Assembly (NCBI GenBank): GCA_015231405.1
Contig: JADGBR010000001.1
Location: 385,762-449,761, forward strand
DNA: 64,000 bases
Reading direction: 5' to 3'
Origin: Candidatus Omnitrophota bacterium
Lineage (GTDB): Bacteria; Omnitrophota; Gorgyraeia; Tantalellales; Tantalellaceae
Position numbers and translations under genes: made by a program. Positions within the stretch are counted from its first letter, which is position 1. The number at the start of each line of letters is the position of its first letter. Below are positions 1-64,000 of the stretch, piece after piece. The notes beneath the pieces are model-generated. The model searched no databases, was not told the origin of the DNA, and saw nothing but the letters and a program-made list of their open reading frames with translations.

Positions 1-24
1 GGAGGATACAGGAATACACTAGAT

Positions 25-408
25 ATGGATATAATAACCGAAATGAGCGATGAAAACCTGTCTAAAGTGACGCAGATACTTAAGAAATACGGGTATAAGA
101 CAAAAAAGGCATCACACGAGGCGCATCTTCTGGATACTGATAAAAGGGAAAAACTCGTAAAGAATAAGAATGTTAAAGCCTTGAACTTCTACAAAAATAT
201 CAAGAGTTACGAACAGGTCGACATAATCCTGGATACACCTGTCGATTATCGTATGGCTTCAAAGAACCATAAGAAGTATAAGATCGGAGATATTTCGATC
301 CCGGTTATTTCGATAAACGACCTTATCAAAATGAAAATTTCGGCGGCGAGGGACAAGGACATAATGGATATAGAGGTACTGGACCATTTAAGGAGGCGGG
401 TAAAATGA
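25..408 (+). CDS. Small protein, possibly nucleotidyltransferase-fold-like (C-terminal motif DLIKMKISAARDKDIMDIEVL resembles the substrate-binding tail of small NTase-family proteins)
   Basis: 127-aa ORF; its stop overlaps the next ORF start (ATGA at 405-408); GGAGG at 1-5. Family assignment by motif only. Confidence 0.4.
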   Translation: MDIITEMSDENLSKVTQILKKYGYKTKKASHEAHLLDTDKREKLVKNKNVKALNFYKNIKSYEQVDIILDTPVDYRMASKNHKKYKIGDISIPVISINDLIKMKISAARDKDIMDIEVLDHLRRRVK

Positions 409-605
409 ACGGATCAGATTGGCCTTCCAAAAAACAGCTCATTTCCCAGGGGGAGAAGATATCTCTCCGCAAAAAACTCGAGGGTTTACGTCTCATGAAC
501 GAGGTAAGCGATAAAGCATTGACGTTGCAGCAGAAGGTGATGAGGCGTCAGATCCGAGAGAATCAAGGCGACATCAGTAAGTTCCTGAACGGGCAATATC
601 TGTGA
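405..605 (+). CDS. Hypothetical small helical protein, translationally coupled to the upstream ORF
   Basis: 66-aa ORF whose start overlaps the upstream stop by 4 nt (ATGA); charged helical composition; no recognisable motif. Confidence 0.3.
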   Translation: MNGSDWPSKKQLISQGEKISLRKKLEGLRLMNEVSDKALTLQQKVMRRQIRENQGDISKFLNGQYL

Positions 606-775
606 TCCCATGAGTCAGTATCAACGAACTTTTAAGCGATGATACTGAAGAACGGGTGCAGAACATGCTTATATTAATTTCTATCAGTTTTAACCCCCTA
701 TTATTGTATTAAGCCGGTTGTAATCATTAAAAATAAACAAGATTTATATTGTGCTAACAATATATTTGTGTTAAA
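606..775 (+). promoter_or_regulatory. AT-rich putative promoter/leader region of giant gene 1
   Basis: 170-nt AT-rich non-coding stretch immediately upstream of the 15.4-kb ORF; no convincing -35/-10 pair could be fixed by eye. Confidence 0.3.
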
Positions 776-3700
776 ATGTTACTTTCATTAGGCATAACCA
801 CAGCGATCAGTATGCATAAAACATTAGTGAAAAATTTACTAAACTATTTGCTAATATTATGTTTCATTTTAGAGGATATTTCCTGGGCCTTTGAAATTGA
901 ACCTTCCATCCGAATATCAAGCAACAATCTACAGGTGCAAACTCCTTTTAAGCCTATATCCGATGAAGACATTGGAATGACACTAAGATTGAAAGCACTT
1001 ATAAAAGCGGCACTTTCGTACATAAATCAGGAAGTAAAGATCGATGATGAGTTGATCGCTGACTTTGACTCATGCCTTTCCCCGGCTGACGGGATGAAAC
1101 ATTTATGGGAACCGGTTACTTTAGACGGCAATGATATATCCTGGGCCAGGTTCAATTATCTATTGGATTTTACAGATCATGGCACAAGCATATCGGGAAA
1201 AAGGAAGGAAGGAATAAACTGGGTAATAGACTGCTCCATAGGAAAAGGGGATGAGTTCTGGGAATACGAAGCGGTAATAACACCGGATAAATCAGTATAT
1301 TTAAGGATACCCGGTACGGACGACTATATCGGTGAGAGACCCGGACAAACCCAGGGTGATAGCAAGCGGAAGGGTGAAGACCCCTATTTTGGAGAAGGTC
1401 AAGGATTATTAGGGACTATGACGTCGGATGTGGCGTATAGCGTGTCAAAACGCGATTATTTGTGGGAATACCCAAGGGCTGAGAACATATTGCCGGAACT
1501 TAATAGGCTTTTTCCTTTAGACAAAATTAAAGCGGTTCTGGGCGCGGATATAGAGAGAATTAAGGTCGTCTTTCAGATATTCAGAAAAGACGATACGGCG
1601 GCGGAGTTCCCGGGAAAAGAAATATTCGCAGAGATGATCTATCCGTATAGCGGGTCGAATCAATTCGCGATAATATTCACGGAAAAAGCATATCACCTTT
1701 TCATGGAAGCGTTCAAGGATGACCTTGAACCTTTACTTAAGGCGATGATGTTTCACCTTTATAGCGAGTTTTATTGCAGAAAGCCCAGGCATATCGCTTA
1801 CCTCATGGCGATACAAAAATATCCCGCTGAGATGGCGCGGCTCGCTAAAGTATTCCCCGAACTCCGGTTCGAAATAAAAGAAGACATACGAACGGATATC
1901 CTTGAAGCTACGGGGTTCAAGGGCGATCATAAAGCAGAAAAAACGTTTGACCTTATGATGTCAAAAGGGCTTGCGAATAATAAAAACTCTCTTGAAATAA
2001 AGGCTCTTTTTGGTACTGTTCGGTTCATAAAAACCGAAAGGCGATGTTCCACTGATAAGGCCTTCGACTGTTTGGGAAAGTTGATCAACGCGGGAAGCGT
2101 AACAAAAGACAATATCGATAAGGTCAATGAGTTCTTCCTAAAAGTCACTGAAAGGATGGACTATTCCGGGGATTGGATGCTTGATGAAGTTATGAGGTTC
2201 ATAAATAAGATAGAAAGGAAGAAACTTGACAGGTCGGCTATCGGCATGGAGTTTCTCAGTTTTATAAGCGAGCATGATGAACACACCGCGACAAGCTCAT
2301 TCAGGGTAGCCGGTATCATGGCAGAATCCGGAATAGTGAACAAGAGTAACATGCACAAGGTAAAAGAGTTGATAAACTGTCTATCCGGGAGTTTCGGGTT
2401 CGGATCGCTTGATCATAAAGCGCTTTTTAAGGCTCTTGGCAGGGCAAAGCTGCTTTCTCCGGATAGATTCGGGGAAATACACGCCCTATTGATCCAGTTG
2501 TTTTCATACAAGACAGGCACCAGAGACTGGCCTGACGGGTATAGGAGCGAAAAAACGAGAGCCATCATACGGTTGGCTAAAAAGATCGGTGACGGGAAGC
2601 TGAATGTTCAGGCAAGTGACTTAAAATGGCTGATACGGACGATCTCGGGTATGAGACATTCGGTAAGCGTTTATAATGTTGTAGATATAATGGCAGTATT
2701 CTGGGAAACCGGTATCGCTGGAAAAAAGGATCACGGTAAACTGTCGAAACTGTTCAGGAGAATGGATTCACTTCCGATACTCGATGAGGATCGCGATAGG
2801 GGCGACGGTAACCCTTATAAATCGCTGATAAAACTGGCTGAAGACACACTCGCCGGCAGGATCCATAAGGAACAGGTGGACCTGGATATGCTTATACATC
2901 TCTGTCGTGATGACTGGTCCGTAGATTCTAAACAGGAAATGTATCGGAAAATGCTTGTTTTAGGACTTACCGAAGGTCTTGGCAAAAGAGAAATAAAAGT
3001 GGTATTGGATAAATTCTCGGATGATTATTGGGGTATATCGCCGAACCTTGACGAAATGCTGGTTAATAAGGAGAAGTATAGGCTCGATCTCCCTGAGCCG
3101 CGACTGTTTGTAAGGCTTGTTAAGACAATCCCTGGAAATATTTCAAAAGCGATGAATTATATCAGTATCCTTACTGGCATACCGGGCTATAACTTCTCAA
3201 ATTGCGGTGATCTCGCGGAACTCTTGGAATTAACCAAAACTGCGGTTGACAGGTTTCAGGGGCAGAACGCTTTCGAGGACGCCATTTATTACGCGAAAAA
3301 GGTGCGGGATGAACATCTTCCCGCGGACGCTATAGACCATTCGATCGTAATGAAGTTATACCGGCGTACGCATAAAAATGGAGATGAAGATACAAGGCTT
3401 CGAAATCAATTCTCCATTCTTGGATCCGCGGCCGCTATCGGGCTGGATATACGCGCCGGGTATGACGAATTGGCGGAGTTCCATGATATGTTCGGAAGCC
3501 GCTTCGAGGAGCAGTCTGAGCATGCACTTAGTGTTTATGTGAGATCGGTCATCGATGAGAAACTTGATAGGAGTCTCGTTGATATTAAATTCTTAAAGGT
3601 CCTCTTTGGCAATGTTTCACATTCATACATAGATTCGGCAATTTCAGAGATCTTGAAAACCGCCAGAAGAATAAAGATCGGTGAGCTTCCCGGCGGGCCT

Positions 3701-6700
3701 CTTAAAAATGGTATGCTCCTAGGGCTCGGCGAGCTATCTTCCAATTATCATGTGAATGTATTCACGACGTTTGAGCCGCTCCTCGAAGCTCTGAAAAAAG
3801 GGGATATACGTCCGGGGCTGCTTTCCCCCGATTTGTTCCTGTCGATAGAGGCGGATACAGGCGCGAATAAAACCTACGCGGCTTTATTATTTAAGACTCT
3901 CGCTGAAACAGGGGCTTTAAAAAATGTCAGTAAAGCACGGATCAAGAAGTATTTCCGAGAAGCCGGGAAGTCGATAAACTCCTGGGATGATTGGAACTCA
4001 CTTGACCATATAGCTTCCATGGCCAGCTCTCTCTATCATGACGATAAGAAAGGCGTATTCGAATTGCTTGGTAAACTCGCAAAAAATTACTCCGGATCTA
4101 TGAGCGTTCTAAAAGAACCTTTTTCGACTCTCCGAAACCAGTTAATGAGGATAGAACCCGAGAAACGGAAAGATATCAAAGACCTTGTTATGAGGATTTT
4201 GCAGCACCCTGACAGTAACCCGGGGAAAGCGCTTGTCACTATAGGCGCGTTCATTAATTTTTCGATAATTTCAACAGGCGATGCGTCAAATATCCAATGT
4301 TTTCTGGATAATATCATGAAGATGGAAACAGATAGAGGTGAAGCCTGGGAAATATTGACAGAACTCGCTGAGATGGGTGTGTTACACGATGAGAACATCG
4401 GCGATCACATAGCGCTATACGAAAAACTCGCTCTGGTAGAAGGGCCGGCCGCCAAAGGATTACTCCATTATGTAAGAGCGCTTAAAAACCTGGATATAGG
4501 GTCCTTAATGATGGACCTTGAACTGCTTACACTTATCGCCGGCGCGGGAGTGCGTAACGTATCAACGCTTTACGATAATCTCGGACCGGTAATAGTAGCA
4601 TATTCAGAAACCAGCGGGAACGTGGGATGCGATGAATTCTTGAGAACGCTTAAGGAAGGGATAAGTGACATAATTAACAAGGGTGCCGGAGAGGACGCGA
4701 TCCTTGAGTTCCTTATCGCGCTAAGGAAAGATTCAAGTCACATACTGGCCAGCGCTGTAGATGCTGTGTCACGGTCCGGATCGGCAATAACAACCTATGA
4801 GGGTTACAAATATCTTCTTCCTGACGAATTGAGGCATATAGCTCTAGACCCATCCATCGAAGAAAGAATAGCGCTAATTAATGACACGAATTTTATGAAC
4901 GGAGATAATCCCGTGTATTTATATCTACTCATGCGGAAGGAAAGCCCCGCGGCGGACGAGCTTTCCTGGGAAGTGTTCAGCGGCATCTTACGCGACGGGA
5001 AAACATTCAATTCTTACTATACGGCAAGCGTGCTCAAATTCATTCAAAAGGCGGTTTTCCACGCCGAGGCCGAACTTGAACCCGAACAGCAGGAGGAGAT
5101 CATAAAACTCTCTATAGCCCTGCATAAAAGCTTTCTGGAAATAGCCGGAAAAAGCGCTGATCAGGGCGCGCCGGTAGTGACTTTCAGGGAGCTGGTTAGG
5201 TTCAATGTCGATTTCTCGAAGTTCTATCTTAAGGAAGAAGGGCTGAAGAACGTATTCGAGATATTGATCCTAACTTCATACAACATATACGGCAGGGTAG
5301 TAACTGACGCCGGTAAAAAGAATGAATTTATAGAAAAGCTTTCCGAAACACTTAGGTCGAAAAAGTATAAAAAACTCCTCATCGAAGGCCAGCGGGATTC
5401 CATTACTATACGCGGTAATCTTTCCCAGCTTATAGAAAGGATCATAGACTATGGGCATTATTCGAAGCTGGATAACGAGCCCGGCCAAAACGATATCCCG
5501 ATAGAAACGTCGTTAAGGGCTTTTATTAAAAGGACTGAGGAAGTGCACCGCCCGGAACTGATGATATTAGACGATGAAAATACTATATTCTTCCAGAATA
5601 TGATCGAAAAGTTATCATCCGAACCAGACAGGGTCATTATCCCCGTTTATATGAACGCTTTCACCAAAAGGCAGGACCTTTTCGGCAAATATGTCCCGAA
5701 AGAGCCCATGAAGCTTGAAGACGCCGCGCGGATAATTGAACTTACCGGAAACTACGATCTCGTAACAGCGATATCCAATGTACTTGGTATCGACCGTGTA
5801 CGCGCGAATGAGTATCTTCTTAAAATGAACGATCCGGATACCCGCATAGAGGAAAACGTTATAACCGCGATCGCCGCATCCATAAAGTCAGGTCCTTTGT
5901 GGAGAGAGAACCTGGTATGGGAGGACGGGATCCTTATCCGTATCGTAAAAGCCGCGGCTAAAAACAGGAAAAAGAAGTTTACGCTCCTTTTCCAGAACAT
6001 TGATGCCTGCCCGGACGAGGTCCGGGTCGAGCTTAATCCGGTACTATGGGAGAATATGATAGAGATACCCGGCGGAAGCGGCAAAATGGATATTACGCCG
6101 AACCTGAATTTCCTGTTCACAATGCACGAGGGATCGCATATACAGGACCCCGCATTCATGGATAGGCCGCTAGTACATAAAATAATGAACGTAAGTGACA
6201 AAGACATAGTAACTTATATAAAGAATGAAGCAAGGCTCGGCGGGGCCGTGCTAGAGCGGCTTATGATGTTCTATAGAGCTGTCAAAGATCCGGCTAATGG
6301 AATTGATATCGAAGCCGGGCTTAACGACTTAATAGAAATAGCTAAAAGGATAAGCGGGCGGGCCGTCGAATACGGTGAAAAGGATTCCGATATAATGGAT
6401 GAAGAGATATATAGGTACCTTTCCCTTAAAACTCCGGATAAAGGCTCAAAAGAAAAACTATGGCGGATGATATCTCCCCGGCGTAGGATCTTCAAATGGA
6501 AACCCCCTGTATCCGATATGGAGGTAAAGAACGGGTCGATCATTTTCAACGGCGTCGGTGTAAAGTTATCCGAAGGAACAATGCTAAAGTGGGGACTTTC
6601 TCCAAATGGGAACGTTAACAAAAAATCGGTAATGAAGATGCTCCTCGACCACTCAGGTTATACCGTTACGGACACTGAGATAGACATTTTCGCGCAGTTA

Positions 6701-9700
6701 GCTCGCGCTATGAAATACGGGGCGAAGGCGATACAGCTCGTCGGACCTTCCGGAGAAGGGAAAACCGAGATAGCGAAGGTGTTCTCAAATATCATAGGGT
6801 ACGGCCTTAATGAAAGAACCGTTAACCAGGATACGGACCTTGCGGATATTCGTGGTGAAGTGAGGCAGGACGAGAACGGAAAGTATTATCTGCATGAACC
6901 GGAGTATATCAAGTCCATCGATAAAGAGGGGCATGTCTTCCTTGTCAATGAGGTAAATACCGGGAATAACGGAGGACTCTACAACTGGTATTTCCCGGAG
7001 ATATCAGGCGCGACCTTTAAACCTCTTAATGAATTTCCGCCGATGGACGGTTCACTTGACAGGTCCAGAACCATAAACCGCGATAATTTATGGATCTTTA
7101 CGGCAAATCCCGATACTACATCGGGAAGAGAAAAAACTCCCGGGAGAGTCTCGGCCCATCTCACAAATTTCTATATGGCCACGGATCCGAAGGATATAGG
7201 GCCGATATGCCGGGACCTGTTCAAGAAAGACAGCTTAAACAAATACGTTAAAAAAGGCAGGATACTGGCTAGGGTTCACAGAAAATTCTATGACTTGAAA
7301 TTGAGCGGCGCGTACCGGGGAGACCAGGATGTTACCAGGCGCGAGCTTATATCAGTAAGGGATAAATTCGAGGCGTATATCAATGATAAGATCGAACCCG
7401 ATACAGCGTTCAGGCAGGCTTTGTATGAGGTATACGTGTATGGATGGAGAAGCCTTATAGACGGAAAACTCGCAAGAACGACTCTTGGTCCCATGGTGAG
7501 GACCGGAGAACTGTTGTCTATGGATGTGTCGTTAAAAGCTTGTTTAAAGGATCCCAAGAAGCCGGTAATATTTTTTAACGACAGCGCGACAACGGGATTC
7601 GATCCCGGTAAGGCCATAGCAGGTATGTTTCCAGATGCTAATGTAAAGAACGTTGTTTTAAGCTATTTTCACCGTAAAAGGCAGCTTTTGGGTGGTTTTG
7701 TCCCCTATGATTCTCCGGATAAGGACGATAAGGAGATGCCGGATGAACTTAAGCACAGATTTATGAGAGGGCTGGGTATTCTGCCTAAAATGATCGAGGA
7801 GGCGAGGTTTGACCGAAACAGAAAAAAATTCATGGTTTTAAGAAATTATACCAGGCTTAATTCGAGGGTGGCGCCGATAATGAACGAGTTCCTCCAGACA
7901 AGGCATATCGCCGAAATGGAGGATATAGTCGATGAAAGGACTGCATATCAGTTAAGATCGAAATTGATCGATAGAAATATGTTCGATGAAGTTTACGGCG
8001 AATTTCTGGAAAAGAATAACGGAATAGAAAGAGACAAAGAAATAACGCGCGAAACCGCAATGCGCCTCGCCAGATGGTTCTACTCGAACGCCCCGGATAA
8101 CCTCTATATCGTAGCCGAAGGGACGTCGAGCGGAGAATCCGATCTTGGCCCTCCCGAGATCAACCGGTTCAACGCGTGGAACACTTCCATTGAAATTGAT
8201 GACAAATGGATCGACGGATACCTTGACGGGAAGATCTCCGGCTATCTTGAACCTTTTAAGGATGTCATAAAAGACGCTGTAAAACGGATATTCTATCTCT
8301 ATGACTTTGAGGCGACATGCGGCGATAATGAATATAACCGTATGAGCGTGAGAGATATAGATAATTTCATTGAAGTATTGAGGGCTCAGGCCACATTAGA
8401 CGATAAAACTATCAAGGAAACCGCTTATTACGCGATGGCTTCCGGGCTCCGGACGAAATATCTCGAGGGTCTAAAGGACATGGTTCCGGAAATTAAAGAC
8501 CCTGCTGATCATATTAAAAAGATAAGGGCAAGAAGAGGCGGATATCTGTCAACTGACCCCGAATATGAACATCTCGCAGACACGGAAAAACTCGCGCGGC
8601 TTTACATGTCCTTCAATATGGCTTTCTCGGCTTCGAGGACAGTCATTTTAGAGGGCCCTACGGGGGGAGGCAAATCATCCGCGGCAAGGGATATAGCGAA
8701 AAGGATGGGCCTTCCTTTCTATGAGATACTCATGTATGACGACATTGACCCCGGCGATTTTCTCGGGAGGATGACAAAGTCAGGGAAAGAATTCATCCTG
8801 ACATGTGATACGGAAAAGCGAAGGCTCCTCATCCCATTTCTCAAAGCTTATACGAAAGGCGGCGTATTCCTTCTCGATGAAGGGGCAATGGGTTTGCAAT
8901 CCAAAGAGGTCATTACATTCTTAACAACGCTCGCTGAGCTTGGAGAGATCGATCTTAATGATCATCATCCCTATGCCGTCGGGAAACTGGATATCCTTAC
9001 GCGTCACCCGGACTTTCACCTTGTTATTGCCCAGAACCCCGGAGGAGAGACTATGGGGCGGACAGAACTCTCTTATGAGGCGATGTCGTCAGCTTTTAAG
9101 ATATGGGTGGATAATTTCATAACTCGGGCGGATTCCCTGAGGATGATCGACCATTATCTCGGAGATCTTTCGTCGAATGTGGAAAAAAAAGATAAAGCCG
9201 TAATATCGGGGATATATGAAAGCTTTTACAAGAAACACCCGGAGGACGGGTCGATAAGCCCGAGGCAGTTGATAACGTCAGTTAAAGTCATAAAAAAACT
9301 ATTGGAAGAAGGGATCAATTTTAAAAAGGCCATTATCCAGGGAATGATAATCTCGTATATGCCTAATATGTCCGAAGATGAGTATGTTTCCTTGAAGAAC
9401 GAGATAGTTTCGATGATCGATAAATTGATCGGGGATGACGATAGGCCAGGCTATAATGACGCGATAAGATCTACGTTCGAACAATGGGAAATGACCGCGG
9501 ATGTTAAGAACTCCGATGGCATTCTCAGCTTGAACGGTTTAGTCCTCCCGTATTCACCCGGCGGATCGAATGTCGACCCGAAAACTATAAAAATAACAGA
9601 AGACCTCGCTTCATTCAACAAGGTGATAAAACATATGGCCTGGGGGATCGCGCTGGATAAGCCGGTTGCCCTCCTTGAAGAGGATGGCGCTGACTCTTTG

Positions 9701-12700
9701 GATATAGTGAAGAAATTCTCACTCATTACGGGATATGACATGCATGTTCTATGGTCTCATGACGAAATGAGAAAGATGCATCTTGTTTCGGGCATATTGC
9801 CTAAATTCGGTAAGGTCCTGGACAAATACGGCGTAAAAAGCAAGGACATCTCCGAAGACTTCAAGCAGGGTCTGGGCTTTTTACTTGAGCACATTGAGAC
9901 GGAAGAGGATTATTTAAAGATGAAAGGCGGCGTCAAGAAGAAGCACAAGATACTCTTTTTTAACTTTATGGACGCTATCCCGGAACGTCAGCGCGTGCTT
10001 TTGAACGAGATACTGACAACTAAAAAACTGAGCGTAGAGGATGAAAACGGCGAGATAATTAATTATCGCCTTCCCGAATGGGTGCATATAGTTGTTTCAT
10101 GCCCGTTAGAACACAGGTTCTCATCCGCGTTCGTGAATAGGTTCATACCGGTAAGGTTGTCTCCGGTAACGGATATGGAGGAACTGAGGCAGATAATACC
10201 TAAGAGGTTCCCGCTTGTAAGGGATGAAGAGCTTGAATGGATAAGGGAAGTGGCTTTATCGGCTTATAAATTCAATAAAGCGGGAGGTTTTAACCGCAAT
10301 TACGGGTTCGCCCCGAACGACATAGAGAAACTAGCCTTGAGGATCCAGATCGAAAAACAAAAAGATATAGAGATCAACAGTTTTAACAGGAATCCACTGC
10401 ACTATATGACTAAAGCGGTTTATTTAAATTACATTCGCGGCATCGAAGATACAAATGACAGGGAAAGGTTCGAGAATGAGATATTCGTGCATCCGTTCCT
10501 TGAGACGTCGGTGTTCATCGAAAGAAAATTCGGCGCGAAGATCGACACGAGCGGCAACGTTAATTTAAGCGCCGATGAGATAAGCCGTTACCTAAATATC
10601 GGGATAGATATTAACAAACTCAAAGTACCGGCGGACGAACTTGCCGAGCATAAAAGGAACATCGATATTCTCGCGAAAAGGTTCGGTAAAGGATCGCAAC
10701 TTCTCCGGGAAACAATGAATCAGACGGACTCTAGAGGATTAAGGGCAGCATCCGTATATAGGAAACTTAGCGTTGAGTTTATCAATAATGCCGCTTTAGC
10801 TGACATTTATCGCCTGGAGATCACCCCGCGGGAAGGCTCGGAAACAGTAAAAATCATTGTGGCCATAAGCCGTCGGCCTAAGGCGGCTGTCCCGGAGTAT
10901 GACGCTAATAAAGAATTCAATAATCTGAGAGAATTATATCACGCGCTCCCTAAAAACACCGCTAAGCCGCTTTCTTACGCGGAAGAAGAAAAGAACGGCG
11001 ATGTTTATACTATCGTTTGTACAGAATCGCTGGAAAACCACGGGAGTCCTCATATCGTTTTCTCGGGAGGAGATCATAGAGTCCTTAGTATCGCGGAAAT
11101 CGGCAATGATAACGGAAAGGGCGACCATTTCATGAATGAGGATTATCTCGCGTTCCTTCAGGATCTAATCGGTCTTCAGATGGATGCGTTCGAAAAAGCC
11201 AGTAAAATACTCGATCCGAGAACGATCTCCGGGGATATCATGTATCCGTTCCTTATAGAAAACCAGCCAAAGGGCAGTGATTATCATTTAAATGCTGACC
11301 TGGCCTTTAGGACAGTCGCTTATGAGGGCGCTAAACCTTTGAAAATTACCAGCGCGGATAGACTACGGGATGGCAATAAGAAGGACCTCATTACGAGTAT
11401 CTTCAAGACGCATCAAGTGATCAATTGTGAAGGGGGTTGCAGAAAAAATGAAGAGGATATGCCGATCCCGGTATATGACAACTTATACGCTTTTTACATG
11501 TTCCTTGAGAAGAAACATCCCGGTAACGGTATGATAGAACTTCTGGATCTTCTGAAATACTATAATGAAGATATGACCTGCTACGGAAAGGACCCGGAAC
11601 TGGCCAGGATCTTTGAAACTGTCATGACAGATCCGGACAGGATCCTTAAAGCAGGTGAAAAGCGTTCGCCTCTTTATAGCGTTAATTTCATGAATTTATC
11701 CTTACTTAAACCAGATGTGGACATGATATACAGAGATATGAAAAAAGTGATAGAGGATGAACTTTCGCAGGTGAAAAGGGACACGTTTGATATCGTAAAG
11801 GTCGATATCGGGTCGATACCTTACAATAAAGCGATCTCACCGAAACCCGGTATTGAAATACTGAGAAATGACGATAACTATATCATTAGAACCCCAGCGA
11901 AAAGATATCTTGTGCCATTGTCGGAGTTCGGTGAAAGACGTGAACTTTCGCCCTATCTGAATATCTGGAAGAAAGACAATGATATGATGCTAGAGTTCAG
12001 ACTTATCAGCTCTATCGGAGGGGTCGAGCTTAAACGGGATGAGATCAATAAGTCAAACAGCCTGCCGGAAACGGAAGTGGCTACGTCTGAGTATATTTAC
12101 AATACAGATGAGATCAATATGATGACATCGGCACTACTTCGTTCCTGGGAGCCGGTCATCGACGGGGCTGGAAGACTTATCCTGCCGCGTGTCGTGCTGC
12201 TGGACGGGGAGACTGCTACGGCAAAAACGACGAGGATAAGGAATCTAGCGAGGATATGGGGATCGGATCTATATATACTCAACTCTTTCCATGATATAAG
12301 CGTCGCGGATACGACCGTAAAGCTGAGCGTCGAAAAAAGCAAGGTAAAGCTCAGCGTAAGGGAATTTCTCGCCCGGTTAGGCACGGTGAACGGCCAGAGG
12401 GTGGAGATCAAAGGTAAAAAAACGTCATCGCGTTCGATACTTCTCATAGATGAGGCTAACGCTTGCCCGGAGCTCTTTACCGCCCTTATGCCGATATTTC
12501 TGGGTGAAAAAAAGTTCTCGTTCAATTACGCCGGCGAAACTTTCAACGTCGAGATCGACGATGAGGTCATGGTCGTTCTGACCTTCAATCCGCCCGACAC
12601 ATATTCCGGGAGGGGATTCTTCCTGGAAAAACTCCTTTTCCTGTCGGATAAATTATGGGCACCGGACCCTATGACCCTGCCTGACCATATAATCGCAGGG

Positions 12701-15700
12701 ATACTCGGCGAATATCACAGGCGCGGAGTCACGAAAAAAGACGCCGTGTTAACAGCCGAGGATCAAGGTTCCCCCGAAGAGAGGATCGAGTCAAGTTATA
12801 GAAAGGTCGAGCCGGTCAATATCGGGGTCAAAGACCTCTCCCATCCGGATATTATGACGCTTGAGGAAATGGTAGACGATTCCAAAAAGAAGAGGACAAG
12901 GAAACGCGATACAAATGTGGAGTTCAATTTCGACTTGTCTAGATTAGCGGCCGACCTTTTCGCCATAGAAGCGTCGGATGATGATGCCAGACGTAACGCG
13001 AGGTTCACCGAACAAGTGCTGATACCCTTACTTTTAGGTTTGGGCCTTGGAGGGGTAGACGCCGAAATTATCCCAAAGGTATTGGATGGATCCAGGAAAG
13101 TCGATGAGAAATTACCCGAGATCATATCTTCGATCGTCGGCATATACGGACAGCCTTTGATCGAGGTAACTGAGCTGAAAGAGGCTCTCCGAAAACTCAA
13201 ACTCTTGTACGTCGAAAAATTTAACGTTTATCTCAATGTTAACATAACGTTAAAGGATGGTTCACCTCTAATAATAATCTATCCCAAGCCTATACTTGAA
13301 AAAGTGAGTTTTCCGCAAAAAAAGTTCGAGTCGCTGGGAATGCGACAGGTCTCCTATATGACGTATTCCATGAAAAAAGAATTTCTTCTGGTGGAGGGGG
13401 GGAAAGAGGATCACGATATCTCAAAATGCGGCGGATGCGGTGGGAATGATATAACCCAACCGTCCGAATCCGATATGATCGTCGATGACGGGGATAATTA
13501 TGTTATCTACGGTACCAAAATATTGTCTCTCGAAGGGATAGCTCCTCCGGTCGAGGTGATGAAATGGTTCGCGTATACGACGATGGGATTAAAAGCAGCC
13601 GAAAATCATAGCGAATCCCTAAAAAGAGACCTTGATGACCGCTGGCATCGCGGATGGGAAGAAAGAGAAAAACGTCAGAAGGAATACCAGGAATGGAGTG
13701 CAGTATGGATCCATTCGAGGCTTTTCCCGGCCATATTATCGGACTATTCAGTCGAATATCTGCTGAATTTCTTGGGATATTATCTTCTGGAGGTAAAAGA
13801 CCCGGAAGACCAAAGTTGTGTTGTGGCTATGCAAATATATAACGCTTTTCTCTCCTATTTTAAATCTCATAACCGTCTCCCCGAAGACATGCCTAAAATA
13901 TCGGATAAATTTGACGGGAAGACGATAGCGGCTGTCTCGGATATGATCAGAAAGGAGACATCTTCCGGTATAAATAAGATAGCTGCCGGTTTTTATGAAA
14001 AATTCGGCGAGTATTTTACGGACTTAAAGGTCCCCAAAAGAAAGATGGTAGTATATAAGTCAAGACACGTCCGAGAGAATGCGCCAATTTTAGATATACT
14101 TGACGTATTCAGAGGAGCCGGCGATATAGCCCCTCCGATGGATGATGTGGAAGTTGAGTACAGGTACACGGATGATGGCATTGGCGCACCGGAAGATAAG
14201 AAAGGAACTCAGGAAAAAGAAAAAATCAGAAAGCCCTCTCGGCTTATAGATACAAAAAATAAAGATCAAAGAACCACAAAAAGCGTCATAGGACAAAAAG
14301 GCGGCGGTGTCGCTTCGCCGAAGTCAGTAATGATCAGGGATGAGATTCAGACCCTCCTGAGGATATCACCCAGGTTGACATCAAGATTCCTTTCGATATT
14401 CGCGGGACTCCCGGATATAAGAAAAATATTCTCCGATTCCGGCGACGAACTCGACATAGAGAAGATAATTACCGGAGACCTGGAGCCATTTTTTCGCAAA
14501 CGGGTCGAAAGCAAGATTGCGAAACTCGATTGCGGCATCACGATCGACATAAGCGGATCGGTCGGAGGGGAACTCGCTGAAAATTATATGAATATGGTCA
14601 GGTTATATTCATCGCTGTTCTATTACGCATCGGTCAGGAATAAGGATGTTTCATTCTCCGTGAGCAGTTTGGGTTCAACATTCAAAAAATTCATCGAGTT
14701 CGGCGACTCGAGAAAAAAAGCGGTGATAGAGCAAAAACTGGGAAAGGTCAAGCAGCTATTGTCCTCCGAAGGGACCGATATCCCCGCAGCTATCAGAGGA
14801 ATAACCGAAAAATACGCTAAAAGGACGTCGAAGAACAAGATGGAGATCGTGCTGACCGATGGCGATGACTGTTCCGGTACGCCTATCGAAAAACAAATAG
14901 AAATGATCAAAGAAGCCGAAAAGAAAGGGATCGATATAATCTTTGTAGGTATAAATACGAAAAGCGTCGCCAATTATCCTAAATATCTACTCCTCGACCA
15001 TAAACCTTCTACGGAAGAGCTTATGGACCTAATTATGAAGCTGGCTATGTTAAAGAACCGCAAAGGGATGCTTCCCGAAGGAGATATCGGGGCATGGTTC
15101 GGTAAGAGCGTTCCGATAAAAAAGGAAAAGAAAAGAACGAATGAGCCGCAATATGTAACGGCGCCATCTATTTCTCCGTTAATTATGCTGTTGGGGTGGT
15201 GGGCCTTAATTATTCCTATGATGTTCATCGCGCATGACATTGTGGTTTATCTGCTTAACAATAGCCATCAATTTACCAAATGGTTGAAAGGGCATGAAAT
15301 TATCGGCAACACGTTGAGATCACTTTGTAGTGATTATATCCTCTTGGGAAAGCGATATTATCCCAACGAGCCGGTAATGGCCGCTCCTCATTCTGCCGGA
15401 GTGAATGATCGGATCATTGCGGGAACATCGGATAATGATCGATACGCACCCGCTCGATATTTGCCTCCTGCCGGGGCGGAAGTTGTTCATAACCGGGTAA
15501 CGCCCCTGAAAAAGGACACAGCTAAGATGCATGCGAAAGCGTTAGTCGCCGCCGGGGACATATCCAGTCCTGAAATGACGGCTAAACTTATTGTAGATAA
15601 GCTCCTATCGCGCGCTATGACCGGAAAAATAGCGCTGGCCTTTGATAAGGATCTCGGGGGCCAGAATTCAACCATTATACTTTCCGTATTTGAAGAACTG

Positions 15701-16144
15701 GCGAGACTTAAAAAGACCAGGAAATTCAGGAGGATCCTTGAGAACGTTGAGGTCGTGATAGGTGAACCCGCGGAACTGGCGAAAAATATCGACGATCTTA
15801 TGACAAGAGATTTCGAGGTCTTTATGTTCGCGAGGGAAACGGAGAGGGAGCGATTCCTGAAAAAAGAAGAAGGAATGCGCGCGGTATATGTAAACGAGAG
15901 CGCTCATCCGGACATGGCATATTATCCGCTCGCGGAAATAGTGGCGATATCCCTCGCCCAGGCGTTCGACCCGAAGACGATCGAAAGGATAGGGAAAGCT
16001 TTCGAGAAACTCAATATAAGCCCGGAAAATATCAACAGGGTAACCGCTCTCGTGTTTACGCTTATCCCTGAGGCCGTTGAACTAGATAAACAGGAATATA
16101 TCCGTAGATACGCGGTTCTAAAACGGTATTTGAAAGCCGCGTAA
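776..16144 (+). CDS. Giant 5122-aa protein with three MoxR/midasin-type AAA+ ATPase modules, a vWA/MIDAS domain, a C-terminal TM helix and a conserved C-terminal module
   Basis: Uninterrupted 15,369-nt ORF. Walker A motifs: GPSGEGKT (6743-6766), GPTGGGKS (8654-8677), GETATAKT (12206-12229). Walker B: FLVNE (module 1, Asp replaced by Asn, 6947-6952), LLDEG (8876-8881), LIDEAN (12449-12454). MoxR-like sensor-1 motifs FTANP, IAQNPG, LTFNPPD. vWA MIDAS DISGS (14546-14560) with downstream LTDGDD. Hydrophobic helix APSISPLIMLLGWWALIIPMMFIAHDIVVYLL (~15161-15256). No N-terminal signal peptide. The start could instead be the ATG at 812 (MHKTLV...). Confidence 0.9.
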   Translation: MLLSLGITTAISMHKTLVKNLLNYLLILCFILEDISWAFEIEPSIRISSNNLQVQTPFKPISDEDIGMTLRLKALIKAALSYINQEVKIDDELIADFDSCLSPADGMKHLWEPVTLDGNDISWARFNYLLDFTDHGTSISGKRKEGINWVIDCSIGKGDEFWEYEAVITPDKSVYLRIPGTDDYIGERPGQTQGDSKRKGEDPYFGEGQGLLGTMTSDVAYSVSKRDYLWEYPRAENILPELNRLFPLDKIKAVLGADIERIKVVFQIFRKDDTAAEFPGKEIFAEMIYPYSGSNQFAIIFTEKAYHLFMEAFKDDLEPLLKAMMFHLYSEFYCRKPRHIAYLMAIQKYPAEMARLAKVFPELRFEIKEDIRTDILEATGFKGDHKAEKTFDLMMSKGLANNKNSLEIKALFGTVRFIKTERRCSTDKAFDCLGKLINAGSVTKDNIDKVNEFFLKVTERMDYSGDWMLDEVMRFINKIERKKLDRSAIGMEFLSFISEHDEHTATSSFRVAGIMAESGIVNKSNMHKVKELINCLSGSFGFGSLDHKALFKALGRAKLLSPDRFGEIHALLIQLFSYKTGTRDWPDGYRSEKTRAIIRLAKKIGDGKLNVQASDLKWLIRTISGMRHSVSVYNVVDIMAVFWETGIAGKKDHGKLSKLFRRMDSLPILDEDRDRGDGNPYKSLIKLAEDTLAGRIHKEQVDLDMLIHLCRDDWSVDSKQEMYRKMLVLGLTEGLGKREIKVVLDKFSDDYWGISPNLDEMLVNKEKYRLDLPEPRLFVRLVKTIPGNISKAMNYISILTGIPGYNFSNCGDLAELLELTKTAVDRFQGQNAFEDAIYYAKKVRDEHLPADAIDHSIVMKLYRRTHKNGDEDTRLRNQFSILGSAAAIGLDIRAGYDELAEFHDMFGSRFEEQSEHALSVYVRSVIDEKLDRSLVDIKFLKVLFGNVSHSYIDSAISEILKTARRIKIGELPGGPLKNGMLLGLGELSSNYHVNVFTTFEPLLEALKKGDIRPGLLSPDLFLSIEADTGANKTYAALLFKTLAETGALKNVSKARIKKYFREAGKSINSWDDWNSLDHIASMASSLYHDDKKGVFELLGKLAKNYSGSMSVLKEPFSTLRNQLMRIEPEKRKDIKDLVMRILQHPDSNPGKALVTIGAFINFSIISTGDASNIQCFLDNIMKMETDRGEAWEILTELAEMGVLHDENIGDHIALYEKLALVEGPAAKGLLHYVRALKNLDIGSLMMDLELLTLIAGAGVRNVSTLYDNLGPVIVAYSETSGNVGCDEFLRTLKEGISDIINKGAGEDAILEFLIALRKDSSHILASAVDAVSRSGSAITTYEGYKYLLPDELRHIALDPSIEERIALINDTNFMNGDNPVYLYLLMRKESPAADELSWEVFSGILRDGKTFNSYYTASVLKFIQKAVFHAEAELEPEQQEEIIKLSIALHKSFLEIAGKSADQGAPVVTFRELVRFNVDFSKFYLKEEGLKNVFEILILTSYNIYGRVVTDAGKKNEFIEKLSETLRSKKYKKLLIEGQRDSITIRGNLSQLIERIIDYGHYSKLDNEPGQNDIPIETSLRAFIKRTEEVHRPELMILDDENTIFFQNMIEKLSSEPDRVIIPVYMNAFTKRQDLFGKYVPKEPMKLEDAARIIELTGNYDLVTAISNVLGIDRVRANEYLLKMNDPDTRIEENVITAIAASIKSGPLWRENLVWEDGILIRIVKAAAKNRKKKFTLLFQNIDACPDEVRVELNPVLWENMIEIPGGSGKMDITPNLNFLFTMHEGSHIQDPAFMDRPLVHKIMNVSDKDIVTYIKNEARLGGAVLERLMMFYRAVKDPANGIDIEAGLNDLIEIAKRISGRAVEYGEKDSDIMDEEIYRYLSLKTPDKGSKEKLWRMISPRRRIFKWKPPVSDMEVKNGSIIFNGVGVKLSEGTMLKWGLSPNGNVNKKSVMKMLLDHSGYTVTDTEIDIFAQLARAMKYGAKAIQLVGPSGEGKTEIAKVFSNIIGYGLNERTVNQDTDLADIRGEVRQDENGKYYLHEPEYIKSIDKEGHVFLVNEVNTGNNGGLYNWYFPEISGATFKPLNEFPPMDGSLDRSRTINRDNLWIFTANPDTTSGREKTPGRVSAHLTNFYMATDPKDIGPICRDLFKKDSLNKYVKKGRILARVHRKFYDLKLSGAYRGDQDVTRRELISVRDKFEAYINDKIEPDTAFRQALYEVYVYGWRSLIDGKLARTTLGPMVRTGELLSMDVSLKACLKDPKKPVIFFNDSATTGFDPGKAIAGMFPDANVKNVVLSYFHRKRQLLGGFVPYDSPDKDDKEMPDELKHRFMRGLGILPKMIEEARFDRNRKKFMVLRNYTRLNSRVAPIMNEFLQTRHIAEMEDIVDERTAYQLRSKLIDRNMFDEVYGEFLEKNNGIERDKEITRETAMRLARWFYSNAPDNLYIVAEGTSSGESDLGPPEINRFNAWNTSIEIDDKWIDGYLDGKISGYLEPFKDVIKDAVKRIFYLYDFEATCGDNEYNRMSVRDIDNFIEVLRAQATLDDKTIKETAYYAMASGLRTKYLEGLKDMVPEIKDPADHIKKIRARRGGYLSTDPEYEHLADTEKLARLYMSFNMAFSASRTVILEGPTGGGKSSAARDIAKRMGLPFYEILMYDDIDPGDFLGRMTKSGKEFILTCDTEKRRLLIPFLKAYTKGGVFLLDEGAMGLQSKEVITFLTTLAELGEIDLNDHHPYAVGKLDILTRHPDFHLVIAQNPGGETMGRTELSYEAMSSAFKIWVDNFITRADSLRMIDHYLGDLSSNVEKKDKAVISGIYESFYKKHPEDGSISPRQLITSVKVIKKLLEEGINFKKAIIQGMIISYMPNMSEDEYVSLKNEIVSMIDKLIGDDDRPGYNDAIRSTFEQWEMTADVKNSDGILSLNGLVLPYSPGGSNVDPKTIKITEDLASFNKVIKHMAWGIALDKPVALLEEDGADSLDIVKKFSLITGYDMHVLWSHDEMRKMHLVSGILPKFGKVLDKYGVKSKDISEDFKQGLGFLLEHIETEEDYLKMKGGVKKKHKILFFNFMDAIPERQRVLLNEILTTKKLSVEDENGEIINYRLPEWVHIVVSCPLEHRFSSAFVNRFIPVRLSPVTDMEELRQIIPKRFPLVRDEELEWIREVALSAYKFNKAGGFNRNYGFAPNDIEKLALRIQIEKQKDIEINSFNRNPLHYMTKAVYLNYIRGIEDTNDRERFENEIFVHPFLETSVFIERKFGAKIDTSGNVNLSADEISRYLNIGIDINKLKVPADELAEHKRNIDILAKRFGKGSQLLRETMNQTDSRGLRAASVYRKLSVEFINNAALADIYRLEITPREGSETVKIIVAISRRPKAAVPEYDANKEFNNLRELYHALPKNTAKPLSYAEEEKNGDVYTIVCTESLENHGSPHIVFSGGDHRVLSIAEIGNDNGKGDHFMNEDYLAFLQDLIGLQMDAFEKASKILDPRTISGDIMYPFLIENQPKGSDYHLNADLAFRTVAYEGAKPLKITSADRLRDGNKKDLITSIFKTHQVINCEGGCRKNEEDMPIPVYDNLYAFYMFLEKKHPGNGMIELLDLLKYYNEDMTCYGKDPELARIFETVMTDPDRILKAGEKRSPLYSVNFMNLSLLKPDVDMIYRDMKKVIEDELSQVKRDTFDIVKVDIGSIPYNKAISPKPGIEILRNDDNYIIRTPAKRYLVPLSEFGERRELSPYLNIWKKDNDMMLEFRLISSIGGVELKRDEINKSNSLPETEVATSEYIYNTDEINMMTSALLRSWEPVIDGAGRLILPRVVLLDGETATAKTTRIRNLARIWGSDLYILNSFHDISVADTTVKLSVEKSKVKLSVREFLARLGTVNGQRVEIKGKKTSSRSILLIDEANACPELFTALMPIFLGEKKFSFNYAGETFNVEIDDEVMVVLTFNPPDTYSGRGFFLEKLLFLSDKLWAPDPMTLPDHIIAGILGEYHRRGVTKKDAVLTAEDQGSPEERIESSYRKVEPVNIGVKDLSHPDIMTLEEMVDDSKKKRTRKRDTNVEFNFDLSRLAADLFAIEASDDDARRNARFTEQVLIPLLLGLGLGGVDAEIIPKVLDGSRKVDEKLPEIISSIVGIYGQPLIEVTELKEALRKLKLLYVEKFNVYLNVNITLKDGSPLIIIYPKPILEKVSFPQKKFESLGMRQVSYMTYSMKKEFLLVEGGKEDHDISKCGGCGGNDITQPSESDMIVDDGDNYVIYGTKILSLEGIAPPVEVMKWFAYTTMGLKAAENHSESLKRDLDDRWHRGWEEREKRQKEYQEWSAVWIHSRLFPAILSDYSVEYLLNFLGYYLLEVKDPEDQSCVVAMQIYNAFLSYFKSHNRLPEDMPKISDKFDGKTIAAVSDMIRKETSSGINKIAAGFYEKFGEYFTDLKVPKRKMVVYKSRHVRENAPILDILDVFRGAGDIAPPMDDVEVEYRYTDDGIGAPEDKKGTQEKEKIRKPSRLIDTKNKDQRTTKSVIGQKGGGVASPKSVMIRDEIQTLLRISPRLTSRFLSIFAGLPDIRKIFSDSGDELDIEKIITGDLEPFFRKRVESKIAKLDCGITIDISGSVGGELAENYMNMVRLYSSLFYYASVRNKDVSFSVSSLGSTFKKFIEFGDSRKKAVIEQKLGKVKQLLSSEGTDIPAAIRGITEKYAKRTSKNKMEIVLTDGDDCSGTPIEKQIEMIKEAEKKGIDIIFVGINTKSVANYPKYLLLDHKPSTEELMDLIMKLAMLKNRKGMLPEGDIGAWFGKSVPIKKEKKRTNEPQYVTAPSISPLIMLLGWWALIIPMMFIAHDIVVYLLNNSHQFTKWLKGHEIIGNTLRSLCSDYILLGKRYYPNEPVMAAPHSAGVNDRIIAGTSDNDRYAPARYLPPAGAEVVHNRVTPLKKDTAKMHAKALVAAGDISSPEMTAKLIVDKLLSRAMTGKIALAFDKDLGGQNSTIILSVFEELARLKKTRKFRRILENVEVVIGEPAELAKNIDDLMTRDFEVFMFARETERERFLKKEEGMRAVYVNESAHPDMAYYPLAEIVAISLAQAFDPKTIERIGKAFEKLNISPENINRVTALVFTLIPEAVELDKQEYIRRYAVLKRYLKAA
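14520..15000 (+). other. vWA/MIDAS domain of giant protein 1
   Basis: DxSxS motif DISGSVGG followed by the hhhhTDG motif (IVLTDGDD) and the IDIIFVGI beta-strand, typical of the vWA Rossmann-like fold. Confidence 0.7.
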
Positions 16145-16189
16145 TGTAAAAGATCAAGGAGCGATTATGTAAGTTGGAGCCGAAAGCTC

Positions 16190-16939
16190 ATGAAAAAGAA
16201 AAACGCGATAAAGATAGCCGTTAAACTTATCTCGGCGTTCCTTGTGACCGTACAACTCGGCGAGGAAGTACCCTCGGCCGAGCCCGTGACTTACATGAAC
16301 CGTCCTTCCGGAGAGACCCTTGCCGTCGAGTCCATTTTTACAGGAGGCGATGAGGCGAAGCAGATTGAGATAAAGCTGGCTTTACTTATCAGGCTTATAA
16401 AAGAGGATAACATGAGGTTCAAGGATTTTAAATATAAAATACCCCCTTGCGGGAACGGTATAAGCTACGTTATAGATCTTGAGAATAAAACCGGCGGCAC
16501 GGGGAAAAGGTCGTGGGATGTTCCGTGTATGATCACTGACGATAGAGGCGGGTTGCAATTAAATGTTAAGGCCCTTGTTAAGGGTGACGGCGAGGTAAGC
16601 ATAGTTTATCCATGGGAAGCGGAAAAAGGTACCCCTTCGGTCGTAACGGACATAAGTCCGGACAAACTGTCAAAACCTTCAAACGGCGCCTCTTCGGCGG
16701 TTGTTTTAGAAGGAACATCGACAGGACAAAGCTGGGTTAAAAATTTCATCTATAAAGCGTTAACTCCTTCCAATATGCGTATAATTGTCGTGATAATCGC
16801 GACGACAGTATTCGGGATCCTGGCCAATACGTCATTCCCATGGGTTCTCAAAGCGCCGTATTTTGTCAATACCGCTATATATTTCTTCCTAAGCGAACTT
16901 ATATCCCAAACATACGAACGCATTAAAATAATGCAGTAA
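16190..16939 (+). CDS. Bitopic membrane protein of unknown function (N-terminal signal/anchor helix plus C-terminal TM segment)
   Basis: 249-aa ORF. GGAG lies 12 nt upstream. N-terminal hydrophobic helix KIAVKLISAFLVTVQL. C-terminal hydrophobic stretch IIVVIIATTVFGILANTSFPWVL...AIYFFLSELI. Confidence 0.6.
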   Translation: MKKKNAIKIAVKLISAFLVTVQLGEEVPSAEPVTYMNRPSGETLAVESIFTGGDEAKQIEIKLALLIRLIKEDNMRFKDFKYKIPPCGNGISYVIDLENKTGGTGKRSWDVPCMITDDRGGLQLNVKALVKGDGEVSIVYPWEAEKGTPSVVTDISPDKLSKPSNGASSAVVLEGTSTGQSWVKNFIYKALTPSNMRIIVVIIATTVFGILANTSFPWVLKAPYFVNTAIYFFLSELISQTYERIKIMQ

Positions 16940-16972
16940 AAAGGCGTATGGAAACCCTATGAATGGGATAGA

Positions 16973-18415
16973 ATGGCGATTGTCGCGATCTTATGCGGAG
17001 CATTTTTCGGGGTAGTATGGGACCTGCTATATAAGGGATATCTGGGATTTATCCCTAACGATACACTCGCCGGGAAAATGATAAGGCCATACATGGATAT
17101 GTCCAGCGCTACGATCCTTTCCGTTCTATGGCCGTTTTTTCTTCTCGGTTTTTGTGAAAAGTATAAAGCCAAAAGGCCAGAGGGTGTAACGTTAAGGAAA
17201 TACGCCGTCGATACGGTCAAGGCTATCTGGAACGAGAAAAAAGATAATTTCGTCAAAACGATAGTAGCCTGCTGGCTGATATGGTATCCGCTGCAATTGT
17301 GGAATATTAACAGGATAGCCGGCTCCGGTGATATGGTCTCGGCCATCGCGGTATTTGAGCTCCCCTGGGCTATTTTCTGGATACTCCTCGCGGGTTTTAA
17401 GGGTGCCGATAAAAGTTATGGGTCCCTGCCGGGTCGAATCGCGTCTTTCGGGGTAGGTTCATTTATCGGTTTCTTTATGCTTAGGATAGGTGTTTTGTAC
17501 GGTATATTAGGTTTCGTCGACCCTTTTTTGAATATCCTGGCACCGGTTTCAGGGCTGATCGCGATATGGATATCAGAAAACTATCCCTGGCAAAAAAAGT
17601 CCGATGCCGAACCTGAAAATAAGATCTCTCCGGGAGTTCTAGCGGAGAGCTCATCGCTTAGCCCTATTCCCGATAGCCCCGATGATAGACCCGCCGAGGA
17701 ACTAATGACGGATCCGGATAATGCCGGTAAAAAGCGGATATTATTCGATTACCTTGAAAAGTCCTCCGGCCCGGATGCCAGGAATATCTCCGATCCGGAA
17801 GAGGTGGCAAAAGGGCTTATCGAAACCGTAATTTCGAAGTTATTGGAAAAAGACCGTAAAATTGTCATAGCTGTGCATCACGACATAAACGCCGCACAAA
17901 CCGAAGATATCGCCGGGCTATTGAGAACGTTCACAAGACTAAAGGGTTCGAGGGGTTTCAGGGAATTAATGAGCGATCTAGTGATAATACCTTCTTTTAC
18001 CTCCGGCGCGGACCTTGAGGAACAGCTAAAAAGGAATAATGTCGACTCGTTAAAGAAAGACGACGTGATCTTTACTTTCAATCCATCAATTAAGAATAAC
18101 GTCATATCTGTCTCCCAGGGTTCTATTATTCCGGTATTCATCGATGATAATGCTGTAAAAGGGGGAGGGTGGTACTATCCCCTCGCGGAAATAATACTAA
18201 TTACACTGATGAAATACCACTTGAATAGAACGGCGGAACAGCTAAAAGACATTTTCGGTCCAACGGCCCTGTCCGGGGACAATATCGGAGATATCATGGA
18301 CTCCGGCACAGAGGCTTATCTCATATTCACCATCTTGCCTAAAACCGAAAAGTATCCGCCGGGAGAAAGGGTAGACAGGTGCGCGAGGATAAAACAATTC
18401 CTCATGGCCGCTTAA
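16973..18415 (+). CDS. Polytopic membrane protein (~6-7 TM helices) with a C-terminal soluble module paralogous to the C-terminal ~200 aa of giant protein 1
   Basis: 480-aa ORF. The N-terminal 205 aa are strongly hydrophobic. The C-terminal region aligns by eye with the ORF1 C-terminus: KIVIAVHHDINAAQTEDIAGLLRTFTRLKGSRGFRELMSDLVIIPSF vs KIALAFDKDLGGQNSTIILSVFEELARLKKTRKFRRILENVEVVIGEP. Both share YYPLAEI. The C-termini are KQFLMAA vs KRYLKAA. Confidence 0.8.
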   Translation: MAIVAILCGAFFGVVWDLLYKGYLGFIPNDTLAGKMIRPYMDMSSATILSVLWPFFLLGFCEKYKAKRPEGVTLRKYAVDTVKAIWNEKKDNFVKTIVACWLIWYPLQLWNINRIAGSGDMVSAIAVFELPWAIFWILLAGFKGADKSYGSLPGRIASFGVGSFIGFFMLRIGVLYGILGFVDPFLNILAPVSGLIAIWISENYPWQKKSDAEPENKISPGVLAESSSLSPIPDSPDDRPAEELMTDPDNAGKKRILFDYLEKSSGPDARNISDPEEVAKGLIETVISKLLEKDRKIVIAVHHDINAAQTEDIAGLLRTFTRLKGSRGFRELMSDLVIIPSFTSGADLEEQLKRNNVDSLKKDDVIFTFNPSIKNNVISVSQGSIIPVFIDDNAVKGGGWYYPLAEIILITLMKYHLNRTAEQLKDIFGPTALSGDNIGDIMDSGTEAYLIFTILPKTEKYPPGERVDRCARIKQFLMAA

Positions 18416-18742
18416 CGTTGAAATATCGATAGTGAAAATAAATGAAACACGGCTATTATGAAGTGTTAATGCGTTTATTGACGATGGCGTAAATGAGATG
18501 GGAACCTTCTACCGGCACGAAAGCGAACTTCTAGTTCAGCTTGTGGCCTGCATTGCTATATTTGCAAGGTCCACGCACAAGGCTACTTCGGGAGGTGGGA
18601 CAGGCAAAGTGCCGTACGAAGAACCCCATCTCCTTTACGCCCTCACCTCTGGCGCGAATATATCCAAGGGTATGTAAAATGATGACAACACACACAATGT
18701 ATAATATACTCAGAGATGTTTGAATAATGATCTTGGAGGAAT

Positions 18743-21700
18743 ATGGTCATAAAATATGAAAGGGTTAACTTTACATTAATAAACTTATTGATATCAATTT
18801 TATTGATTTATCCAAACGAGGCACATTCGCAGGACCAGGATAACTCTTCGATTGGTTTGAATAAGACCGAGATCGTTTTAGAAAGTTTCCAGGGGGAAGC
18901 GGCTAAAACAGCTTCGTTCACGATCACCAATCAGACAGGCGAAGAAAGGTCATATATGGCGATCAAGGATTCGCCATGGGTGTCGGTTAAGCCGGTAAAA
19001 TGCGCGTTAAAGGCCGGTGAAGGCAAAGAAATTGAAGTGTCGTTCGATACCTCAAAAATGGATCCGGGAGAACACAAAGCGGCTATAAGCGTTGAGGAAC
19101 CTCTTACCGACGCGAATGCAGAGACGATAAAGATCAGTGTGACGATCAAGCCCAGGGTAATGATACTTGTTAACCCGGCCGCAATATCCTCAAAGCTCAC
19201 AGCCGGGAAGTCGGATAAAGGGGCTTTCAAAGTCAGTAGCGCTGGGGCCGATAAAGTGTTTTATAAGATCTCTTCCGATGTCACATGGGTCTCTTTCGAT
19301 ACAAGGGGCGGGGTTATATTTAAAGGCGATATAGCCGATGTTATGTTCGATATCTCGACGGAAGGTCTTCCTCCGGGTGAACATAAAGCCGCTATAAAAG
19401 TTGAAAGTTCAGAAGCCGCGAATAGCCCCCAGACGATAGATCTCGCGTTGACAGTAACGGATGACGGGCCAAAGCCGAAGATAGAAATAAGCGCGGACGC
19501 GCTTGAATATGAAGTTAAAGGCAAAGACCCTTCACTGCCTCAGGCTTTTCTGATCTCGAATGAGGGAGGTGGCAAGCTCAACGCGAAAATATCGGCGAAT
19601 GTTCCATGGTTAAAGATCTCGCCGGATTCGGGTAAGGCTGGGAAGAATGAGGATATAATAATTTCTGTTTTTTGCGTGAACGAAGGGTTATCGGCAGGCG
19701 ATAATAAGGGCGTAATAACCGTTTCCGGCGATAACGCCTCAAATAGCCCGATCGAGATAGCGGTCAGCGCGAATTATGAGGAAAAACCCGAAAAGAACAC
19801 GGAGGATAAAGAGCCCGAAATACGTATCGATCCGGCCGAACTTACCGCGCGCGCGGCGCGGGGCAAGGACCCTATGAAGGGCGCTCTTTACATTGAAAAT
19901 TCCGGTAAAGTCGACCTTGTTTACGAGATCGTAACAGAAGATAAATGGCTGTCAGTTAAACCGTCGAAAAAAGAGCTAAAGCCCGGCGAAAGGTCCGAAT
20001 TAGAGGTCATCTACAAGACATCTGACCTTGGCGTTGACGCGTATTCCTCGGAGATGGATGTTAAGGTAAAAGACTCGGATACGGTCTATGCGATACCGGT
20101 AGCGCTTACGGTCGATCCGCAAAAAAGCGGAGTTAAAAAGAAAGAGACATTGAGCTCCGAGGAGGCGAACGAATGGTGGCAGAAAAGCCCGTGGAATAAA
20201 ATGCCTGAAAAGGGTGAGACCATATACACAAGAGGGACGCTTCCGCCTCGCCCGCTTATCCCGTTCATCATGACATTTGGGAATAAAGCGGATAAAGACA
20301 TATCATATATGGATTTCAGGGACAATAAGGAGATCACTCTGAGTTATGGCGATTGGAATAAACACATGGGCAGCATTTCCTTTACTGACGAAAATGGCAA
20401 GTTCCTTTATGGGGTAGGCGATCCTATCCTATGGGAAGTCACTGTCAACTATGCCCTTTACAGCCCCTGGGCGGAACGCTGGGGATACGCCCTGGAAAAA
20501 TATTATTACGCCGGATCATATTATGAAGGTTGGACAAGCGAGCCTTTATCCGGGACAGACGCGGATGAGGCGGTCATCATTAAAAAGCCGGAGTTTAACG
20601 ATAAAGGGAAAAAGGTTCGAGAACAATGTCATCTTATCGCGGTTAAGGGAGGAGCCGTTGTCGATATATACGGGACGATTAATATCGAAGTATGCGTAAA
20701 AGTAATGGGTAAAGAGATCGATCTTAAAGAATTACTGGAGCAGGCTTTAAAACAGACTTCCGATAAGAAATGGACGAGTTTATATAAGCCCGATAAAGGC
20801 GATCCACGATACGATAATTTACTACCGCGGCTAAAGCCGTTTGTCAGGAATATGGGCACGCTTGACCCGCATTTCATTGATTACCGTCCTTTGGCCGGAG
20901 GTAATGACGTTAATAAGCAGATCAGCCTGGGATATACTACTTTCACGCTTCCTAATAAAGCAAAAGAATGGAGATGCGAGGTCAATAACCTTTCTTTCTT
21001 CTATCCTGACAATAACGGGAAGGAACAGTCGGAAAATATGGTTAAATACAGCTTAGAAGGCTATAAACAGGGATATTACGCTAACTTGCATGAAACTCAT
21101 CCCATATCAAAAGGTGACGAAGGCTATCTAGTGATCTTGTACAACACCGATAACAATGGCGAAAAATACCTGTCAGGATACCAGTATATAATCCGTGTCG
21201 GTACATCCGTGATTAAATTTGCTTTTTCTGAAGGTAAGGGAGAACCTCCGGCTGAGATCGTCGATGACCTTATCGCTCTCGCAGGTAAAATGGATTATGA
21301 CGAATTGTTTAACGAAGCTTACGCCCAGATCACATCAGGTGAGATAAGCGTCCAGGAAGATATCCCTAATGAACCTGACTTTTCCTTAGATGCCGAACCT
21401 TTCGAGATAACCGGGCCCGAAGATGTCTCCGAAGAAGACACGCCGCAAGCTATAAACCCTCAGGTCGGTCAAAATAACCAGGCCTTGAACGCGGCGAATA
21501 CCCCAAAAACCGGAGACAAAAGCGCTAACGGCCTTGTATATTCCGAAACTTTCAATGATTGGGTTAAACCGTCGGTTTATGATAACGAGATCAAACAGAA
21601 AGAGGCCGGGCGCATATGGATGGGCGACAAACGCGGATGGGAAACGGCCGATGAAACAAAGGATAAAGACGCGCTGAATGAACGTTATGAGACTGGCCGA

Positions 21701-23263
21701 AAAGAGTCTGACGCGGCTATGAGTGCTGCGCTTAAGACTATTACGGACGATATCAGCGCGACAAAGAATAAGATCAACGAAATGGAATCCAGACGTGAAA
21801 AGACCCAAGCGCTGCGCGATAAGTTGAACCAGCTTGAAGACGAAAGAAAACAGGCTGAAATTGACTCAAGATGGAACGGCAGCGCTGTCCTAAGCGATAC
21901 CGCTTATAAGGTTGGCCGCGAAGCCTTTACGGGGTCAAACGAGGACGGGGAGACATCATATAAAGCCATGGCCCTTAGAATGCTCATGGGAGCCGCTACC
22001 GGAGGAACATCGGAAGCCGTTTACCAGACCGCCGACGCCGGTTATCGCATACATGATAATGTACTTAACGGCGACAGCGTTACAAAGGCCATAATAAGGA
22101 CGGCCGGAACTATGGCGGTCGAGGAAGTCATAGGCCGGGCACAGGGCGCGGTTATATCCTGGGGATTGAATAAAGGTTCTTCTGTAGCTAAAAAAGTGCT
22201 GGGAGGCGCCGCCAACTCATCATCTGAGAACATTGACATAACTCCTCAAATAGCCAAAAAAGAACAAGCCATGAAAAAAGCGTTAACATTAAAGAACGAG
22301 ACGCAAAAAGTCGAAGCCGTCAAAAAGTTGTACCAGGAAGGCGGCATGAAGGACCTGTCAGCGCTTGAAAGGTCAGGGCGCATCAATGCCGTCGAAGCTA
22401 AAGAGATCAATAAAATTATAACGAAAGAGGTTAATGAAGCCGTCGATAAAGGCGTAAAAAGTACCATCCAGCGCTTCAAAAAAGCTACAGGCGTCGATAT
22501 CAGCGAAGTAATGGTTGGAGACTCAGGCTCAAGCGCCGGTAAGCTATTCCGCTCGGTCAATACCGACGCCGACAGGACGACCCTGGTTACGTTCAAGAAA
22601 GAAAGTCTCCAAAAATACGCCGATACGAATTGCGGCGGAGATGTTTCAAAAGCTTATGACGAGCTATCAAAGTCATTTGCCAAGGACCAGGACAAGCAGG
22701 TGAACAAATTTCTAATGAAAAAAGGCCTCACGGCCGGAGATGTCGACTATAAGACCTATGACAGGATAGGTTCCTCCTCAGGCCATGCCGATTCATATTC
22801 GGATGGTTTTGTGAGGACACAGCAGGCGGCAAAAGGAACAACTACGGTTTATACAGGTCTCGGCGGGAACGGCCAGGTAAAAGCCTATAAGACCTCTGGC
22901 CAGGCTATGACCGACCGCGAGGCCCTCAACAGGCTCGATATCTCCGGTGATAGGGCTTTACTGACGAGCGGTCCCAAAATAACCGCATCAGAATCGAATT
23001 CCATCATCGGACAACAGATGAAAGCCCTTTCAAAGCCGGATATAAGCGCGGAAAAAGCGTCGAAAGCGTTGCTCCGAACGGATAAAGCCGAAGCTTTAAT
23101 GAATAATAAGAATATTGACCCTGATCTCATCGAAAAAGCCCGTCTGATCCGCGAAAGACCCCAGGACGTTTCAAAGATCCTTGGAGACACCAGTGAAAAG
23201 GAATTTGTGGAAAATATAAGGAAAGCCGTCAATAGTTCAGGCGTACGGAACGGTGAAAAGTAA
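18743..23263 (+). CDS. Secreted/surface protein (1506 aa) with about four Ig/BACON-like beta-sandwich repeats and a long Lys/Ala-rich coiled-coil C-terminal region; adhesin-like
   Basis: GGAGG lies 5 nt upstream of the ATG. Signal peptide MVIKYERVNFTLINLLISILLIYPNEAHS. Repeated ~100-aa modules with the pattern W(V/L)S(V/F)xPxxGxLxxGExxxAxIxVE...TIxI. Example: SPWVSVKPVKCALKAGEGKEIEVSFDTSKMDPGEHKAAISVEEP. The repeats span 18860-20120. Heptad-like segment NKINEMESRREKTQALRDKLNQLEDERKQAEID. Confidence 0.85.
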   Translation: MVIKYERVNFTLINLLISILLIYPNEAHSQDQDNSSIGLNKTEIVLESFQGEAAKTASFTITNQTGEERSYMAIKDSPWVSVKPVKCALKAGEGKEIEVSFDTSKMDPGEHKAAISVEEPLTDANAETIKISVTIKPRVMILVNPAAISSKLTAGKSDKGAFKVSSAGADKVFYKISSDVTWVSFDTRGGVIFKGDIADVMFDISTEGLPPGEHKAAIKVESSEAANSPQTIDLALTVTDDGPKPKIEISADALEYEVKGKDPSLPQAFLISNEGGGKLNAKISANVPWLKISPDSGKAGKNEDIIISVFCVNEGLSAGDNKGVITVSGDNASNSPIEIAVSANYEEKPEKNTEDKEPEIRIDPAELTARAARGKDPMKGALYIENSGKVDLVYEIVTEDKWLSVKPSKKELKPGERSELEVIYKTSDLGVDAYSSEMDVKVKDSDTVYAIPVALTVDPQKSGVKKKETLSSEEANEWWQKSPWNKMPEKGETIYTRGTLPPRPLIPFIMTFGNKADKDISYMDFRDNKEITLSYGDWNKHMGSISFTDENGKFLYGVGDPILWEVTVNYALYSPWAERWGYALEKYYYAGSYYEGWTSEPLSGTDADEAVIIKKPEFNDKGKKVREQCHLIAVKGGAVVDIYGTINIEVCVKVMGKEIDLKELLEQALKQTSDKKWTSLYKPDKGDPRYDNLLPRLKPFVRNMGTLDPHFIDYRPLAGGNDVNKQISLGYTTFTLPNKAKEWRCEVNNLSFFYPDNNGKEQSENMVKYSLEGYKQGYYANLHETHPISKGDEGYLVILYNTDNNGEKYLSGYQYIIRVGTSVIKFAFSEGKGEPPAEIVDDLIALAGKMDYDELFNEAYAQITSGEISVQEDIPNEPDFSLDAEPFEITGPEDVSEEDTPQAINPQVGQNNQALNAANTPKTGDKSANGLVYSETFNDWVKPSVYDNEIKQKEAGRIWMGDKRGWETADETKDKDALNERYETGRKESDAAMSAALKTITDDISATKNKINEMESRREKTQALRDKLNQLEDERKQAEIDSRWNGSAVLSDTAYKVGREAFTGSNEDGETSYKAMALRMLMGAATGGTSEAVYQTADAGYRIHDNVLNGDSVTKAIIRTAGTMAVEEVIGRAQGAVISWGLNKGSSVAKKVLGGAANSSSENIDITPQIAKKEQAMKKALTLKNETQKVEAVKKLYQEGGMKDLSALERSGRINAVEAKEINKIITKEVNEAVDKGVKSTIQRFKKATGVDISEVMVGDSGSSAGKLFRSVNTDADRTTLVTFKKESLQKYADTNCGGDVSKAYDELSKSFAKDQDKQVNKFLMKKGLTAGDVDYKTYDRIGSSSGHADSYSDGFVRTQQAAKGTTTVYTGLGGNGQVKAYKTSGQAMTDREALNRLDISGDRALLTSGPKITASESNSIIGQQMKALSKPDISAEKASKALLRTDKAEALMNNKNIDPDLIEKARLIRERPQDVSKILGDTSEKEFVENIRKAVNSSGVRNGEK

Positions 23264-23299
23264 TACCATGAGTTACAAAATATGTGATAGGATATGTAA

Positions 23300-24856
23300 A
23301 TGAACCTTAAAGATAATAACAATAAGCCGCATCATTCCGAAGAGGAGATCCAAAAGTGTATAGATATCCTGACAACGCTTGTCGGTGATAATAAATACCT
23401 GGCGCAGTTATCGGAAGAGAAGCGCAAGACTCTTTTGAACGTGTCCGGCCAGCTCTCCAGGCCTGACCGTGATGAAATTAGAAGACGCAGGATGGCGAGC
23501 CGGGCCGAGAAAAAGAAGAAGATCGTAACATATGAGCGAGAACTTCGCGCGGCGACCGGTATCCGAAGCGCCCGAGAGGCGTCTGTATTTACCGCGCCTA
23601 AACAGATCGCGCCTGAGGATGGAGCAATAAAAGACAAACAGCCGGAACTAGTCAATTCCCGTGACTGTTATATCTGTAAAAGCGCTTTTACCAAGGTCCA
23701 TTTCTTTTACGACGCTTTATGCCCGAGCTGCGCTGATTTCAATTACAATAAACGTTTTCAGACGGCTCCTTTAACGGGCCAGGTGGCATTGATAACGGGA
23801 TCCAGGTTGAAGATAGGGTATCAGGCGACGCTCATGATGCTCCGGGCCGGCGCCAGGGTCATCGCCACTACGCGCTTTCCGGTAGATTCAGCGCTCCGCT
23901 ATTCACGCGAAAAAGATTTTGACGAGTGGAAGGACCGCTTACATGTGTATGGCCTTGATCTAAGGCATACACCGAGCGTTGAGATATTCTGTAACTATAT
24001 CGAGCAGAAATATGACCGCCTGGATCTATTGATAAATAACGCGGCTCAAACCGTGCGCCGTCCGCCGGGATTTTACGCTCATTTGATCGATAATGAGAAA
24101 AAACAAGCTGATGATCTTCCGGAAAGCGTCAGAATGCTTCTGAGGCCTTTTGATGAGTGTAAAAAGCAACTTAGGGCTATGGACCATAACAACGAGACTA
24201 CTGACCTGTCTCTTCCTGCATCCTGGAACGGGAAAGCCCCGGGTATAGGGATATTCGCCTCGGCCAGGCTCTCTCAAGTGCCGTACGCGTACGATCACTC
24301 TCTGCCCGTCGAACAAGTCTTCCCAAAAGGCGAATTGGACGCCGATCTTCAGCAGGTCGATCTCAGGGCGACCAACAGCTGGCGCCTTCGCCTGGGCCAG
24401 ATACCGACCGCCGAGATGTTCGAATTACAGCTCGTGAACGCTATCGCGCCGTTCGTCCTCTGTAACAGGCTGTCGGTGATGATGAAACGCCAGAATACCG
24501 GCCAGAAACATATAGTCAATGTCTCCGCAATGGAAGGAAAGTTCAGCCGCTACATCAAAACCGCCTGTCATCCTCATACAAACATGGCTAAAGCCGGTTT
24601 GAATATGCTAACCCATACCTCAGCTCGAGACCTTGTCGAAAGCGGTATCTTCATGAATTCCGTCGATACCGGCTGGGTCACCGACGAGGACCCCGCCGCG
24701 CTTTCCAAACGCAAGCAGGAAATCCTGGATTTCCAGCCGCCCCTGGATATAGTCGACGGCGCCGCCAGAGTTTGCGACCCGTTTTTTGACGGAATACTTA
24801 CTGGTAAACACTGGTGCGGCAGGTTCCTCAAGGACTATTTCCCTGTAGAATGGTGA
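23300..24856 (+). CDS. Short-chain dehydrogenase/reductase (SDR) family oxidoreductase with an N-terminal extension containing a CxxC...CxxC zinc-ribbon-like motif
   Basis: 518-aa ORF. Rossmann motif [35 protein letters not shown] motif LLINNAAQT. Possible active-site Y..K region in [15 protein letters not shown]-terminal segment [27 protein letters not shown]. Confidence 0.65.
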
Positions 24857-25197
24857 TATCGTAGATACATACAAACATTCTAGTATTTCAGTTTTCTTCA
24901 GCAAGTCGGTCATCGCTTCATATGGCATCACCATGCATTAGTATATTATAAATCTATATATTTTTTTTGCAAAATACTGTAATTAAACTAGTTTAATCAA
25001 TATACCATGATAACTTACGAAAATGTACACATGTTATTAGAATCATGATTTTCGACTAGTTAGCTCTAAAAAATGGTCATCATTATTCATTAGTTAGTAT
25101 TCTAAAAATTAAGTTATATTTTTTGCCTCTGACATACCCACAGTGTAATATTATTATATAAGTTTATAATAAGCTAACGCCAAGGGGATTTCATTGC
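24857..25197 (+). promoter_or_regulatory. Strongly AT-rich 340-bp upstream region of giant gene 2 with direct repeats TAGTTAG(N3-4)TCTAAAAATT
   Basis: Roughly 75% A+T against about 48% G+C elsewhere. Direct repeat copies at 25057-25074 and 25091-25110. RBS-like AAGGGGA lies 9 nt before the ATG at 25198. Confidence 0.4.
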
Positions 25198-28100
25198 ATG
25201 AAATTTAAAAACTTTGTAAAAATTACAGCTATCCTGGTAACTGTTTCGTTCCTCCAACAGAGTACGTTCGGATACGCTCAATTCGAGTATGGGGATAGCA
25301 CTATCACTAAGACCGATCTAGGCGGGAATGTAGAGGAGAAAAGCGTATCATTTGTGCCGTCTTCTTTAGCCACAATAAAAAGATCCTATACCGGCGATGA
25401 TAAGAACGCGCCCGGAATCATACATATCCAGGATGCCCATTGCGTTTATCCGTGCCAGGAGAGGATAAATACCATATTGGAACATTTGGAAAAAGACCGC
25501 GGGATAAAAAGGATTTTTCTCGAGGGCGGTTCGGGCCGGTATGACCTTACGGTCTTCAGGCAAATAGCTGACAGGGAATTGAGAAGAGAGGTGTCGGAAG
25601 TTTTTATGAAAGAGGGCGTAATTAACGCCGCCGAGTATTTCGCGGCGAATAGCGACAGGGAGATCGAGCTTATAGGGGTCGAGGATCCGGCTCTATACAT
25701 GAGGAATCTAGGCGTTTTCAGGGAGACGAATAAGTCCATCGCGGATGAGACGGGGCTACTCGAGAAGTTCAAAGTTCTTATGAAAAAGATAGCTTCCGGA
25801 GTTTTTTCTGAGGATCTGGCCGTATTTTACAGTTTTTACGAGGGGCATAAGACGGATAAGATCGGACTTGCCGAATATATCATGTACCTTTCCAAGGTGA
25901 CTGGGGCCGCCCCGGGTATGAGATCACCGGACGCCGGGAACATAGCGAAGATAATGAAAATATCCGCGATGGAAAAAGCCGTCGATTTCAGGAAAGCCGA
26001 AAAGGAAAGAACGGATATGCTGGATCACCTTTTCAGGACCCTACCAAATTCGATAAAAGAGAGGCTCTTGACCGAGATGGTCGCGTACAAGAAAGGGGAA
26101 CGTTTAGACCTTGAGTTCAACGAGTATCTTGCTGGCGTATTCGGGAATACGGGTGAAAGCGCCGGGGTACGTCATGAGGAGCTGGATAAATATATCGAGT
26201 ATTTGAGGGAATGGTCTGGAGTGGACAGCTTTAAACTGATGGAAGAGATACCGCTCATGGAGAACGAGATTAAAAAGCGCTTCGCCGCGAACGCGGGAGA
26301 GCGAACTCTCGTAGATATCTGGGACAGGGTCGAGCAAACTGAAAAAATCCTAGGGTTCAAGCTTGTGAGCGACGAATATGTCCGGATCAAAACCGATACG
26401 TTTAAATACACTTTCGGGGGGATACTTGAGGATATGAGGAAAGCGTTCGCAGTGGATTTTTCAGAAGATATTGAAGACCTGGTAGCCGAGTTGGGAAAAG
26501 CGGATCGGGATAACCGGTTAATTAAAAATGTCCTGGGATTTTACGAATACTCGTTCGAGCGGGACGGGGTTTTTATCGAGGAGATAAACAACGCCGGGCG
26601 GCAGGGAAACGGTGCCGGCGACGGGGTTAGTGTTTTTATGACGGGAGGGTTCCACACCGGCAATATCTGCTCGCTTTTAGAGAAGAACGGCATGTCTTAT
26701 GTTTCGGTCATACCGAAATTCGACAACGAGGAAGGTTCGTCCGAGAGGTATTTCGGGATACTCGCCGGTAAGAGGGAGGGCCTCGTGGGCGGTATAACCG
26801 CGGCGATGTCGAACCTTCAGGTCCCGACGCTCCTCGACCAGGCGCTCGGCGCGGAAGTGTGGGGGAAGGGCGGAATAGGGCGGATGGAAGCGGCGGTATA
26901 TGTTCAGACGCTGGTCTCAAAAGGATATAGGGTAGAGATATACGACGATGTGACGGGAGAAACTCTTTTCTCTTACGGTAAGGGCGGAAAACTCATCCGC
27001 TGCGCCCGGACGAATTTCCCGCGAGAGGTGCATGAGAGATTTATAGCCGAGACGGAGGGCGATGCCGGCAAGGCAGGCATCGCGGGTGAGGAAGTGGCGG
27101 ACGACGCGAATGTGAACGCGGAGAATGTCGGGAAGGTACTTAAGGAAAGGGTGTACCTGCGGGATGAAGAGCTTGAAGCGCTAGTTAGCGGTGTCATAGA
27201 CTACCATAGCAAATTTAACGAGCTACTTGAAGGGGTAAGGAAGGCGGCGTCCGACCCCGCAAGGTTCAAGATATCCATACGCGAAATAAAAAGGTTCTCG
27301 GATGATTTTAAACGCATTTTTCTCGCGCTTGTAGCATCAGGCTATGAGAGGACGGATTCACTGACCACGGCTATAGGGTACGCTTCAAGGAATATCTACA
27401 TGGATATGCTCGACGAGAAAAGTCCTGAGTATCAGGCCATGGCTCGATTAATGGCGGATACCGATATTTTAAGTATCCCCGGGATCGTAAAAGGGAACGG
27501 CGATAACCTGTTTGACAGGACATACGCTAAAGTTGCCAGGGCTATTGATAGCGGGATACCCGCGCTATTCATAAAAGACAAGGATGCGCTCGGGGCTCTC
27601 GAGCGGGCGATAAAGAAATACTCGCAAAAACCCGGAGTCAAGGTCGTGAATATGGAATGCACGCCGGCGAGCGACTCGGCTCAGCTTATCGGCGGGTTCA
27701 TGCCGAAGGGGAGGGTCGATGTCGCGGAGGCTTACAAACGGGTGGGTATGGCTATAAGCGGCAAAGCCGCTTTATCGATAATCGAAATACTCGCTGAACT
27801 TCTCGATAAAAAGAAAGAAGAGGTCACCGAAAAGGAAAGAAAGGACTTCACGGAGATATATGACGAGGGGAAGGGCGACGAAGGGCTAATTATAGCCGCG
27901 GCTATGGTCCTAGAGGACCCGAAGTCGTGGCGTAACAAGCTAGTTTACGAAAAAGGGCTGCTCGCGCGTATCATCGATAAATGCAAAGAGGATAAGGACA
28001 CGACTTATATTTTCAACATTGAGAACATAGAAGCCCTCCCCGGAAGGATCCGCGCCCAGCTTAACGCTTTCCTCCTGACAGGCGAACTCCGCGTCCCCGG

Positions 28101-31100
28101 CGCTCCCGGAAAAAAGGACAGAAAACTTATCGCCCCGAAGAACCTCCGGATAATAGCGTCGATGAGCGATGAGGCGGTACTGGAGGACGGAGCTTTCTAC
28201 GACAGGTTCCTCCGGAAAAAAGTCGCAGGAGCGAATGAAGATGACTTTAGAGCCTTGGCAAAAAAGGATCTTCCCGAAATAAAGGAAGATACCGTAAAGT
28301 TCCTGTTAAAATTCAGGGAAGAGCTGAATTCCGGGGTATCCGAATGTTCCCTTGCCGATCTGATGGGCATCGTTAAATATGCCGCGGAAGCGGCATCCGT
28401 AAATGGCGACAGTGTGGATCAGTTAGTTATCGCGGCCTATGAAACAGGGAAATATTTTGACGCTAAGGGCGTTTCAAAGGAGAAGAGGGCGGATCATGAT
28501 TCCGTCGTTATGACATCGTTCGCCGCGATGAATGATGACAGTTCATTGGCTCCGGGTGATGTGAGCGGAGTATTAGATCTTTTCTGGGATCCGGCGAGGC
28601 CCGGCTCGGGCCCTCCGACCTTCGCGTGGGGCGGTCCGGGAGGGCTGGACAGGGCGACGCTTATAAAGATCTTGCGTCATATAGCCGTCGTCGCGGGCGG
28701 CAAAAGCGAGATGACGATGGGGGAAATGTCCGGCGTATTTCAGGATGAGTTCGGCGCTCTTTTAAATACTGAAGTGGTGGATCGGTATAAAGGGAAATTC
28801 GGGGATAAACCGGTCGATGAGTTCGTGTCTCTCCTCGTATTTGCCGTTGATGGGAATGACAGAAGTGGCGTAATAGTAAATCTTCTCGAGCCGTTCGGTC
28901 CGGCCGCGGGTGGGGCGGGAACGGATATCGCCGAACTTATGAAAGTAAAGAACTCGGGCATGAGATATGACCGGGGCGAGAAAAAAATAATTTTTGATAT
29001 TTACGCTCCCGGACTTAAGATCAATAAAGATATTTCGGATAAGCTCGAGCGGTATATCTCGGACAGGGTTAAGCAAAAGGGTAAGGGGGGATTCTCCCCG
29101 GATGACGAAGATGGGGCTATCCGAGACTTTTTCATGGACGAGCTCGACTATTTCATCGGCACCGACGAAAAACGCATGCTTTCAGCGGTAGCGCGGTCGA
29201 TGGAATACGGTAACGGGGTCATAAGGATAGAAGGCGCGACCGGCGCCGGTAAAACTTATACGGCTGAGCTGCTCTCCCGCATCATGGATTTCGGCGATGA
29301 AGTGAGGTCGCGTTTCTATTCGGAGCCGGTCAATAAGGAGACCAAACTCGCGAGGTTCCTCGGCTATTTTCGCGCCGACAAGTTCGGCTATTACTCCATA
29401 GACCAGACGACCCCTTTCCTGGATATCTTAAAATATGGCGGCGTTGCCGCCGTATCCGAGATGAATACGTCCGTTAAGGACGAATACGCCAAACTCGCCT
29501 GGTGGTTCATCCAGTTCGCCCGCGGAGACAGGGAGATATTCCTGAACGAATATCCCAGGAAGGGCGAGAACGGCGCCATAAGCCCGTCGATAAAGAGACA
29601 CCCGAAGGCGCTCATCATAATCGACGTTAACCCCGAAGATTACGAGGGGAGGGGCAAATTCCCGCGCGAGCTTATCGAGAACACCCCGAGCGTTTATGTC
29701 GACGAGAAAATGAACGATCTGGAGCATATTAAAAAAGTGACGAGAGCGTTCCTGAAACATATAGACGACGGCGAAAAGAAAGACGCGCTCGTCGACTTCA
29801 TAGCAGGCGCGCATGTGAAGATCTTCGACAAGGTGAAAGAAGCGAACGAGAACGGGGACAGGTATCCGCCTTTGAGTTACAGGGAGCTCGCGAGGGTCAC
29901 GAAGAGCATACCCGCGGGGCTTGCCATGAATGAGTCCCTGGTCATGGCCGAAAAAGCGGTGAACAAATATTACATCAAGGCGTTCGTTTCGGAACAGATA
30001 AAAAGCGATCTGAAATTAGGTCTTCTATTGTGGTCGGCTACCGAGGAGAGGGACGAGATAATAAAAGATGTTCTGTTCGGCAACCCAGAGGGAAGGAGCC
30101 CGCCTGTCCTGGTCACATCTTCGTCTGATGAAAACCCGTTCGAGGATATCGATTCGGCGGTCAATATGTTCAAAGAAGAGAACCCCGATAAAGAACTTTA
30201 CCGTGAACGCGTGAGGGTAACCTGGTTCGATGACGAGTTCAAGCTTTTCGGCGGGTTCCTGCCGATATCCATCAGGGAAAAAGCCTCTGCAGCCGCGGAG
30301 AGGTTAAAGGTCCTCCTTGCCGACGCCGGGACGAGAGATAAGGCGAACGGTATATACAGGGAGCTTCAGGCGAAGAGCGCTCAGCCTGTCAACGACCTCC
30401 CCGAAGATATTTCCGGCCTCGGCGATAACTTCATCCTTTCTTTAAGCGAAGCTCTTGACGCGCTCCGGAGCGGGCGTGAATGGACCCAGGCGCTCAGGTA
30501 TGAGAACGGGATAATACCGAGGCTTATCGATGAGGCGGAGAGAGAGCGGAAAGCTAAAGGCAAAGACGCGAAAATATTCATTATCGAACTCGAGAATATC
30601 CACAGGATAAAACCTGGTCTCGCCGTCGCGTTCAACTCGATCCTGCAGGAAGGCTACTATTATGATCCCGCGAGCCATACGAGAAAACAGGTCCCCGCCA
30701 ACCTGAAGTTCGTCGCGACAAGCGTAAGCGAATCGCCCCTTCCGTTCTCCGTGGCTGAAGAATCGAGGTGGGTGAGGCTTAAACAGACCGAGAGGGTTTT
30801 TGACCCCCTGGACACGGGTTCCGCTTTTCAGGGGATCATACCGGCCATGATACGGGATGAGCGGAAAAAGAGAGTGGAGGCCGGCATGCCGGACGGCGGG
30901 GAAGATCCGTCTACGGACGACTTAAATAAAGTCACGCAGTCTGTGCTGGCATATCTTAGGCCATATTTCATAAATCACCTGACATCGAGCAAAGAAGCTA
31001 AGATATTTGTAGCGGATTTCATCAAGGAGCTTACCAGCATTCCCGATATGGTAAAACTCATACGTGATGACGACGAGGGCTTTTTAAGGCTGATCTCGCG

Positions 31101-34100
31101 TTCTTTCGCTTTATCGGCGGCGATGTCTTTCAGGGGACAGGGAGCGGGTGACTCCGTCAAAAAAACGTGCCGGGGCTATTTCGATACGACGCTCGCCGGA
31201 AAAGAGGCGCTCGAAAAAGACGACCTTCTCGAGGATATAGACGAACTGGTCCGGGTGGAAGCCGCTACGTTCCACGCTTTTAACTCGGACAGGATAGTCC
31301 TTTACGAAGGTCCGCCGGGCGGCGGTAAGACCGACATGGCCATAGACGTAGCGAGGCGTCTCGGCCTCAAGGATTACCTCTTCTCCTGTCACAATAGGGT
31401 ACACACTTCGGAGCTTCTCGGCACTTTCTCCCAGCGTTCTAACGGCGATTTTTATTATACAGGAGTACCCGACTCCGACGGCCATTATCCCGAAGCCGAT
31501 TTTCTCGAGGCGATGACCCATGGCGGCGTTTATATCTTTGACGAAGGCGCGATAGGGAAAAGGGCCCAGGAACTTTTAAGCGTCCTTTCGGTGCTGGCCC
31601 GCGGCGAAAAACTCTTCATGCTGAACGAGATACCTGGATATCCCCCGAAAGAGATCAATGTCCATAAGGATTTCCACATTATCATAACCATGAACCCTCC
31701 GGAGGAGACTGTAGGCCGCGAACCGCTCCCGTTAGAGGTTTACGACCAGGCCCGCAAGATCTGGATAAATAACGGCCTTACGCAAGACTCATACAGGCGG
31801 ATCATAAGGAAGTTCCTCGACCTCTCAGCCAGGGAATTCGGCATCACTCTCTCGTCCCTTTTCGGTTCGGATGAGCCAGGCGCTTCCGACGCTTTCGCGG
31901 ACGCGCTTACGGGGATACATAAGACGATAAATTCGCTTGTGGGTAAAAAGATAAGCCTGTCGGAGAACGTCAACCTCCACCTGGTCACCCTCCGGGACAT
32001 GAAGGCGATGGTGAAGGATATGGTGAGATACTCCGCAAAAGGGGCGAACAGAACTGAGGCTTTCAGGATAGCCGTGAGGAACGCGTATATCGACCAGTTC
32101 AACAGGCTCCGCGATAGGCCCGGCATAGCCGACGAGTTGGGCAAACTTTTTAGAGTGGATGCCATGACGGGTACCAGGGACGTCCTCGCGGCAAACGGGA
32201 TAAATATCGACGTTTTCCTGGCCGGTCTCATAGAACGCGAACTTGATAAACGATATCTTGATATAAATGAGTTGGGCGGCGATGAGAGTCCGGGGGCTAT
32301 CCTTAATGAGGCACCGCTTGTTGGCCCTATACCCGCTTTGGACCATCCTTTCGGCATAGACGGTAGTGATATCGCCGAGACTTATGAGGAGCCGGAACAA
32401 CTCCGTGCTCCCCAATGTTTCAGTTCCAATGAGTTCATGAAAACCCGTGTGGACTATACCGTCAAGGAAATGATAGTCTCGCCATTATCAGGTCCCGCAG
32501 GAAAAACGATACTTGGACTTGTGTGCGGATTATGGAACTATACGCTGGGCAGGTTGTTCGGAAGAATAATCCCTCTGGGGAGATCAAAATTCTCTTCCGG
32601 AAATTTTAGAGTCTCTACGGTTAAAAAGGTCAGGGGTGGCGCGGATGTTCAATACAATAGGCCAGAAAGCGGTGAATGGCAGCCATTAATGGCTAAAACT
32701 GACAGATCGTTAGATCAGTATTTGGGTAGGATCAGGGCGAGCGCCAATCCTTTCGTCCGTTACGAACTTCCCGGGAATAACCGTGGGGAGAGATGCGTCA
32801 CTTCTTTGAAAATAGGCGGCAGGGAGCATCTGGCCTTTATAGACGAGAATGAGCATAAGACCGTCAATATCGCGGACATGTCCCGGCCGGGGTTGACGAG
32901 TTCTATAGTATCTCTTTCGGCGGGTAGAAGCGACATCAGTTACATAAAAGCGATATATATAGGGAAGAAACAGTACCTCGCCGTGTGCCATGTCGGCGGG
33001 GAAATGGCACTTTGGGACCTATCCCGGAAAGGGAAGGAAAAGGTCATTTACTTAAATTTCGGGTGGGATGTGCAGGATATTGCCGGGATCGATCTTCATG
33101 GGCAAAACTGTATAGCCATTCTTCACGCGTATAAGCTTACGGGAAGGGTTCTCTCCGACGGATGTATAAGGGTCATAGATCTCGGGACGGGAGAGATCCG
33201 TTCAGTGGACCTTCCGAAAGGGTATTTCAGGGAAGGGAAGATCTTTTCCGAGAATGACTCCGGCAAAAACAAGCTTTTTGTCAACGGACGGACTAACGAG
33301 GTCTACATGTATGACCTTGATACAAAAAAACTCTCTATGGGGTTGACCGATAGAAAAACAATCGCGCCGGGCGACGTCTCAGTATTTGGTATGGGAAAGA
33401 CCTTTTCAGTTATGCCCGCCGAAATACCGGATACGAATGGGCGGGAGGGCGTGGCATTATTGGATTGGGATAGTTCGGTGCAATGGGTATATCCGCTGGA
33501 GCTTCCGCATAATAAGGTAAAGGTAATGGCAGAGGTACGTTCCGGAGAAAAGACATATCTTGTCATAGCAGCCGGTAAGGGGATAGTGTTATGGGACGTG
33601 ATGGGGAAAAGCTATAAGAGCGTTGAATATCCTTTTGACGGGCATATACAGCGCATAACAGCGCTCGGTGATACCGGATTATTCGCGGTCACGGATAATC
33701 ATGGAACGGTCCGTATCTGGGATATAGACATAGAACGGCATATAGCCGAAACGCGGGTAAAAGCGGAAGCCCTCGAGCGCGGTGAGATACCCGCCGGAAA
33801 TGACCTCCCGTACGGTTTAAAGAAAAGGGACCTTTACGGCCCGGAAAAATTTCTTGGCATTAAAGAGGAGGTAGAGACCGGGATCGCCCCTCGCGCTGAA
33901 AGCGGCGCGTCGTGTGTGTATAGTGGGATCCAGCTTAAAGCCGGGAAGAGCGAGAAGGTCAGATCTGGCGGCGACATAACCAAGTTCCGGGAAGCGTTAG
34001 TGTCGGATAGAGAAGCGCGTCTTTTTACGAGAGAACTCTCGAAAGAGGAAATTGTCGCGATACCATCCGCAAATATCGTTGATATTGATAAAGATGCGAG

Positions 34101-37100
34101 TTGGGGACCCGGAGTTCTCGATATGGATAATATTTTTGTAGAGTTAGGGGCGACCCGCGGGGAGTCGCTGTTTTTCCGTGTCGAAAAACTGTCGGATCAG
34201 CTCGAACGTAATGACATACATGAAATACGCGAACTTAGGATGGCATTGGACGATAAACAGGAAAAAGTTGCCAGCGGTGTCATAGACGTGGCCGGTTTGA
34301 GCTGCCTCCTGACAACCGATATAAAGGGCGTGATATCGCTCTGGGACTTAAAGAACGACAATGTGGTCAGGTTAAAAGTGTGTGACAACCTGGTCGATAA
34401 ACTCGTGGTGATGAAGAACCGAGAGGGCGACGTGGAACTTGTAGTGCCAGGCGACAATAATCAGCTGCTGTTCCTCAGATTCGCCGGGGGCTCCGGTGGG
34501 ATCATACCAGCCGGAATGAGGCGAGTTAATACTACCGCCGATATAAGCGGCCTCGACGTTATACGTGACGATAAAGAGAGGGACTGTCTCGTTTTTGCCG
34601 GTACTGAGAAACTGATTGCGGAGCCGGGACAGATCAGCTACGGTCTGGACAGATACCCGACGCTCAAGGTTCTCAGCTTTACAGGCGAGACGAGCGGATA
34701 TATTACGGAAATAAAAGCTCATCCTGAAGCGCCTGGGGTACTGAACGTCGTCAAGGACGATATGGGGCTGGGCCGGCTGGTCTCGGGCGAGAAATTCAAC
34801 ATGAAATTATGGGGTTTTGCCTGGAAAGACGGGCGCATTGAGGGGGGAAGTGTCTCTAAATTCCAGGTAGAGGGCCTTGCAATGGAAAACGGAACGTTGA
34901 TAAAAGACGATATTGGAAGATCCCACCTGGTTTTGCCGGTCAAATACGAGAACGGTAGAAGGCTCATCATGCTGGACTTCGATTTTAAGAACGGCGTCCT
35001 GAAAGGAGGGATATCGAGGACCGTTGACCTGAAGCTTAAGGATATCAGCGGCGTCACGGCCATAAGCGATCTTGACGGAGACGATCGAGTAGTCGTATCA
35101 TGCGATAATTCCGTTATAAAAATGATCGGTTTCGACTGGGATAACGGTGAGATCAAGGGGGCGAATAGTATCACTTTCGAGAACCCTGATTCCGGCGGCG
35201 ACATATACGGCGTTCACACTTTTAGAGCGGAAGATGGCACCGAATACCTGGTCGCGAGGCGTTCCGGAGGCCGCCTGGACTTATGGGACCCCTTCATCGC
35301 CGACAAACTCGCCGAAGCCCGCGATCTTTACGATTCAGGGGAACGGTCACAAGCCGCTGACACCACGCCCCCCCTGTCCGCCGAAGCCTTGGCGAAGGCG
35401 AATGCCCCAAGCCCCATGCCTGCGATCCCCCACGGCTTTACCCGCGAGCAGCTCTTACAGGAACAGGACTGGCACGGCGAGAAAGTCGTGCTTTTGAAAG
35501 GCGATATAGTTAAAGGTATTCCCATGGAAGATATCAGAAAAGGCGATAAATACGGATGGTACGGTGAGAGTTACGAGAAGGACCCGACAGTGACCGGCGA
35601 GGTGATTCACCTGACGAATGGGCCGGCGGACGGATTATCTATAATGACGAAAACAGGCAAGATGGTAAAGGGAAAAGAGAGAAAATTCAAAAAGCTTGGA
35701 ACGCCTGAAAAAGGGAACACACTGGGCTGGTCCATGACCCGGAAAATACATGAAGGGGAACTTGGGACCGGTAAATTCGAAAGGAAGGACGAGGAGTTCT
35801 TCAGGCTGATGAACCGTGATGATCAAGGGGATGAAACCCGCCGGCACATTGATGCCGGCAACGCCTATATTATGACCGGGGAAATAATGGATGAGATCGA
35901 CCATGGGGACCCGCGGAAGGTATCCGATATGGCGGAAAAGATAAAACATGACAGCGAGGTGAACGAGATCAAGGTCTTTAAATGCAGAGGCCGTGAGATC
36001 ATCGTGACGACCTGTTTGACTAATTTTATACGGATATGGGATATTGAAAAGAATAAGGTTACCACGATACTCGGGCATAACAACGTGATATTTGGTCTTG
36101 AGCTATTGGAACGGAGTGACAAAGTATATCTCGTTACAGGTTCCTCGGATAACATGATAAAGTTCTGGGCTCTTAACGCGGTTGGCGAAGTCGATCGGGA
36201 TCATGTTACCACACTTCACGGTCATAGTGATTCAATAAACGATATTCGCGTGATCGAACGGGAAGACGGGGTATATCTGGTGAGCGCGAGCGAGGATAAG
36301 ACCGTGAAATTCTGGAAGTTAAAAGGTGCCGGCGGCATCGAATTTTCTGAAGTCACGGCGCTCAAAGGGCATAGCGGTCAAGTGACAAAACTTGAATTCT
36401 TTGCCCGCGACAAGAAGCTGTATATGGCAAGCGGGGACAGAGTCGGCGCGGTCAAGATCTGGGCTTTCAGGGGGAAGAGCGGCGCGGATATGGAGAGCGT
36501 GACGACGCTGCCTGAAATGAAAATGGACGTGAGCGATCTCAGGATATTGGAATGCGCGGGTAAAATGTATCTGGCTGCCGGAGAAGGTAATGGAAATATA
36601 AAATTATGGGGTTTTGCCGGGGATGCGGGCGTCAATATCAGCGGCGTTACTACAGTAAGGGTATGCAACAATGGTTTTGGCGTCATGAGCTCCGGCGGCA
36701 GGACCTGGCTTGTCACCGGCGGCTCCGACGCCGTAGTGAAACTCTTGGAGATCAGCGGAAAGGAAGGCGAGGATGTGGTCAAGGGCATGACCGTGCTTAA
36801 GGGACATGGCAGTTACGTGACAGGCGTATATGTATTCGAACGCGAAGGTAAACAGTATCTGGCGACCGGCAGCGAGGATAAAACCTTCATTGTCTGGGAC
36901 CCCTTCCGCGAAGAAAAATTCCACGAAGCCCGGGCCGTTGTCGAAGCGTGGGAACGCTCGCATGCCTCGGACCCCATGCTCCAAGCTCCAAGCTCCATTC
37001 CCGAAGCCCCAAGCCCCATGCCCGACATCCCCCACGGCTTCACCCGGGAACAGCTTCTTTTGGAACAGGAATGGCATAGCGAGGAGGCCGTTCTTGTGAA

Positions 37101-40100
37101 TGGAGATGTGTCTTTCGACGAGGTGAAGGACGGAAAACACGGCTGGTTTAGGGAAGGGCGCGAGAACTTTCCGTCCGAATGGCAAGAGGTCGAACCTATT
37201 ATGCCGGACAGGGAAAGAGGAGAGAGCCTGGATGAAGCCGAGAATAGATTTTATGATGTACAGGCTCCAAGGGGGAACACGCTCGGCTGGTCCTTTAAAA
37301 GGGGGATAAAGGGGGGTGAGAGCGTTACAGGAACCGTTCAAATGAAAGCTAAAGGATACTTTGATTCAACGAACTGGGCCAGCCCCGCTCTCGACGTTGG
37401 CGAGTACTTGGCAAGTGGCAACGCTTACGCGATGAGGGAAGGGATGGAACCGTATTTTGACAGATACGATTCGCATAAAATGTCCGATATGGTGGAAAAG
37501 ATAACGTTAGGTCTGGCAAATACGGATCTGGTTCATATTTCGTTCGATTGGAATGGACGGCAATATATCGTTTCCGGCGGGGATGCGGGCATAAAGATAT
37601 GGGACATCTCGAGGGGAAAGGTAATGACGCTCAAAGGGCATGCGGGCAAAGTCACGAGTTTGCAGCTCATCGAGCGAAAAGGTAAAAAATACATCGCGAG
37701 CGGCGGCGATGACAATGATCGGACCATCAAACTCTGGGGGTTGGAGGATGGAGAAGAGTTGGGCATAGGTTTTGTGACAACGATCAGAGGGCATTCGGCC
37801 GGGATAATTAGTTTACGGGTGATAGGCGATAAATATCTTGTAAGTGGAAGTAATGATCTAACGGTAAAGCTCTGGGAGTTCGAGGGTGATGATGAGTTGG
37901 GCATAAACACTGTGACAACGCTGAAAGGTCATAGTGATTGGGTTAGAAGCCTGGAAGTGATCGGGACCCCCAAGGGGATATTATTCGCGAGCGGGGACAT
38001 GAACGGTAAGATAAAACTTTGGTCATTGACCGAGAGCGGGGAAGTGATCGCAGGGAACGTATTAACTATCAAAGCCCATGGCGGTTGTGTCCAGGCATTG
38101 AAGCTCATGAGATATGGTGAAAAGACGTATCTGGTCAGCGGAAGTTGGGACAAAAGCGTGAAGATCTGGGAACTGGGAGAGAAAGACAATGTGGATATAG
38201 CGGGAGTTACTGTCCTTAAAGGATTTAAGAATAATGTGCTGAGCCTCGAAGCCATTAGGCGCGGTGATAGGACATATCTGGCGACCGGAGGGGAGGAGGA
38301 CGGAATGGTAAAACTCTGGTCTCTATCAGGCGAAGCGGAGCTCAGTGTGGATGGAGTGACTATTCTTAAGGCGCATACCAAATGGGTCTCGAGTATACAG
38401 GTCATAGTACGTGACGGTAAGGAGTATCTTACCACCGGAAGCGGGGACGATACGCTTATTACCTGGGATCCTTTCCGCAAACAAAAATTCCACGAAGCCC
38501 TGGCCTACCTCGATGCTTGGGAAAGAAAGGTCGAAGGTCCCTCCTTCGTTAAGGCTTCGGAGGGCGGGCGAGGGTCGTCGGTCGAAGGGCCAATGCCCAA
38601 TGCTCCAAGCCCCCTGCCTGACCGGCAGGTAGGCATGCCCGAAGCCGGCCTTGGCGGCGGCGCCGACGACTCCAACGGCCCAGCTTTCAATGCCGTCGAC
38701 CCCGGGATGGACCTTCCCGAGGACAGGGACATAACAGAGGCCAGGTATAAGCTCAGGTCGCGGGGAAGAGCCATGCTCATATGCGAACCTGGTACGCGTG
38801 AACGCGTTATAGTCGACGAAGTGGCGCGGCTCGAAAAATTCAAATATGTTTATAAGCTAGAAGGGCGGCCGTCGCTCGCGCCGGAAGACCTTATAGGCTC
38901 GAAATACCCGGTCCTTGAGGAGGAGAAACGGGAAACGAACGAAGAATTCGTTTTCAAAAAGGGCTTCCTTACCCGGCATATGTTAACGGAGGAAGAACAC
39001 GCTAAATACCTGGAAGAAAAGTCCGCAGGGAAGGATTTCCCGAAAAAACTGCTAGTTATTTACAATATAGACGCTATCGGCGAGAAAGCCAGGGCGTCCC
39101 TCAACAATCTCTTATTGAACGGTTATCTGAACATTCCTTCGGTGGGCAAGCTCTGGTTGCCCGACAATGTCGAGATAATAGCGACGATGAGGGTCGGTTC
39201 ACAGCAGGAATTCTCGAGCGCCTTTCCGAACAGGATGACCAAAGGGAATATGTCCCCGATGGAAGCCAAGGGCTGGGGGGCTTCGGATTTCGCGAAATAT
39301 TGCCGGAATGTGTATGGGTTCGATAAATACGTTCTCGGGAAGGATGATAAAGGCAGACCTTACGATATAGCCGACGAAATTGAGCTTCTTTATGACAATA
39401 TCAGGAGCCAGGAGGTTACGGATCGCGTCTGGCCGTCGAGGATGACTTACGGTTTCACCGTCAAGGACGCTTTAACCCACGCCGAGTTCACTGCGCTCGC
39501 GATAGCGGAAAGAAAAAAGATGGGGCTTGGTGAGCCGGGGAAGGACGAGTTAATGAATATCCTGGTCGACGAGGCTATGAGGGTTTACGGGTTCAAGGTG
39601 CGGCAGTTCCCATCGGATTACGATTCGTTCGTCGATTCCATACTTAAGATGCAGTTTAGCCATAAATACGTGGAAAGGGCCGTTATCCGGGACGACGTGA
39701 AGATATCCGCCGGTAAGCTCAGGGAACTCTCTGGGATACCCATCTCGCCGGGTCACGGCGCTCTAGGAATGACGCTCATTGAGCGTAATTACCGGCTGAC
39801 GCTCGTCGGCAGCATGGTGGGAACTATGTCGGCGATGATAAGGGGACTTGCCGCCGGTAAAGTGGTATCGTTCACCGGGGATACCGGGGCCGCGAAGACG
39901 ACCATGGCGGTCGCGCTCGCGCGTATGACGGGCGTAAAGGATTATGTCTTCAGTATGCATAAGGACGTGAAGGAATACGATCTCACCGGAGCCGTCAGGA
40001 TGACCGATAAGGGCCGTTTTACTTTCGAGATAATGGAGTTCGCTAAACAGCTCGAAGAGGGTAACACCATGCTCATAGTCGATGAGGCCAATATCAAACC

Positions 40101-43100
40101 CGAGATACTCTGGCTCCTTTCCGGCATAGCCCGCGGCGAAAAACAGTTCACTATAGAAAGGCCCGGGGATAAGCCCCATACCTTTAATATAGGAGAGAAC
40201 GTGTACGTAGTATTCACCATGAACCCCGAAGCCTACGGAGGCGGGCGCGGGGCGATACCGATACCGCTCAAGGAGGATATATTTAATATTTGGGTGCCGG
40301 ACTATTACGAGTATCCGGAGATGGCGCGTATAGTCACGGAATTTTTCGGCGGCATGCCGGAGCTCGCCAATATTACTGAGATGACCCCGGCCGAAACCTC
40401 CAAGGCCTCGACCCTTGAATTGGACAACAGGTTTTTCGAGATAAAACGCCTCTTTAGCCATCTTTACGCCAGGATGGAAGTCGAGGACGTAGTCAACGCC
40501 ATATATGATAAAGGGTATGAATTTACAATAGGCACGTTATACGGCCTGACTAAGGATAATGACCCGGCAAAGGCCAGGGAGAAATACTATGAGCTGAAAC
40601 GGGTAGAGGAAGAAATAATGTACGATCCGAAGGTGCGGGGAAAGATGTTACGTATTAGGACAAAGGTCGCGCTAATGGAGAAATATCTCAGGGACAAAGG
40701 CATGACCGTCAGCGTGAATTTCAGTCTATTTACGTGGTGGAGTCAGGGTGTGCGTGAAAAGAACGGCAAAAAAGAAATAATAGTGAATGTCCCGCTATAT
40801 GAGCTTGTCGACAAGAAAGACCATCCAAATATCAGGAAAGAAGGCAAGTCCGACAAGGTCATCGCCGGGCTTATCATACACGAACTAAGGCACTATTTGT
40901 ACAGCCCTAAAGACAATCTCGAATGGCGCGATATCGGTGTTGATATCGGGATAAACAGTTTTGCCCCGGAGATAAGAGAGGTGTTTGACACGTTCACGGC
41001 AGATCCGAAGGATAGGACGGTTAAGCGCCGGAGGGATGTCTTTCAGCTTTGGAACGCTCTGGAGGATGTTCGTATAGATCTTATGGAAAGGGATTCGGAG
41101 CATTTCCGGAGGCTTAAGGGCGCGCAGGAGAACGTCGACGAGATGATAAAGGATATGTTCAAGGATGAGACGAATGACCCGGGAGAGTTCGAGAAGAGAA
41201 AGAAAAAGGCCGTACGCGCCGCCTGGCTCCATCCTCATGCAATGCTGAGGGACGTATTATTCCGCTACGGTTATACGGGGGAATTCGGACCATATTTCGG
41301 GTTTTTTGACGAAGAACTGAAAAAGGCCGTACAGGAATTGACCGGTGCTATGATAGAGGCGACTCAGTCGTCCAAAGCGCGAATGAACATGAGCGATGTC
41401 AGCTCAGCTGGGGATTTTCTTAAAGAAAGGCGGCGCGCGTCAGGGGAAAGCGTTAAAGTGATACTCGAAAAGATATTGCCGAAATATCTTGAGCTCGCCG
41501 AAGAGTCGAAGAAAAGGGTTGATGAGGAAAAAAAGAAAAAACAGGGAGGCCCGAAAGGAACGGAAGTTGAAGAAGGAGACGGGAGTGAAGGCGGAGGGGA
41601 TCCCGGCGAGGGAGGAGAATCCGGGGAAGGAGGAGCGGAAGGTCTAGGTTCGGGTGGAAAACAGGAATTCTTGTTCATGCCGCCTGAACTCATGGAAGAG
41701 ATGTACGGAAGCGGCGATGAAAATAGCGGGGACGAGGGCCAATCCGGAGGGAAAGGAAATACCGGGCCCATGATAATAAGCCCGGGAGCGAAGAACGGTG
41801 TGAGAAAACCAGGTGACGGCCTCCCTGAGGATATGACCCCCCACGGAGGATCCGCCGGTACCCCGGGGGACGATGGCGGCAAACAAAACGCCGGAGGAAA
41901 AGACGACTCTCCGGACGACACGGAGGGCGATGACAATGACGGCCCCGATACCGAGGGCATGTCAAAAGCTAACCGCAGCCGAGCGATCAAGGAAGCTTCT
42001 TCCAAGATCAACAAAGAGCGGCTCAAGGGTGAGCCTATCAATCAAAGGCTCTCCGAGGTCGGAGGCCAGGCTAAACAGCTCGCGGAAGGTCTGATCAATA
42101 TATTCAATGTGCCGGAAGAAACCGAGGTGGAAGAGTCCGCTTACGGCAGGATCATTAACATGATAAGGATCATCATGAAGAGCATGACCCCTTTCGACGA
42201 GGAAGTCGATACGGGTAACCGCCCGGATCTCGCGCTTGGAATGACGGCCGATCTTTCCGGAAGCATGAAGGATTTCTTCCCGGCGATAAAGAAACTGAGC
42301 GCCATTTTTATCAGCTCGTTCCAGCGGATAGGTAAAAAAGCCGATTTCTCGGTGACTTTGGACGGGCCCGACGAGAACGGCGTCGACCATCCCCACAATG
42401 TCATAGATTTCGGAGAGAAACACGCACAGGACGAGCTCAACGGCGTACAGAACAGGGTGGAAAAGACCATGGCGAGGGAAGGCGGCGGAGGGATACACGC
42501 TTACAGCTGTCTTGAAGCGATAGTAGAAAAACACAAACGGTCAAAACAGAAAAATAAACTTGAGGTCATATTCACGGACGCTATGGACACCGAAGGAATG
42601 GAGTCCGAGAGGGAAGAAAAATTCCGGGAAGCCGAAAAACTGGGTGTTTCCATTTTGGTCGTGGGTTTCAGGAACCAGCAGAACAAAATGCAGGAAGTGT
42701 TCGGCAAGCACGCTTCGTATATCCTGGTCGACAGGGATAAACCCGAAGCGATAATAGGGGTCGTCCTTAACGCCGCCAAGATAAAGGCCAGGACCGGCAA
42801 GATACCTAAGGGGAATATCGGCCCGATGTTCGACCAGAAAGAGGGCGGAATGCTTGTTCGTAATGCTATGGACCTTATAACGAACGACGACCTCAGCGTA
42901 AGGATGAAAACGGAGAGCGAGATAAACGCCATGCGGTCGCTCGCCGATGTTCGGAGAACGGCGCTATACGAGGCGCGGATGACCGTCAGACAATTCAGCG
43001 TCCGCGACAGGCTTGAAAAGCTTATTGCCCGGTCCCGTGACGCTATAAGCGACCTCTGGAGGAATAACGGCAAGGATATAGTCGTTATGCCCGACCTTCT

Positions 43101-43686
43101 CTCGGACCCGTCCGTCGGCCGTATAGCCAGGGGCGCGAAAGACTTCGATAAAAAATTCGAGCAGACCACCGTCCCTCTTTTGTACAAATACGCCGACGGC
43201 GGCGCGAAAACCGAAGATATGAAGAAGCCACTTACCAGGGTTTTCCTGGAAGCGATAGGGGAGTTCGGTAAAGGCGGAGGAAGGAACGGCATACTCGTTT
43301 ATTTCCCCGGGGCCCTCAAGGATACCGGCCTCCTGGCAGAAGTAATGTCGGATGACCGAATAGCTCCTTTCAAGGACCACATAACCGTCATATACGGCGA
43401 TTATACACCTGGCGACCGCATGGACATAGTTTCGCATATCATCCTAGCCAAAGCCCTTCTTAACTACAATAGATACAAAAAAGGGATATACGGCAAAGAA
43501 ATGGACCCCGACGCGATAATGCGCCTTCTCGAATACCTCAAACTCTTAGTCGACGACAAAAAAGAGATAACAGAATCATTCATTACCGCTCTCCGTAACG
43601 GCGCCATCCTAAAGATCCGCAAACTGGACGTCAACGACATAGCCGCCCAGGAATCCCTCCAAACCGCCTTCTGGAAATCCGTCTAA
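25198..43686 (+). CDS. Giant 6162-aa secreted midasin-like protein: signal peptide, shared N-terminal twin-GX2H domain, three MoxR-type AAA+ modules, tandem WD40 propellers, HExxH motif, acidic G/E/D-rich tract, C-terminal vWA/MIDAS
   Basis: Uninterrupted 18,489-nt ORF. Signal peptide MKFKNFVKITAILVTVSFLQQSTFGYAQ. GIIHIQDAHC (25414-25443) and TGGFH (26641-26655). Walker A: GATGAGKT (29233-29256), GPPGGGKT (31309-31332), GDTGAAKT (39877-39900). Walker B: VSEMN (module 1, Asp replaced by Ser), IFDEG (31540-31545), IVDEAN (40081-40086). HELRH (40879-40893). Acidic low-complexity tract EEGDGSEGGGDPGEGGESGEGG...DDTEGDDNDGPDTEG (41560-41960). MIDAS DLSGS (42250-42264) with downstream IFTDAMD. Confidence 0.92.
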   Translation: MKFKNFVKITAILVTVSFLQQSTFGYAQFEYGDSTITKTDLGGNVEEKSVSFVPSSLATIKRSYTGDDKNAPGIIHIQDAHCVYPCQERINTILEHLEKDRGIKRIFLEGGSGRYDLTVFRQIADRELRREVSEVFMKEGVINAAEYFAANSDREIELIGVEDPALYMRNLGVFRETNKSIADETGLLEKFKVLMKKIASGVFSEDLAVFYSFYEGHKTDKIGLAEYIMYLSKVTGAAPGMRSPDAGNIAKIMKISAMEKAVDFRKAEKERTDMLDHLFRTLPNSIKERLLTEMVAYKKGERLDLEFNEYLAGVFGNTGESAGVRHEELDKYIEYLREWSGVDSFKLMEEIPLMENEIKKRFAANAGERTLVDIWDRVEQTEKILGFKLVSDEYVRIKTDTFKYTFGGILEDMRKAFAVDFSEDIEDLVAELGKADRDNRLIKNVLGFYEYSFERDGVFIEEINNAGRQGNGAGDGVSVFMTGGFHTGNICSLLEKNGMSYVSVIPKFDNEEGSSERYFGILAGKREGLVGGITAAMSNLQVPTLLDQALGAEVWGKGGIGRMEAAVYVQTLVSKGYRVEIYDDVTGETLFSYGKGGKLIRCARTNFPREVHERFIAETEGDAGKAGIAGEEVADDANVNAENVGKVLKERVYLRDEELEALVSGVIDYHSKFNELLEGVRKAASDPARFKISIREIKRFSDDFKRIFLALVASGYERTDSLTTAIGYASRNIYMDMLDEKSPEYQAMARLMADTDILSIPGIVKGNGDNLFDRTYAKVARAIDSGIPALFIKDKDALGALERAIKKYSQKPGVKVVNMECTPASDSAQLIGGFMPKGRVDVAEAYKRVGMAISGKAALSIIEILAELLDKKKEEVTEKERKDFTEIYDEGKGDEGLIIAAAMVLEDPKSWRNKLVYEKGLLARIIDKCKEDKDTTYIFNIENIEALPGRIRAQLNAFLLTGELRVPGAPGKKDRKLIAPKNLRIIASMSDEAVLEDGAFYDRFLRKKVAGANEDDFRALAKKDLPEIKEDTVKFLLKFREELNSGVSECSLADLMGIVKYAAEAASVNGDSVDQLVIAAYETGKYFDAKGVSKEKRADHDSVVMTSFAAMNDDSSLAPGDVSGVLDLFWDPARPGSGPPTFAWGGPGGLDRATLIKILRHIAVVAGGKSEMTMGEMSGVFQDEFGALLNTEVVDRYKGKFGDKPVDEFVSLLVFAVDGNDRSGVIVNLLEPFGPAAGGAGTDIAELMKVKNSGMRYDRGEKKIIFDIYAPGLKINKDISDKLERYISDRVKQKGKGGFSPDDEDGAIRDFFMDELDYFIGTDEKRMLSAVARSMEYGNGVIRIEGATGAGKTYTAELLSRIMDFGDEVRSRFYSEPVNKETKLARFLGYFRADKFGYYSIDQTTPFLDILKYGGVAAVSEMNTSVKDEYAKLAWWFIQFARGDREIFLNEYPRKGENGAISPSIKRHPKALIIIDVNPEDYEGRGKFPRELIENTPSVYVDEKMNDLEHIKKVTRAFLKHIDDGEKKDALVDFIAGAHVKIFDKVKEANENGDRYPPLSYRELARVTKSIPAGLAMNESLVMAEKAVNKYYIKAFVSEQIKSDLKLGLLLWSATEERDEIIKDVLFGNPEGRSPPVLVTSSSDENPFEDIDSAVNMFKEENPDKELYRERVRVTWFDDEFKLFGGFLPISIREKASAAAERLKVLLADAGTRDKANGIYRELQAKSAQPVNDLPEDISGLGDNFILSLSEALDALRSGREWTQALRYENGIIPRLIDEAERERKAKGKDAKIFIIELENIHRIKPGLAVAFNSILQEGYYYDPASHTRKQVPANLKFVATSVSESPLPFSVAEESRWVRLKQTERVFDPLDTGSAFQGIIPAMIRDERKKRVEAGMPDGGEDPSTDDLNKVTQSVLAYLRPYFINHLTSSKEAKIFVADFIKELTSIPDMVKLIRDDDEGFLRLISRSFALSAAMSFRGQGAGDSVKKTCRGYFDTTLAGKEALEKDDLLEDIDELVRVEAATFHAFNSDRIVLYEGPPGGGKTDMAIDVARRLGLKDYLFSCHNRVHTSELLGTFSQRSNGDFYYTGVPDSDGHYPEADFLEAMTHGGVYIFDEGAIGKRAQELLSVLSVLARGEKLFMLNEIPGYPPKEINVHKDFHIIITMNPPEETVGREPLPLEVYDQARKIWINNGLTQDSYRRIIRKFLDLSAREFGITLSSLFGSDEPGASDAFADALTGIHKTINSLVGKKISLSENVNLHLVTLRDMKAMVKDMVRYSAKGANRTEAFRIAVRNAYIDQFNRLRDRPGIADELGKLFRVDAMTGTRDVLAANGINIDVFLAGLIERELDKRYLDINELGGDESPGAILNEAPLVGPIPALDHPFGIDGSDIAETYEEPEQLRAPQCFSSNEFMKTRVDYTVKEMIVSPLSGPAGKTILGLVCGLWNYTLGRLFGRIIPLGRSKFSSGNFRVSTVKKVRGGADVQYNRPESGEWQPLMAKTDRSLDQYLGRIRASANPFVRYELPGNNRGERCVTSLKIGGREHLAFIDENEHKTVNIADMSRPGLTSSIVSLSAGRSDISYIKAIYIGKKQYLAVCHVGGEMALWDLSRKGKEKVIYLNFGWDVQDIAGIDLHGQNCIAILHAYKLTGRVLSDGCIRVIDLGTGEIRSVDLPKGYFREGKIFSENDSGKNKLFVNGRTNEVYMYDLDTKKLSMGLTDRKTIAPGDVSVFGMGKTFSVMPAEIPDTNGREGVALLDWDSSVQWVYPLELPHNKVKVMAEVRSGEKTYLVIAAGKGIVLWDVMGKSYKSVEYPFDGHIQRITALGDTGLFAVTDNHGTVRIWDIDIERHIAETRVKAEALERGEIPAGNDLPYGLKKRDLYGPEKFLGIKEEVETGIAPRAESGASCVYSGIQLKAGKSEKVRSGGDITKFREALVSDREARLFTRELSKEEIVAIPSANIVDIDKDASWGPGVLDMDNIFVELGATRGESLFFRVEKLSDQLERNDIHEIRELRMALDDKQEKVASGVIDVAGLSCLLTTDIKGVISLWDLKNDNVVRLKVCDNLVDKLVVMKNREGDVELVVPGDNNQLLFLRFAGGSGGIIPAGMRRVNTTADISGLDVIRDDKERDCLVFAGTEKLIAEPGQISYGLDRYPTLKVLSFTGETSGYITEIKAHPEAPGVLNVVKDDMGLGRLVSGEKFNMKLWGFAWKDGRIEGGSVSKFQVEGLAMENGTLIKDDIGRSHLVLPVKYENGRRLIMLDFDFKNGVLKGGISRTVDLKLKDISGVTAISDLDGDDRVVVSCDNSVIKMIGFDWDNGEIKGANSITFENPDSGGDIYGVHTFRAEDGTEYLVARRSGGRLDLWDPFIADKLAEARDLYDSGERSQAADTTPPLSAEALAKANAPSPMPAIPHGFTREQLLQEQDWHGEKVVLLKGDIVKGIPMEDIRKGDKYGWYGESYEKDPTVTGEVIHLTNGPADGLSIMTKTGKMVKGKERKFKKLGTPEKGNTLGWSMTRKIHEGELGTGKFERKDEEFFRLMNRDDQGDETRRHIDAGNAYIMTGEIMDEIDHGDPRKVSDMAEKIKHDSEVNEIKVFKCRGREIIVTTCLTNFIRIWDIEKNKVTTILGHNNVIFGLELLERSDKVYLVTGSSDNMIKFWALNAVGEVDRDHVTTLHGHSDSINDIRVIEREDGVYLVSASEDKTVKFWKLKGAGGIEFSEVTALKGHSGQVTKLEFFARDKKLYMASGDRVGAVKIWAFRGKSGADMESVTTLPEMKMDVSDLRILECAGKMYLAAGEGNGNIKLWGFAGDAGVNISGVTTVRVCNNGFGVMSSGGRTWLVTGGSDAVVKLLEISGKEGEDVVKGMTVLKGHGSYVTGVYVFEREGKQYLATGSEDKTFIVWDPFREEKFHEARAVVEAWERSHASDPMLQAPSSIPEAPSPMPDIPHGFTREQLLLEQEWHSEEAVLVNGDVSFDEVKDGKHGWFREGRENFPSEWQEVEPIMPDRERGESLDEAENRFYDVQAPRGNTLGWSFKRGIKGGESVTGTVQMKAKGYFDSTNWASPALDVGEYLASGNAYAMREGMEPYFDRYDSHKMSDMVEKITLGLANTDLVHISFDWNGRQYIVSGGDAGIKIWDISRGKVMTLKGHAGKVTSLQLIERKGKKYIASGGDDNDRTIKLWGLEDGEELGIGFVTTIRGHSAGIISLRVIGDKYLVSGSNDLTVKLWEFEGDDELGINTVTTLKGHSDWVRSLEVIGTPKGILFASGDMNGKIKLWSLTESGEVIAGNVLTIKAHGGCVQALKLMRYGEKTYLVSGSWDKSVKIWELGEKDNVDIAGVTVLKGFKNNVLSLEAIRRGDRTYLATGGEEDGMVKLWSLSGEAELSVDGVTILKAHTKWVSSIQVIVRDGKEYLTTGSGDDTLITWDPFRKQKFHEALAYLDAWERKVEGPSFVKASEGGRGSSVEGPMPNAPSPLPDRQVGMPEAGLGGGADDSNGPAFNAVDPGMDLPEDRDITEARYKLRSRGRAMLICEPGTRERVIVDEVARLEKFKYVYKLEGRPSLAPEDLIGSKYPVLEEEKRETNEEFVFKKGFLTRHMLTEEEHAKYLEEKSAGKDFPKKLLVIYNIDAIGEKARASLNNLLLNGYLNIPSVGKLWLPDNVEIIATMRVGSQQEFSSAFPNRMTKGNMSPMEAKGWGASDFAKYCRNVYGFDKYVLGKDDKGRPYDIADEIELLYDNIRSQEVTDRVWPSRMTYGFTVKDALTHAEFTALAIAERKKMGLGEPGKDELMNILVDEAMRVYGFKVRQFPSDYDSFVDSILKMQFSHKYVERAVIRDDVKISAGKLRELSGIPISPGHGALGMTLIERNYRLTLVGSMVGTMSAMIRGLAAGKVVSFTGDTGAAKTTMAVALARMTGVKDYVFSMHKDVKEYDLTGAVRMTDKGRFTFEIMEFAKQLEEGNTMLIVDEANIKPEILWLLSGIARGEKQFTIERPGDKPHTFNIGENVYVVFTMNPEAYGGGRGAIPIPLKEDIFNIWVPDYYEYPEMARIVTEFFGGMPELANITEMTPAETSKASTLELDNRFFEIKRLFSHLYARMEVEDVVNAIYDKGYEFTIGTLYGLTKDNDPAKAREKYYELKRVEEEIMYDPKVRGKMLRIRTKVALMEKYLRDKGMTVSVNFSLFTWWSQGVREKNGKKEIIVNVPLYELVDKKDHPNIRKEGKSDKVIAGLIIHELRHYLYSPKDNLEWRDIGVDIGINSFAPEIREVFDTFTADPKDRTVKRRRDVFQLWNALEDVRIDLMERDSEHFRRLKGAQENVDEMIKDMFKDETNDPGEFEKRKKKAVRAAWLHPHAMLRDVLFRYGYTGEFGPYFGFFDEELKKAVQELTGAMIEATQSSKARMNMSDVSSAGDFLKERRRASGESVKVILEKILPKYLELAEESKKRVDEEKKKKQGGPKGTEVEEGDGSEGGGDPGEGGESGEGGAEGLGSGGKQEFLFMPPELMEEMYGSGDENSGDEGQSGGKGNTGPMIISPGAKNGVRKPGDGLPEDMTPHGGSAGTPGDDGGKQNAGGKDDSPDDTEGDDNDGPDTEGMSKANRSRAIKEASSKINKERLKGEPINQRLSEVGGQAKQLAEGLINIFNVPEETEVEESAYGRIINMIRIIMKSMTPFDEEVDTGNRPDLALGMTADLSGSMKDFFPAIKKLSAIFISSFQRIGKKADFSVTLDGPDENGVDHPHNVIDFGEKHAQDELNGVQNRVEKTMAREGGGGIHAYSCLEAIVEKHKRSKQKNKLEVIFTDAMDTEGMESEREEKFREAEKLGVSILVVGFRNQQNKMQEVFGKHASYILVDRDKPEAIIGVVLNAAKIKARTGKIPKGNIGPMFDQKEGGMLVRNAMDLITNDDLSVRMKTESEINAMRSLADVRRTALYEARMTVRQFSVRDRLEKLIARSRDAISDLWRNNGKDIVVMPDLLSDPSVGRIARGAKDFDKKFEQTTVPLLYKYADGGAKTEDMKKPLTRVFLEAIGEFGKGGGRNGILVYFPGALKDTGLLAEVMSDDRIAPFKDHITVIYGDYTPGDRMDIVSHIILAKALLNYNRYKKGIYGKEMDPDAIMRLLEYLKLLVDDKKEITESFITALRNGAILKIRKLDVNDIAAQESLQTAFWKSV
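25400..26740 (+). other. Shared N-terminal domain (copy 1 of 3 in window) with twin GX2H motifs; hypothesised Tiki/TraB/GumN/EreA-like
   Basis: The motifs GIIHIQDAHC...EGGSGRYDLTVF and VFMTGGFHTGN...YVSVIPKF are conserved in the N-termini of the 6162-, 2263- and 1992-aa proteins. Confidence 0.55.
32750..33750 (+). other. Degenerate WD40-like beta-propeller region (module A) in giant protein 2
   Basis: Weak WD-like blades: LAVCHVGGEMALWDLS, IVLWDVMGKS, TVRIWDIDIERH. Much less regular than modules B and C. Confidence 0.4.
35950..36910 (+). other. 7-bladed WD40 beta-propeller (module B) in giant protein 2
   Basis: Blades end in IRIWDIEKNKV, IKFWALNAVGE, VKFWKLKGAGG, VKIWAFRGKSG, IKLWGFAGDAG, VKLLEISGKEG and FIVWDPFREE. 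LKGH/LHGH motifs precede each blade. Confidence 0.8.
37530..38480 (+). other. 7-bladed WD40 beta-propeller (module C) in giant protein 2
   Basis: Blades end in IKIWDISRGKV, IKLWGLEDGEE, VKLWEFEGDDE, IKLWSLTESGE, VKIWELGEKDN, VKLWSLSGEAE and LITWDPFRKQ. Classic GH...WD spacing. Confidence 0.85.
42230..42720 (+). other. C-terminal vWA/MIDAS domain of giant protein 2, immediately preceded by an acidic G/E/D-rich tract (41560-41960)
   Basis: LALGMTADLSGSMKD (DxSxS), then LEVIFTDAMDTEG and VSILVVGF beta-strands. An acidic tract followed by a MIDAS domain mirrors eukaryotic midasin/Rea1. Confidence 0.7.
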
Positions 43687-43829
43687 AGGAAATATATCCT
43701 GCAATATATCGCGAATAAATGTCCCCTCGAGCCTGATCAAATTCCTGAATAACAGGACGAAATCCTGAAAATGAAAAAGCGTTTTTTTGTTATTTCAAGA
43801 TATCATCTGGCGCAAATTCAGCTTAGAAA

Positions 43830-44095
43830 GATCTGGATTTGCCAGTACCAATGATCCAGCGCAAATCGAGGACATCAGCCCGAGATTTGCCAATCCAGCG
43901 CAAACCGAGAGCCAACAGCCCGAGATTTGCCAATCCAGCGCAAACCGAGGGCCAACGCCCGAGATTTGCCAATCCAGCGCAAACCGAGGGCCAACGCCCG
44001 AGATTTGCCAATCCAGCGCAAACCGAGGGCCAACAGCCCGAGATTTGCCAATCCACCTCAAACCGACCCGAGATTTGCCAATTCACGTTCCACAC
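43830..44095. repeat. Tandem repeat array, about 6 copies of a 39-40-bp unit (CCCGAGATTTGCCAATCCAGCGCAAACCGAGGGCCAACG[C]), with degenerate first and truncated last copies
   Basis: Unit starts (CGAGATTTGC) at 43881, 43921, 43960, 43999, 44039 and 44069. Copies are directly abutting with no spacers. The array lies in the convergent intergenic region after the ORF2 stop (43686). Confidence 0.85.
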
Positions 44096-44105
44096 TCATA
44101 GCTAA

Positions 44106-44236
44106 CCGAGATTATCGGACATTATGCCCAAAGCTATTACGAACCAAGCATAATGTCGGATAATCTCGGTCATATTATCGGATGTTGTGGTTCCCAAAGC
44201 AACTCCCCGAGCCAGAACCACAACGTCCGATAATAT
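44106..44236. other. Two adjacent long hairpins (22-bp stems, 20-21-nt loops) sharing a TTATCGGA/TCCGATAA core
   Basis: Hairpin 1 arms are 44106-44127 and 44148-44169 (CCGAGATTATCGGACATTATGC / GCATAATGTCGGATAATCTCGG, 1 mismatch). Hairpin 2 arms are 44172-44193 and 44215-44236 (ATATTATCGGATGTTGTGGTTC / GAACCACAACGTCCGATAATAT, 1 G:U-compatible mismatch). Both loops begin CCAAAGC. No flanking T-runs. Confidence 0.7.
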
Positions 44237-44283
44237 ATGTTATGTTAACTTGGCGTATGTGTAGCTGGTAAATAAGTATTGAA

Positions 44284-44739
44284 TTATTTTAAAGCGGTTT
44301 TAATATACCCAATGAACCTTTCAAAATCCGGAAGACGGTTTTGTACCATATCATATAGCTTATTTATATCTATCTCGAGATACTCATGGACGAGTATATT
44401 GCGGAAACCTGCCATCCCTCGTATCTCTTTAGCGAACTCCGCCGGAATGACATTTTTTTCGCCAAGTTTGACGATAACATCGGTATAGTCCTCGATCCCG
44501 TTCTCGCCGATCTCGGCAAGGACATGGTTCCCTATATCTAACAGACACTGAATGGCGATCTGAAGGCCGCGTTCAATTGCCCACTTATCGAAACAGGATG
44601 TTCTTATCTTTTCAAGCGGTACAGACCGGAGTCTTTTAAGATCATGAACAGTTCTTGTCAACTCGTCGATCTTTTTAATGATGATTTGAATATCTACCAT
44701 TTCCTCACCTGTATGCCTCAAATAGGGGTTTAACGTCAA
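44284..44739 (-). CDS. hepT: HepT-like (DUF86) RNase toxin of a HepT/MntA toxin-antitoxin pair
   Basis: 151-aa ORF with the Rx4HxY motif (FRNILVHEY, ~44380-44403). It overlaps the upstream MNT gene by 35 nt; an alternative start at the internal Met near 44700 would give a 4-nt gap. Confidence 0.75.
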   Translation of the reverse strand: MTLNPYLRHTGEEMVDIQIIIKKIDELTRTVHDLKRLRSVPLEKIRTSCFDKWAIERGLQIAIQCLLDIGNHVLAEIGENGIEDYTDVIVKLGEKNVIPAEFAKEIRGMAGFRNILVHEYLEIDINKLYDMVQNRLPDFERFIGYIKTALK

Positions 44740-45094
44740 GATAACGCCTGAGCGCGTCCACCTGCAGATGGATCCGTCTTTTTTCGTTCCGTGAATAAAT
44801 AAGCCGGCCGCGCGCGATGATCCTGTGCTTCAGGAGGATCGAAGCCTCGTCGATGATAACGAGATCGATATTATTAGTTTTTAAGAGTCCCATCAGGTCG
44901 GCTATTATGTGAGCTTTGTAACTGTATGGATATTCAGCCTCATTTATGATATCCCTATTGATGTCTATCGCGATATCGATGTCGCTAAGAGCGTTATTTT
45001 TACCGGAAACGGTCGATCCGAAGATATATGCTATCTCTATTTCTTTCATCTCGGCGAAATAATCCTTTAGTATAGGCGTATAAATCTTAAGCAT
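44705..45094 (-). CDS. mntA: MntA-like minimal nucleotidyltransferase antitoxin
   Basis: 129-aa ORF with the NTase motif GSTVSGKNNALSDIDIAIDI (GS...DxD). Located immediately upstream of hepT on the same strand and overlapping it. Confidence 0.75.
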   Translation of the reverse strand: MLKIYTPILKDYFAEMKEIEIAYIFGSTVSGKNNALSDIDIAIDINRDIINEAEYPYSYKAHIIADLMGLLKTNNIDLVIIDEASILLKHRIIARGRLIYSRNEKRRIHLQVDALRRYLDVKPLFEAYR

Positions 45095-45256
45095 AATTAA
45101 TTATAACATGGTGTCACGGGCTCAACAATAGACGAATTTAAACCATTCAAGTTAGAACGCGCGTAATACCGAAGGAATAGTACAGGCGCATTCGCCGGCA
45201 ATGGATCCGCTGACAAATACGCTCATTTGGGAGAATATCCAATTAATCGCTAGATA

Positions 45257-48200
45257 TTATAGCGATCTTAATACTTCTGTTTCGGCCTTATAGAATTCTC
45301 TTATTTCATTTACGTTAATAGGCCTTATCACCACAAGGATCTCTCCTGAAGCAACCAGCCTCCTCACTTGCTCAGAGTCCTTTGGAGCGATCATGTCCAG
45401 AAAATCCATATAATTTACCGTACCTGACATTAACGCCAGTCTTTTAGCGAAAAGCTCCGTCGCCTCGTTGATATCTTCCAGGTAAAGGCTTACATCGGTA
45501 GGCGCTCTCTCTAACCTGCTAGCCCAATGAGCGCTGTCCAGGTAGGCTATGCCCGCCAAGATCGACCCCTCAACCGGCTGTGTTTTTTTTCCTTCCGGGT
45601 TTTCGGTGCCTAAGTAGACCATATAGGCGTTTTTTTCAACTTCTTCATTCCTCATGTCTCCTTCGTTCCTTGATGTGAACACAATGGCTTTATTAACGCC
45701 GTATTGTTCTGTCATGGCAGCTATATCATGTACTTCATCGGGATTTGTCTCGTCAAAGAAACGTATCGTTATATTTCCTAATTTCAATTCCTTTATTTTG
45801 TCGCTTGCCGCGCCTCTGACTTCCTGTATATACCCCTGAAGTACAGAGTCAATTTCACCGGCCGCCTCGGCATTACGGCCTATTCCTATAAACGTCTCTT
45901 CGCCTTCAAAAATATTTTTCGAACACTTAGCAAATATACCCATGTCAAGATCTTTGGCCTTCGCCATGAGGTCCATGAAAATGTCGCTGTCAACGCTTAT
46001 CGGTTCAAGCCCATTGACCTTGATGACGATTGACGGCTTTTCGATATTTTTCAACGCGCTCGTTTCTCTTTCTACGCTTGGCTTTTGGCTGTTGATCTCA
46101 TGCGCAGATACTCCGCCGTTTTTGCCTGGCATTTTAGCGCTGGTCACTTCCTCATCAGGAACATCTCCCGCTGGCACACCGGCGAAAGTCGGAACTTGGC
46201 GGTTACCTGGCTTACTCATCGCGTTTATCACTATGGATTTCTCCATCTCGTCACGGTTTGACATGCGGTCTAGCTCATACTGGCTTGCTTCATACGCTTT
46301 TATAATATCATCCTTTACATCGGATTCCAGGGCGAGCGAGTTTATGTTGTCATGCAGAACCTTAAGAATAGCTTTAAATACCGCAAAGTCTTTCATTATC
46401 TCATCTGTACCTATTCCGCCTCTTTCTTTCGTGTCAAAGGCTTTGTTTAAAAGTATATCCGTAAAGCCTCCCCAAGGGTTCTTTAAGCGCCATTCAGCGT
46501 TAATATTCCTGAGCATGTCAATAATCGCGTTCCTTTGAAGCGCATGGATCTTATTCGCCGAAAGTCCCCTTCCGTCCCCGGAAGGTTTCATGCCAAGGAT
46601 CTTCACCAGGTCTCTCTTCGTCTGAAAGGTATTTATGATCGTACCCACGCTGTCTGCCTGCAGATTGAACAGGAATTTTCTTCTTGCTTCATCAGCTATC
46701 TCCGCAAGGTCATCCCATTCGCCGGATACCATCTTTATGACCAGGTCGTCATCACCGAATCTGGATCTGTCTTTGCCGACCACATCACGCCAGAAAATGT
46801 CCTCATTCGATACGGCAGTATCTCCCTTAAAACGAAGGTCAGATTTTTTTATCTTGAATTTGGCTTTTGTTCCGTTAAAGGTCTCGGCGTCTTTTACGCC
46901 GATTATCTCTAATTCACCGTTTTTCAATAAGCCCAGTAGAAAATCGTGTATCTGTTTGTTGTATCCCACATACTGATACCCTCTTGCCTTTTCGCCTTCA
47001 AGCCAGGCCTGATGAGTCTGTTTGGCAAGTAAAGCCAAAGCGTCATTCCCGGCCGAATCATATATGGAGCGTGTTTCATTAACAAATTTATCACGCATAT
47101 CTCCGCTTATTTTCTGCAGACTTTTCAAGGCATCATAGTTGGTCAAGCCGTTTTTCATCCGGGCAATGATCTCCCATTGCCGCACATTCCATTCTTCAGC
47201 CATGGCGTAAAACACATCATAGCTGAATGAACCTTGAATTACCGCTTTATCGGCAAACATATCCGTAAGATCTTTTACGGTCTTAGGCACCAGGTTGAGC
47301 TTAACATGTTTCAGGCTATTGATGTTTTTACCGGCCCTTACCCTGAAATCATTGTCCCCTTTTTGATAGACCTCTGTAAGGTTTCTAATAGATCCCGAAT
47401 AGAGGCTTATGACCTCATCCTCAACGCCTAGAGCTTGTAATCTTTCCGTTATTGCCTGGGCAACCTTCCTTTTTGCGGCGTTTTCGGTCAAAAAACTCTC
47501 CGCCGCCAATGCGCCTGATATATCCTCACCTATACCGCTAAGGCTTTCGACCTCCGGCCTTTCCCGGGTATTTTTTAATATTTCCGCTTCCAGTGCCGCT
47601 TCAGAATCGAGCTCTAAAAGTATGTCATTTATCTTTTCGGCGTCTTTCTGAAGAATACCCACCACCCCGGGGTTTAAGGCATATTTTCCAATATCCTTTC
47701 CGAGAACCGCGAATATTGCCTTCATTACGTCAAAATCTTTTTTAATTTCTTTCACGCCTATGCCGTTTTCACTTACGTCAAATGGCCTGTTCAGTAATTT
47801 ATCGTTATATCCTCCCCAGGGATTTTTCAACCTCCAAACGGCGTTTATATTTCTAAGCATTTCGATCACCGCCTGTTTCGCCTCATCGACGTTATCTGAT
47901 ACCATTCTGCTCATTAGTTCCGCGTCCTGCATAGCGTTAATGATCGCTCCTACGCTGTCTGCCTGCAGCTGGTAAAGGTAAGCCTTTCTTCCGGCAGGAT
48001 CTATGCCTTCAACATTATCGGCTATCTCAACTAGATCATCCCAGCTGCCGGCTATATTCTTTATTACAATATCTCCATCATCAAATGTATCGGCTTTTTT
48101 CCCTATAAGCTTCCAGAAGTCTGCCGCGGAATTGCCGGGCCTGAATTTAAGATCATTTTTCTTTATTTTAAACTTGGTCTTAGCGCCGTTAAAAGCGTTA

Positions 48201-51200
48201 ACATCGGCTATCCCTTCTATAGTAAGATCTCCCGCTGCCATCATCTTTACGATACCCCTATGAATAGCGATGTTATACCCAACGTATTTATCTCCTCTGG
48301 CCTTTTCGCTTACCAGCCAGGCTTCATGGGTTTCTTTCGCGAGTAGCAGTAATGCCTGGTTATCACTATCGTTGAGTTCTAATGTGCCGGATTCGAACGC
48401 CTTTCTCAATCTGTCGTTCTCAGCCTTTACCTTCATTAACCCCTCATATACGGGTAACGCCCCTGCCAAACGGGCCTCTACCTCTATTACGTCGGTATCC
48501 CAAGCCTTTGACAAAGCAAGGATGATGTCTGAGTTCACTTTATCTTTTACCTGCTGGGCGCTTCCAAACACGCCTTCCAGACTCCGGCCGTTCCCTAAAA
48601 CATTGACAAGGTCTTCTAATGTGACAAATTTTGCTTCTTCGATCCTCTTTTTGCAATAATCATACACCTCTTTTTCGAAATCACCCCATTCTTTTTCCTC
48701 TGTATCGCTGATCCACTCTATTTTCGTTGCCCTTCTGCCTTTTTCTTCTTTATGATATTCTTCTATAAGATTCAGAACATCCGCCGGCATCATATTGTCG
48801 ATCATGAATTTCATAAGATTCATCATGCCGTCTCTATTTTTACCGAACTTGACTTGCGCCCAGGCCCAGCGATGCGAACCGGCAACCTCAACGCTGCCTC
48901 TATTCCTGCGGTCCTTAACTTCATGTTCTTTTAAAGCCTCCAGCATAGCCGGATCCGATTTAAGCATTTCCATGGTCTCTCTGGTAACACAAATATCAAT
49001 TTCATCAACATTCCTGCGCTTTTTTCTTATTGCGAAATTGATCTTCCGGTCCGCGTTAAAGAATACCGGCTCAGTATGCATATTCGGTTGTAATACCCTG
49101 AAATGAACCTTATAACCGTCATAAGGAGAACCCTTTTCGCTGTATACCAGATCCTGATAACCTTCTTCCGGAAGCGAATTATTGAACACATCCTGAGCTG
49201 TCTGCCTTGGGTCGCCTGCCGTATCCCTAACCTGGTCGCCTATCTTTACGGCGGCTGAATTTTCGCTGCCGGTTATATGAGCGCTTGTTATCTCACTTAT
49301 ATTCAAAATAATATTTTTAAGATCGCCGTTCACTATCATGGCGTCCTGTTCATTTTCCGGCTTTGAGCCTTTGTATATACCCACGCTAACCGTTCTAGCT
49401 GTTTCCCCGTCACCTTTCATGTCCATCTTAAATGAAACTAAAAGATTGTCTGCCTTATCGATCTCACTTCCTGAAATAACGACATAAGACGATTCTGTCT
49501 TGCCTCCTAGCGCCGACTCATTCCATTCCTGCTGGACAATGAAATTCTCGCCTCTTCCAATTTTCGCCAAAACCGCTACCTGCCTTTCTATGCGCGCCCG
49601 GTCAGGGCTTTCTACATCGGAAAACGCCGACAGTATCGCGATATTGGCATTCGCGGGATTTAAAGCCATTACCATGTCCAAAAACTTGTCAAATTCCGAG
49701 ATATCGCCGGATAATAATCTGAAATATGGACAGCCTTCGTACACCTTGAATTTAGGCATCACGCTGATATATGAATATCCTTCCGCCGCGCAAAGTTCGC
49801 GGAGATTGCTTTTATGAAAACCTCCTGTTACGAGCACCGCGATATTGGTACCGTCGGCAATCAGCTTATCGTTTATCTTTGACATGAACGCTTCATCGCG
49901 CTCAAAGGAACAGTCATAAAATTTTTCCATCTGCTGCATAAAACCGTCCAGTCGATCGATACTTTCCGGAAGCTCAGAGGCAAAACCGTGTTTCCTGTTG
50001 AACCCATTAAACAACCTTTTAATGTTAGATACGCTGAATTCGCTTTTGTGGCTTTTGTAATAAAGGTAAGTGTCTTTTACCAGGCCCGCTCGCAGTAGAT
50101 CCCCGATTATTTCTAAATGCTTCTCAATGAGATACAGATCTTTCTGGTCATCCTCGCTCATAAGAGATAGCATAAGTTTCTCCTCGATCGCGGCGAGCTC
50201 TTTATGAAGCATTGCTTTATCAATTTTTTCAAACTGCTCAAGATACGCAGAATATTTGACCAGATTAGGCAGCTCATCGAAATCAATAAGCTCCTTCCTC
50301 GCCTTCCTAAAAAGATATTTATACAGATCATCTTCATTAATGTCCTTCGTCCCGGCCTTCAAAGACATCATCGCTAATTCTTGTTCGTCATTTCTGGACA
50401 GCTTTTTGCTCAGCTTTTCGGTCAAAAGGTTTCTTTCCTGTCTCGCCTTCCTGAAATCTATATATTGTTCCTGCTCGATAACCTTTACCAGATCATTAAA
50501 ATGCCCATATCCATCCATCGATACGCCATAAGTGCCGCAGTTTTTATTTAAAAGCAATACCAGTTCTTTAAATCCGTCTTTTTTGCCCCTCTGATCTTTA
50601 AGGCTCCCGCTGACCTGTATCATTTCTTTTGAATAAATCTTGCTTCGGTAATTTAAAACCATGCTCGTTAACGTATTGATATCTTTTTCAGCTTCATCTT
50701 TAAAAGACATGGAATCCCTGAAAGCATTGAGGTTTTTAAAATATAGCTCAGGCATTTCCACCCCGAAAAGTTCTACAGCCTCCGGATTTAATAATTTAAA
50801 GTATTCAGGTCCGCTTAGGCGTCCTTCCCTCACAAAATAATCGGCTATTTCCTCTCTGATAGCGGTATCCTGAATGTCAGTGAAAACTGAAAGATCATAT
50901 TGCCCGCTTCCACCTTCCAGAAAAACAAGGTCTACCCCGTGATTGGCCGATAAATATCCGATAATATTTGAAATGGACTTTTGCGCGAAGTAATTACAAT
51001 GCGCGTCTTGAATATGCAGAATTGTTTTTCCGTTTGTGCCTGGAAGAACATCCTGTACACTGCCCATGCTTAAAGGTATATCCAAGCCGGCAATATCTGG
51101 CGGCACTTGTGCTTGCAGGTTTTCAGCTTTGGCTGAAGTCTCAAACGAACCGAAAGAAAATAGACTAAACATAAAGAAGACCGAAGTTGCAAGTGATACG

Positions 51201-51235
51201 TAATTAGTAATGGTCTTTCGTTTATAAATATTCAT
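45257..51235 (-). CDS. Giant 1992-aa secreted protein with the shared N-terminal twin-GX2H domain, an internal ~230-aa duplicated module and the shared C-terminal EVLRSL domain
   Basis: AAGGA lies 7 nt upstream of the ATG at 51235. Signal peptide MNIYKRKTITNYVSLATSVFFMFSLFSFGSFETSAKA. ILHIQDAHC (~50999-51025) and TGGFH (49814-49828). Duplicated modules ALLLLAKETHEAWLVSEKARGDKYVGYN... (~48360-47700) and ALALLAKQTHQAWLEGEKARGYQYVGYN... (~47050-46350), each ending ...WRLKNPWGG.... C-terminus ...INVNEIREFYKAETEVLRSL. Confidence 0.9.
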   Translation of the reverse strand: MNIYKRKTITNYVSLATSVFFMFSLFSFGSFETSAKAENLQAQVPPDIAGLDIPLSMGSVQDVLPGTNGKTILHIQDAHCNYFAQKSISNIIGYLSANHGVDLVFLEGGSGQYDLSVFTDIQDTAIREEIADYFVREGRLSGPEYFKLLNPEAVELFGVEMPELYFKNLNAFRDSMSFKDEAEKDINTLTSMVLNYRSKIYSKEMIQVSGSLKDQRGKKDGFKELVLLLNKNCGTYGVSMDGYGHFNDLVKVIEQEQYIDFRKARQERNLLTEKLSKKLSRNDEQELAMMSLKAGTKDINEDDLYKYLFRKARKELIDFDELPNLVKYSAYLEQFEKIDKAMLHKELAAIEEKLMLSLMSEDDQKDLYLIEKHLEIIGDLLRAGLVKDTYLYYKSHKSEFSVSNIKRLFNGFNRKHGFASELPESIDRLDGFMQQMEKFYDCSFERDEAFMSKINDKLIADGTNIAVLVTGGFHKSNLRELCAAEGYSYISVMPKFKVYEGCPYFRLLSGDISEFDKFLDMVMALNPANANIAILSAFSDVESPDRARIERQVAVLAKIGRGENFIVQQEWNESALGGKTESSYVVISGSEIDKADNLLVSFKMDMKGDGETARTVSVGIYKGSKPENEQDAMIVNGDLKNIILNISEITSAHITGSENSAAVKIGDQVRDTAGDPRQTAQDVFNNSLPEEGYQDLVYSEKGSPYDGYKVHFRVLQPNMHTEPVFFNADRKINFAIRKKRRNVDEIDICVTRETMEMLKSDPAMLEALKEHEVKDRRNRGSVEVAGSHRWAWAQVKFGKNRDGMMNLMKFMIDNMMPADVLNLIEEYHKEEKGRRATKIEWISDTEEKEWGDFEKEVYDYCKKRIEEAKFVTLEDLVNVLGNGRSLEGVFGSAQQVKDKVNSDIILALSKAWDTDVIEVEARLAGALPVYEGLMKVKAENDRLRKAFESGTLELNDSDNQALLLLAKETHEAWLVSEKARGDKYVGYNIAIHRGIVKMMAAGDLTIEGIADVNAFNGAKTKFKIKKNDLKFRPGNSAADFWKLIGKKADTFDDGDIVIKNIAGSWDDLVEIADNVEGIDPAGRKAYLYQLQADSVGAIINAMQDAELMSRMVSDNVDEAKQAVIEMLRNINAVWRLKNPWGGYNDKLLNRPFDVSENGIGVKEIKKDFDVMKAIFAVLGKDIGKYALNPGVVGILQKDAEKINDILLELDSEAALEAEILKNTRERPEVESLSGIGEDISGALAAESFLTENAAKRKVAQAITERLQALGVEDEVISLYSGSIRNLTEVYQKGDNDFRVRAGKNINSLKHVKLNLVPKTVKDLTDMFADKAVIQGSFSYDVFYAMAEEWNVRQWEIIARMKNGLTNYDALKSLQKISGDMRDKFVNETRSIYDSAGNDALALLAKQTHQAWLEGEKARGYQYVGYNKQIHDFLLGLLKNGELEIIGVKDAETFNGTKAKFKIKKSDLRFKGDTAVSNEDIFWRDVVGKDRSRFGDDDLVIKMVSGEWDDLAEIADEARRKFLFNLQADSVGTIINTFQTKRDLVKILGMKPSGDGRGLSANKIHALQRNAIIDMLRNINAEWRLKNPWGGFTDILLNKAFDTKERGGIGTDEIMKDFAVFKAILKVLHDNINSLALESDVKDDIIKAYEASQYELDRMSNRDEMEKSIVINAMSKPGNRQVPTFAGVPAGDVPDEEVTSAKMPGKNGGVSAHEINSQKPSVERETSALKNIEKPSIVIKVNGLEPISVDSDIFMDLMAKAKDLDMGIFAKCSKNIFEGEETFIGIGRNAEAAGEIDSVLQGYIQEVRGAASDKIKELKLGNITIRFFDETNPDEVHDIAAMTEQYGVNKAIVFTSRNEGDMRNEEVEKNAYMVYLGTENPEGKKTQPVEGSILAGIAYLDSAHWASRLERAPTDVSLYLEDINEATELFAKRLALMSGTVNYMDFLDMIAPKDSEQVRRLVASGEILVVIRPINVNEIREFYKAETEVLRSL

Positions 51236-51440
51236 GGCTTAATCCTTATTATGCATTATTTGTTTAATCACACGGAAGATGCAAATTAGACAATTATTCG
51301 CCTTAATATCTAATCTACCTTGTTATTAAACTTACCCTGAATGTGTGTTTAAGTAACTTTTCGAAGTATAACTGATGGTTATTCTGTCGTTCAGACTGTG
51401 TTCGGTGAATTTCATACTGTGAAACAGTCTGAATTCTGAA

Positions 51441-54400
51441 TTACAACGACCTCAACACCTCTTTCTGGGCCTCGTCCCAGTCGGCTATTTCCTGGTAATT
51501 AATACGGGTTATCTGCATCCGGATAGTACCCTGGAACACTTTATTGAATAGGGTGTTCAATATGCCGTTGAGCTCTGTTACATCGGTGACATTATCAAGG
51601 TTGTCTATCAGGTCCGAGCTTTCCGTGTTCATTTCGAAAAACCTGCATGAGTTGAGGAATAGCATATGTTTTTTAAGGATACGTGCCTTTTCAGCTTCAT
51701 TATAGTTGACTTCTCCGGCGATTATACGACTGTCGGCGCATAGAATATCGCCGACGGCGATTATTTTAGCCTCATCCGGTTTGTATGTGCTAAGGGTAGC
51801 GGCATCGACCGGATCGTACATGATTATCACCATGTTCTGTATATCGGGAGAATATCCGCTTAAAACTTCTTTAACAGTTAGTTTATCGGAGTCGGTTATG
51901 CAGTCGACGGTTATTTTGGGATAGGACGTTTTGTCCCTGGCTATAGCTTTCATTGCCAGATCGTCGATCGCGTACTTGAGTCGGGTCGCCAGATCATTAT
52001 CAGGGTTATCGTCAAAATGAATTACCTGGTCTTTGATCTTATCGTTTTTATCAGCTTTTCTTCTGAATTCCTGGTCGATCGTCGTCTGAACTGACGCCAT
52101 TTCCGGGTTCGGGCTTCTTATGAGGTGAATGTTCACCGTGCCTTTAAGCATATCGCCCCGCATGGACATCAGTTTCAACGTAAATGCCTGATTGGCGTCC
52201 GGGTCGATATGGTCCTGTAGGCCGAAAAGCCATTCTTTTTTCGGTGAGGCGTCCAATATTTTATGTTCCTGTGAGCTGTTGTAACGAATAAGAGCCTCTT
52301 CGCTGTCTGACATCCCCAGAGGCCTGGTAAGCTTGATCTTTTCTCTTAGTTCCGCTATAAAATCGTCAATGCCGAGTTTTTTCAACCCCTCCGGGGAGAT
52401 CTCTTTTAGGAGCGTAGCATAAGCTATCCTTACGTCTTTTCCTACGCCGCGCATAAAAGTATGTCTTGTCATTTTGGCGAATTCGGCGCCTTCCGGCAAT
52501 TCTATGAAACCTTCGCCGAGTTCGTGTATAAGCGCCAGCGGGTCATCGATCAGGTCGCGGTTCAGGTAGATCACACCTGTATTTTTGTCAATTATACCCT
52601 TAAGGTCATTATTGGCATCATTTTCCTCCATATGATCGATCGGGACCGCCCTACTGACTGAGCCAAGCGAAGTGATAAGCTTTTCGACGATCTTTCTGTC
52701 TTTTTCAGTCAGAGTGCTCCGCCCTTTTTTAGATAAAAGGGCCTGTATTGTGTCGATGATCTCTTTGGTCGGCTTTTCAGGGATGTCCTTCGGAATTGAT
52801 AGTTCGATGGCTTCCATATTATCTCCGCTTGTGCTCTTCACGGTAAGGAGGGTGTCGCTAGGTCTTTCGACGGCGAAACCGCCTGTTTTTAAAACGCCGT
52901 TTACGAATACCTTGCCGATGAGGCTATGATTTTCGGAATTCGCTCCTTCCGTATAGACAGGGTCGGGTATGAATGTTCCGTTACGTGAATTGAGGTCATT
53001 AACAATCCATCCGTCGGTGCTGCCCGGAATTATTTCGCAATGTTCTCTTGACGCTTGTCTATGCGTGACCATGATCTGTTCGCTGTCCCGGCCTATGAGG
53101 ATCCTGCCTATCCCCGTAATAACATTTCGTTCTTTTCCCTTGCGTATAACGGCTTCAACATTTCCTGACGCTCGATCGCGCATGACACTTATTATCTCGA
53201 TCACCGGCGCACTGCGGCTTGCGCCGATCTTGACAAATCTGGGATTTGGTGCGATATTGCCGACGGCTATCCGTTTCCACTGGGTAGGTTTGTCGGTAAA
53301 TGTTCCGTTCCTTGATTCAAGGTCGGTAAGGATAATAGTATCTCCATATCTCCTCAGTTTAAAATGCTCCCTCGATACTGAGAGTTCGGTGACAAAGTGC
53401 GTTCTGAAAATATCTCCCTTCCTTCCGATGGTGAGCTCTTGGCCGTCTTTTAGCGCTTCCGATATCGATAACGAATCAAGGATAACCCCTGGACGGCTCA
53501 ATTTAGTTAAAACGATCCTGTTTCCATAGAAATGCAGAATAAAGTTCCCGAACTTCACTCTTTTGGGGTCTATGACGGGGTTGATCCTGTCTTTGGCGGG
53601 ATCGGTCAGATCCCGGTCGTTTTTAGCCTTGTACCAGATACCATCATCAAGATCGGATACTTCGTCCGGGTTTAATACGGATGTTATCTTAGGTACGGTC
53701 ATTCTGGTGCCGTTAAGTGATCCCCTGTCCGTTACTTTAACAAGGATCTTGCCGTCGAGCATATAGAATGTGAGCATAAGATGGTTTCGGGATATACCCG
53801 GCGAATTTCTCGGGTATCTATTAGGTTCCGCGTTGTTGAAGTTATTACCTATTGTTATGGGCGTATTGAATTCAATCGTATGATTTTCGTTCCCTATCCG
53901 GAGCATCCTGACATTTGCTGCGCCGGCCGTAATTGAGCAAATTTCATTTTCAGGAGCGTCGGCATTTTTCCCCGAAATGGTAAAATGTATTTCATCAGAA
54001 TCGTTATTAAGCGTTATTAATCGCGGGATCATGCTTGAGGTATCGCTTCTATGCATATCGAATGACAGTCCGGGTTGAGGATTTAAAGGCATCACCGGCA
54101 GTAAAGCCAGGCTTAGCGCCCGTTCCATAATAGTATTGGATACCGATCCCGGGTCATTATCCAGCCGGGCGAGGACATCGGCGACAAGTTGATGTCTCAT
54201 TGTCCAATCGTAAATATCGTTATAGACCGAAACAAAACTTGTTATGGCTCTACGTGTTGTCAGAGCCAGGTCATCCGATTTCCCCGCGATGATAGCTCTT
54301 CCGGTCCGGTGATACTTTTCATGCAAGAGGATCAAACCCTGGTGGCTTATAAGATTCCTTTCGACGGCCCAAAGGAGCTGAGCTTTAGCCAGATCGATCC

Positions 54401-57400
54401 TGAGAGCCAAAACGTTTTCCCTGTTCTTCAATACGGGTGGCTCTAGGCCGTAATAAATAGCGAGCTCTGAAAGTTGGTCGACGGTCATGTTGGGGCGGAT
54501 GTTATTCAGCCGTTCGCCCATTACCGTGCCTTCAACCAGAAGGTTTACACTGTCAGAATCCATGTCAAGCGAAACATCGCTGACGGGAGACGACCAGCCT
54601 TTATCCATATCTTCATCGGCGATCTTCCCGTCCTGTTTCATAGCGGAATTTAACGATAGATAAGCATTCGCCGAAGAATATCGGTTAAACGGGATATCGC
54701 TGTCAGCTTTGACATGCCCCATGAATTTTTGGAGAAAAATATACTGCGAGGGTATGGATATATCCCTCACTTTCCAGAATTGCTGTTTGTCCGGATCCGG
54801 TCCTTCATGAGGTTTTGAAATATCGCTCAAGTGAAATCCGCCATCAGAGAGGAGGTTAAGTATCTCGTCTATCCTGCCTGTCTTGACCCACCCTTCGACT
54901 TCGGCGACTTTCATGGGGGATATGCTGTCTTCGAGACGCAAAGCAAGTTCCTCGATCACGGTCAGTTCCCTGCCAAGCTTCTTTTCGTAGTTAATTATTT
55001 TCGTCTGAAGAAATGACTCGCGGATATAATCCGGAGAAATGTGGTATCCGGACCCCGTTTCTGTGGGAGTGACGCCTGCATAGTATTCGACAGCGCCTTG
55101 ACCGGTCCCAAGTGTTGGCCTGGCTTCGATCCCGTTCATTCTCCTGTATAGCTCAAGATAATGATCCCGTTCAGCGTCAGTTATGAACCCCGAAGTACGA
55201 TAAAAATCAAGAAGGTATTTAGTCGTTATAATTCCCCCTCTACCCCTGTCCTTGCATACAAGGAACGGCGCGCCATATGTGAGCCTCTCAATATTATGGG
55301 CAAAAAGTTCATTAAGGCTGTTCCCCCACGTTAAGGGAAATTCCGTAAGTCTCTGGCGATCATGAGCTCCGACGATATCCCGGAATTCTTCAACTTTTAC
55401 CGGAACATCAGCTACTCCAAGTACAGGCGTACTATCGGTTATCATCCCGAAATTCCCTTTTATGAACCGTTCTCTGTCAGGGATGGGGCCCAGCCAGTTC
55501 AAAAATGCGACATGACCCAATTCATGCGGGAAAACTATGGGATACTCGGATACCCCCATCCTGTTACTAATAGGGTCATATGACATATCTCCCGATACCG
55601 ATAGACCTTTATTTTTTATCTCGCCGACCAGCAGGGTTACAAGAGATTCCGGTATGACTTTTTTGACCTCACTTCCCATCCCTTTACCTTTAGAATTTAT
55701 CCCCATATAAAACTGTCCGGTAAAGGGATGTTTCCCGCCGATCATTGAAACTGCTATGTCATCACCGTCGGGAAGGATGCCATGATCGTCCAGTACTTTC
55801 ATTTTAGCCTTATTGTCAATGAATTCGCGCAAAGCTTTGCCTAATGGGGTCTGGCCTGAGGGAGTATCAATGGATATGCCAGGATGATAATACGGGGTAG
55901 TGAACTCGATTATTCTTCTATGTCCGGACCTTCTTTTCGGGTCCCCTGGGAATGAATTGCCCAGGGAGGTGTTTTCCAGGACTTCATGCAGGAGATATTC
56001 GTCCAGCAGATCCATGTCGCCTGTTTCTATCAAATGCTCGATAAAATCGATGGCAAGGGCGCTTTTGTAACCTATGATATATTTATCGCTACTTTCGACA
56101 TTGGACCTGAATAATTTAAAAACCTGCTGGATAGCTCCAGGCTGACCGCTGGTAAGAAGGGTCTGATAATCGTAAAGTTTTAAGGATACTTTCCCGTATT
56201 CGTCCGCCGTTAAAGCGGTTTTTAAAGCGGTTGTAAGTTTCATGGGTTTCCCGTTCTCGAACATGAGAGCGAACCGTTCGGTCGTGACGCGGACAACATC
56301 CTTATCTATTTGCCATTCTTTTAAAAGATTGTCACTGTCATTGAACCAGTCGGTTATCTCCTGGGGAAGGTATCCGCCGGATATAGTACCGAGTTCAGCC
56401 GGAGATATTTCGGGTGAATTATCAATGCGAGCCAGGATCTCCGGAATGGTTATTTCTAACCTTTCCCCCTGTCCGATGGAAGCGATAACGGCCTCATTGG
56501 CTACTAACGCTATTTCGTTCTTATCCAGGTTCTCAGCTCTTATCCTGGCCATTTCTTTGACGATCTTTACCGCGACCTGAAATAGGTCCATCCCTTCCCC
56601 GCCCCAGACTTCAACGCCCAGCGTCGAAAGATGGGAAGCTACCGCTATCATGGCTATTTCGCTCAGGGCCGGTTTTATCGCGAGTTGTATGTCGGTTGAA
56701 AAACCCGCCAGGAGGTCGAAGTAGGGGTTCTTGTACCCTTCATCGCTCTGAAATTTCGGGATGACGGATATATAGGAGATATTATTCTCGCGGAACAGCC
56801 TCGCCAGGTTCTCGGTGTGAAAACCTCCCGTAAAAAGTATGGCGGCTTTTTTGCCGCCGTAAATATCGTCGAATTTCAGGTTGGCGAGGAATGTCTCATC
56901 CCTGGAAAATGAGTATTCGAAGAAAGCTGTTATCTCCCCGATATAGCCGTCAAGCGCCTCTATCCCGGAAAGGTCAGGCGTCGCGACGGCGTATTTGTTA
57001 GCGGCTCTTTTAATGAAATCCGTGAAAACCGACGCGGTTATGGAGTTCTTGTTATCAACATAGAAACGATAGTCGGATCTTGTCAGCTTAAAAGCGAACA
57101 TGTTCTTGAGTAAAGAGAGGTCCATAGAAAGCCTGTCGAGCTTTTTTATGTCCTCGTCGGTAAAGAGCCTGTTCTTTAATGCCGTTTCAAGCCCGGATAT
57201 TTCATCCATAAGCCGGGACCTGTCAACGGATTCATACGCGTTTATATAGTCGACATATCTGGTGAGCGACGGATATTCGCCAAGGTCAAATCTAAGTTCA
57301 GATGCCTTTCCCAAAAGATAAGCGTAAAAAGTTTTCAGAGTTACTACCTTCTGCTTATATTCGAGCGTTTTTACGGCAAGCTCCTGGGTCTGGTTCCGGG

Positions 57401-58232
57401 GGAGAGATCTCTTAAGTTTGTCCATGAGGCTGTATTGTTCCGAATCGGCCTTTTTAAAATTCACTTTTTCTTCCATTTCAAGGGTCATGGCAAGAGTGTT
57501 CAGGTTGCTGAAACTGCTGATATCTATCTTATTTTCGGAACATTTTTTTATAAGAAGATGCAGGTAATTCTTGAGTTCCAGGTCGCCGGCCCTGTATTTG
57601 GCGTAATTAGAATCGATCTCCATAAGCTCCGGGGCATAAAGCTGTTTTTTGAACGCATCCAGCGCGGCCGTGATCATGGAAAGATATCCGTCGACTTTAT
57701 CCTTATACGAGAGAGAATCCCTGTAGACTTTAAGGTTCTTGAGATAGAGTTCCTTTTCCTCAACGCCCCAGAGTTCGGATTTTTCAGGGTTCATTATGGC
57801 GTAAAGTTCAGCGCCGTTGACCTGGCCTTTTTTAACAAAATAATCGGCAACTTCTTTTCTGAGGACAGGCTCGGGGATAGACGTGAAAACATTGAGATTA
57901 TATTCACCGGCGCCTCCTTCCATATTGATGGACTTCATGCCATATTCGCTGACAAAATAATCTATAATGTTAAAGATCTTATTTTGAGCGAAGAAATTAC
58001 AATGGGCGTCCTGTATGTGTATGATCACCTTATCGGAATCGCATTTGTTGAGGTAACGTACCTCCCCAAGATGCGGCGGGACATTGATTGTGTCAACATC
58101 AAGGAACGATGTTACCGATGTACTTTCAGCCAGAGGGGTAAGCTCGGGATTTGACATTTGTGCCGGGCTTTGGCCGGTCAGTAATGCCAAGATCGTGATA
58201 AAAGTAATGATAGAACGGAAATATTTTCTCAT
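51441..58232 (-). CDS. Giant 2263-aa secreted protein with the shared N-terminal twin-GX2H domain, an HExxH (HELGH) motif, three FHA domains and the shared C-terminal EVLRSL domain
   Basis: Signal peptide MRKYFRSIITFITILALLTGQSPAQ. IIHIQDAHC (~57999-58025) and FTGGFH (56817-56831). HELGH at ~55497-55511. FHA motifs: SRNHLML...DRGSLNGTRM (~53650-53830), SREHFKL...DLESRNGTF (~53290-53470), SREHCEI...DLNSRNGTF (~52960-53130). C-terminus ...INYQEIADWDEAQKEVLRSL. Confidence 0.9.
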   Translation of the reverse strand: MRKYFRSIITFITILALLTGQSPAQMSNPELTPLAESTSVTSFLDVDTINVPPHLGEVRYLNKCDSDKVIIHIQDAHCNFFAQNKIFNIIDYFVSEYGMKSINMEGGAGEYNLNVFTSIPEPVLRKEVADYFVKKGQVNGAELYAIMNPEKSELWGVEEKELYLKNLKVYRDSLSYKDKVDGYLSMITAALDAFKKQLYAPELMEIDSNYAKYRAGDLELKNYLHLLIKKCSENKIDISSFSNLNTLAMTLEMEEKVNFKKADSEQYSLMDKLKRSLPRNQTQELAVKTLEYKQKVVTLKTFYAYLLGKASELRFDLGEYPSLTRYVDYINAYESVDRSRLMDEISGLETALKNRLFTDEDIKKLDRLSMDLSLLKNMFAFKLTRSDYRFYVDNKNSITASVFTDFIKRAANKYAVATPDLSGIEALDGYIGEITAFFEYSFSRDETFLANLKFDDIYGGKKAAILFTGGFHTENLARLFRENNISYISVIPKFQSDEGYKNPYFDLLAGFSTDIQLAIKPALSEIAMIAVASHLSTLGVEVWGGEGMDLFQVAVKIVKEMARIRAENLDKNEIALVANEAVIASIGQGERLEITIPEILARIDNSPEISPAELGTISGGYLPQEITDWFNDSDNLLKEWQIDKDVVRVTTERFALMFENGKPMKLTTALKTALTADEYGKVSLKLYDYQTLLTSGQPGAIQQVFKLFRSNVESSDKYIIGYKSALAIDFIEHLIETGDMDLLDEYLLHEVLENTSLGNSFPGDPKRRSGHRRIIEFTTPYYHPGISIDTPSGQTPLGKALREFIDNKAKMKVLDDHGILPDGDDIAVSMIGGKHPFTGQFYMGINSKGKGMGSEVKKVIPESLVTLLVGEIKNKGLSVSGDMSYDPISNRMGVSEYPIVFPHELGHVAFLNWLGPIPDRERFIKGNFGMITDSTPVLGVADVPVKVEEFRDIVGAHDRQRLTEFPLTWGNSLNELFAHNIERLTYGAPFLVCKDRGRGGIITTKYLLDFYRTSGFITDAERDHYLELYRRMNGIEARPTLGTGQGAVEYYAGVTPTETGSGYHISPDYIRESFLQTKIINYEKKLGRELTVIEELALRLEDSISPMKVAEVEGWVKTGRIDEILNLLSDGGFHLSDISKPHEGPDPDKQQFWKVRDISIPSQYIFLQKFMGHVKADSDIPFNRYSSANAYLSLNSAMKQDGKIADEDMDKGWSSPVSDVSLDMDSDSVNLLVEGTVMGERLNNIRPNMTVDQLSELAIYYGLEPPVLKNRENVLALRIDLAKAQLLWAVERNLISHQGLILLHEKYHRTGRAIIAGKSDDLALTTRRAITSFVSVYNDIYDWTMRHQLVADVLARLDNDPGSVSNTIMERALSLALLPVMPLNPQPGLSFDMHRSDTSSMIPRLITLNNDSDEIHFTISGKNADAPENEICSITAGAANVRMLRIGNENHTIEFNTPITIGNNFNNAEPNRYPRNSPGISRNHLMLTFYMLDGKILVKVTDRGSLNGTRMTVPKITSVLNPDEVSDLDDGIWYKAKNDRDLTDPAKDRINPVIDPKRVKFGNFILHFYGNRIVLTKLSRPGVILDSLSISEALKDGQELTIGRKGDIFRTHFVTELSVSREHFKLRRYGDTIILTDLESRNGTFTDKPTQWKRIAVGNIAPNPRFVKIGASRSAPVIEIISVMRDRASGNVEAVIRKGKERNVITGIGRILIGRDSEQIMVTHRQASREHCEIIPGSTDGWIVNDLNSRNGTFIPDPVYTEGANSENHSLIGKVFVNGVLKTGGFAVERPSDTLLTVKSTSGDNMEAIELSIPKDIPEKPTKEIIDTIQALLSKKGRSTLTEKDRKIVEKLITSLGSVSRAVPIDHMEENDANNDLKGIIDKNTGVIYLNRDLIDDPLALIHELGEGFIELPEGAEFAKMTRHTFMRGVGKDVRIAYATLLKEISPEGLKKLGIDDFIAELREKIKLTRPLGMSDSEEALIRYNSSQEHKILDASPKKEWLFGLQDHIDPDANQAFTLKLMSMRGDMLKGTVNIHLIRSPNPEMASVQTTIDQEFRRKADKNDKIKDQVIHFDDNPDNDLATRLKYAIDDLAMKAIARDKTSYPKITVDCITDSDKLTVKEVLSGYSPDIQNMVIIMYDPVDAATLSTYKPDEAKIIAVGDILCADSRIIAGEVNYNEAEKARILKKHMLFLNSCRFFEMNTESSDLIDNLDNVTDVTELNGILNTLFNKVFQGTIRMQITRINYQEIADWDEAQKEVLRSL
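52960..53830 (-). other. Cluster of three FHA (forkhead-associated) domains within the 2263-aa protein
   Basis: Three copies of the G-R...S-R-x-H...(S/D)xNGT(F/R) signature. See the CDS evidence above. Confidence 0.75.
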
Positions 58233-58335
58233 ATAAAATTAGTCCATTAAATATACAGGTAGACTCATAATCAAGTTTACTGATGAAAAAGAATAAAACA
58301 AAATAAATATATAACTATTTTAAAGACTAACGATA

Positions 58336-59166
58336 TTACTTTTGTTGAAGGACAAGTGAATTGTTTTCGGGGTCGATCTTGATGTGAAAATCCCTTAAAA
58401 AAGACATTCCGAGAAGACCGTCATGGTCAGTGTTCGAGGAAGTCTTTTCGATCATAATGGCGGCTTTGACATTTTGAGAGGAAACGTTCCCTACCTTGAT
58501 CGACACTAATTGGATCGGGAGGCATTGGGCCGTGCTTTTGTCAGCGAGTTGTATCGAGATAGGCTTTTCACCTTTTGTGTCCATATGAAGCTTTTCGGCT
58601 ATATAAGGCGAAATAACGACGATGCTGGCTCCGGTGTCAAGTAAAAGTCTTGCCTCTACCCTGTTGTTAATAAGGGCGGTCACGATTATTCTCGAGCGGT
58701 CAGTGTACCTGATAGTGGTAGAGGACCTATGCGCGGCCTCAAGATCGAAGAACCGCTTAAAATATTCGTTCTCGGTCACTTTACGTAACGCGGATTTTTC
58801 CTTACTGTTATCGGTGCTGTAAAATTTCCAGTCACTGATCAAGGCTTCTTTTTGGCGCGAATCTGACGGGGTAATGATTTCAACGATATCTTCTTTTGAA
58901 ATGGATGTTTTGCCGTAACCCAGGTCCAGGATCATTCCCGTATCTTTTTCTTCTTCAATGACGCCGAATATCTTCCCTCCGCTTTTAAGTTTTACTATAA
59001 CGACGTTCAGATCTTCCATGAGGGAAATTTTCTTATCCGTAAGGCTGTCGACTTTTTTCGAATAGAAATAATCATTTAAGAACGTCAATATCGGGGCTTT
59101 GAATTCTATAAAGACCAAAAGAGACAGGATAGTAAGTAGCAAAAATAATCTTAAGAATTTAACCAT
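58336..59166 (-). CDS. Membrane-anchored retropepsin-like (clan AA) aspartic protease
   Basis: 276-aa ORF with N-terminal TM anchor MVKFLRLFLLLTILSLLVFIEF. Active-site motif LLLDTGAS (DTGA at ~58627-58638), followed by ...IVVISPYIAEKL and DGLLGMSFL, typical of pfam13650/13975-type bacterial retropepsins. Located immediately upstream of, and co-directional with, the 2263-aa gene. Confidence 0.75.
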   Translation of the reverse strand: MVKFLRLFLLLTILSLLVFIEFKAPILTFLNDYFYSKKVDSLTDKKISLMEDLNVVIVKLKSGGKIFGVIEEEKDTGMILDLGYGKTSISKEDIVEIITPSDSRQKEALISDWKFYSTDNSKEKSALRKVTENEYFKRFFDLEAAHRSSTTIRYTDRSRIIVTALINNRVEARLLLDTGASIVVISPYIAEKLHMDTKGEKPISIQLADKSTAQCLPIQLVSIKVGNVSSQNVKAAIMIEKTSSNTDHDGLLGMSFLRDFHIKIDPENNSLVLQQK

Positions 59167-59313
59167 AGTTTTATATTAGTAAGTATGCGTTATAGTTATG
59201 CCGGGGTCAAGTTGTTCCGGGATAGACGCAGGCGTATTACGAAAATATATTGAATAAATGAGCGAATGAAATACAATATGAAAAACAATAATCGGTAGTA
59301 TCCTTACAATACA

Positions 59314-61524
59314 ATGAAAATATCAATGTTTCTATTTTTGTCGCTTATCTGTTCATCAGCGTATGCCGGAGATGCGTCTCAGCCATTGATCGGCGAAGTG
59401 AAGGTTTGTCCTTCGCCGTTCCTGCTGGCTAACGGTAACAGGTTCCGTGAGGGGCTTTTCCCCCGATATGAGAAGATGGAGATAGAAGCCGAGGTCAAAG
59501 GTGAATTTAAGAACCCATATGATTACGAAGAAATAGAGGTAAAGGCTATTATCAAAAGCCCGGACAATAATATAGCCAATGTCCTGGCATTCCCCAGCGG
59601 CCAGGGGGCAAAATGGACCGTGAGATATACGCCACTTCTTACCGGTAAGTATGTATTTCACGTGGAAGTCAAAACCTTAGGCTCTTTAAAGTCGTCCGGT
59701 CCCGGTTCATTCGAAGTAAAACCGGGATACGGCAACGGTTTCCTCAGGAAGAGTCCGCATAACGACCGTTATCTTGTATTCGATTCAGATAGGACATTCT
59801 TCGGGCTTGGGCATAATATAGCCTGGGTAAAAGATAATGACCCCGGAAAATTCGAGGATTATTTCAAGAAATTCAAAGATAACGGTTGTAATATTTCGCG
59901 TGTTTGGATCAATTCTCCATGGACTATTAAGATCGAAACGGAAAAACTCTACCGTTACAACTTAGATGACAGTAATAAGATGGACGCGGTCCTTGAACTG
60001 GCCAGGAAATACGGGGTTTACCTTATAGTGTCACTCGACTCGTACGGAACTTTAATGAACGAGCCGGGTCAGTGGAAAGAAGGCAGTTGGGACAAAAGCC
60101 CATACAGTAAGAAGATGGGAGGCCCATGCGCGGTGCCGCCGGGATTTTTCCTTAACAAAGAAGCGCTGAAAGCCTACCGCAACAGGCTGGAATATATTAT
60201 TGCGAGGTGGGGATATTCCCCGAATATCCTCGCGTTCGAGATATTTAATGAGGTCAACTGCCCTCCCGAATGGCTAAGAGATACAACCCGTTACATCCGT
60301 TCCATAGACCCATTCGGCCATCTTATTACCACAAGCATGAAGAACTCATGCGAATCTACGGATGCCAGCGTGGAAATATGGAATTCCACTTCAGTGGATC
60401 TCATTGAAAGACATGTTTATGCCAACGAAATTAATGAGAATATCACCGGGGATATTATATCAGTAAACAACGAATATGCCCTTAAGTATAAAAAACCTTT
60501 TCTCGTCGGTGAATTCGGCATGAACTCGGGTATGGACGACTCAAGGAACGACCCCGACGGTAAAGCCATCGAACTGCATAATAGCATATGGGCAGCCTCA
60601 CTTTCCGGGTCATTCGCTTCGGCGCTTAACTGGTGGTGGGACGGTTATGTAATGGGAAAAGACCTTTATCCGCACTACAAGGCGCTCAGAAAATTCCTTG
60701 AAGGAACAAAATGGGATGCTAAGAACGCCGGCCCGGTGGAAATATCCCCCGTTATGATCGAAACAGGCAAGAAGAAACAAACCGGATATGATGATATAAC
60801 CATCTATCCGGTAAAGGAATGGGGCAGTATGAAGTACAAGGAGTTCACCATCCGGAACAACGGCGATATTTCGGGAGGAAGCCTGAATTATTATCTGCAG
60901 GGGGTATCCAATAGCGAAATAAAGATCAACCATATACTTAAACTGAATTTCCCCAAGGAAGGCAAACTGATCCTTAACGTGGATATGGTCTCCCGGGGCG
61001 GCAAATTGACGGCGTACCTTGACGGTGTTAAAGCGGCTAGTGTTACCTTTCCCGTTGGGCCGGGCAGCGGTCCATGGAAGAAAAGCGTATACCTCAAGGA
61101 ATATGACGTCTACCAGTGTGAATACGATAAGAACATAGAGATCATCGTGCCTAAGGGGGAACACAGGCTAAGGTTAATGAATTCCGGGGAGGACTGGATT
61201 GGGATAAAGTCAATAAAATTGACGGATTACCTCTCTGGATCATACGCAAATGCCAGGATCACCGGGATATCCGTCGGCGATGAGAGATTGTATTGGATAC
61301 AGAACCGTGATTCAAACTGGCGTGAAAAGGGGCAATTGAACGAAATAAAGAATGCGTATTTTGATATTAAGGGTGGTTTTAACGGACAATACACGGTCGA
61401 ATGGTGGGACACGTATAAGGGGATCGTAACTTCCAGCGACACAGCCTGGGCGGTCAAAAGTTCACTACGCGTCAATATCCCGTCTTTTACAAGAGATATC
61501 GCCTGCAAAATAAGGAGATCATAA
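59314..61524 (+). CDS. Secreted glycoside hydrolase, GH5-like TIM barrel with an N-terminal Ig-like domain and a C-terminal beta-sandwich region
   Basis: Signal peptide MKISMFLFLSLICSSAYAGDAS. Acid/base motif FEIFNEVN (NE at 60247-60252). Nucleophile-like motif LVGEFGMNS (E at 60512-60514). Also SRVWINSPW and YLIVSLDSYG. Family placement (GH5 vs related DUF4038/DUF5060 hydrolases) is uncertain. Confidence 0.55.
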   Translation: MKISMFLFLSLICSSAYAGDASQPLIGEVKVCPSPFLLANGNRFREGLFPRYEKMEIEAEVKGEFKNPYDYEEIEVKAIIKSPDNNIANVLAFPSGQGAKWTVRYTPLLTGKYVFHVEVKTLGSLKSSGPGSFEVKPGYGNGFLRKSPHNDRYLVFDSDRTFFGLGHNIAWVKDNDPGKFEDYFKKFKDNGCNISRVWINSPWTIKIETEKLYRYNLDDSNKMDAVLELARKYGVYLIVSLDSYGTLMNEPGQWKEGSWDKSPYSKKMGGPCAVPPGFFLNKEALKAYRNRLEYIIARWGYSPNILAFEIFNEVNCPPEWLRDTTRYIRSIDPFGHLITTSMKNSCESTDASVEIWNSTSVDLIERHVYANEINENITGDIISVNNEYALKYKKPFLVGEFGMNSGMDDSRNDPDGKAIELHNSIWAASLSGSFASALNWWWDGYVMGKDLYPHYKALRKFLEGTKWDAKNAGPVEISPVMIETGKKKQTGYDDITIYPVKEWGSMKYKEFTIRNNGDISGGSLNYYLQGVSNSEIKINHILKLNFPKEGKLILNVDMVSRGGKLTAYLDGVKAASVTFPVGPGSGPWKKSVYLKEYDVYQCEYDKNIEIIVPKGEHRLRLMNSGEDWIGIKSIKLTDYLSGSYANARITGISVGDERLYWIQNRDSNWREKGQLNEIKNAYFDIKGGFNGQYTVEWWDTYKGIVTSSDTAWAVKSSLRVNIPSFTRDIACKIRRS

Positions 61525-61531
61525 TAAAATA

Positions 61532-62131
61532 TTACGGCAAAGAAGCCATTTTTTTGTAATCTATCTTATCGGCGTATTCAAGAAGTTCATTCTGTGAGAG
61601 CATTCTTCCGCTTAAGGTTATCAAGAAACGGTTGTTGATAACGATATTGATATCCCCGTTCCCTGTTTGAGGGTCATATTTAACTATCGCCTGTTCCCCT
61701 TTTATCCTGGAAAGCTGGGCGCCGGAGGCAGTTAGGATCATCGGATTTGACAGCATCATCATTATGCTTTGCACCATCGGGGAGTCCGTGACGATCTTTA
61801 TCTGAACAAAACTGATCCCTTTCTGATAGGATCTTTCCGCGAAAACTCCTCCGCCCAAGAGCGCCGCTGACACGCTTTGTGATGATGGGAATGAGGCCGT
61901 CCAACCGTTAAGCGGCTCAGGTAAGTAAGTTTCAAGGGTCGATCCGCGTTTCTGCCGTATCAACTGCGAAGCGTAATCGAGATCTGAGGCCGCGGTCATA
62001 AAATCGCCTTTTTTATACTCATTAACAGCTTTTTCAACAGTTGTAAGGATTTCATCGGCAAAGCAGATAGATGACAAAGAAAACATGAAAATGATCACGG
62101 TGGTTATCTTAAAAACATTTGAAAATACCAT
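61532..62131 (-). CDS. Secreted hypothetical protein (199 aa)
   Basis: Signal peptide MVFSNVFKITTVIIFMFSLSSICFADEI. No recognised motifs. Confidence 0.5.
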   Translation of the reverse strand: MVFSNVFKITTVIIFMFSLSSICFADEILTTVEKAVNEYKKGDFMTAASDLDYASQLIRQKRGSTLETYLPEPLNGWTASFPSSQSVSAALLGGGVFAERSYQKGISFVQIKIVTDSPMVQSIMMMLSNPMILTASGAQLSRIKGEQAIVKYDPQTGNGDINIVINNRFLITLSGRMLSQNELLEYADKIDYKKMASLP

Positions 62132-62624
62132 TTTTTCCTCCTTGTGATATTACGTTCCACTACATACAACATGATATTAGCATTAAAAGTTCCGTTGGTA
62201 AAGTCCAGAATTTTGGTGCACGGTGTAAGACTCCGGGACACTATAAGGCTAAATGCATACCAACTTAAGGGAGGCATCAGAAGAATGGGTGAAAACGTTA
62301 GGAAACTATCTTTTGGAATAGTGCTTCGTGAGTAGATACCATTTGATCTTTTGGCAGATCCTATAAGGAACATGGTACTTAAAGCCTGTTTCCCCGCCGA
62401 GAATTTCTAAAAATCTGTAAATCGTCATAGTCATCTTATAAATTTATTCCGATAGTTCACTACAATGGATACAATATGATATAAGTATATTGTGATTGTA
62501 GCGTACATGCAAGGTTAAACTATCCATAAACACTTAGTTAGGGGAAAAAACACTTATAAAAATATGTTTAAAAAAAGGGGCAATGCCGTTACCGGCATTG
62601 CCCCCGGATCGCGCCTCCTTTGTT

Positions 62625-63962
62625 TTATTTATTTTTAGTTTGAGAGTTCATTAAAGCCGGGTCGATCAACTGGGTGCTAGCCTCTTTTTTTGACTTGACG
62701 TCCCACGCTTGTTTCATCGCGATCACGTTCTTAAATTGATTTCTTCTTATCACCTCTGTTTTGCGTGATATAGTTTTATCATCCCCTAACATTACTTTAT
62801 CAGTATTTACGTCATTGACAATTTGATCTTCAGACTTTGCCGTCGCGTTGGAATTTTCAGATAGCTTTAATCTTTCCGCCGCAGTCTCGTCAAAAGTCGT
62901 TTGCTCGGTTTGAAGGGCTTTTTCATCTCCATCCAACACCGCTTTCTGATCGTTGTAATTGATCACATCGTACCAGGGATAGTAAGCCGGCATTTCGCCT
63001 TCGGTTACTTCGTTCATATTTTCCAGCTCGCCGTCTTCGTTATAGAAATACTCCCCTTTTAACACATACTCTTTCTCTCCGCTCTCGTTGTAACCGGTAT
63101 AGTCGATATTGACCTTTTTAAGTTTGCCTGTATCCGCGTCTCTTTCTATATCAACTTTGAGGTCATATTCGTAGCTGGCATAGGTCGGCAGAGACGGGTG
63201 ATCGTCCCTTTGTTTTTCGGACGGGAAATATTTATCGAGGATCACGTAATCACCTTTTCTGGCGGCACCGTCCTCGTACTGAAGCCAGAATGGAGAGTAT
63301 GACTGCGGATCCCCGGGTTTTATGGTTGATGGGTCCTGGATCACGGGATATCCGGCAAGGGGGTCAAATTCCAAATTCTCACCGCCGTACAGGTAAAGGT
63401 CTATAGGAAGTTTTTCGATGTAGTACGGATATCCGTCATTTTCCCTTCCCCTCTTATGAGTTTCAACATGAGAGACTTTCGTTTGGGCGACGCCGTCAAC
63501 GATTATGGTTTCGTATTCCTGATGGGTGTTCATAGTCCAGTCGATACTGGCCCACATTTCTGGACGTTCCCAGGGTCTGCCGCTCCACCATGAACTTGTG
63601 GTTACCTGAATGCCGGCATATGTGGCGCTTTTCACCGTGCCGTCCTCGTTGTAAAGATATTCACAATCCTCGGTCTTTTTGACCTCTCCTCTCCTGGCGT
63701 AATATCTGTCAAGAAGAACAGCCTGATCATTGCCGGTTTCAAGCGGGAGGATCGTTCCCTTATCATAGATGTCATAGAAATTACGGAAAGAGCCCCGGGT
63801 AGTCTCTTTATGGTAATTCGTAAGGTTTTCGTTCTGGTCGTAATTGAACTGGGAGAAAGACGCGCGTGATCCGTCAGTGTTATAGCTCTGGGATGTCCAC
63901 TGCATAAGCGTCTTGTTGTCGGAATAGTAGGCCATGGTCTCTGATGTTTCCATATACGGCAT
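62625..63962 (-). CDS. Protein with YD/RHS-repeat-like motifs (445 aa), no signal peptide
   Basis: Recurring Y-x-Y-N-E-D-G motifs: CEYLYNEDGTVKSATY and GEYFYNEDGELENM. An in-frame stop at 63993-63995 bounds the ORF inside the window. The better start may be the ATG at ~63953 (second Met), which places AGGGGA 9 nt upstream. Confidence 0.45.
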   Translation of the reverse strand: MPYMETSETMAYYSDNKTLMQWTSQSYNTDGSRASFSQFNYDQNENLTNYHKETTRGSFRNFYDIYDKGTILPLETGNDQAVLLDRYYARRGEVKKTEDCEYLYNEDGTVKSATYAGIQVTTSSWWSGRPWERPEMWASIDWTMNTHQEYETIIVDGVAQTKVSHVETHKRGRENDGYPYYIEKLPIDLYLYGGENLEFDPLAGYPVIQDPSTIKPGDPQSYSPFWLQYEDGAARKGDYVILDKYFPSEKQRDDHPSLPTYASYEYDLKVDIERDADTGKLKKVNIDYTGYNESGEKEYVLKGEYFYNEDGELENMNEVTEGEMPAYYPWYDVINYNDQKAVLDGDEKALQTEQTTFDETAAERLKLSENSNATAKSEDQIVNDVNTDKVMLGDDKTISRKTEVIRRNQFKNVIAMKQAWDVKSKKEASTQLIDPALMNSQTKNK

Positions 63963-64000
63963 ATTCCCCTGAGAATGGTATCTTGAATTATTACTTACGA

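Follow-up and report, generated by a model that had tools for sequence, protein, structure and literature searches.

Giant proteins of a Candidatus Omnitrophota bacterium that join concatenated AAA+ modules to a MIDAS domain in a midasin-like layout

Midasin (MDN1/Rea1), which acts in eukaryotic ribosome biogenesis, is a chain of about 5000 aa with several AAA+ modules of the MoxR/dynein clade, only some of which retain catalytic motifs, and with a C-terminal VWA domain that carries a DxSxS MIDAS far downstream of these modules. The dynein heavy-chain motor likewise mixes hydrolysing, binding-only and degenerate modules, and dynein is described as having lost the VWA domain. Known MoxR proteins possess a single AAA+ module and assemble as homo-hexamers, and in NorQ-NorD, CbbQ-CbbO and RavA-ViaA the same AAA+ clade is functionally coupled to VWA/MIDAS; fused MoxR-vWA genes are known, and beta-propeller-containing MoxR-vWA ternary systems occur in PVC bacteria (PMC7159879). 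The giants described from Omnitrophota, catalogued as proteins of at least 10 kaa (10-30 kaa and more) or ORFs over 20 kb, belong to Archaeovorin-type, dockerin-type, multi-enzyme and tandem-repeat classes; term searches of these catalogues for AAA_5/VWA, midasin and dynein architectures yielded nothing but one AAA_5 abbreviation in a figure legend.

The window, i.e., the whole 64,000-nt stretch of DNA that was analysed, is best explained as part of an Omnitrophota genome in which large proteins are assembled out of shuffled modules. It holds four giant genes, G1 to G4, whose features are as follows:

776..16144, +, G1, 5122 aa, family member without TIKI-like domain
812..892, +, G1 N-terminal hydrophobic signal/anchor-like segment (aa 13-39), aligning with the P0002 N-terminus
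4727..6727, +, G1 degenerate AAA module d1 and lid (aa 1318-1984)
6701..7171, +, G1 AAA_5 module A (aa 1976-2132), Walker A GPSGEGKT
7130..8611, +, G1 degenerate AAA module d2 (aa 2119-2612)
8612..9118, +, G1 AAA_5 module B (aa 2613-2781), GPTGGGKS and FLLDEGA
9569..12172, +, G1 successive degenerate AAA modules d3a (aa 2932-3339) and d3b (aa 3374-3799)
12161..12667, +, G1 AAA module C (aa 3796-3964), LLIDEAN, matched by the family HMM and not by Pfam
14516..15115, +, G1 VWA (aa 4581-4780), MIDAS motif DISGS
15497..16141, +, G1 C-terminal domain (aa 4908-5122)
16973..18415, +, o3, 480 aa, five hydrophobic helices and C-terminal domain (aa 255-480)
25198..43686, +, G2, 6162 aa
25345..26907, +, G2 TIKI/erythromycin-esterase-like N-module (aa ~50-570)
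26884..28566, +, G2 degenerate AAA module d1 (aa 563-1123)
29191..29694, +, G2 AAA module A (aa 1332-1499), GATGAGKT
29686..31266, +, G2 degenerate AAA module d2 (aa 1497-2023), containing IFIIELENIHRIKPGLAVAFNSILQEG
31267..31776, +, G2 AAA_5 module B (aa 2024-2193), GPPGGGKT and YIFDEGA
33547..38487, +, G2 beta-propeller/WD40 insertion (aa ~2784-4430), absent from G1
38599..39861, +, G2 degenerate AAA module d3 (aa 4468-4888), confident AAA+ alpha/beta fold model
39832..40302, +, G2 AAA_5 module C (aa 4879-5035), GDTGAAKT and LIVDEAN
40879..40893, +, G2 HELRH motif (aa 5228-5232)
42220..42843, +, G2 VWA (aa 5675-5882), MIDAS motif DLSGS
43012..43683, +, G2 C-terminal domain (aa 5939-6162), of the type of the ~950-aa family
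45257..51235, -, G3, 1992 aa
49736..51088, -, G3 TIKI/erythromycin-esterase-fold domain (aa 50-500), pLDDT ~90
46175..48622, -, G3 tandem duplication (aa ~872-1235 and ~1319-1687), 38.9% identical
45260..45976, -, G3 C-terminal domain (aa 1754-1992)
51441..58232, -, G4, 2263 aa, ~950-aa family member with a ~1450-aa insertion carrying FHA
56553..58100, -, G4 TIKI-like N-module (aa ~45-560), 38-47% identical to Omnitrophota ~950-aa proteins
52953..53855, -, G4 FHA region, two clear (aa ~1617-1649 and 1712-1755) and one weak (aa ~1460)
51444..52154, -, G4 C-terminal domain (aa 2027-2263)

The four uninterrupted frames lie at exactly the coordinates given in a preliminary description of the locus, which had held frames of such length to be vanishingly unlikely by chance at about 48% GC. 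The GC content is slightly lower (46.7%), and the improbability stands: with the stop-codon frequency of 0.055 derived from the base composition of the window, the probability of meeting no stop by chance is 1e-126 (G1), 1e-152 (G2), 1e-49 (G3) and 1e-56 (G4). Coding periodicity runs throughout: in every 900-nt block of all four ORFs, purines and G peak at the first codon position of the called frame, so that no frameshift within the genes is indicated, and the GC3 of G2 is uniform along its full length (0.57-0.63), which speaks against a chimeric join mid-gene. The origin of the giants in a MAG and the difference in GC3 between G2 and its neighbouring genes might suggest that they were created by chimeric assembly or by fusing genes that are translated separately; however, the GC3 shift falls at gene borders, unbroken homologous ORFs of 4993 and 4969 aa in MAGs of other isolate names are colinear with G1 (aa ~1317-4780), and module order is identical in about 50 family members, which together with the periodicity makes an artefact very improbable. 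G1 (MBF0215716.1) and G2 (MBF0215721.1) lie on one contig of 490,973 bp, and both bear the NCBI title 'MAG: AAA family ATPase [Candidatus Omnitrophica bacterium]', in agreement with the taxon guessed earlier; the rarity then ascribed to proteins above 5000 aa does not extend to Omnitrophota, in which 5-6 kaa is unexceptional. NCBI starts G1 at Met68 (5055 aa), but the upstream start appears preferable, since residues 15-196 align with the N-terminus of the giant P0002.

From a signal-like N-terminus, G1 proceeds through ~1300 aa of unfamiliar sequence to the AAA core, the VWA and the C-terminal domain, while G2 runs from a signal-peptide-like N-terminus through the TIKI-like domain, an AAA core with the WD40 insertion (strong signal at aa 3570-4430), the HExxH region and the VWA to the C-terminal domain. 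The two are colinear paralogues with seven and six AAA+ modules, respectively. An exhaustive profile search, cut at E<=1e-30, returned 77 proteins, of which the best ~65 (clusters) are 2-7.6 kaa long and have in common the order pre-A-pre-B-pre-C-VWA: three repeats of a degenerate AAA+ module (pre-module) plus a canonical AAA_5 module are followed, in most members, by the HExxH region and then by a VWA with a DxSGS MIDAS. With a custom HMM, the canonical modules number exactly three in each of G1, G2 and P0003, compared with five or six in three midasins. The pre-modules are homologous to each other (hhalign, 98.9-99.8%); preA and preC match the canonical modules at 89.5-92%, and the A-B pre-module, which by itself shows no resemblance to them (0.7%), is linked to them through its 98.9-99.6% match to preA and preC. 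The best matches of pre-modules to midasin AAA modules reach 95-99%, and two-module units match consecutive midasin modules at 99.4-99.9% over 418-563 columns in 13 of 15 comparisons. In an AF2 model of G2 4447-5318 (pTM 0.73), which covers two of the six modules, one AAA+ fold follows another and beta-hairpins occupy the helix-2 and pre-sensor-1 positions; Foldseek aligns the model to dynein motor domains (E 1e-15, 600-750 columns, TM-score ~0.4).

Motifs were counted in the 50 members having all three canonical modules. Walker A is kept in 48/49 (A), 48/50 (B) and, under the relaxed pattern G....[GA]K[ST], 41/50 (C), and is lost in the pre-modules; the Walker B DE is kept in 42/50 (B) and 41/50 (C) and in only 3/49 (A), where G1 has Asn in place of the Asp (VNE, from the A2 alignment). 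DxSxS occurs in 27 of the 32 VWA domains found. Metalloprotease-like motifs had been proposed for the giants, and the HExxH of G2 is indeed kept at this position in 36/50 members; other HExxH occurrences are not conserved, G1 lacks the motif, and neither a peptidase family nor any other family matches the region. All 12 members checked that carry an organism name are Omnitrophota, as are 7 of 11 genome loci, and the family is so far almost only known from this phylum. Several paralogues probably reside in the same MAG.

The likeness to midasin extends to chain length, to modules matching its own (best hhalign probability 95-99.5%), to partial retention of catalytic motifs, to the distant C-terminal MIDAS and, in G2, to a short Gly/Asp/Glu-rich stretch directly ahead of the VWA. 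Unlike in midasin, the bacterial core is a triplicated degenerate-canonical pair with pre-modules mutually 99% related, neither one-to-one module orthology nor a common register was found, the long D/E-rich region is missing, and signal-like N-termini, TIKI-like domain, WD40 insertion, HExxH region and C-terminal domain are added; whole-sequence similarity is E 1e-13 or weaker, and the bacterial host has no 60S pathway. Dynein provides the best structural match for consecutive modules, and Pfam AAA_5/AAA_6 'dynein-related' matches occur in G1 and G2, but stalk, microtubule-binding domain, linker and tail were not detected, and the VWA is present. Unlike in MoxR-VWA pairs, a single chain of 4-7 kaa strings together six or seven modules, and no known third component of the ternary systems accompanies them. 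With the described Omnitrophota giants they share the phylum, the combination of targeting signal or membrane segments with cytoplasm-type domains, and sequence-unique families with few annotated domains; in contrast to those giants, G1-G4 have no SecA_DEAD, dockerin or glycan-enzyme domains and at most three hydrophobic segments instead of many TM helices.

All four giants and o3 have signal-like N-termini and one C-terminal domain family in common. By eye, a positive n-region can be recognised in the N-termini of the giants, along with a hydrophobic core and an AxA-like site, which makes them resemble signal peptides, as previously proposed. The G1 C-terminal domain is 42% identical to the C-terminus of P0002, a 6938-aa multi-enzyme giant otherwise unrelated to G1 that shares its N- and C-terminal modules, and 25% identical to that of o3, the single protein that bridges the two C-terminal subtypes; direct profile comparison of the subtypes was not significant, and the domain matches no known fold or sorting signal. 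From the shared ends we infer that varied cargo has been inserted into one scaffold common to these proteins, which would serve targeting or docking. In G3, the signal-like N-terminus is followed by an almost complete ~950-aa family copy, by a tandemly duplicated ~370-aa unit and by the C-terminal domain. The TIKI/erythromycin-esterase-fold domain of G3, G4 and the G2 N-terminus, with invariant H74, D77, H79, E107 and H474 in G3, is Omnitrophota-specific and probably an active hydrolase; it is the actual hydrolase-like element of the giants and had been overlooked. Compared with the TIKI/TraB/erythromycin-esterase/ChaN/RRSP superfamily, it contains a ~300-aa helical insertion within the fold; it matches nothing in Pfam or NCBIfam, and its structural neighbours include the host-delivered effector domains RRSP, HopBA1 and PMT. 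The ~950-aa family was Omnitrophota only in the 25 hits found, one of its members being labelled 'secreted' by its source. Nearby lie o4, a secreted-looking BACON/Ig-like protein, a GH5 hydrolase and a clan AA (retropepsin-like) aspartic protease, and a HepT/MntA toxin-antitoxin pair adjoins.

The midasin-like layout would have arisen by triplicating a two-module unit. By analogy with midasin, NorQ-NorD and RavA-ViaA, the following mode of action can be proposed: (i) the AAA+ modules would close into a single-chain ring, in which B and C hydrolyse ATP, A only binds it and the degenerate modules play a structural role; (ii) the MIDAS domain would grip an acidic residue of a target protein, and ATP-driven movement of the ring would pull or remodel the target so held; and (iii) the WD40 propellers of G2 may offer an additional binding surface. 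The seven rather than six modules of G1 count against this model.

Where such machines act is a matter of conflicting signals, since FHA, G-beta-type WD40 and AAA+ modules whose Walker motifs are conserved need ATP or phosphoproteins, at odds with export signals. The giants may be modular effectors, Sec-exported and delivered onto or into host or prey by a MARTX-like logic, with the conserved ends serving export or translocation and the variable middles working in host cytoplasm on host ATP; the ATPase-MIDAS mechanism would be kept, and only the site of action would differ. The N-termini of all four giants, the 'secreted' label, the cytoplasm-type middle domains, the shared ends with variable middles, the effector domains among the structural neighbours and the predatory or host-dependent lifestyles proposed for Omnitrophota in the literature are consistent with this possible, if somewhat unlikely, explanation; however, domain searches detected neither a translocation apparatus nor an autoprocessing domain nor RTX-type repeats, no secretion-system genes lie within the window, and effector fold likeness is not proof of function. 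A fused cytoplasmic, membrane-tethered MoxR-VWA chaperone or conflict system, serving complex maturation or defence against invaders, is a rather unlikely reading: AAA_5 plus VWA is the MoxR-vWA hallmark, the only PDB sequence hits (weak) are NorQ and CbbQ, beta-propeller MoxR-vWA systems exist in planctomycetes and verrucomicrobia (PMC7159879), and both the adjacent HepT/MntA pair and the probable paralogues in one MAG would fit, but PADLOC assigns no defence family, neither effector-type domains nor the third components of ternary systems were seen, and the N-termini resemble cleavable signals, not anchors.

The preliminary description had correctly listed the AAA+, VWA/MIDAS, WD40 and FHA domains (AAA_5 and VWA by Pfam), the retropepsin-like protease and the GH5 hydrolase, and had rightly seen modular paralogues in the giants; it had also named a 'YD-repeat-like' gene, for which no family match was found, and had taken all these for a cell-surface machine of attachment or attack resembling reported Omnitrophota giant loci. 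As an extracellular machine, the VWA/MIDAS and WD40 would be adhesins, and the protease and GH5 would attack the prey envelope; signal-like N-termini, the proximity of o4, GH5 and protease, and proposals of Omnitrophota giant proteins as adhesins or degraders point this way, as do VWA/MIDAS adhesins known in predatory bacteria, according to a passage of PMC12428579 citing Tyson et al. 2024. Against it, the family-wide conservation of Walker A/B points to selection for the use of ATP, for which a location outside the cell gives no reason, FHA and G-beta-type WD40 are typically intracellular, the hallmark features of described surface giants are missing, and GH5, the protease and o2-o5 do not recur beside the homologues found (none of o2-o5 and o9-o12 does so in flanks of up to 10 kb at 11 related loci). 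We consider the proposed machine improbable.

We therefore favour, as fairly probable, the view that G1 and G2 are machines built on a shared targeting scaffold that remodel proteins by means of ATP and MIDAS, and lean slightly towards a site of action on or inside a host cell, reached by export, over one in the cytoplasm of the bacterium itself. With them, a midasin-like multi-ATPase chain ending in a MIDAS domain, a layout otherwise described so far only in eukaryotes, is encoded in Omnitrophota.

The four giant open reading frames (ORFs) of the preliminary description, G1 to G4, were recovered at exact coordinates:

776..16144, + strand: G1, 5122 aa
25198..43686, + strand: G2, 6162 aa
45257..51235, - strand: G3, 1992 aa
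51441..58232, - strand: G4, 2263 aa

In-frame periodicity, database entries and ORFs of about 5000 aa in other MAGs bear out these gene models. With a GC content of 46.7% and a stop-codon frequency of 0.055, both computed from the window, the chance of such stop-free runs is 1e-49 to 1e-152; purine and G peak at codon position 1 in all 900-nt blocks of the four genes, and GC3 is even from end to end of G2. G1 and G2 correspond to the NCBI entries MBF0215716.1 and MBF0215721.1, both annotated 'AAA family ATPase [Candidatus Omnitrophica bacterium]' and both on a MAG contig of 490,973 bp, and other MAGs contain unbroken ORFs, of 4993 and 4969 aa, that are homologous to the G1 core and colinear with it. 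An assembly artefact thus appears an unlikely origin for the ORFs. The G1 start in NCBI is Met68 (5055 aa), the extra upstream part being 776-979 and including a hydrophobic segment; since this part aligns with the N-terminus of an unrelated giant, P0002, the upstream start is more likely to be the true one.

Both G1 and G2 have Pfam matches to AAA_5 ('dynein-related') modules and to a C-terminal VWA domain, while WD40 repeats were matched in G2 and not in G1. The MIDAS motifs, DISGS at 4591 in G1 and DLSGS at 5685 in G2, lie inside the VWA matches, and DxSxS is present in 27 of 32 VWA domains of the family. The domain models agree with the AAA+ and VWA/MIDAS modules previously proposed for the giants, in G1 and G2, and with the WD40 repeats, in G2. 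The two proteins align by BLAST in five colinear blocks, with a beta-propeller insertion in G2 (aa ~2784-4430) where the corresponding gap between blocks in G1 is ~1020 aa. Searched against PDB sequences, G1, G3 and G4 gave nothing beyond weak NorQ/CbbQ and FHA matches.

An HMM made from clear modules found exactly three canonical modules (A, B and C) in G1, in G2 and in P0003, a metagenomic relative, and five or six matches in each of three eukaryotic midasins tested. The segments preceding the canonical modules are homologous among themselves (hhalign, 98.9-99.8%, alignments of up to 50 members), and those before A and C also align with the canonical modules (89.5-92%); the segment between A and B reaches 0.7% against the canonical modules directly and is linked to them via the other two. 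These profile comparisons and modelling identify the preceding segments as degenerate AAA+ modules (d1, d2 and d3). On mapping, G2 has six AAA+ modules, in the order d1, A, d2, B, d3, C, and a duplicated d3 brings G1 to seven. The third degenerate module has the consensus 'PGAR' at the Walker A position, followed by 'LVxHNIDAxPExVRxALNNxLLxG' and 'FSSAFxNRF', an AAA_5-like pattern without catalytic residues. An AlphaFold2 model of G2 4447-5318, calculated from a 13-sequence family alignment (mean pLDDT 75.6, pTM 0.73), contains two beta-alpha-beta AAA+ domains in succession, with lids, both having, in our reading of the DSSP string, beta-hairpins at the helix-2 insert and pre-sensor-1 sites. 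Foldseek matched this model to dynein motor domains (E 1e-15, probability 1.00, 600-750 columns), in alignments that span two consecutive modules.

The catalytic motifs are distributed unevenly over the modules. Walker A is kept in 48 of 49 members in module A, in which the Walker B Asp-Glu is found in 3 of 49; module B retains both (Walker A 48/50, Walker B 42/50), as does module C (41/50 each) when Walker A is relaxed to G....[GA]K[ST]. The family consensus of the latter, GETGxAKT, resembles the MCM motif. Walker A has gone from the degenerate modules, being kept in 0-1 members. As to the metalloprotease-like motifs proposed earlier, an HExxH does occur between module C and VWA in 36 of 50 family members, including HELRH at aa 5228-5232 of G2 (window 40879-40893), trailed by a conserved 'ED.RI', and closer relatives of G1 have 'HELGHVMD...ELNSMLFP' at this site; however, it is absent from the equivalent region of G1 itself, and the region matched no peptidase family except, weakly, Peptidase_M60 (E 0.018), so we take it as a lead only.

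An exhaustive profile search covering 1.84 billion cluster representatives returned 1374 matches, 77 of them with E<=1e-30, and the best ~65 are proteins of 2-7.6 kaa. Lower in the ranking, from about E 1e-31, are proteins of ~5000 aa with 7-9 matched stretches, which are taken to be midasins. In a survey with custom HMMs, the order of modules was constant across the family (each of A, B and C with its preceding segment, then VWA), and roughly twelve of the listed members open with the N-terminal module of G2. All 12 members bearing an organism name are Omnitrophota. Scanning GTDB species representatives with a six-sequence alignment of module B located 11 loci, labelled Omnitrophota (7), Auribacterota (1), plain 'uncultured bacterium' (1) and Planctomycetia/-ales or Elusimicrobia (3). 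Two further members, MBF0216581.1 (2764 aa, partial) and MBF0215968.1 (5104 aa), have accessions near those of G1 and G2 and lie on other contigs; given the closeness of the numbers, the same MAG probably encodes at least two further members, or at least four paralogues in all.

A close architectural parallel is midasin (MDN1/Rea1), in which six tandem modules of the MoxR/dynein clade form one chain, as the six of G2 and the seven of G1 do, and whose C-terminal VWA with a DxSxS MIDAS is likewise present in both. Unlike midasin, the family is arranged as a triplicated pair, with three canonical and three or four degenerate modules, and the long helical linker and extended D/E-rich ring-MIDAS region of midasin were not found: D+E stays within 30% in every 100-aa segment of the four giants, and G2 has only a Gly/Asp/Glu-rich stretch of ~170 aa just before its VWA. 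Against the canonical modules, all six midasin modules score 97-99.5%, while the degenerate ones are less even (5-99%), their best midasin AAA matches being 95-99%. When units of a degenerate plus a canonical module were compared with consecutive midasin modules, 13 of 15 comparisons gave 99.4-99.9% over 418-563 columns and the remaining two covered only ~250-275 columns; the registers M12 and M34 scored slightly above M23 and M45, and one-to-one correspondence of the family modules with midasin AAA1-AAA6 gave no clear pattern. Over whole proteins, similarity to midasin is only E 1e-13 to 5e-5. An origin of G1 and G2 by transfer of a eukaryotic midasin was rejected because of the triplicated pair, the family-specific degenerate modules and the bacterial origin of all 12 organism-named members. 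Midasin itself strips Ubl-domain assembly factors from pre-60S particles, in a eukaryotic nuclear pathway with no bacterial equivalent. The layout of the family works like that of midasin, but the lack of a long D/E-rich region, of a clear module-by-module match and of more than weak whole-protein similarity sets the family apart from the midasins.

A MoxR subunit has one AAA+ module and assembles as a homo-hexamer, a rule broken by the family with its six or seven modules per chain, and the VWA/MIDAS partner of MoxR-VWA systems is here fused into the same polypeptide. The characters of the MoxR clade (AAA_5-type, helix-2 insert; PMC7159879) are found as AAA_5 matches, weak NorQ/CbbQ matches and modelled hairpins, and the family belongs to this clade, with the VWA coupling kept. 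Catalogued Omnitrophota giants reach 10-30 kaa or more and have many TM helices, SecA_DEAD, and dockerin/TSP3 or glycan enzymes; G1 to G4, at 2-6.2 kaa and with 0-3 hydrophobic segments each, fall outside these classes, and no SecA_DEAD, dockerin/TSP3 or glycan-enzyme Pfam families were found in them. MARTX toxins are resembled only in the logic of a variable middle between conserved ends: RtxA glycine-rich end repeats, a cysteine-protease autoprocessing domain and a T1SS signal are lacking, with no Pfam or NCBIfam match to MARTX-type features in any tile of G1 to G4. PADLOC gave no defence-system membership. Papers on Omnitrophota giants are silent on AAA_5/VWA, midasin and dynein architectures, save for AAA_5 abbreviated in one figure legend, and searches of the literature outside subscription journals found no account of concatenated, midasin-like proteins in bacteria.

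The giants are further connected by a ~520-aa N-terminal module common to G2, G3 and G4 (29-33% identity). Its homologue search yielded 25 proteins, mostly of ~950 aa, of which all with an organism name are Omnitrophota; Pfam domains were found in none of the 25, and one bears the annotation 'conserved hypothetical protein, secreted'. [quoted passage not shown] This superfamily features a catalytic 2His/2Glu (His-Glu pair) constellation, and in an alignment of 28 sequences H74, I75, Q76, D77, A78, H79, E107, G108, E144, E160, R446, D447, G471 and G472 are invariant and H474 nearly so; the spacing D77-x-H79 ... E107 equals E3900-x-H3902 ... E3930 of RRSP in a comparison of sequence spacing. G4 is a protein of the ~950-aa type interrupted by an insertion of ~1450 aa with two or three FHA domains, while the first ~890 residues of G3 are a near-complete copy of this family, followed by a tandem duplicated unit and the family C-terminal end. 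The duplication (aa ~872-1687; 46175-48622, - strand) has a unit of ~370 aa at 38.9% identity (E 3e-76) without a domain-family match, and its motif 'LLAKxTHxAW...KARG..YVGYN' is reminiscent of RyR-type repeats.

G2, G3 and G4 end in ~220-240 residues that align over their whole length with the C-termini of ~950-aa family proteins; the last 195 residues of G1 have 42% identity to the C-terminus of P0002, a 6938-aa multi-enzyme giant whose N-terminal ~180 residues are also in common with G1, and 25% to that of o3. The latter gene (16973-18415), between G1 and G2, encodes 480 aa with five hydrophobic helices and the C-terminal domain of the giants. Comparing the profiles of the two C-terminal subtypes directly gave no significant match; as o3 matches both subtype HMMs (E 1e-96 and 1.8e-22), they form one domain family, and o3 might serve at the membrane as a dock or partner. 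A word-indexed homologue search with the C-terminal-domain alignment returned three short fragments only, and no NCBIfam or Pfam model of curated sorting signals (T9SS CTD, PEP-CTERM and others) matched the last 300 aa of G1 to G4 or the C-terminal domain of o3. Judged by eye, each of G1 to G4 starts with a positively charged stretch that leads into a hydrophobic core and an AxA-like site. The combination of conserved ends with variable middles points to a scaffold for targeting or docking that the giants have in common.

The giants are tied by paralogy (AAA core, N-terminal module, C-terminal domain). None of the neighbours o2-o5 and o9-o12 has a counterpart in the flanks (up to 10 kb) around the 11 related loci, which gives no evidence of a conserved operon. 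The neighbouring retropepsin-like protease and GH5 hydrolase were upheld, while the supposed YD-repeat-like gene (445-aa ORF, 62625-63962, - strand) had no Pfam or NCBIfam match. The retropepsin-like protein (58336-59166, - strand) has an N-terminal hydrophobic helix, a match to the clan AA protease model TIGR02281 and a weak match to the PADLOC candidate family PDC-M08B (E 6e-7). GC3 is 0.60 in G2 and 0.59 in the upstream 518-aa SDR gene (o5), against 0.46-0.54 in all other window genes, which suggests a separate history for the block 23300-43686; it may have been acquired separately. Between G2 and G3 lies a type VII toxin-antitoxin pair (44284-45094, - strand) of HepT (151 aa, NCBIfam E 4.5e-33) and MntA (129 aa, E 3.5e-24), and the intergenic stretch just downstream of G2 has a tandem repeat at 43854-44066 (39-bp unit, 5.4 copies, 94% matches). 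The 1506-aa product of o4 (18743-23263) carries BACON_2, ASH/MSP-type and HYDIN-like Ig domains behind a signal-like N-terminus and resembles a surface or secreted protein; all-against-all BLAST gave it no similarity to the giants. No tRNA or Rfam features were found in the 64-kb window.

By analogy with midasin and MoxR-VWA pairs (PMC3495828, PMC7159879, PMC13036017), the following mode of action can be proposed for G1 and G2: (i) the AAA+ modules would make a single-chain ring; (ii) modules B and C would hydrolyse ATP and module A bind it, the degenerate modules being structural; (iii) the MIDAS domain would grip an acidic residue of a target protein, which movements of the ring would then pull; and (iv) the WD40 propellers of G2 would give extra binding surface. 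Where this would take place depends on how one reads signal-like N-termini that are at odds with conserved ATPase motifs, FHA domains and G-beta-type WD40 repeats, a paradox of export signals and cytoplasm-type domains reported for Omnitrophota giants in general. Acting on or in a host cell after export is slightly favoured, though less likely than not; a membrane-tethered place in the cell's own cytoplasm is only a little less probable, and a purely extracellular adhesion machine seems improbable. More speculative, and unlikely, is a reading in which Omnitrophota have single-chain dynein/midasin-like rings of their own, each with a MIDAS hand, and ship them as cargo flanked by conserved modules for export or docking, to remodel host or prey proteins on host ATP. 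A separable second reading, covered by the same low estimate, makes this PVC-related family a prokaryotic sister lineage of the concatenated ring behind midasin and dynein.

Six-module concatenated AAA+ rings (dynein, midasin) have been regarded as a eukaryotic invention from single-module MoxR proteins, the ring ancestral to both being placed 'early in eukaryotic evolution' (PMC3495828). A bacterial family with a midasin-like layout reached by triplication of two modules implies that this layout arose at least twice or predates eukaryotes, and its members are compact natural variants for studying how ATP use is coupled to MIDAS in single-chain rings. The shared N- and C-terminal modules suggest a common handling pathway, one open to direct testing. 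For the Omnitrophota, the locus adds a giant-protein architecture unlisted in catalogues and sharpens the puzzle of ATPases, FHA and WD40 domains in proteins with export signals, as judged by eye.

Follow-up and report, generated by a model that had tools for sequence, protein, structure and literature searches.

Few residues of P-loop NTPases are as conserved as the Walker B Asp, and degenerate AAA+ sites usually lose the neighbouring Glu or the whole motif. The window analysed here, a 64,000-nucleotide stretch of DNA from a Candidatus Omnitrophota genome, encodes two giant proteins in which the first P-loop module reads NE or SE where DE is expected, so that only the Asp is missing. What can an ATP site do when this one residue has been replaced and the remaining catalytic set has been kept? 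The Asp binds Mg2+ (PMC9976466), Kozlova et al. have proposed it as the acceptor of the Walker A Ser/Thr proton, and its mutation usually hampers hydrolysis rather than nucleotide binding (PMC6344862). In McrB, which belongs to the same clade, D279A and D279N both impaired nucleotide-dependent oligomerisation, so that a missing Asp might weaken nucleotide binding as well. Our search of the literature for a natural replacement of the Walker B Asp in AAA+ proteins found none. Yeast Rfc5 is a possible precedent for an NE Walker B.

As shown below, the two proteins belong to a deep family that replaces the Asp alone at one defined site. Such a family is a natural system for separating Mg2+/ATP binding from hydrolysis and for asking how single-chain rings allot regulatory and power sites. 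Little is understood about the Omnitrophota, and most of their giant genes lack annotation; the site gives a first functional handle on a giant-protein class that recurs in these bacteria.

The altered Walker B motif and its register

ORF1 (776..16144, 5122 aa; NCBI MBF0215716.1, whose start is M68) and ORF2 (25198..43686, 6162 aa; NCBI MBF0215721.1) are encoded on the + strand, as are all features given below, and they represent the N-type and the S-type of the family, respectively. The sequence-only reading had described them as AAA-vWA giants, and this description holds: both carry AAA_5 modules (Pfam PF07728; 73.5 and 54.9 bits in ORF1, 36.6 and 38.2 bits in ORF2, cutoff 22) and a C-terminal vWA domain with a DxSxS motif. 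The vWA/MIDAS domain of ORF1 lies at 14525..15100 (Pfam VWA E 8.7e-9) and has DISGS at aa 4591. That of ORF2 lies at 42229..42831 and has DLSGS at aa 5685; its Pfam VWA score is borderline, 23.7 bits against a cutoff of 23.8, and it matches the ORF1 domain in BLAST with an E of 2e-15. An acidic and Gly/Ser/Pro-rich stretch precedes the vWA domain in ORF2 only. ORF1 has a TM-like segment C-terminal to its vWA domain.

We denote the AAA-type modules of each protein a to f in the order of the sequence. Module b of ORF1 (6653..7564), a Pfam AAA_5 match and the first module with a P-loop, has the Walker A motif GPSGEGKT at 6743..6766 and the altered Walker B motif HVFLVNEVNTG at 6932..6964 (aa 2053-2063). 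In the latter, N2058 (codon AAT, 6947-6949) replaces the Asp, and the next residue, E2059 (GAG, 6950-6952), is retained. Module b of ORF2 (29143..30117) has Walker A GATGAGKT at 29233-29256 and Walker B GGVAAVSEMNTS at 29437-29472 (aa 1414-1425), in which S1420 (codon TCC, 29455-29457) stands in place of the Asp. The other two P-loop modules are canonical. In ORF1, these are module d (8573..9478; Walker A GPTGGGKS 8654-8677, LLDEG 8870-8884) and module f (12125..12955; GETATAKT 12206-12229, LIDEAN 12443-12460); in ORF2, they are module d (31228..32157; GPPGGGKT 31309-31332, IFDEG 31534-31548) and module f (39799..40593; GDTGAAKT 39877-39900, IVDEAN 40075-40092). All of these strings were found in frame, and each Walker B follows a Walker A. 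The initial observation of NE in ORF1 and SE in ORF2, with DE kept in the downstream P-loop modules of both proteins, was thus correct.

The assignment of the NE/SE motif as Walker B was checked in three ways. When the six P-loop modules were aligned with MAFFT, the residues N, D, D of ORF1 and S, D, D of ORF2 share a single column, and the Walker A, sensor-1 'NP' and 'GR' columns align around it. The module b profile places 'flvnevnt' on 'IVLDELNL' of AAA3 and 'VLLDEMNL' of AAA5 of Rea1, the yeast midasin, so that, in this comparison with midasin domains, the N falls in the column of the Walker B Asp. Module b was also modelled with AlphaFold (pLDDT 83.4). Residues 93-98 of the model, which are residues 2053-2058 of ORF1, make up strand 3, and N2058 thus closes the strand in this model. 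A mis-assigned Walker B was rejected on the evidence of the sister-module alignment, the midasin profile match and the position of strand 3. No compensating conserved acidic residue or other acidic pair was found in module b, in which the only further conserved acidic column is E2086 of the pre-sensor-1 hairpin.

Module b is predicted to fold as a MoxR-class AAA+ domain. Its AlphaFold model contains the strand pairs 68-71/77-80 and 121-123/137-139, which correspond to the helix-2 insert hairpin and the pre-sensor-1 beta-hairpin. The best Foldseek matches of the model are NorQ/CbbQ with TM scores of 0.7-0.85, and these are followed by dynein, McrB and Rea1. By sequence, the best solved relative of module b is midasin (E 1.5e-34). 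Taken with the AAA_5 match, these comparisons support the earlier assignment of the module to the MoxR/dynein/midasin type.

Alternating modules and putative composite sites

Both proteins contain six AAA-type modules, and P-loop-less modules (a, c and e) alternate with P-loop modules (b, d and f). Among 79 clusters of the family, a-b-c-d-e-f is the order found most often, and in P0027, a compact member, modules a to f take up roughly 1,900 aa. Since a P-loop-less module stands before every P-loop module, module b is number two of six; it had been called the first AAA+ module, which is right for the P-loop modules and wrong for the AAA-type modules as a whole. The GK[ST] signature is absent from modules a, c and e, and modules b, d and f each have a Walker A of the GxxGxGK[ST] type in both ORFs. 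The P-loop-less modules of ORF1 are a (5528..6475; AAA_5-type, with LLFQNID at the Walker B position), c (7538..8515) and e (9638..10579). Their counterparts in ORF2 are a (27520..28494), c (30085..31074) and e (38740..39681), and a WD40 beta-propeller insert (32395..38697) separates modules d and e of this protein.

Several comparisons indicate that modules a, c and e are themselves AAA-derived. In hhalign, module e is related to module d at 97% (E 9e-11) and module a to module d at 84%, and the P-loop-less modules are related to each other at 99.8% (a and e) and 99% (c and a, c and e). Module a of ORF1 scores 27 bits against Pfam AAA_5, above the 22-bit cutoff, and module e of ORF2 gives a weak AAA_5 match (E 0.013) across the whole profile. 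When the six degenerate modules of the two ORFs were searched as a profile against the PDB, the only match was a marginal one to McrB (E 0.89), in the expected register; it is the hhalign and Pfam results on which the homology of modules a, c and e to AAA modules is based.

An arginine that precedes strand 5 is conserved in each of the P-loop-less modules: R1797 (6164-6166) of module a in 97%, R2464 (8165-8167) of module c in 96% and R3122 (10139-10141) of module e in 100% of the sequences. None of the P-loop modules has it. The arginine finger of MoxR ATPases is located N-terminal to strand 5 (PMC7159879), and in Rea1, site n receives its arginine finger from module n+1 (PMC6286127). Modules a, c and e have lost the P-loop and Walker B and kept an arginine at the canonical arginine-finger position. 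The arginines of a, c and e and the P-loops of b, d and f together suggest three composite ATP sites, in which module c would complete b, module e would complete d and module a would complete f. For site b, the residue concerned would be R2464. An AlphaFold model of the a-b-c segment, computed from a three-sequence alignment, had a pLDDT of 52.8 and a pTM of 0.32, and only its secondary structure was used; closure of the ring and the geometry of the module c arginine relative to site b are proposed here by homology.

Conservation of the Asp-less site

The family was found by an exhaustive HMMER search, and its alignments were derived from iterated HMMs built on representatives. At ≤50% identity, it falls into at least 79 clusters, which come almost entirely from Omnitrophota MAGs. 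The members were found labelled only as 'AAA family ATPase', 'MoxR-like ATPase' or 'hypothetical protein', and they form an uncharacterised family of giant single-chain AAA+ proteins with a C-terminal MIDAS/vWA domain. A word-index homologue search with ORF1 modules a and b had returned a single partial match, P0001, and the same kind of search with ORF2 module b or with a 17-sequence family alignment returned none. Two scans of genome contigs for homologue loci gave no confirmed locus, and a search for contigs encoding the neighbouring 518-aa SDR-like ORF gave no match.

The Walker B motifs were compared in 48 representative homologues with pairwise identities of ≤50%, each with exactly three modules that have the Walker A Lys. 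The first P-loop module reads SE in 30 of them, NE in 16 and DE in two, whereas the second and the third read DE in 48/48 each (Fisher p = 1e-35 versus the first). Conservation of the N/S substitution in related genomes, which the sequence-only reading had left to be checked, is thus found in 46/48 homologues. When the Walker B Asp column was tallied by module type, the module b column of 73 clusters contained 63% S, 31% N and 2% D. It holds S, N or D and never Ala, Gly or a hydrophobic residue. Judged by these alignments, the loss of the Asp in module b is a conserved design feature of the family and not a product of chance.

Within this one family, ORF1 falls in an N-type and ORF2 in an S-type subfamily, and the two subfamilies are deeply diverged. 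In the tree, which is tentative because it was built by neighbour joining with a midpoint root, the N-type is a single clade, the S-type is the remainder, and the two DE sequences, P0013 and P0015, are nested within the N clade. Since nearly all members of the family lack the Asp, its loss is most simply explained by inheritance from their common ancestor. The proposal that the two proteins had acquired parallel substitutions does not fit with this, and independent events were rejected on the same grounds, that is, a single N-type clade with the DE pair inside it in this tentative tree.

Module b sequences are only about 25% identical across the family, but 13 of their columns are at least 90% conserved, compared with 22 in module d and 10 in module f, and the whole P-loop is among them. 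The conserved Walker A residues are G (97%), G (97%), G (95%), K (97%) and T (94%), and the Walker B Glu is conserved in 97%. Sensor-1 N2111 (7106-7108) is invariant at 100%, and the post-sensor-1 'GR' arginine R2118 (7127-7129), which is conserved in modules b, d and f, and the sensor-2 arginine R2189 (7340..7342), located within the lid motif (T/S)xRE, are each conserved in 98%. The corresponding values are 100% for K, 100% for D, 98% for E, 96% for the sensor-1 N and 98% for R2830 in module d, and 100% for each of K, D and E in module f. With its Walker A Lys/Thr, Walker B Glu and sensors conserved at 94-100%, site b appears to be constrained rather than decayed. These near-invariant residues and the module c arginine support a site that probably binds nucleotide and is functionally read out, and they argue against a catalytic apparatus that has been freed from selection. 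The Glu, retained at 97%, is compatible with normal-rate as well as with slow hydrolysis at site b.

Likely role of site b and relation to known AAA+ machines

Our preferred explanation, to which we assign a probability of roughly one half, is that the ring has three composite sites, of which site b binds ATP, hydrolyses it slowly and is regulatory, and sites d and f supply the power. Site b would still bind ATP, and its neighbour would read it. Turnover would be slow because the site lacks the carboxylate by which Mg2+ is organised and with which the Walker A Ser/Thr is paired. Site b could then work as a regulator or latch built into the ring, breaking its three-fold symmetry, and the MIDAS domain, with anything that it holds, would be moved by power strokes from the canonical DE sites d and f.

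Site b could instead be a fully competent ATPase, in which Ser or Asn still hydrogen-bonds the Mg2+-bound water and the substitution is benign or tunes the affinity for the metal. The retention of the Glu (97%), sensor 1 (100%), sensor 2 (98%) and the module c arginine (96%), the restriction of the Asp column to the small polar residues S, N and D, and the apparent reversion of two lineages to Asp with no other visible change are all as expected of such a site. However, the very same proteins keep the Asp in modules d and f at 100%, it is treated throughout the P-loop NTPases as a conserved residue of catalytic importance, hydrolysis generally suffers when it is mutated, and a conserved acidic residue that could compensate for it was not found in module b. 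We consider a fully competent site unlikely.

Nor do we favour a site that holds ATP permanently and never hydrolyses it, which is close to the non-hydrolytic module that the sequence-only reading had suggested, although this is not a negligible alternative. The nucleotide would be purely structural, as in dynein AAA2, an ATP-binding and non-hydrolytic site in a single-chain AAA+ ring. An intact Walker A combined with the loss of the Mg2+-organising Asp is in line with this, and such sites are common in single-chain AAA+ rings, for example AAA1 and AAA6 of Rea1. In known non-hydrolytic sites, however, it is typically the catalytic Glu or all of Walker B that has been lost, and at site b the Glu, sensor 1 and the putative trans arginine are conserved as in catalytic sites, which would be unexpected if hydrolysis were irrelevant there. 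An empty, decayed pseudo-site, or a canonical hhhhDE elsewhere in a mis-read module, is very improbable: McrB D279N shows that loss of the Asp can abolish binding in this clade, but the family offers no support for it, the register is fixed by the sister modules, midasin and strand 3 of the model, no other conserved acidic pair is present in module b, and the 13 near-invariant columns include the whole P-loop.

The slow regulatory site can be taken one step further, with more caution. Tentatively, these proteins may represent a previously undescribed AAA+ motor, a single-chain 'trimer of pseudo-ATPase/ATPase pairs', in which the P-loop-less modules act only as arginine-finger donors and site b was re-engineered early by removal of the Asp with the Glu kept. 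If so, the family would be a natural test of whether the Walker B Asp serves as Mg2+ organiser or as proton acceptor, and an obligatorily asymmetric ring would drive the MIDAS domain in the Omnitrophota giants. We know of no alternating active/inactive AAA+ ring with a conserved S/N-E Walker B.

The closest parts of this design are found in several systems. Dynein, like ORF1 and ORF2, is a single chain with six AAA modules of the same clade in which catalytic, regulatory, ATP-binding-only and P-loop-less modules are mixed, and module b matches it in Foldseek with E values of about 1e-9 to 1e-10. However, its degenerate modules are clustered (AAA5, AAA6) and do not alternate, its regulatory AAA2 lacks the catalytic Glu rather than the Asp, it has no vWA domain, and neither a stalk nor a microtubule-binding domain was seen in ORF1 or ORF2. 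Pex1/Pex6, the Mg-chelatase BchI/BchD and RNF213 also place catalytic modules beside inactive AAA modules that still give interface residues, and in BchD a degenerate AAA module is coupled to a vWA domain. The first two are multi-subunit assemblies and RNF213 is not strictly alternating, whereas ORF1 and ORF2 are alternating single chains. VWA8 (KIAA0564) has three dynein-related AAA domains and a C-terminal vWA/MIDAS domain (PMC8517341). Compared by its published description, it has a Pfam-level architecture like that of ORF1 and ORF2, but it is much smaller (1905 aa) and mitochondrial.

The MoxR-class AAA+/vWA systems NorQ/NorD, CbbQ/CbbO and RavA/ViaA, of which NorQ/CbbQ are the closest to the predicted fold of module b, share with it the motif order of sensor 1, post-sensor-1 loop, arginine finger and sensor 2, and in them, too, an AAA ring is functionally paired with a MIDAS domain. 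There, six copies of a single-module protein form a homo-hexamer whose six DE sites are identical, and the vWA protein is separate; ORF1 and ORF2, in contrast, fuse six non-identical modules, only three of them P-loop sites, and the vWA domain in one chain. One class of MoxR-vWA systems has beta-propellers associated with the vWA component (Kaur et al. 2020).

In overall layout, ORF1 and ORF2 resemble midasin/Rea1, a giant single polypeptide with six tandem AAA_5-type modules, long helical regions and a C-terminal MIDAS/vWA domain with DxSxS; ORF2 alone shares its acidic low-complexity stretch before the vWA domain. Midasin also has non-canonical sites, as AAA1 and AAA6 are without a proper Walker B, and the altered sites had been likened to the degenerate ones of midasin and dynein. 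This likeness is loose. The midasin sites read ED in AAA1 and DN, KQ or similar in AAA6, whereas in ORF1 and ORF2 only the Asp is lost, giving S/N-E, and the Glu is kept in 97%. Furthermore, midasin and the midasin-like outgroups, to which the archaeal P0070 belongs, have a P-loop in all six modules, and modules 1, 3 and 5 of ORF1 and ORF2 have none. Because the hosts are represented by bacterial MAGs, the function must differ from the role of midasin in the maturation of eukaryotic pre-60S ribosomes. Two further differences from midasin are the WD40 propellers of ORF2, which are inserted within the putative ring region, and the TM-like segment that follows the vWA domain of ORF1.

The Walker B motif of the first P-loop module

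ORF1 (776..16144, + strand, 5122 aa) and ORF2 (25198..43686, + strand, 6162 aa) both have a vWA domain close to the C-terminus, and their P-loop modules belong to Pfam AAA_5 (PF07728, dynein-related subfamily). In the first of these, module b, the Walker B motif reads HVFLVNEVNTG in ORF1 (aa 2053-2063, nt 6932-6964), with N2058 (codon AAT, 6947-6949) in place of Asp, and GGVAAVSEMNTS in ORF2 (aa 1414-1425, nt 29437-29472), with S1420 (codon TCC, 29455-29457). The motifs of the other P-loop modules contain DE: LLDEG (starting at nt 8870) and LIDEAN (12443) in ORF1, IFDEG (31534) and IVDEAN (40075) in ORF2. All strings cited in the sequence-only reading were found in frame, and all six motifs follow Walker A by ~65-80 residues.

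Three independent lines of evidence concur that the NE/SE motif of module b is the true Walker B. When the six P-loop modules of both proteins are aligned with MAFFT, N, D, D and S, D, D fall in one column, which is flanked in register by Walker A, the sensor-1 'NP' and the 'GR' dipeptide. The best solved relative of the module b profile is midasin/Rea1 (E 1.5e-34), where 'flvnevnt' lies opposite 'IVLDELNL' of AAA3 and 'VLLDEMNL' of AAA5. Finally, the AlphaFold model of ORF1 module b (pLDDT 83.4, pTM 0.78, with a 17-sequence alignment as input) has its P-loop after strand 1, N2111 at the end of strand 4, and strand 3 at model residues 93-98. As the latter correspond to ORF1 2053-2058, N2058 closes strand 3, which is the Walker B Asp position. 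In fold, this model most resembles the MoxR ATPases NorQ and CbbQ (TM 0.7-0.85); dynein, McrB and Rea1 come next. A mis-assigned motif is ruled out by the alignment column, the Rea1 register and the position of strand 3.

Alternating modules and their putative arginine fingers

In both giants, a module that is about as long but has no P-loop stands before every P-loop module. Modules b, d and f, which have the P-loop, span aa ~1960-2263, ~2600-2901 and ~3784-4060 of ORF1 and ~1316-1640, ~2011-2320 and ~4868-5132 of ORF2. Module a is found at aa ~1585-1900 (5528-6475) of ORF1 and ~775-1099 (27520-28494) of ORF2, module c at ~2255-2580 (7538-8515) and ~1630-1959 (30085-31074), and module e at ~2955-3268 (9638-10579) and ~4515-4828 (38740-39681). 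Because a lies upstream of b, the "first AAA+ module" of the sequence-only reading, which had overlooked a, c and e, is the second of six.

Profile and motif comparisons indicate that modules a, c and e are descended from AAA modules. They share the landmarks LxGGxxP, xGhL and 'AFxxRF' with the P-loop modules and have a strand at both the Walker B and the sensor-1 positions, the former reading x-N, not D-E. With family profiles, hhalign related e to d at 97% (E 9e-11), a to d at 84% (E 7.5e-6), a to b at 89%, a to e at 99.8%, and c to both a and e at 99%. Furthermore, Pfam AAA_5 matches ORF1 module a with 27 bits against a gathering score of 22, and the match stops exactly at R1797. BLAST aligns a+b of ORF1 with e+f of ORF2, which fits a triplicated two-module unit. 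A midasin-like protein of a Thermoproteota archaeon (P0070, MFC1753351.1) has six P-loop modules, all with DE, whose P-loops alternate between GETxxGKT and GPTASGKT; this suggests that the two-module repeat is older than the P-loop loss.

An Arg just before strand 5 is conserved in a (R1797, 97%), c (R2464, 96%) and e (R3122, 100%), and family alignments show no conserved Arg at this column in b, d and f. MoxR ATPases have their arginine finger N-terminal to core strand 5 (PMC7159879), and in NorQ the motif order is sensor 1, post-sensor-1 loop, Arg finger, sensor 2 (PMC13036017). In Rea1, the AAA4 site receives a finger from helix H4 of AAA5, so that module n+1 serves site n (PMC6286127). By this rule, c would complete b, e would complete d and a would complete f; b, d and f would have no use for a finger, since the module upstream of each binds no nucleotide. 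Such complementary losses fit the n+1 scheme neatly, the finger geometry being inferred by analogy with Rea1. The sole multi-module AlphaFold model was unreliable (pLDDT 52.8). The 'GR' Arg of b, d and f (in ORF1, R2118 at 7127-7129, R2762 and R3946) lies in the post-sensor-1 loop of modules that have no canonical finger.

Loss of the Walker B Asp across the family

A word-index search returned a single match, a partial Omnitrophica protein (P0001, 38% identical) whose module b reads TFLFNEINT. An exhaustive HMMER search of 1.84 billion cluster representatives with a profile of modules a-d yielded 2177 proteins at E ≤ 1e-3, of which 169 reached E ≤ 1e-30, ORF1 (from M68) and ORF2 being P0002 and P0003. 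The same module order, with the alternation and the finger-position Arg, is kept in ~79 representatives (pairwise ≤50% identical); 'abcdef' is the commonest string among them, and fragments agree with it. Named members come nearly all from Candidatus Omnitrophota/Omnitrophica MAGs and a few from Chlamydiota and Elusimicrobiota MAGs, and are labelled only "AAA family ATPase", "MoxR-like ATPase" or "hypothetical protein".

We counted Walker B states by position, independently of module typing, in the 48 representatives with exactly three Walker-A-Lys modules. The first P-loop module has SE in 30, NE in 16 and DE in 2, whereas the second and third have DE in all 48 (first vs others, p = 1e-35, Fisher's exact test). 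The Asp replacement proposed from the two giants is hence confirmed, considerably strengthened and conserved among their relatives. By module type, the Asp column of b (73 clusters) is S in 63%, N in 31% and D in 2%, and D in 100% for both d and f.

In a neighbour-joining tree of module b, a tentative method, the N-type sequences including ORF1 form one clade and the S-type sequences including ORF2 the remainder, among which the midpoint root falls. The only DE representatives, P0013 (NLHLMDEINTC) and P0015 (NVHMFDEINTC), nest within the N clade, so their DE tentatively resembles an Asn-to-Asp reversal. Given this split and the near-universal loss of Asp, ORF1 and ORF2 represent two old subfamilies rather than recent paralogues changed in parallel; the sequence-only reading had taken the substitution to be parallel.

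ORF1 (MBF0215716.1) and ORF2 (MBF0215721.1) share a 490,973-bp contig, where they lie only five genes apart. Accessions of the same series belong to at least two further paralogues, MBF0215968.1 (P0008) and MBF0216581.1 (P0004); the MAG apparently encodes at least four members, one N-type and three S-type.

Possible role of site b and known machines

The remainder of site b is well preserved. For b, d and f, respectively, conservation is 97, 100 and 100% for the Walker A Lys, 97, 98 and 100% for the Walker B Glu, 100, 96 and 92% for the sensor-1 Asn, and 98, 93 and 79% for the 'GR' Arg; the sensor-2 Arg reaches 98% in both b and d. The Walker A glycines of b are 97, 97 and 95% conserved and its Thr 94%, and columns conserved at ≥90% number 13 in b, 22 in d and 10 in f. 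No further conserved acidic residue in b could stand in for the Asp, the sole other conserved acidic column being E2086 in the pre-sensor-1 hairpin. As everything except the carboxylate was kept through the family's history, site b is not decaying.

The Walker B Asp takes part in Mg2+ binding, and hydrolysis requires the Glu that comes after it (PMC9976466); according to one proposal, the Asp also takes up a proton from the Walker A Ser/Thr in catalysis (Kozlova et al.). Its mutation mostly impairs hydrolysis, not binding, although McrB D279A and D279N also impair nucleotide-dependent assembly (PMC6344862). Judging by the retained residues, site b most likely binds ATP, which R2464 and b's own sensors would read, and hydrolysis there would be slow or occur only on a trigger. 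The ring would then combine one regulatory latch (b) with two canonical power sites (d and f), and, if midasin and the MoxR-vWA pairs are a guide, its motion would be passed on to the MIDAS domain, so that a bound ligand is remodelled or released. We give this latch reading a probability of about 0.5, since the data do not separate it from two alternatives, each of which we consider rather unlikely: normal catalysis at b, where Ser/Asn would serve harmlessly as a second-shell ligand, and ATP bound in a purely structural role, which would match the non-hydrolytic module proposed in the sequence-only reading. An empty site is very improbable, as the P-loop and other near-invariant columns of b are retained family-wide.

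The family is a machine of the midasin/MoxR-vWA kind. Midasin, its best sequence relative, is likewise a single-chain six-module AAA_5 ring with a MIDAS domain, the ring being predicted here by analogy; however, P-loops in all six modules are one of the features that define midasin, whereas a, c and e have none. VWA8, described as three AAA_5 domains plus a vWA, resembles the visible architecture of ORF1 and ORF2. Dynein AAA2, which only binds ATP, lacks the Walker B Glu. The degenerate modules of dynein are clustered, those here alternate, and the odd midasin sites read ED (AAA1) or DN, ED or KQ (AAA6), in contrast to S/N-E with only the Asp lost. The sequence-only reading holds for a conserved, probably regulatory substitution, but its likening to degenerate dynein and midasin sites does not.

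MoxR-vWA conflict systems consist of separate single-module proteins, unlike the giants; in one class, beta-propellers are fused to the vWA component (PMC7159879), which recalls the WD40 propellers of ORF2. These occupy ~2,100 aa between d and e (32395-38697, aa ~2400-4500); ORF1 has no such insert, and long d-e gaps also occur in some other S-type members. A literature search for the family or its alternating layout found no description, and a preprint on Omnitrophota giant genes merely names AAA_5 among frequent domains. The finding should be of moderate relevance to AAA+ mechanists and to Omnitrophota giant-protein research.

Just upstream of its vWA, ORF2 has a stretch of low complexity with many Asp/Glu and Gly/Ser/Pro residues (aa ~5430-5560, ~41500-41900), which recalls the D/E-rich region of midasin and is absent from ORF1. 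ORF1 has a TM-like hydrophobic segment 3' of its vWA (aa 4799-4827, 15170-15256), and its NCBI start at M68 (nt 977) drops the hydrophobic N-terminus of the longest ORF (776-976). Further large ORFs around the giants encode a BACON/Ig-like protein (1506 aa, 18743-23263, +), a protein with no Pfam match (1992 aa, 45257-51235, -), an FHA-domain protein (2263 aa, 51441-58232, -) and a GH5 cellulase-like protein (59314-61524, +).

Follow-up and report, generated by a model that had tools for sequence, protein, structure and literature searches.

The window, a stretch of 64,000 nucleotides from a Candidatus Omnitrophota genome, contains three genes (A, B and C) for very large proteins that are built on one plan, i.e. 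a predicted signal peptide, an N-terminal head domain, a body and a C-terminal tail domain. The features are listed in Table 1. Walker A motifs start at residues 1346 and 2038 of A, and a Pfam scan of the body of B gave no match.

Table 1. Features of genes A, B and C (positions refer to the window, residues to the respective protein)
Feature	Position	Strand	Description
Gene A	25198..43686	+	6162 aa (ORF list); signal peptide, head, body, tail
Gene A, record			MBF0215721.1 at NCBI, named 'AAA family ATPase'; identical to P0030
Gene A, body			AAA_5 and WD40 propellers (Pfam scan)
A, predicted Sec signal peptide	25198..25281	+	residues 1-28; MKFKNFVK, h-region, GYA/Q
A, head domain	25345..26922	+	residues ~50-575; predicted TIKI-fold alpha/beta core with helical insertion
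A, first motif H76-I-Q-D79-A-H81	25423..25440	+	end of strand 74-79; conservation 98-100% (152 family members)
A, E109 (LEGG)	25522..25524	+	invariant Glu, end of strand 105-108
A, all-helical insertion	25687..26604	+	residues 164-469, ~14 helices (DSSP on predicted models of A and C)
A, E454-R455-D456	26557..26565	+	Arg and Asp invariant; helix before last putative catalytic strand
A, second motif T482-G-G-F-H486	26641..26655	+	true GX2H, 100% conserved; after strand 478-483
A, C-terminal tail domain	43009..43683	+	ends ...ILKIRKLDVNDIAAQESLQTAFWKSV-COOH; tail HMM E 9e-13, exact C-terminus; alignment
Gene B	45257..51235	-	1992 aa; signal peptide, head, body, tail
B, head domain	49601..51094	-	residues ~48-545; family HMM E 4e-152; BLASTP vs C E 8e-91
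B, tail domain	45260..45934	-	ends ...ILVVIRPINVNEIREFYKAETEVLRSL-COOH; tail HMM E 3e-8, C-terminus
Gene C	51441..58232	-	2263 aa; signal peptide, head, body with two FHA domains, tail
Gene C, record			MBF0215725.1 at NCBI, named 'FHA domain-containing protein'
C, head domain	56538..58091	-	residues ~48-565
C, tail domain	51444..52118	-	ends ...IRMQITRINYQEIADWDEAQKEVLRSL-COOH; tail HMM E 4e-12

The peptides that an earlier note on this DNA had quoted from A were located (GIIHIQDAHC, nt 25414-25443; VFMTGGFHTGN, nt 26632-26664), together with EGGSGRYDLTVF (25522-25557) and YVSVIPKFDNEEG (26698-26736). The peptides quoted from B and C are present as well: ILHIQDAHC at 50996-51022 and GGFHK at 49811-49825 in B, each 3 nt away from the positions given earlier, and in C IIHIQDAHC exactly as given (57999-58025) and GGFHT at 56814-56828, again with a shift of 3 nt. 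The proposed paralogy of the three heads was confirmed by pairwise BLASTP over ~515 aa (A/B, E 2e-55; A/C, E 1e-61; B/C, E 8e-91), a similarity far above chance; the common part is the N-terminal head only, which comprises ~525 aa instead of the ~450 aa assumed before, and nothing else was similar in these pairwise comparisons. A family HMM searched against all ORFs of the window detected exactly three copies (E 4e-129 to 3e-190) and no fourth match at E<=10. The 5,122-aa neighbour (776-16144) was considered as a carrier of the head and was rejected by BLASTP and the family HMM.

The head profile matched 9,577 representative proteins at E<=1e-3 and 6,643 at E<=1e-30, with representatives defined as 50%-identity clusters. 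In the best 150 representatives (652-7165 aa) the profile match always starts near residue 10, and each protein carries a single, N-terminal copy of the head. The family was confirmed at no fewer than 543 genome loci, with up to five per genome, and all of the 80 loci examined belong to Omnitrophota or PVC-labelled MAGs; the family is very large and apparently restricted to Omnitrophota. Across the 80 loci, no conserved neighbouring genes pointed to a substrate and none of the window's own neighbours was conserved; the genes found next to the head in subsets of these loci were housekeeping genes only (ETF, acyl-CoA dehydrogenase, FabF/FabG). One relative carries an Elusimicrobiota MAG label.

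Residue conservation was computed over 152 family sequences. Near-invariant are H76, D79, H81, E109, E146, E162, R175, R455, D456 and H486, and within the helical insertion E259, F264, A267, E350 and E355 are conserved. The twin GX2H motifs described earlier hold for the second motif (GGFH), whereas the first is a GX2H in A only: the corresponding residues are GIIH in A, TILH in B and VIIH in C, the family consensus has no conserved Gly there, and the invariant motif is H-(I/L)-Q-D-A-H. H81 sits two residues past strand 74-79, in a Q-D-A-H motif without Gly, and it is likely that H81 of QDAH, not H76 of 'GIIH', is the catalytic His, the earlier register being off. E109, the conserved Glu expected after the first motif, is indeed invariant and follows H81 by 28 residues, compared with 26 for the equivalent pair in YbaP; H85-E113 of Bcr135 and H3902-E3930 of RRSP are also 28 residues apart (PMC6254334). 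The invariant R455, which matches the basic residue of the TIKI (Tiki/TraB/GumN/Ere/ChaN) superfamily by sequence position only, precedes H486 by 31 residues (RRSP R4001-H4030, 29 residues; PMC6254334). The wide spacing of the two motifs was also borne out, with 405 residues from H81 to H486 versus 211 in YbaP and 128 in RRSP (PMC6254334). YbaP has the same order of elements (GSIH, VEAD, ELEG, QRN, GALH), its V-G-A-L-H being at the position of T-G-G-F-H486 and its Q-R-N parallel to E-R-D, and the invariant His, Glu and Arg of the head, compared along the chain, appear to follow the order and spacing of the TIKI superfamily.

Searches against Pfam and NCBIfam at E<=10 gave no match for the three heads, 41 family members or the family consensus, including none to PF01963, PF05139 and PF04187; the positive control, YbaP against PF01963, gave E 8.8e-44. 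The head thus constitutes a family of its own, outside these three. A link to the TraB_PrgY_gumN and Erythro_esteras profiles, as envisaged in the earlier note, was not found in Pfam, and hhalign of the full head, the core alone, the N half and the C half against the E. coli YbaP (TraB) profile gave probabilities of ~1% (<=2%) in a non-equivalent register, the YbaP alignment being shallow (>=65% identity). The family profile found nothing relevant among PDB sequences.

The evidence for the fold consists of two predicted structures, of the A and C heads. Both models have an alpha/beta core with a parallel sheet and flanking helices, split by the helical insertion of ~300 aa, which in A is bordered by the core strands 157-161 and 478-483. 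When compared with solved structures, the C head scored 8.7 with 2rad, 8.6 with 2g5g, 8.1 with 5t09, 8.0 with 2qgm, 7.7 with 6xcq and with 8bqs_DQ, and 7.0 with 5w6l; nearly all solved TIKI-superfamily representatives take the top ranks for the two separate models, so that the predicted fold comes nearest to solved TIKI members. The His, Glu and Arg residues of the putative site are all placed by the models at C-terminal strand ends of the parallel sheet. A Foldseek search against the PDB, also suggested earlier, yielded no match at E<=1e-3, probably because the helical insertion dominates. The predicted fold together with the invariant His/Glu/Arg set supports assignment to the TIKI-superfamily fold, and the structural comparison thus upholds the earlier proposal of an undescribed domain of this superfamily at the N-terminus of three exported large proteins. 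That the likeness instead represents convergence on a generic three-layer alpha/beta sandwich, with the head as an unrelated enzyme or domain, is very unlikely, considering that the TIKI structures lead the ranking for both models, that their alignments cover 40-60 residues more than those of other folds, and that the conserved residues seem to keep the TIKI order and spacing. The negative sequence tests weigh little in its favour, since a genuine TraB (YbaP) profile also matches no solved TIKI structure (HMMER, E<=10).

We consider it probable that the head represents a branch of the TIKI superfamily which had so far gone unannotated and is apparently confined to Omnitrophota, and that it is the constant N-terminus of modular, Sec-exported proteins that make up a very large family. 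The lack of a profile link and of a Foldseek match, and the first motif without the canonical Gly, were counted against this explanation. The head would be catalytically active as a hydrolase, and a peptidase or an esterase would be the likeliest type. In its site, the H81/E109 pair may activate water as in Ere/Bcr135 and RRSP, H486, E162 and R455 would complete the site at the C-terminal sheet edge, and H76 and D79 may form an additional metal site; the insertion of helices could be a lid or a substrate platform. The head may process the very protein that carries it, in cis or in sister molecules, with the conserved tail as a possible site, or it may act on components of the envelope of a target cell. 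Not every member of the TIKI superfamily is an enzyme: ChaN binds haem, and the C2 domain of the Pasteurella toxin (PMT) is inactive. After these models, the head might have the TIKI fold but be a non-catalytic module for ligand binding, docking or export/retention, e.g. for holding the tail or a secretion component; this is improbable, however, as the His/Glu/Glu/Arg/His set as well as D79 and D456 are ~100% conserved despite ~50% average identity of the heads, a pattern that is expected of catalysis rather than of binding.

Each copy of the head directly follows a signal peptide, as had been claimed, with a Sec-type pattern in A, B and C by a heuristic call; in the model of A, a helix (residues 2-25) is followed by a disordered linker (25-50). 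Family-wide (146 N-termini), an n-region with a net charge of mostly +2 to +5 precedes an uncharged h-region of ~17 residues and an AXA site of the type D-A-W-A-A/V-D. After Sec export, the putative hydrolase would work outside the cytoplasm. The N-terminal segment could also be an uncleaved anchor or non-functional, so that head and body stay in the cytoplasm and the head acts there like the Ere esterases; the bodies behind the signal carry ATP-dependent modules of a cytoplasmic type (AAA/Walker A in A, protein kinases in relatives) as well as SAM-dependent and phospho-signalling (FHA) domains, the ATP-dependent ones being hard to reconcile with a place in the periplasm or outside the cell, and Ere, RRSP and HopBA1 all act in a cytoplasm. 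Topology calls have, in addition, been reported as unreliable for Omnitrophota giant proteins (bioRxiv 10.1101/2023.11.21.568195). We nevertheless regard a cytoplasmic location as unlikely, since the positive charge, the short h-region and the acidic AXA site, all kept throughout the family, together match a cleaved Sec signal with the N-terminus inside, and no TM segments beyond the N-terminal one were predicted in A, B and C.

Between the head and the tail, the bodies have a mosaic make-up, with only 992 of 9,453 body pairs showing any similarity. New here is a shared C-terminal tail domain, common to nearly all full-length members and ending in ...IRPIDxxEIxDWxxAQxxVLRSL-COOH; the earlier note was silent on this domain, which is as conserved as the head. 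The tail HMM matched at the exact C-terminus in 103 of 153 representatives, and ~17 more have variant tails. The last ~260 aa of B are common to P0008, P0114 and P0137, at the C-termini there too, and the last ~500 aa of C to at least 19 other family members, always C-terminally. Conversely, the head is also present in 20 of the 24 tail-bearing ORFs at the loci, and the other four are either truncated at the edge of a locus or resemble split genes. Representatives of ~650-720 aa (e.g. P0153, P0110, P0017) have no tail; these may simply be truncated, and are therefore no proof of a stand-alone head. Head and tail divergence correlate weakly, though not at random (r 0.19; Mantel 0/500), and heads do not cluster by tail class, hence there is no sign of tight head-tail co-evolution. 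The tail profile had no match among PDB sequences, nor had 17 tail members in NCBIfam.

Head and tail might also be the chassis of a new class of polymorphic effectors, in which the variable cargo (kinases, AAA+ ATPases, FHA/WD40 scaffolds, methyltransferases) is exported into a host or prey cell that contains ATP and the head serves as the protease for processing or release, perhaps with ...VLRSL-COOH as its recognition site; we put this forward tentatively, as a possibility on the less likely side. The logic would be analogous to that of MARTX toxins, with unrelated parts.

The bacteria of the phylum Omnitrophota are ultra-small and probably live as predators or parasites; they have many very long proteins, most of which lack annotation. 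A single head profile gathers ~10,000 protein clusters of this kind and provides them with a testable, putatively enzymatic fold, and with a common head-body-tail plan in which shuffled cargo of a cytoplasmic type lies behind a Sec signal. Within the TIKI superfamily, the head would be the variant with the largest insertion known so far; its first motif would be a modified form, and its family a huge expansion in one lineage. Should the head turn out to be a processing protease, the maturation or release of such proteins would be explained, and a large share of the 'dark' proteome of Omnitrophota would become experimentally approachable.

Compared with the known systems, the head has no HMM match with TraB/PrgY/GumN proteins (PF01963; E. 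coli YbaP, Tetrahymena 8bqs_DQ) or animal Tiki; its first motif is QDAH with the additional invariant H76 and D79, in place of the GxxH motif of TraB/Tiki, core strands 3 and 4 are separated by a helical region of ~315 aa, compared with ~85 aa in YbaP, and, unlike TraB/Tiki, the head is joined to a specific tail and to bodies that are thousands of residues long. The Ere enzymes are cytoplasmic, stand-alone esterases of ~400 aa; relative to Ere and Bcr135/136 (EreC 6xcq; 2rad, 2qgm, 3b55), the head lacks a match to PF05139 and has an insertion about twice as long. TIKI modules likewise occur inside very large modular exported proteins or effectors in RRSP (a MARTX effector domain), the C1-C2 domains of PMT, and HopBA1; RRSP is an internal cargo domain, whereas the Omnitrophota head is the invariant N-terminus. 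MARTX toxins are secreted by a T1SS, carry glycine-rich repeats and a CPD, have conserved termini around a variable central cargo, and have no Sec signal. Pfam scans of A, B and C detected neither glycine-rich (A/B/C) repeats nor a CPD, and A, B and C have a Sec-type signal peptide, unlike MARTX; the likeness is architectural only. The active site of RRSP consists of two His, two Glu and an Arg with a spacing comparable to that of the head (PMC6254334).

The head family is absent from the description of Omnitrophota giant proteins by West-Roberts et al. (bioRxiv 10.1101/2023.11.21.568195) and from a 2026 survey of long Omnitrophota proteins. In the former, N-terminal C39 and S8 peptidase domains are reported on giant proteins, and a role in processing either the giant protein itself or other substrates is proposed for them, the N-terminal regions being otherwise without identifiable domains (bioRxiv 10.1101/2023.11.21.568195). 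Like these C39/S8 giants, the proteins described here would carry a peptidase-type module beside the signal peptide; they differ from them in the predicted fold and the putative catalytic type of this module.

The window derives from a Candidatus Omnitrophota MAG. Three long genes in it, designated A, B and C, share an N-terminal domain of ~525 amino acids (the head; residue numbers are those of A) and carry a conserved C-terminal domain (the tail); the stretch between them is referred to as the body. Every peptide quoted in the earlier note was present in the translations, with the B and C motifs located within 3 nt of the positions it gave. The head that it proposed as common to the three proteins is real and far beyond chance: pairwise BLASTP gave E-values of 2e-55, 1e-61 and 8e-91, with the likeness limited to the first ~520-570 residues, and a family HMM run against every window ORF recovered exactly three copies, those of A, B and C (E 4e-129 to 3e-190), and no further copy at E<=10. 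NCBI product names follow the body domains ('AAA family ATPase' for A, 'FHA domain-containing protein' for C), and the head is without annotation. The G+C content of gene A (window 26000-44000) is 50-53% vs 40-48% elsewhere in the window, a shift limited to this single gene. Tandem head-bearing genes, like the B/C pair, are found in other genomes too: two lie within ~8 kb on CAZGOG010000026.1 (L066/L067), and locus L049 has two complete head-and-tail ORFs.

Coordinates of the features in the window
Feature	Position (nt)	Strand	Remarks
Head-less 5122-aa protein	776-16144	+	AAA_5 x3, VWA, late TM segments
480-aa four-TM protein	16973-18415	+	
Exported 1506-aa protein	18743-23263	+	BACON/Ig-like (HYDIN/Cep192-type) domains
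Gene A	25198-43686	+	6162 aa
Motifs of A quoted in the earlier note	25414-25443, 25522-25557, 26632-26664, 26698-26736	+	
Region containing the body of A	26700-43686	+	
Tail of A	43009-43683	+	ends ...ILKIRKLDVNDIAAQESLQTAFWKSV
Gene B	45257-51235	-	1992 aa
Tail of B	45260-45934	-	ends ...ILVVIRPINVNEIREFYKAETEVLRSL
Gene C	51441-58232	-	2263 aa
Tail of C	51444-52118	-	ends ...IRMQITRINYQEIADWDEAQKEVLRSL
HExxE...H motif of C	52461-52526	-	residues 1903-1924
276-aa protein	58336-59166	-	N-terminal TM segment, retropepsin-like aspartyl protease domain (PF13650, 7e-19)
Exported GH5 cellulase	59314-61524	+	with DUF5060

Among 152 aligned heads, 92-100% conservation was found for P54, G58, H76, Q78, D79, A80, H81, Q87, E109-G-G, Y115, D116, R129, G140 and E146 in the first part, for G160, E162, Y167, N170, R175, E259, F264, A267, E350 and E355 in the middle, and for F448, S452, R455, D456, T482-G-G-F-H486, N489, P506, F508, Y518 and G524 in the last part; A, B and C retain every one of them. 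Of the twin GX2H motifs described earlier, the second (T482-G-G-F-H486) stands, as does the conserved Glu after the first (E109); the first has to be revised to H-x-Q-D-A-H, since its Gly is variable (GIIH in A, TILH in B, VIIH in C).

Pfam-A and NCBIfam gave no match to the three heads even at E<=10, and no more than four relatives came from a word-indexed search. When 1.84 billion representative proteins were searched with the profile, 9,577 matched at E<=1e-3, of which 6,643 also passed E<=1e-30; the 150 top matches range from 652 to 7165 aa, each with one N-terminal head. In a scan that took a single genome for each GTDB species, at least 543 loci were confirmed; the top 80 all come from Omnitrophota or from MAGs carrying the label 'uncultured Planctomycetia', and a genome contributes at most five of these 80. 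Every named relative is a 'hypothetical protein' without a Pfam domain, and one is labelled Elusimicrobiota. The literature search found no paper joining Omnitrophota with Tiki, TraB or erythromycin esterase; according to a preprint, N-terminal regions of Omnitrophota giant genes are generally without identifiable domains except C39 or S8 peptidases (bioRxiv 10.1101/2023.11.21.568195). The family is undescribed, and represents an expansion of ~10^4 clusters in one phylum.

A rule-based reading of 146 family N-termini supports a head directly after a signal peptide, as proposed earlier: the n-region carries a net charge of mostly +2 to +5 and is followed by an uncharged stretch of ~17 residues and an AXA site of the type D-A-W-A-A|V-D. 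The same features are seen in A (GYA|Q), B (AKA|E) and C (SPA|Q), none of which has a hydrophobic segment besides the signal region. The bodies are mosaic, with similarity at E<=1e-10 in only 992 of 9,453 pairs. Domains identified in them include, for A, WD40 propellers and AAA_5 domains whose Walker A motifs are canonical, for C, FHA, and for relatives, multiple Ser/Thr kinases, metallophosphatase, ABC1 kinase, GlnD nucleotidyltransferase, methyltransferase and HATPase_c_2. ATP- or SAM-dependent cargo behind a Sec signal is the main unexplained point; either the cargo works in the cytoplasm of another cell or the topology prediction is wrong, and in one rival explanation the head-bearing proteins are retained in the cytoplasm. 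The body of A is homologous to the head-less 5122-aa neighbour in eight segments (best E 3e-31), so the same body type occurs with and without a head in one locus.

Conserved extreme C-termini were unexpected and are new here. The tail consensus at the exact C-terminus is ...L+I+PIDxxEIxDWxxAQxxVLRSL, most representatives ending in LRSL, RRSL, ATSL or LRAL. When all window ORFs were tested with an HMM built from the last 70 residues, A, B and C were the sole matches (E 6e-13, 9e-13 and 6e-9). The same HMM matched the exact C-terminus of 103 of 153 representatives; of the others, ~17 have variant tails and the remainder seem truncated. Upstream, weak conservation with an alpha/beta-like pattern extends over ~200-320 aa. 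The tail matched neither NCBIfam nor PDB sequences, and full-length tail-bearing members had no Pfam match. Of 24 ORFs with a tail in the 80 loci, 20 have the head too, the remaining four being cut at a locus edge or apparently split. The ~900-aa members consist of little besides head and tail, and in larger ones a body separates the two. Heads are much more alike than tail ends (mean pairwise identity 51% vs 26%), their co-variation is weak (r 0.19; Mantel 0/500), and no clustering of heads by tail class was found. Head and tail occur together on bodies that are otherwise unrelated, which makes a role of the head in processing, docking or release of its own protein an attractive hypothesis; a reading of the family as a MARTX-like effector chassis, in which the head would be the processing protease, seems rather improbable. 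The extended ~500-aa tail of C contains H-E-L-G-E-G...R-H-T, an HExxE...H motif common to five representatives (P0037, P0019, P0068, P0083, P0013) and partial in P0008; the motif has no Pfam match and may be a metal-binding or catalytic site.

The 5122-aa and 480-aa proteins have a C-terminal domain of ~200 aa in common (25% identity, E 2e-14; ends ...YLKAA and ...FLMAA), which resembles the 'LPPI...MKSL' tail variant of some head-bearing proteins and also occurs in an ORF of locus L033. The retropepsin-like protein is encoded immediately upstream of C in the same orientation, and was not found as a recurrent neighbour in the 80 related loci. The 1506-aa protein and the GH5 cellulase would fit a locus in which surface or polysaccharide-acting proteins abound.

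The earlier tentative assignment of the head to the Tiki/TraB/GumN/erythromycin-esterase (Ere)/ChaN fold superfamily (TIKI, to which PrgY and RRSP also belong) is supported for the predicted fold, at moderate statistical strength. PF01963, PF05139 and PF04187 gave no match at E<=10 with single members, 41 members or the family consensus, and hhalign gave a probability of ~1% against a profile of YbaP, a genuine TraB protein of E. coli that scores 8.8e-44 to PF01963. As calibration, the YbaP profile matched no solved TIKI structure at E<=10; TIKI branches are mutually invisible at such sensitivity. As no sequence test ties the head to a TIKI family, it lies outside every existing Pfam family and counts as a new one, placed in TIKI by its fold. 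Confident AlphaFold2 models from a 41-sequence alignment (A: pLDDT 83.2, pTM 0.77; C, as replicate: 83.0, 0.73) are built alike: the signal peptide forms an N-terminal helix, a disordered linker follows, and core strands 58-64, 74-79, 105-108, 112-114 and 157-161 precede an insertion of ~300 residues (164-469) that is helical throughout, after which come core strands 478-483 and 501-506. Foldseek gave no significant match, and HopBA1, Bcr135, EreC, ChaN and RRSP recur among the weak ones; fold convergence is the rival explanation for this likeness.

The TIKI catalytic set comprises 2His/2Glu and a conserved basic residue at the edge of a parallel sheet, e.g. H85-E113 in Bcr135 and E3900, H3902, E3930, R4001 and H4030 in RRSP (PMC6254334). 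In the head, D79-x-H81 follows strand 74-79, E109 and E162 end strands 105-108 and 157-161, E-R455-D lies on the helix preceding strand 478-483, and G-G-F-H486 follows that strand. Read from sequence order and modelled secondary structure, the first catalytic His probably corresponds to H81 rather than to H76, the residue favoured earlier; H76 and D79, invariant as well, are further candidates for a putative metal site. The best-supported reading is an exported TIKI-fold hydrolase: after Sec export and signal cleavage, suggested by sequence rules, an alpha/beta core would hold a site centred on H81/E109 and completed by E162, R455 and H486, with the helical insertion as a possible lid or substrate platform and, by analogy with characterised Tiki, PrgY/TraB, RRSP and Ere, a peptide or ester as substrate. 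The rival here, a non-catalytic TIKI-fold docking module, would share the fold and not the activity. The H-to-E spacing of 28 is identical in the head, Bcr135 and RRSP, the R-to-H spacing is 31 residues vs 29 in RRSP, and YbaP has the same element order (GSIH41, VE67AD, ELE159G, QR228N, GALH252). Since the fold is that of a known superfamily, the head is not categorically new; new are the undescribed family, the modified first motif, the longest insertion among the TIKI members compared, and the fixed place at the start of head-body-tail proteins.

Follow-up and report, generated by a model that had tools for sequence, protein, structure and literature searches.

A giant gene of a Candidatus Omnitrophota bacterium carries an array of propellers inserted in a midasin-like multi-AAA+ protein, and two modules of this array, U1 and U2, are best read as ancient whole-module tandem copies, an interpretation to which we give a probability of roughly 0.7. 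The gene lies in the window, that is, the whole 64,000-nucleotide stretch of DNA analysed, and all coordinates count from its first letter. Each module would consist of a [LI]P[HY]GF..E.L..E..W motif, a partly disordered region of ~160 residues, a seven-bladed WD40 propeller and a cap helix of the form WDPF...K..EA......WER. U1 and U2 would be the best-preserved members of a U0–U1–U2 array that a probable fourth propeller (A) precedes. The copies probably stem from an ancient tandem duplication, presumably by unequal intragenic recombination, and would later have diverged to ~40% amino acid identity with saturation of synonymous sites. For a domain array this would be an ordinary course of evolution; what is unusual is the midasin-like protein that hosts it.

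A propeller array inside a giant ATPase

The host, giant gene 2, is an uninterrupted open reading frame (ORF) at 25198..43686 on the plus strand that encodes 6,162 residues and corresponds to GenBank MBF0215721.1 (‘AAA family ATPase’), from a metagenome-assembled genome of Candidatus Omnitrophica/Omnitrophota. Its product is ordered as AAA-like modules D1–D4, the propeller array, D5–D6, a low-complexity acidic stretch and, at the C-terminus, a putative VWA domain, and the array (three to four propellers, ~2,100–2,200 residues) sits between the fourth and fifth of the six AAA+ modules. Where giant gene 2 has this ~2,200-residue array, its paralogue, giant gene 1, has ~110 residues, and D5 matches residues 3034–3131 of that paralogue. 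We delimit the units as U0 (residues ~2864–3362), U1 (3363–3899) and U2 (3900–4422), and the array with its flanking ATPase modules comprises the following features:

31165..32247, +, AAA+ module D4, last ATPase module before the array (AAA_5 E = 4.4e-9; similarity to D6, E = 6e-25)
32635..33717, +, propeller A, probable first propeller, strongly diverged, residues ~2480–2840 (faint WD40-type Pfam and blade-HMM matches; aligns with the N-terminal part of the relative P0002)
33718..33786, +, cap helix after propeller A, WDIDIERHIAETRVKAEALERGE, a degenerate WDPF helix (sequence; helix at residues 12–27 of the U0 model)
33805..33852, +, U0 N-terminal motif, LPYGLKKRDLYGPEKF, degenerate counterpart of IPHGFTREQLL.EQ.WH (six-module alignment)
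34240..35283, +, propeller B, body of the diverged unit U0 (AlphaFold2; Foldseek)
35284..35346, +, junction 1a, C-terminal cap helix of propeller B, WDPFIADKLAEARDLYDSGER
35347..35424, +, junction 1b, Pro/Ala/Ser-rich linker ending APSPMPA, predicted disordered (pLDDT <50, model residues 29–50)
35425..35475, +, junction 1c, U1 N-terminal motif, IPHGFTREQLLQEQDWH
35479..35964, +, U1 small region (no Pfam match; pLDDT profile and secondary structure)
35965..36894, +, propeller C, predicted seven-bladed WD40 of U1 (Pfam WD40, 170.9 bits; seven blade-HMM matches; AlphaFold2 and Foldseek)
36895..36957, +, junction 2a, cap helix of propeller C, WDPFREEKFHEARAVVEAWER
36958..37026, +, junction 2b, Pro-rich linker
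37027..37077, +, junction 2c, U2 N-terminal motif, IPHGFTREQLLLEQEWH
37081..37527, +, U2 small region (GNTLGWSF, GNAYAM, SDMVEKI)
37528..38463, +, propeller D, seven-bladed WD40 of U2
38464..38526, +, junction 3a, cap helix of propeller D, WDPFRKQKFHEALAYLDAWER
38527..38622, +, junction 3b, linker ending APSPLPD
38695..39477, +, AAA-like module D5, first ATPase module after the array, degenerate (AAA_5 E = 0.025; similarity to D1, E = 0.012)

The modules are tandem duplicates

The original prediction had described tandem modules of ~530 residues joined at three junctions, the third of them shorter, and this layout is borne out for U1 and U2. Residues 3373–3905 and 3910–4428 form a single collinear alignment with 37.6% identity over 542 residues (E = 8e-101), and the junction peptides fall at 35275–35470 (residues 3360–3425), 36890–37080 (3898–3961) and 38455–38620 (4420–4475), spaced by 1,602–1,611 nt and then by ~1,570 nt. 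Junction 3 is truncated, keeping the cap helix and APSPLPD and missing the IPHGF motif, and from there the chain continues into D5.

Nucleotide self-comparison pairs 35284–35505 with 36895–37107 (70% over 224 nt), 36840–36954 with 38409–38523 (76% over 115 nt), 35404–35505 with 37006–37107 (79% over 102 nt, spacing 1,602 nt) and 35284–35371 with 36895–36982 (70% over 88 nt, spacing 1,611 nt). The ~85% junction identity claimed earlier was too high, with 35401–35470 and 37003–37072 measuring ~80%. At both nucleotide and protein level the self-comparison does reveal the off-diagonal similarity beyond generic WD40 conservation that the claim of duplication implied: the propellers of U1 and U2 alone match at 190 bits and 39% identity, compared with 82 bits and 29% for the best outside WD40 protein found, and blade-by-blade identity is 39% on the diagonal versus 27.5% off it. 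The non-WD40 part of the module has no Pfam match at E ≤ 10 and, among 1.84 billion representative proteins, retrieves only itself and one relative (P0002).

Judged from these sequence comparisons, U1 and U2 are true intragenic tandem duplicates, and because they are, segmental duplication can be taken to have lengthened the ORF, as had been proposed. The conserved unit bodies described before hold for this pair, which shares GNTLGWS, GNAY(I/A)M and SDM(A/V)EKI (in U1 at 35713–35733, 35857–35874 as GNAYIM and 35923–35943 as SDMAEKI), but not for U0, which has diverged to marginal similarity with the other units (E = 1e-4) and whose model is nevertheless a WD40-type propeller with the same layout.

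Predicted fold of the units

The AlphaFold2 model of U1 reaches a pLDDT of 71.6 overall and 80–90 in the propeller, which contains 28 strands; that of U0 reaches 67.8, with the beta region (residues 182–530) at 75–89 except for a low-confidence loop at 307–318. With Foldseek, the U0 model matches WD40 propellers and the U1 model seven-bladed WD40 structures, both at a probability of 1.0, while PF00400 scores 170.9 bits against a cut-off of 27 in six stretches and Beta-prop_WDR3_1st 222 bits against a cut-off of 154. In the model, U1 thus consists of seven four-stranded blades closed into one WD40 propeller, preceded by a small region whose first half is predicted to be disordered and whose second half is modelled as ordered, with short strands and two helices. 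Of the ‘seven GH-WD blades’ first proposed, the number is right, as the blade HMM finds seven per unit in U1 and U2, but the GH dipeptide marks only about half of them (four of seven repeats in U1, three of seven in U2); most repeats end in W-D or W-x. Blades 2 and 3 of propeller D also share an 81-nt stretch at 74% identity (37714–37794 and 37852–37932).

With Foldseek, both models match best to seven-bladed WD40 propellers, namely Lis1 (dynein-bound), WDR12, G-beta and EED. Lis1 and the other structural neighbours share 10–25% sequence identity with the models, and since their order in the ranking is unspecific, we draw no functional link from them.

Why the junctions are conserved

A junction would join the cap helix that closes one module, through a linker, to the N-terminal motif that opens the following module. 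These are probably the most constrained elements outside the propellers, and the cap helix is kept after propeller D though no module follows. The near-identical junction is not a duplication scar. We attribute its conservation to selection on cap helix, linker and following N-terminal motif, possibly combined with a short gene-conversion tract (up to ~220 nt) that may have homogenised the junctions later than the remainder.

Purifying selection acting on two elements of structural or functional importance, together with codon bias and with no gene conversion at all, is a serious competitor that we place somewhat below even odds. In its favour, the best-conserved module residues of the two proteins lie in the junction (D, P, F, K, A, R, E, R, P, F, E, L, E and W are invariant), dN is lowest there as well (0.19 in the motif), and the same-codon excess comprises 11–19 sites in a window picked after inspection of the data. 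It fits less well with the synonymous changes between U1 and U2, as NG86 dS is finite (~0.69) in the 61-codon junction but saturated throughout the small region and propeller (458 of 519 aligned codons), or with APSPMPxIPHGFT, where 9 of 11 identical degenerate sites use the same codon compared with 3.9 expected (P ~0.002, before correction for the choice of window). Uniform constraint would likewise predict something other than a junction motif identical at 22 of 26 positions within this gene but at 16 and 9 of 26 against the same positions in P0002, and RNA structure does not explain the nucleotide conservation (z from −0.9 to +0.2). Judged from two family members, few sites and the protein sequence of P0002, junction-limited gene conversion may have taken place. 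The linker of junction 2b also contains a cryptic 21-nt repeat (36972–37025, 2.6 copies).

A second giant protein with the same array

The sole relative found, P0002, is a second Omnitrophota giant protein with the same three-module array (J0–J3) and 65% identity to this gene in the conserved ATPase part. The IADKL version of the junction 1a cap helix occurs at the same position in P0002, and in both proteins the LPYGF motif is missing after the cap helix of propeller D. Because P0002 already has the three-module array, the array would be older than the split between the two genes. The third module of P0002 has 340 residues and three blades, compared with 523 residues and seven blades here, which could be a single hint of length polymorphism or could reflect collapse in a metagenome assembly.

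We compared the units of this gene (w_U1, w_U2) and of P0002 (P_U1, P_U2) in a set of six sequences. One alternative to simple positional orthology is that w_U1 does not correspond to P_U1, either because U2 was duplicated again after the split or because a whole-module conversion overwrote U1; on this view the array would predate the U1/U2 pair, which would nonetheless be old. Neighbour-joining bootstraps of 0.66–0.99 for w_U1 with w_U2, and of at most 0.19 for w_U1 with P_U1, point in this direction, as do the identities of w_U1, which are 37% with w_U2 and 35% with P_U2 and drop to 27% with P_U1. P_U1, however, looks degenerate, with ~35 residues deleted from its small region and GH/WD signatures scarce, and is equally far from all other units (27–29%), as long-branch attraction predicts; w_U2 is moreover nearest to P_U2 by raw identity (42–54%), and the tree holds six sequences only. 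We consider this alternative rather unlikely.

The duplication is ancient

Over 519 aligned codons, U1 and U2 retain 40% amino acid, 53% nucleotide and 35% third-position identity (chance, 26%), and outside the junction 66 of 162 identical residues use the same codon, compared with 58 expected from codon usage. Divergence of this extent indicates that the whole-module duplication is ancient, not recent. According to a preprint (10.64898/2026.06.07.730766), the repeats of long Omnitrophota proteins mostly go back to ancient duplications, and their tandem arrangement at the nucleotide level has dissolved. Propellers evolve by amplification within a gene followed by diversification (Pereira and Lupas 2022, cited by 10.1101/2023.11.21.568195).

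The original prediction had instead taken the modules for products of recent duplication or conversion. A recent origin of the whole ~1.6-kb module by segmental duplication would suit the regular 1,602–1,611-nt spacing and the 79–80% nucleotide identity of the junction stretches, but it is refuted by the third-position identities and by the dS saturation across the 458 codons, is at odds with the overall nucleotide identity and with the presence of the same array in a diverged relative, and is very improbable; what stands is intragenic duplication, with conversion possible at the junction only. Less probable still, and refuted by the collinear orphan region and the propeller scores, is that there was no true duplication but generic WD40 likeness or an assembly artefact repeating a segment: WD40 blades are alike everywhere and metagenome assemblies can mishandle repeats, yet the collinear match takes in ~230 non-WD40 residues unique to the family, the two propellers resemble each other far more than either resembles any outside WD40 protein, and copies that differ at 47% of their nucleotides cannot come from an assembler repeat.

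A midasin-like host protein

Internal similarity links the six AAA-like modules (D1 with D3, 4e-8; D1 with D5, 0.012; D2 with D4, 5e-9; D2 with D6, 3e-8; D4 with D6, 6e-25), and the AAA-like label of D1, D3 and D5 follows mainly from weak similarity of this kind. Pfam AAA_5 is significant at D4 and D6 and weak at D5 (E = 0.025), whereas D2 is recognized by its P-loop only. P-loops are confined to D2, D4 and D6, with the Walker A motif of D4 (GPPGGGKT) at 31309–31332 and no Walker A in D5. The VWA domain scores 20.6 bits in Pfam (E = 5.8e-4), under the gathering score of 23.8 bits, but its MIDAS motif DxSxS is intact (DLSGS, residues 5685–5689). The acidic, Gly-rich stretch, as read from the sequence, covers residues ~5440–5600, only ~360 residues after D6, and the propellers lie ~1,200 residues upstream of the VWA domain.

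The probable order of six MoxR/dynein-type AAA+ modules, an acidic stretch and a C-terminal VWA domain with DxSxS resembles the layout of midasin (Rea1/MDN1; PMC11603028). Here, in contrast to Rea1, the host is bacterial, P-loops occur only in D2, D4 and D6, an array of ~2,100 residues separates D4 from D5, and ~360 residues stand in place of the ~1,700-residue linker that follows the ring. A phmmer search against all PDB chains returned no Rea1/Mdn1 match, only NorQ (E = 3.6e-4). The protein is midasin-like in layout and we do not class it as a member of the midasins. Ytm1 and Rsa4, which are substrates of Rea1, are small-domain plus WD40-propeller proteins.

From fold and position, the array could serve as a multivalent platform for protein binding that extends from the ATPase ring, with flexible Pro-rich linkers stringing its modules together like beads. 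Such a platform would hold partners or substrates for remodelling by the ring and the MIDAS domain. The N-terminus of the giant protein, however, has the look of a signal peptide or membrane anchor, a feature that fits poorly with an ATP-dependent machine.

MoxR-clade AAA+ ATPases, vWA domains and beta-propellers are known to cooperate in PVC-group and other bacteria (Kaur, Burroughs, Iyer, Aravind 2020, PMC7159879). We do not assign the protein to these ternary systems, as here a single polypeptide combines six AAA modules with seven-bladed WD40 propellers that lie between AAA modules and upstream of the vWA domain. PADLOC gave no meaningful match, only two hits of sub-threshold quality, to mad8 (18.9 bits, P-loop stretch) and HEAT-ARM_XIII (WD40 region).

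Repeated WD40/propeller units in a very long protein likewise characterize the tandem-repeat scaffold giants of Omnitrophota (10.64898/2026.06.07.730766). Those are pure repeat scaffolds of at least 10,000 residues, whereas here the host is an ATPase of 6.2 thousand residues and the duplicated element is a whole module of ~530 residues, not a single blade or Pfam repeat.

Giant gene 2 carries an old duplication of a WD40 module

Giant gene 2 is one unbroken ORF (25198..43686, + strand, 6,162 aa) whose product matches GenBank MBF0215721.1 exactly, annotated as 'AAA family ATPase' in a metagenome-assembled genome of Candidatus Omnitrophica/Omnitrophota. Between its AAA+ modules D4 and D5, three units that each combine a small region with a WD40 propeller follow one another, U0 (aa ~2864-3362), U1 (aa 3363-3899) and U2 (aa 3900-4422), with propellers B, C and D, respectively. 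The three junctions that close these units lie where the original prediction had placed them, and translate to the following segments.

Junctions at the ends of U0, U1 and U2
Junction 1: aa 3360-3425, + strand, reads LWDPFIADKLAEARDLYDSGER...NAPSPMPAIPHGFTREQLLQEQDWH
Junction 2: aa 3898-3961, + strand, reads VWDPFREEKFHEARAVVEAWER...EAPSPMPDIPHGFTREQLLLEQEWH
Junction 3: aa 4420-4475, + strand, reads TWDPFRKQKFHEALAYLDAWER...NAPSPLPD, after which the chain continues without the IPHGF motif

Nucleotide self-comparison of the gene returned four matches, with a copy-to-copy spacing of 1,602-1,611 nt. The stretch quoted for a junction identity of ~85% is ~80% identical, lower than had been claimed.

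Nucleotide self-matches within giant gene 2
35284-35505 versus 36895-37107: 70% identity, 224 nt
36840-36954 versus 38409-38523: 76% identity, 115 nt
35404-35505 versus 37006-37107: 79% identity, 102 nt
35284-35371 versus 36895-36982: 70% identity, 88 nt

At the protein level, aa 3373-3905 (U1) and aa 3910-4428 (U2) form a single collinear alignment of 542 aa with 37.6% identity (E value 8e-101), and the predicted body motifs GNTLGWS, GNAY(I/A)M and SDM(A/V)EKI are found in both units. This similarity goes beyond generic WD40 conservation, the alternative against which the prediction had been set: the two propellers alone align with 190 bits and 39% identity, compared to 82 bits and 29% for the best outside WD40 protein retrieved from a large protein database, and a blade of U1 shares on average 39% identity with the blade at the same position in U2 but 27.5% with the others. 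The roughly 230 non-WD40 residues of linker and small region matched nothing in Pfam, also with the cut-off relaxed to E ≤ 10, and a profile of them, searched against the window in any frame, found two full copies and one partial copy of 50 residues, with nothing further. The 'three consecutive units' first described hold as architecture, whereas by sequence there are only two, the similarity of U0 to U1 and U2 being marginal (E value 1e-4). A fourth, still more diverged propeller probably lies upstream of U0 (aa ~2480-2840), on weak evidence.

Across 519 aligned codons, U1 and U2 share 40% of their amino acids, 53% of their nucleotides and 35% of their third positions, for which 26% is expected by chance from composition. 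The Nei-Gojobori dS is saturated and not computable in the small region, in the propeller and across the 458 codons that lie outside the junction; there, the same codon is used at 66 of 162 identical degenerate residues and 58 are predicted by codon usage alone. Given the low third-position identity, the saturated dS and a use of identical codons close to expectation, we consider the whole module an old duplicate; of the 'recent' duplication originally proposed, the duplication stands and its recency does not. This age agrees with a survey of the phylum that traced most repeat architectures of long Omnitrophota proteins to ancient duplications no longer visible as nucleotide tandems (preprint 2026, 10.64898/2026.06.07.730766). 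The duplication as such is routine for giant Omnitrophota genes, which grow by copying whole modules that then diverge until similarity survives at the protein level only.

In composition, giant gene 2 (GC 51.3%, GC3 60%) stands apart from the neighbouring large genes (44-47% and 47-52%), which could reflect a foreign origin or different selection. On the opposite strand, three ORFs (34719-35204, 36604-37341 and 37929-38480) matched nothing in Pfam and were treated as shadows of this GC3-rich gene.

The module has a single relative

The linker and small-region profile, searched exhaustively against 1.84 billion representative proteins, returned the protein itself, two spurious low-complexity matches (P0003 and P0004) and one relative, P0002 (MBF0216582.1, 'Candidatus Omnitrophica bacterium', 3,139 aa), which is cut N-terminally at a contig end. 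The accession numbers of the two proteins are 861 apart, and one genome submission is probably the source of both. Scans of genome contigs and metagenome contigs, two collections that do not include the source genome itself, found no relative.

P0002 carries the same array, with junctions that begin at residues 131, 637, 1128 and 1468 and are followed by the D5-D6-VWA part as in giant gene 2; the array is therefore older than the split of the two genes. As the proteins share 65% identity in D5-D6 but 27-42% in the propeller modules, the array is the fast-evolving part of the protein. The linker AWER.VEGPSF.KASEGGR.S.VE follows propeller B in P0002 (residues 655-690) and propeller D in giant gene 2 (window 38518-38590, aa ~4441-4465), so that this sequence has apparently moved between junctions, or was lost elsewhere.

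Module boundaries and predicted structure

Each propeller is followed by a cap helix of the form WDPF...K..EA......WER, even the last one, behind which there is no further module. A [LI]P[HY]GF..E.L..E..W motif stands in front of each small region and is absent after the last propeller in both proteins. The module thus consists of motif, small region, seven blades and cap helix, and what was described as a junction takes in the last part of one module, a flexible linker and the first part of its successor. The Pro-rich stretch between cap helix and motif spans 23-32 aa in giant gene 2 and up to ~37 in P0002, and is predicted to be disordered (pLDDT < 50, AlphaFold2). The two proteins share an 'IADKL' version of the cap helix at matching positions since this helix is part of the upstream unit U0, for which positional orthology between them is clear (NJ bootstrap 0.99-1.0), and this resolves an apparent mosaic.

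We modelled U1 with AlphaFold2 as a 610-aa segment that includes the flanking junctions, using an alignment of six sequences. The mean pLDDT is 71.6, with the cap helices and a 28-strand propeller at 80-90; in the small region, the first ~65 residues are predicted to be disordered and the last ~90 to form short strands and two helices (pLDDT 74-89). Foldseek searches of the PDB matched the model to seven-blade WD40 propellers, among them Lis1, WDR12 and G-beta. In the U0 model (mean pLDDT 67.8), the elements follow each other as they do in U1, and the beta region also matches WD40 propellers. A ubiquitin-like fold for the small region was rejected, as the predicted order of four short strands then two helices is not that of a beta-grasp.

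Conversion or selection at the junction

Over the 61 codons of the junction, dS is 0.69 and dN 0.35 (dN 0.19 in the motif). Within APSPMPxIPHGFT, the same codon is used at 9 of 11 identical degenerate residues compared to 3.9 expected (P ~0.002, uncorrected and for a window picked post hoc). The 26-residue motif is identical at 22 positions between junctions 1 and 2 of giant gene 2, compared to 16 and nine between giant gene 2 and the same positions in P0002, and in NJ trees U1 and U2 of giant gene 2 group together with bootstrap 0.66-0.99, whereas U1 of giant gene 2 groups with that of P0002 at 0.19 at most. This finite dS, grouping and motif identity form the pattern expected from gene conversion, which the original prediction had offered beside duplication, or from a later re-duplication; raw identity, however, puts U2 of giant gene 2 closest to U2 of P0002, and conversion is plausible only for the junction. 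A short conversion tract there is about as likely as selection alone, and replacement of a whole module is possible but unproven. Long-branch attraction is a live alternative for the grouping of U1 with U2, as U1 of P0002 is plainly degenerate and no closer to any one of the other modules than to the rest (27-29%). An explanation of the nucleotide conservation by RNA structure was rejected (z from -0.9 to +0.2, no Rfam match).

Changes in blade and linker number

The third module of P0002 is 340 aa long with three blades, whereas its counterpart in giant gene 2 has 523 aa and seven blades. Two adjacent blades of this P0002 module (residues ~1345-1470) contain the exact 17-residue stretch SLTVLEEGGVKYLASGS, the product either of a recent event at the level of blades or of a collapse in assembly, and the three-blade 'propeller' may itself be a repeat collapsed in metagenome assembly. 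Their counterparts in U2, blades 2 and 3, resemble each other unusually closely (74% identity over 81 nt), and the Pro-rich linker of junction 2 contains a cryptic 21-nt (seven-codon) tandem repeat of 2.6 copies (window 36972-37025), which could plausibly make the linker vary in length. The three-blade module, the similar U2 blades and this repeat are hints that blade and linker number do change; the length polymorphism predicted for the array is unproven.

A propeller array within a midasin-like ring

Giant gene 2 encodes six AAA-like modules, of which D2 (GATGAGKT), D4 (GPPGGGKT) and D6 (GDTGAAKT) have P-loops and are mutually similar, and D1, D3 and D5 are degenerate and likewise mutually similar. 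After D6 come ~360 aa with an HExxH motif, an acidic Gly-rich stretch and a probable VWA domain in which DLSGS keeps the DxSxS MIDAS motif intact. This layout resembles that of midasin/Rea1, but there is no sequence match to solved Rea1 chains, and the sole PDB matches are to NorQ, a MoxR-type ATPase. An NCBIfam search gave a single, far sub-threshold match to GvpN (MoxR-type), at D4, and a PADLOC search no meaningful match. The HExxH motif (GLIIHELRHYLYSP, window 40879-40893, aa 5228-5232), kept in P0002 as GLIIHELRHMLYSP, may mark a metallopeptidase-like site; aa 5030-5480 around it have no Pfam match. The N-terminus, MKFKNFVKITAILVTVSFLQQSTFGYAQ (window 25198-25285, aa 1-28), resembles a Sec signal peptide or membrane anchor, which is odd for an ATP-dependent machine.

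Giant gene 1 (776..16144, + strand, 5,122 aa) encodes a distant paralogue, with AAA_5-type modules and a C-terminal VWA domain (DISGS) in the same order and 22-31% identity in blocks. It lacks WD40 repeats and has ~110 aa where giant gene 2 has ~2,200 aa; the propeller array is thus an insertion between D4 and D5. Hydrophobic segments occur at its N-terminus and at aa ~4801-4827.

Only two aspects are unusual: the module is an orphan, with a non-WD40 part found in two of 1.84 billion representative proteins, and it is located within a midasin-like ring. We found no published description of a bacterial midasin-like protein with six AAA modules and a MIDAS whose ring contains a propeller array. 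Among described prokaryotic systems, the one that comes closest in associating the three domain types is the MoxR-vWA 'beta-propeller-containing ternary system', which is made of separate proteins with a ~4-blade propeller after the vWA domain (PMC7159879). From its fold and position, the array would be a flexible, multivalent protein-binding platform borne by the ATPase ring and, if it serves substrates or partners, the protein would offer a tractable bacterial system for studying the coupling of concatenated AAA+ rings to client-binding modules.

Rea1 pulls on Ytm1 and Rsa4, each made of a small domain and a WD40 propeller, by binding a conserved acidic residue through its MIDAS domain. In giant gene 2, the invariant acidic [LI]P[HY]GF..E.L..E..W motif stands at each module start, in cis between AAA modules 4 and 5. 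It is a long shot that the modules are built-in counterparts of midasin's clients or of dynein's regulator, with the MIDAS docking on these motifs. Were this so, docking would act in autoinhibition or a mechanical cycle, conversion limited to the junctions would keep the docking sites uniform, and Rea1 with its substrates would have a prokaryotic analogue contained in this single protein.

Very large genes cluster around giant genes 1 and 2, and an aspartyl protease gene adjoins a cellulase-family gene.

Neighbouring genes
18743-23263, + strand: large gene, 1,506 aa, BACON_2 and HYDIN/VesB-like Ig domains
45257-51235, - strand: large gene, 1,992 aa, no Pfam match
51441-58232, - strand: large gene, 2,263 aa, FHA domains
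58336-59166, - strand: Asp_protease_2, retropepsin-like aspartyl protease
59314-61524, + strand: GH5 cellulase-family protein with DUF5060
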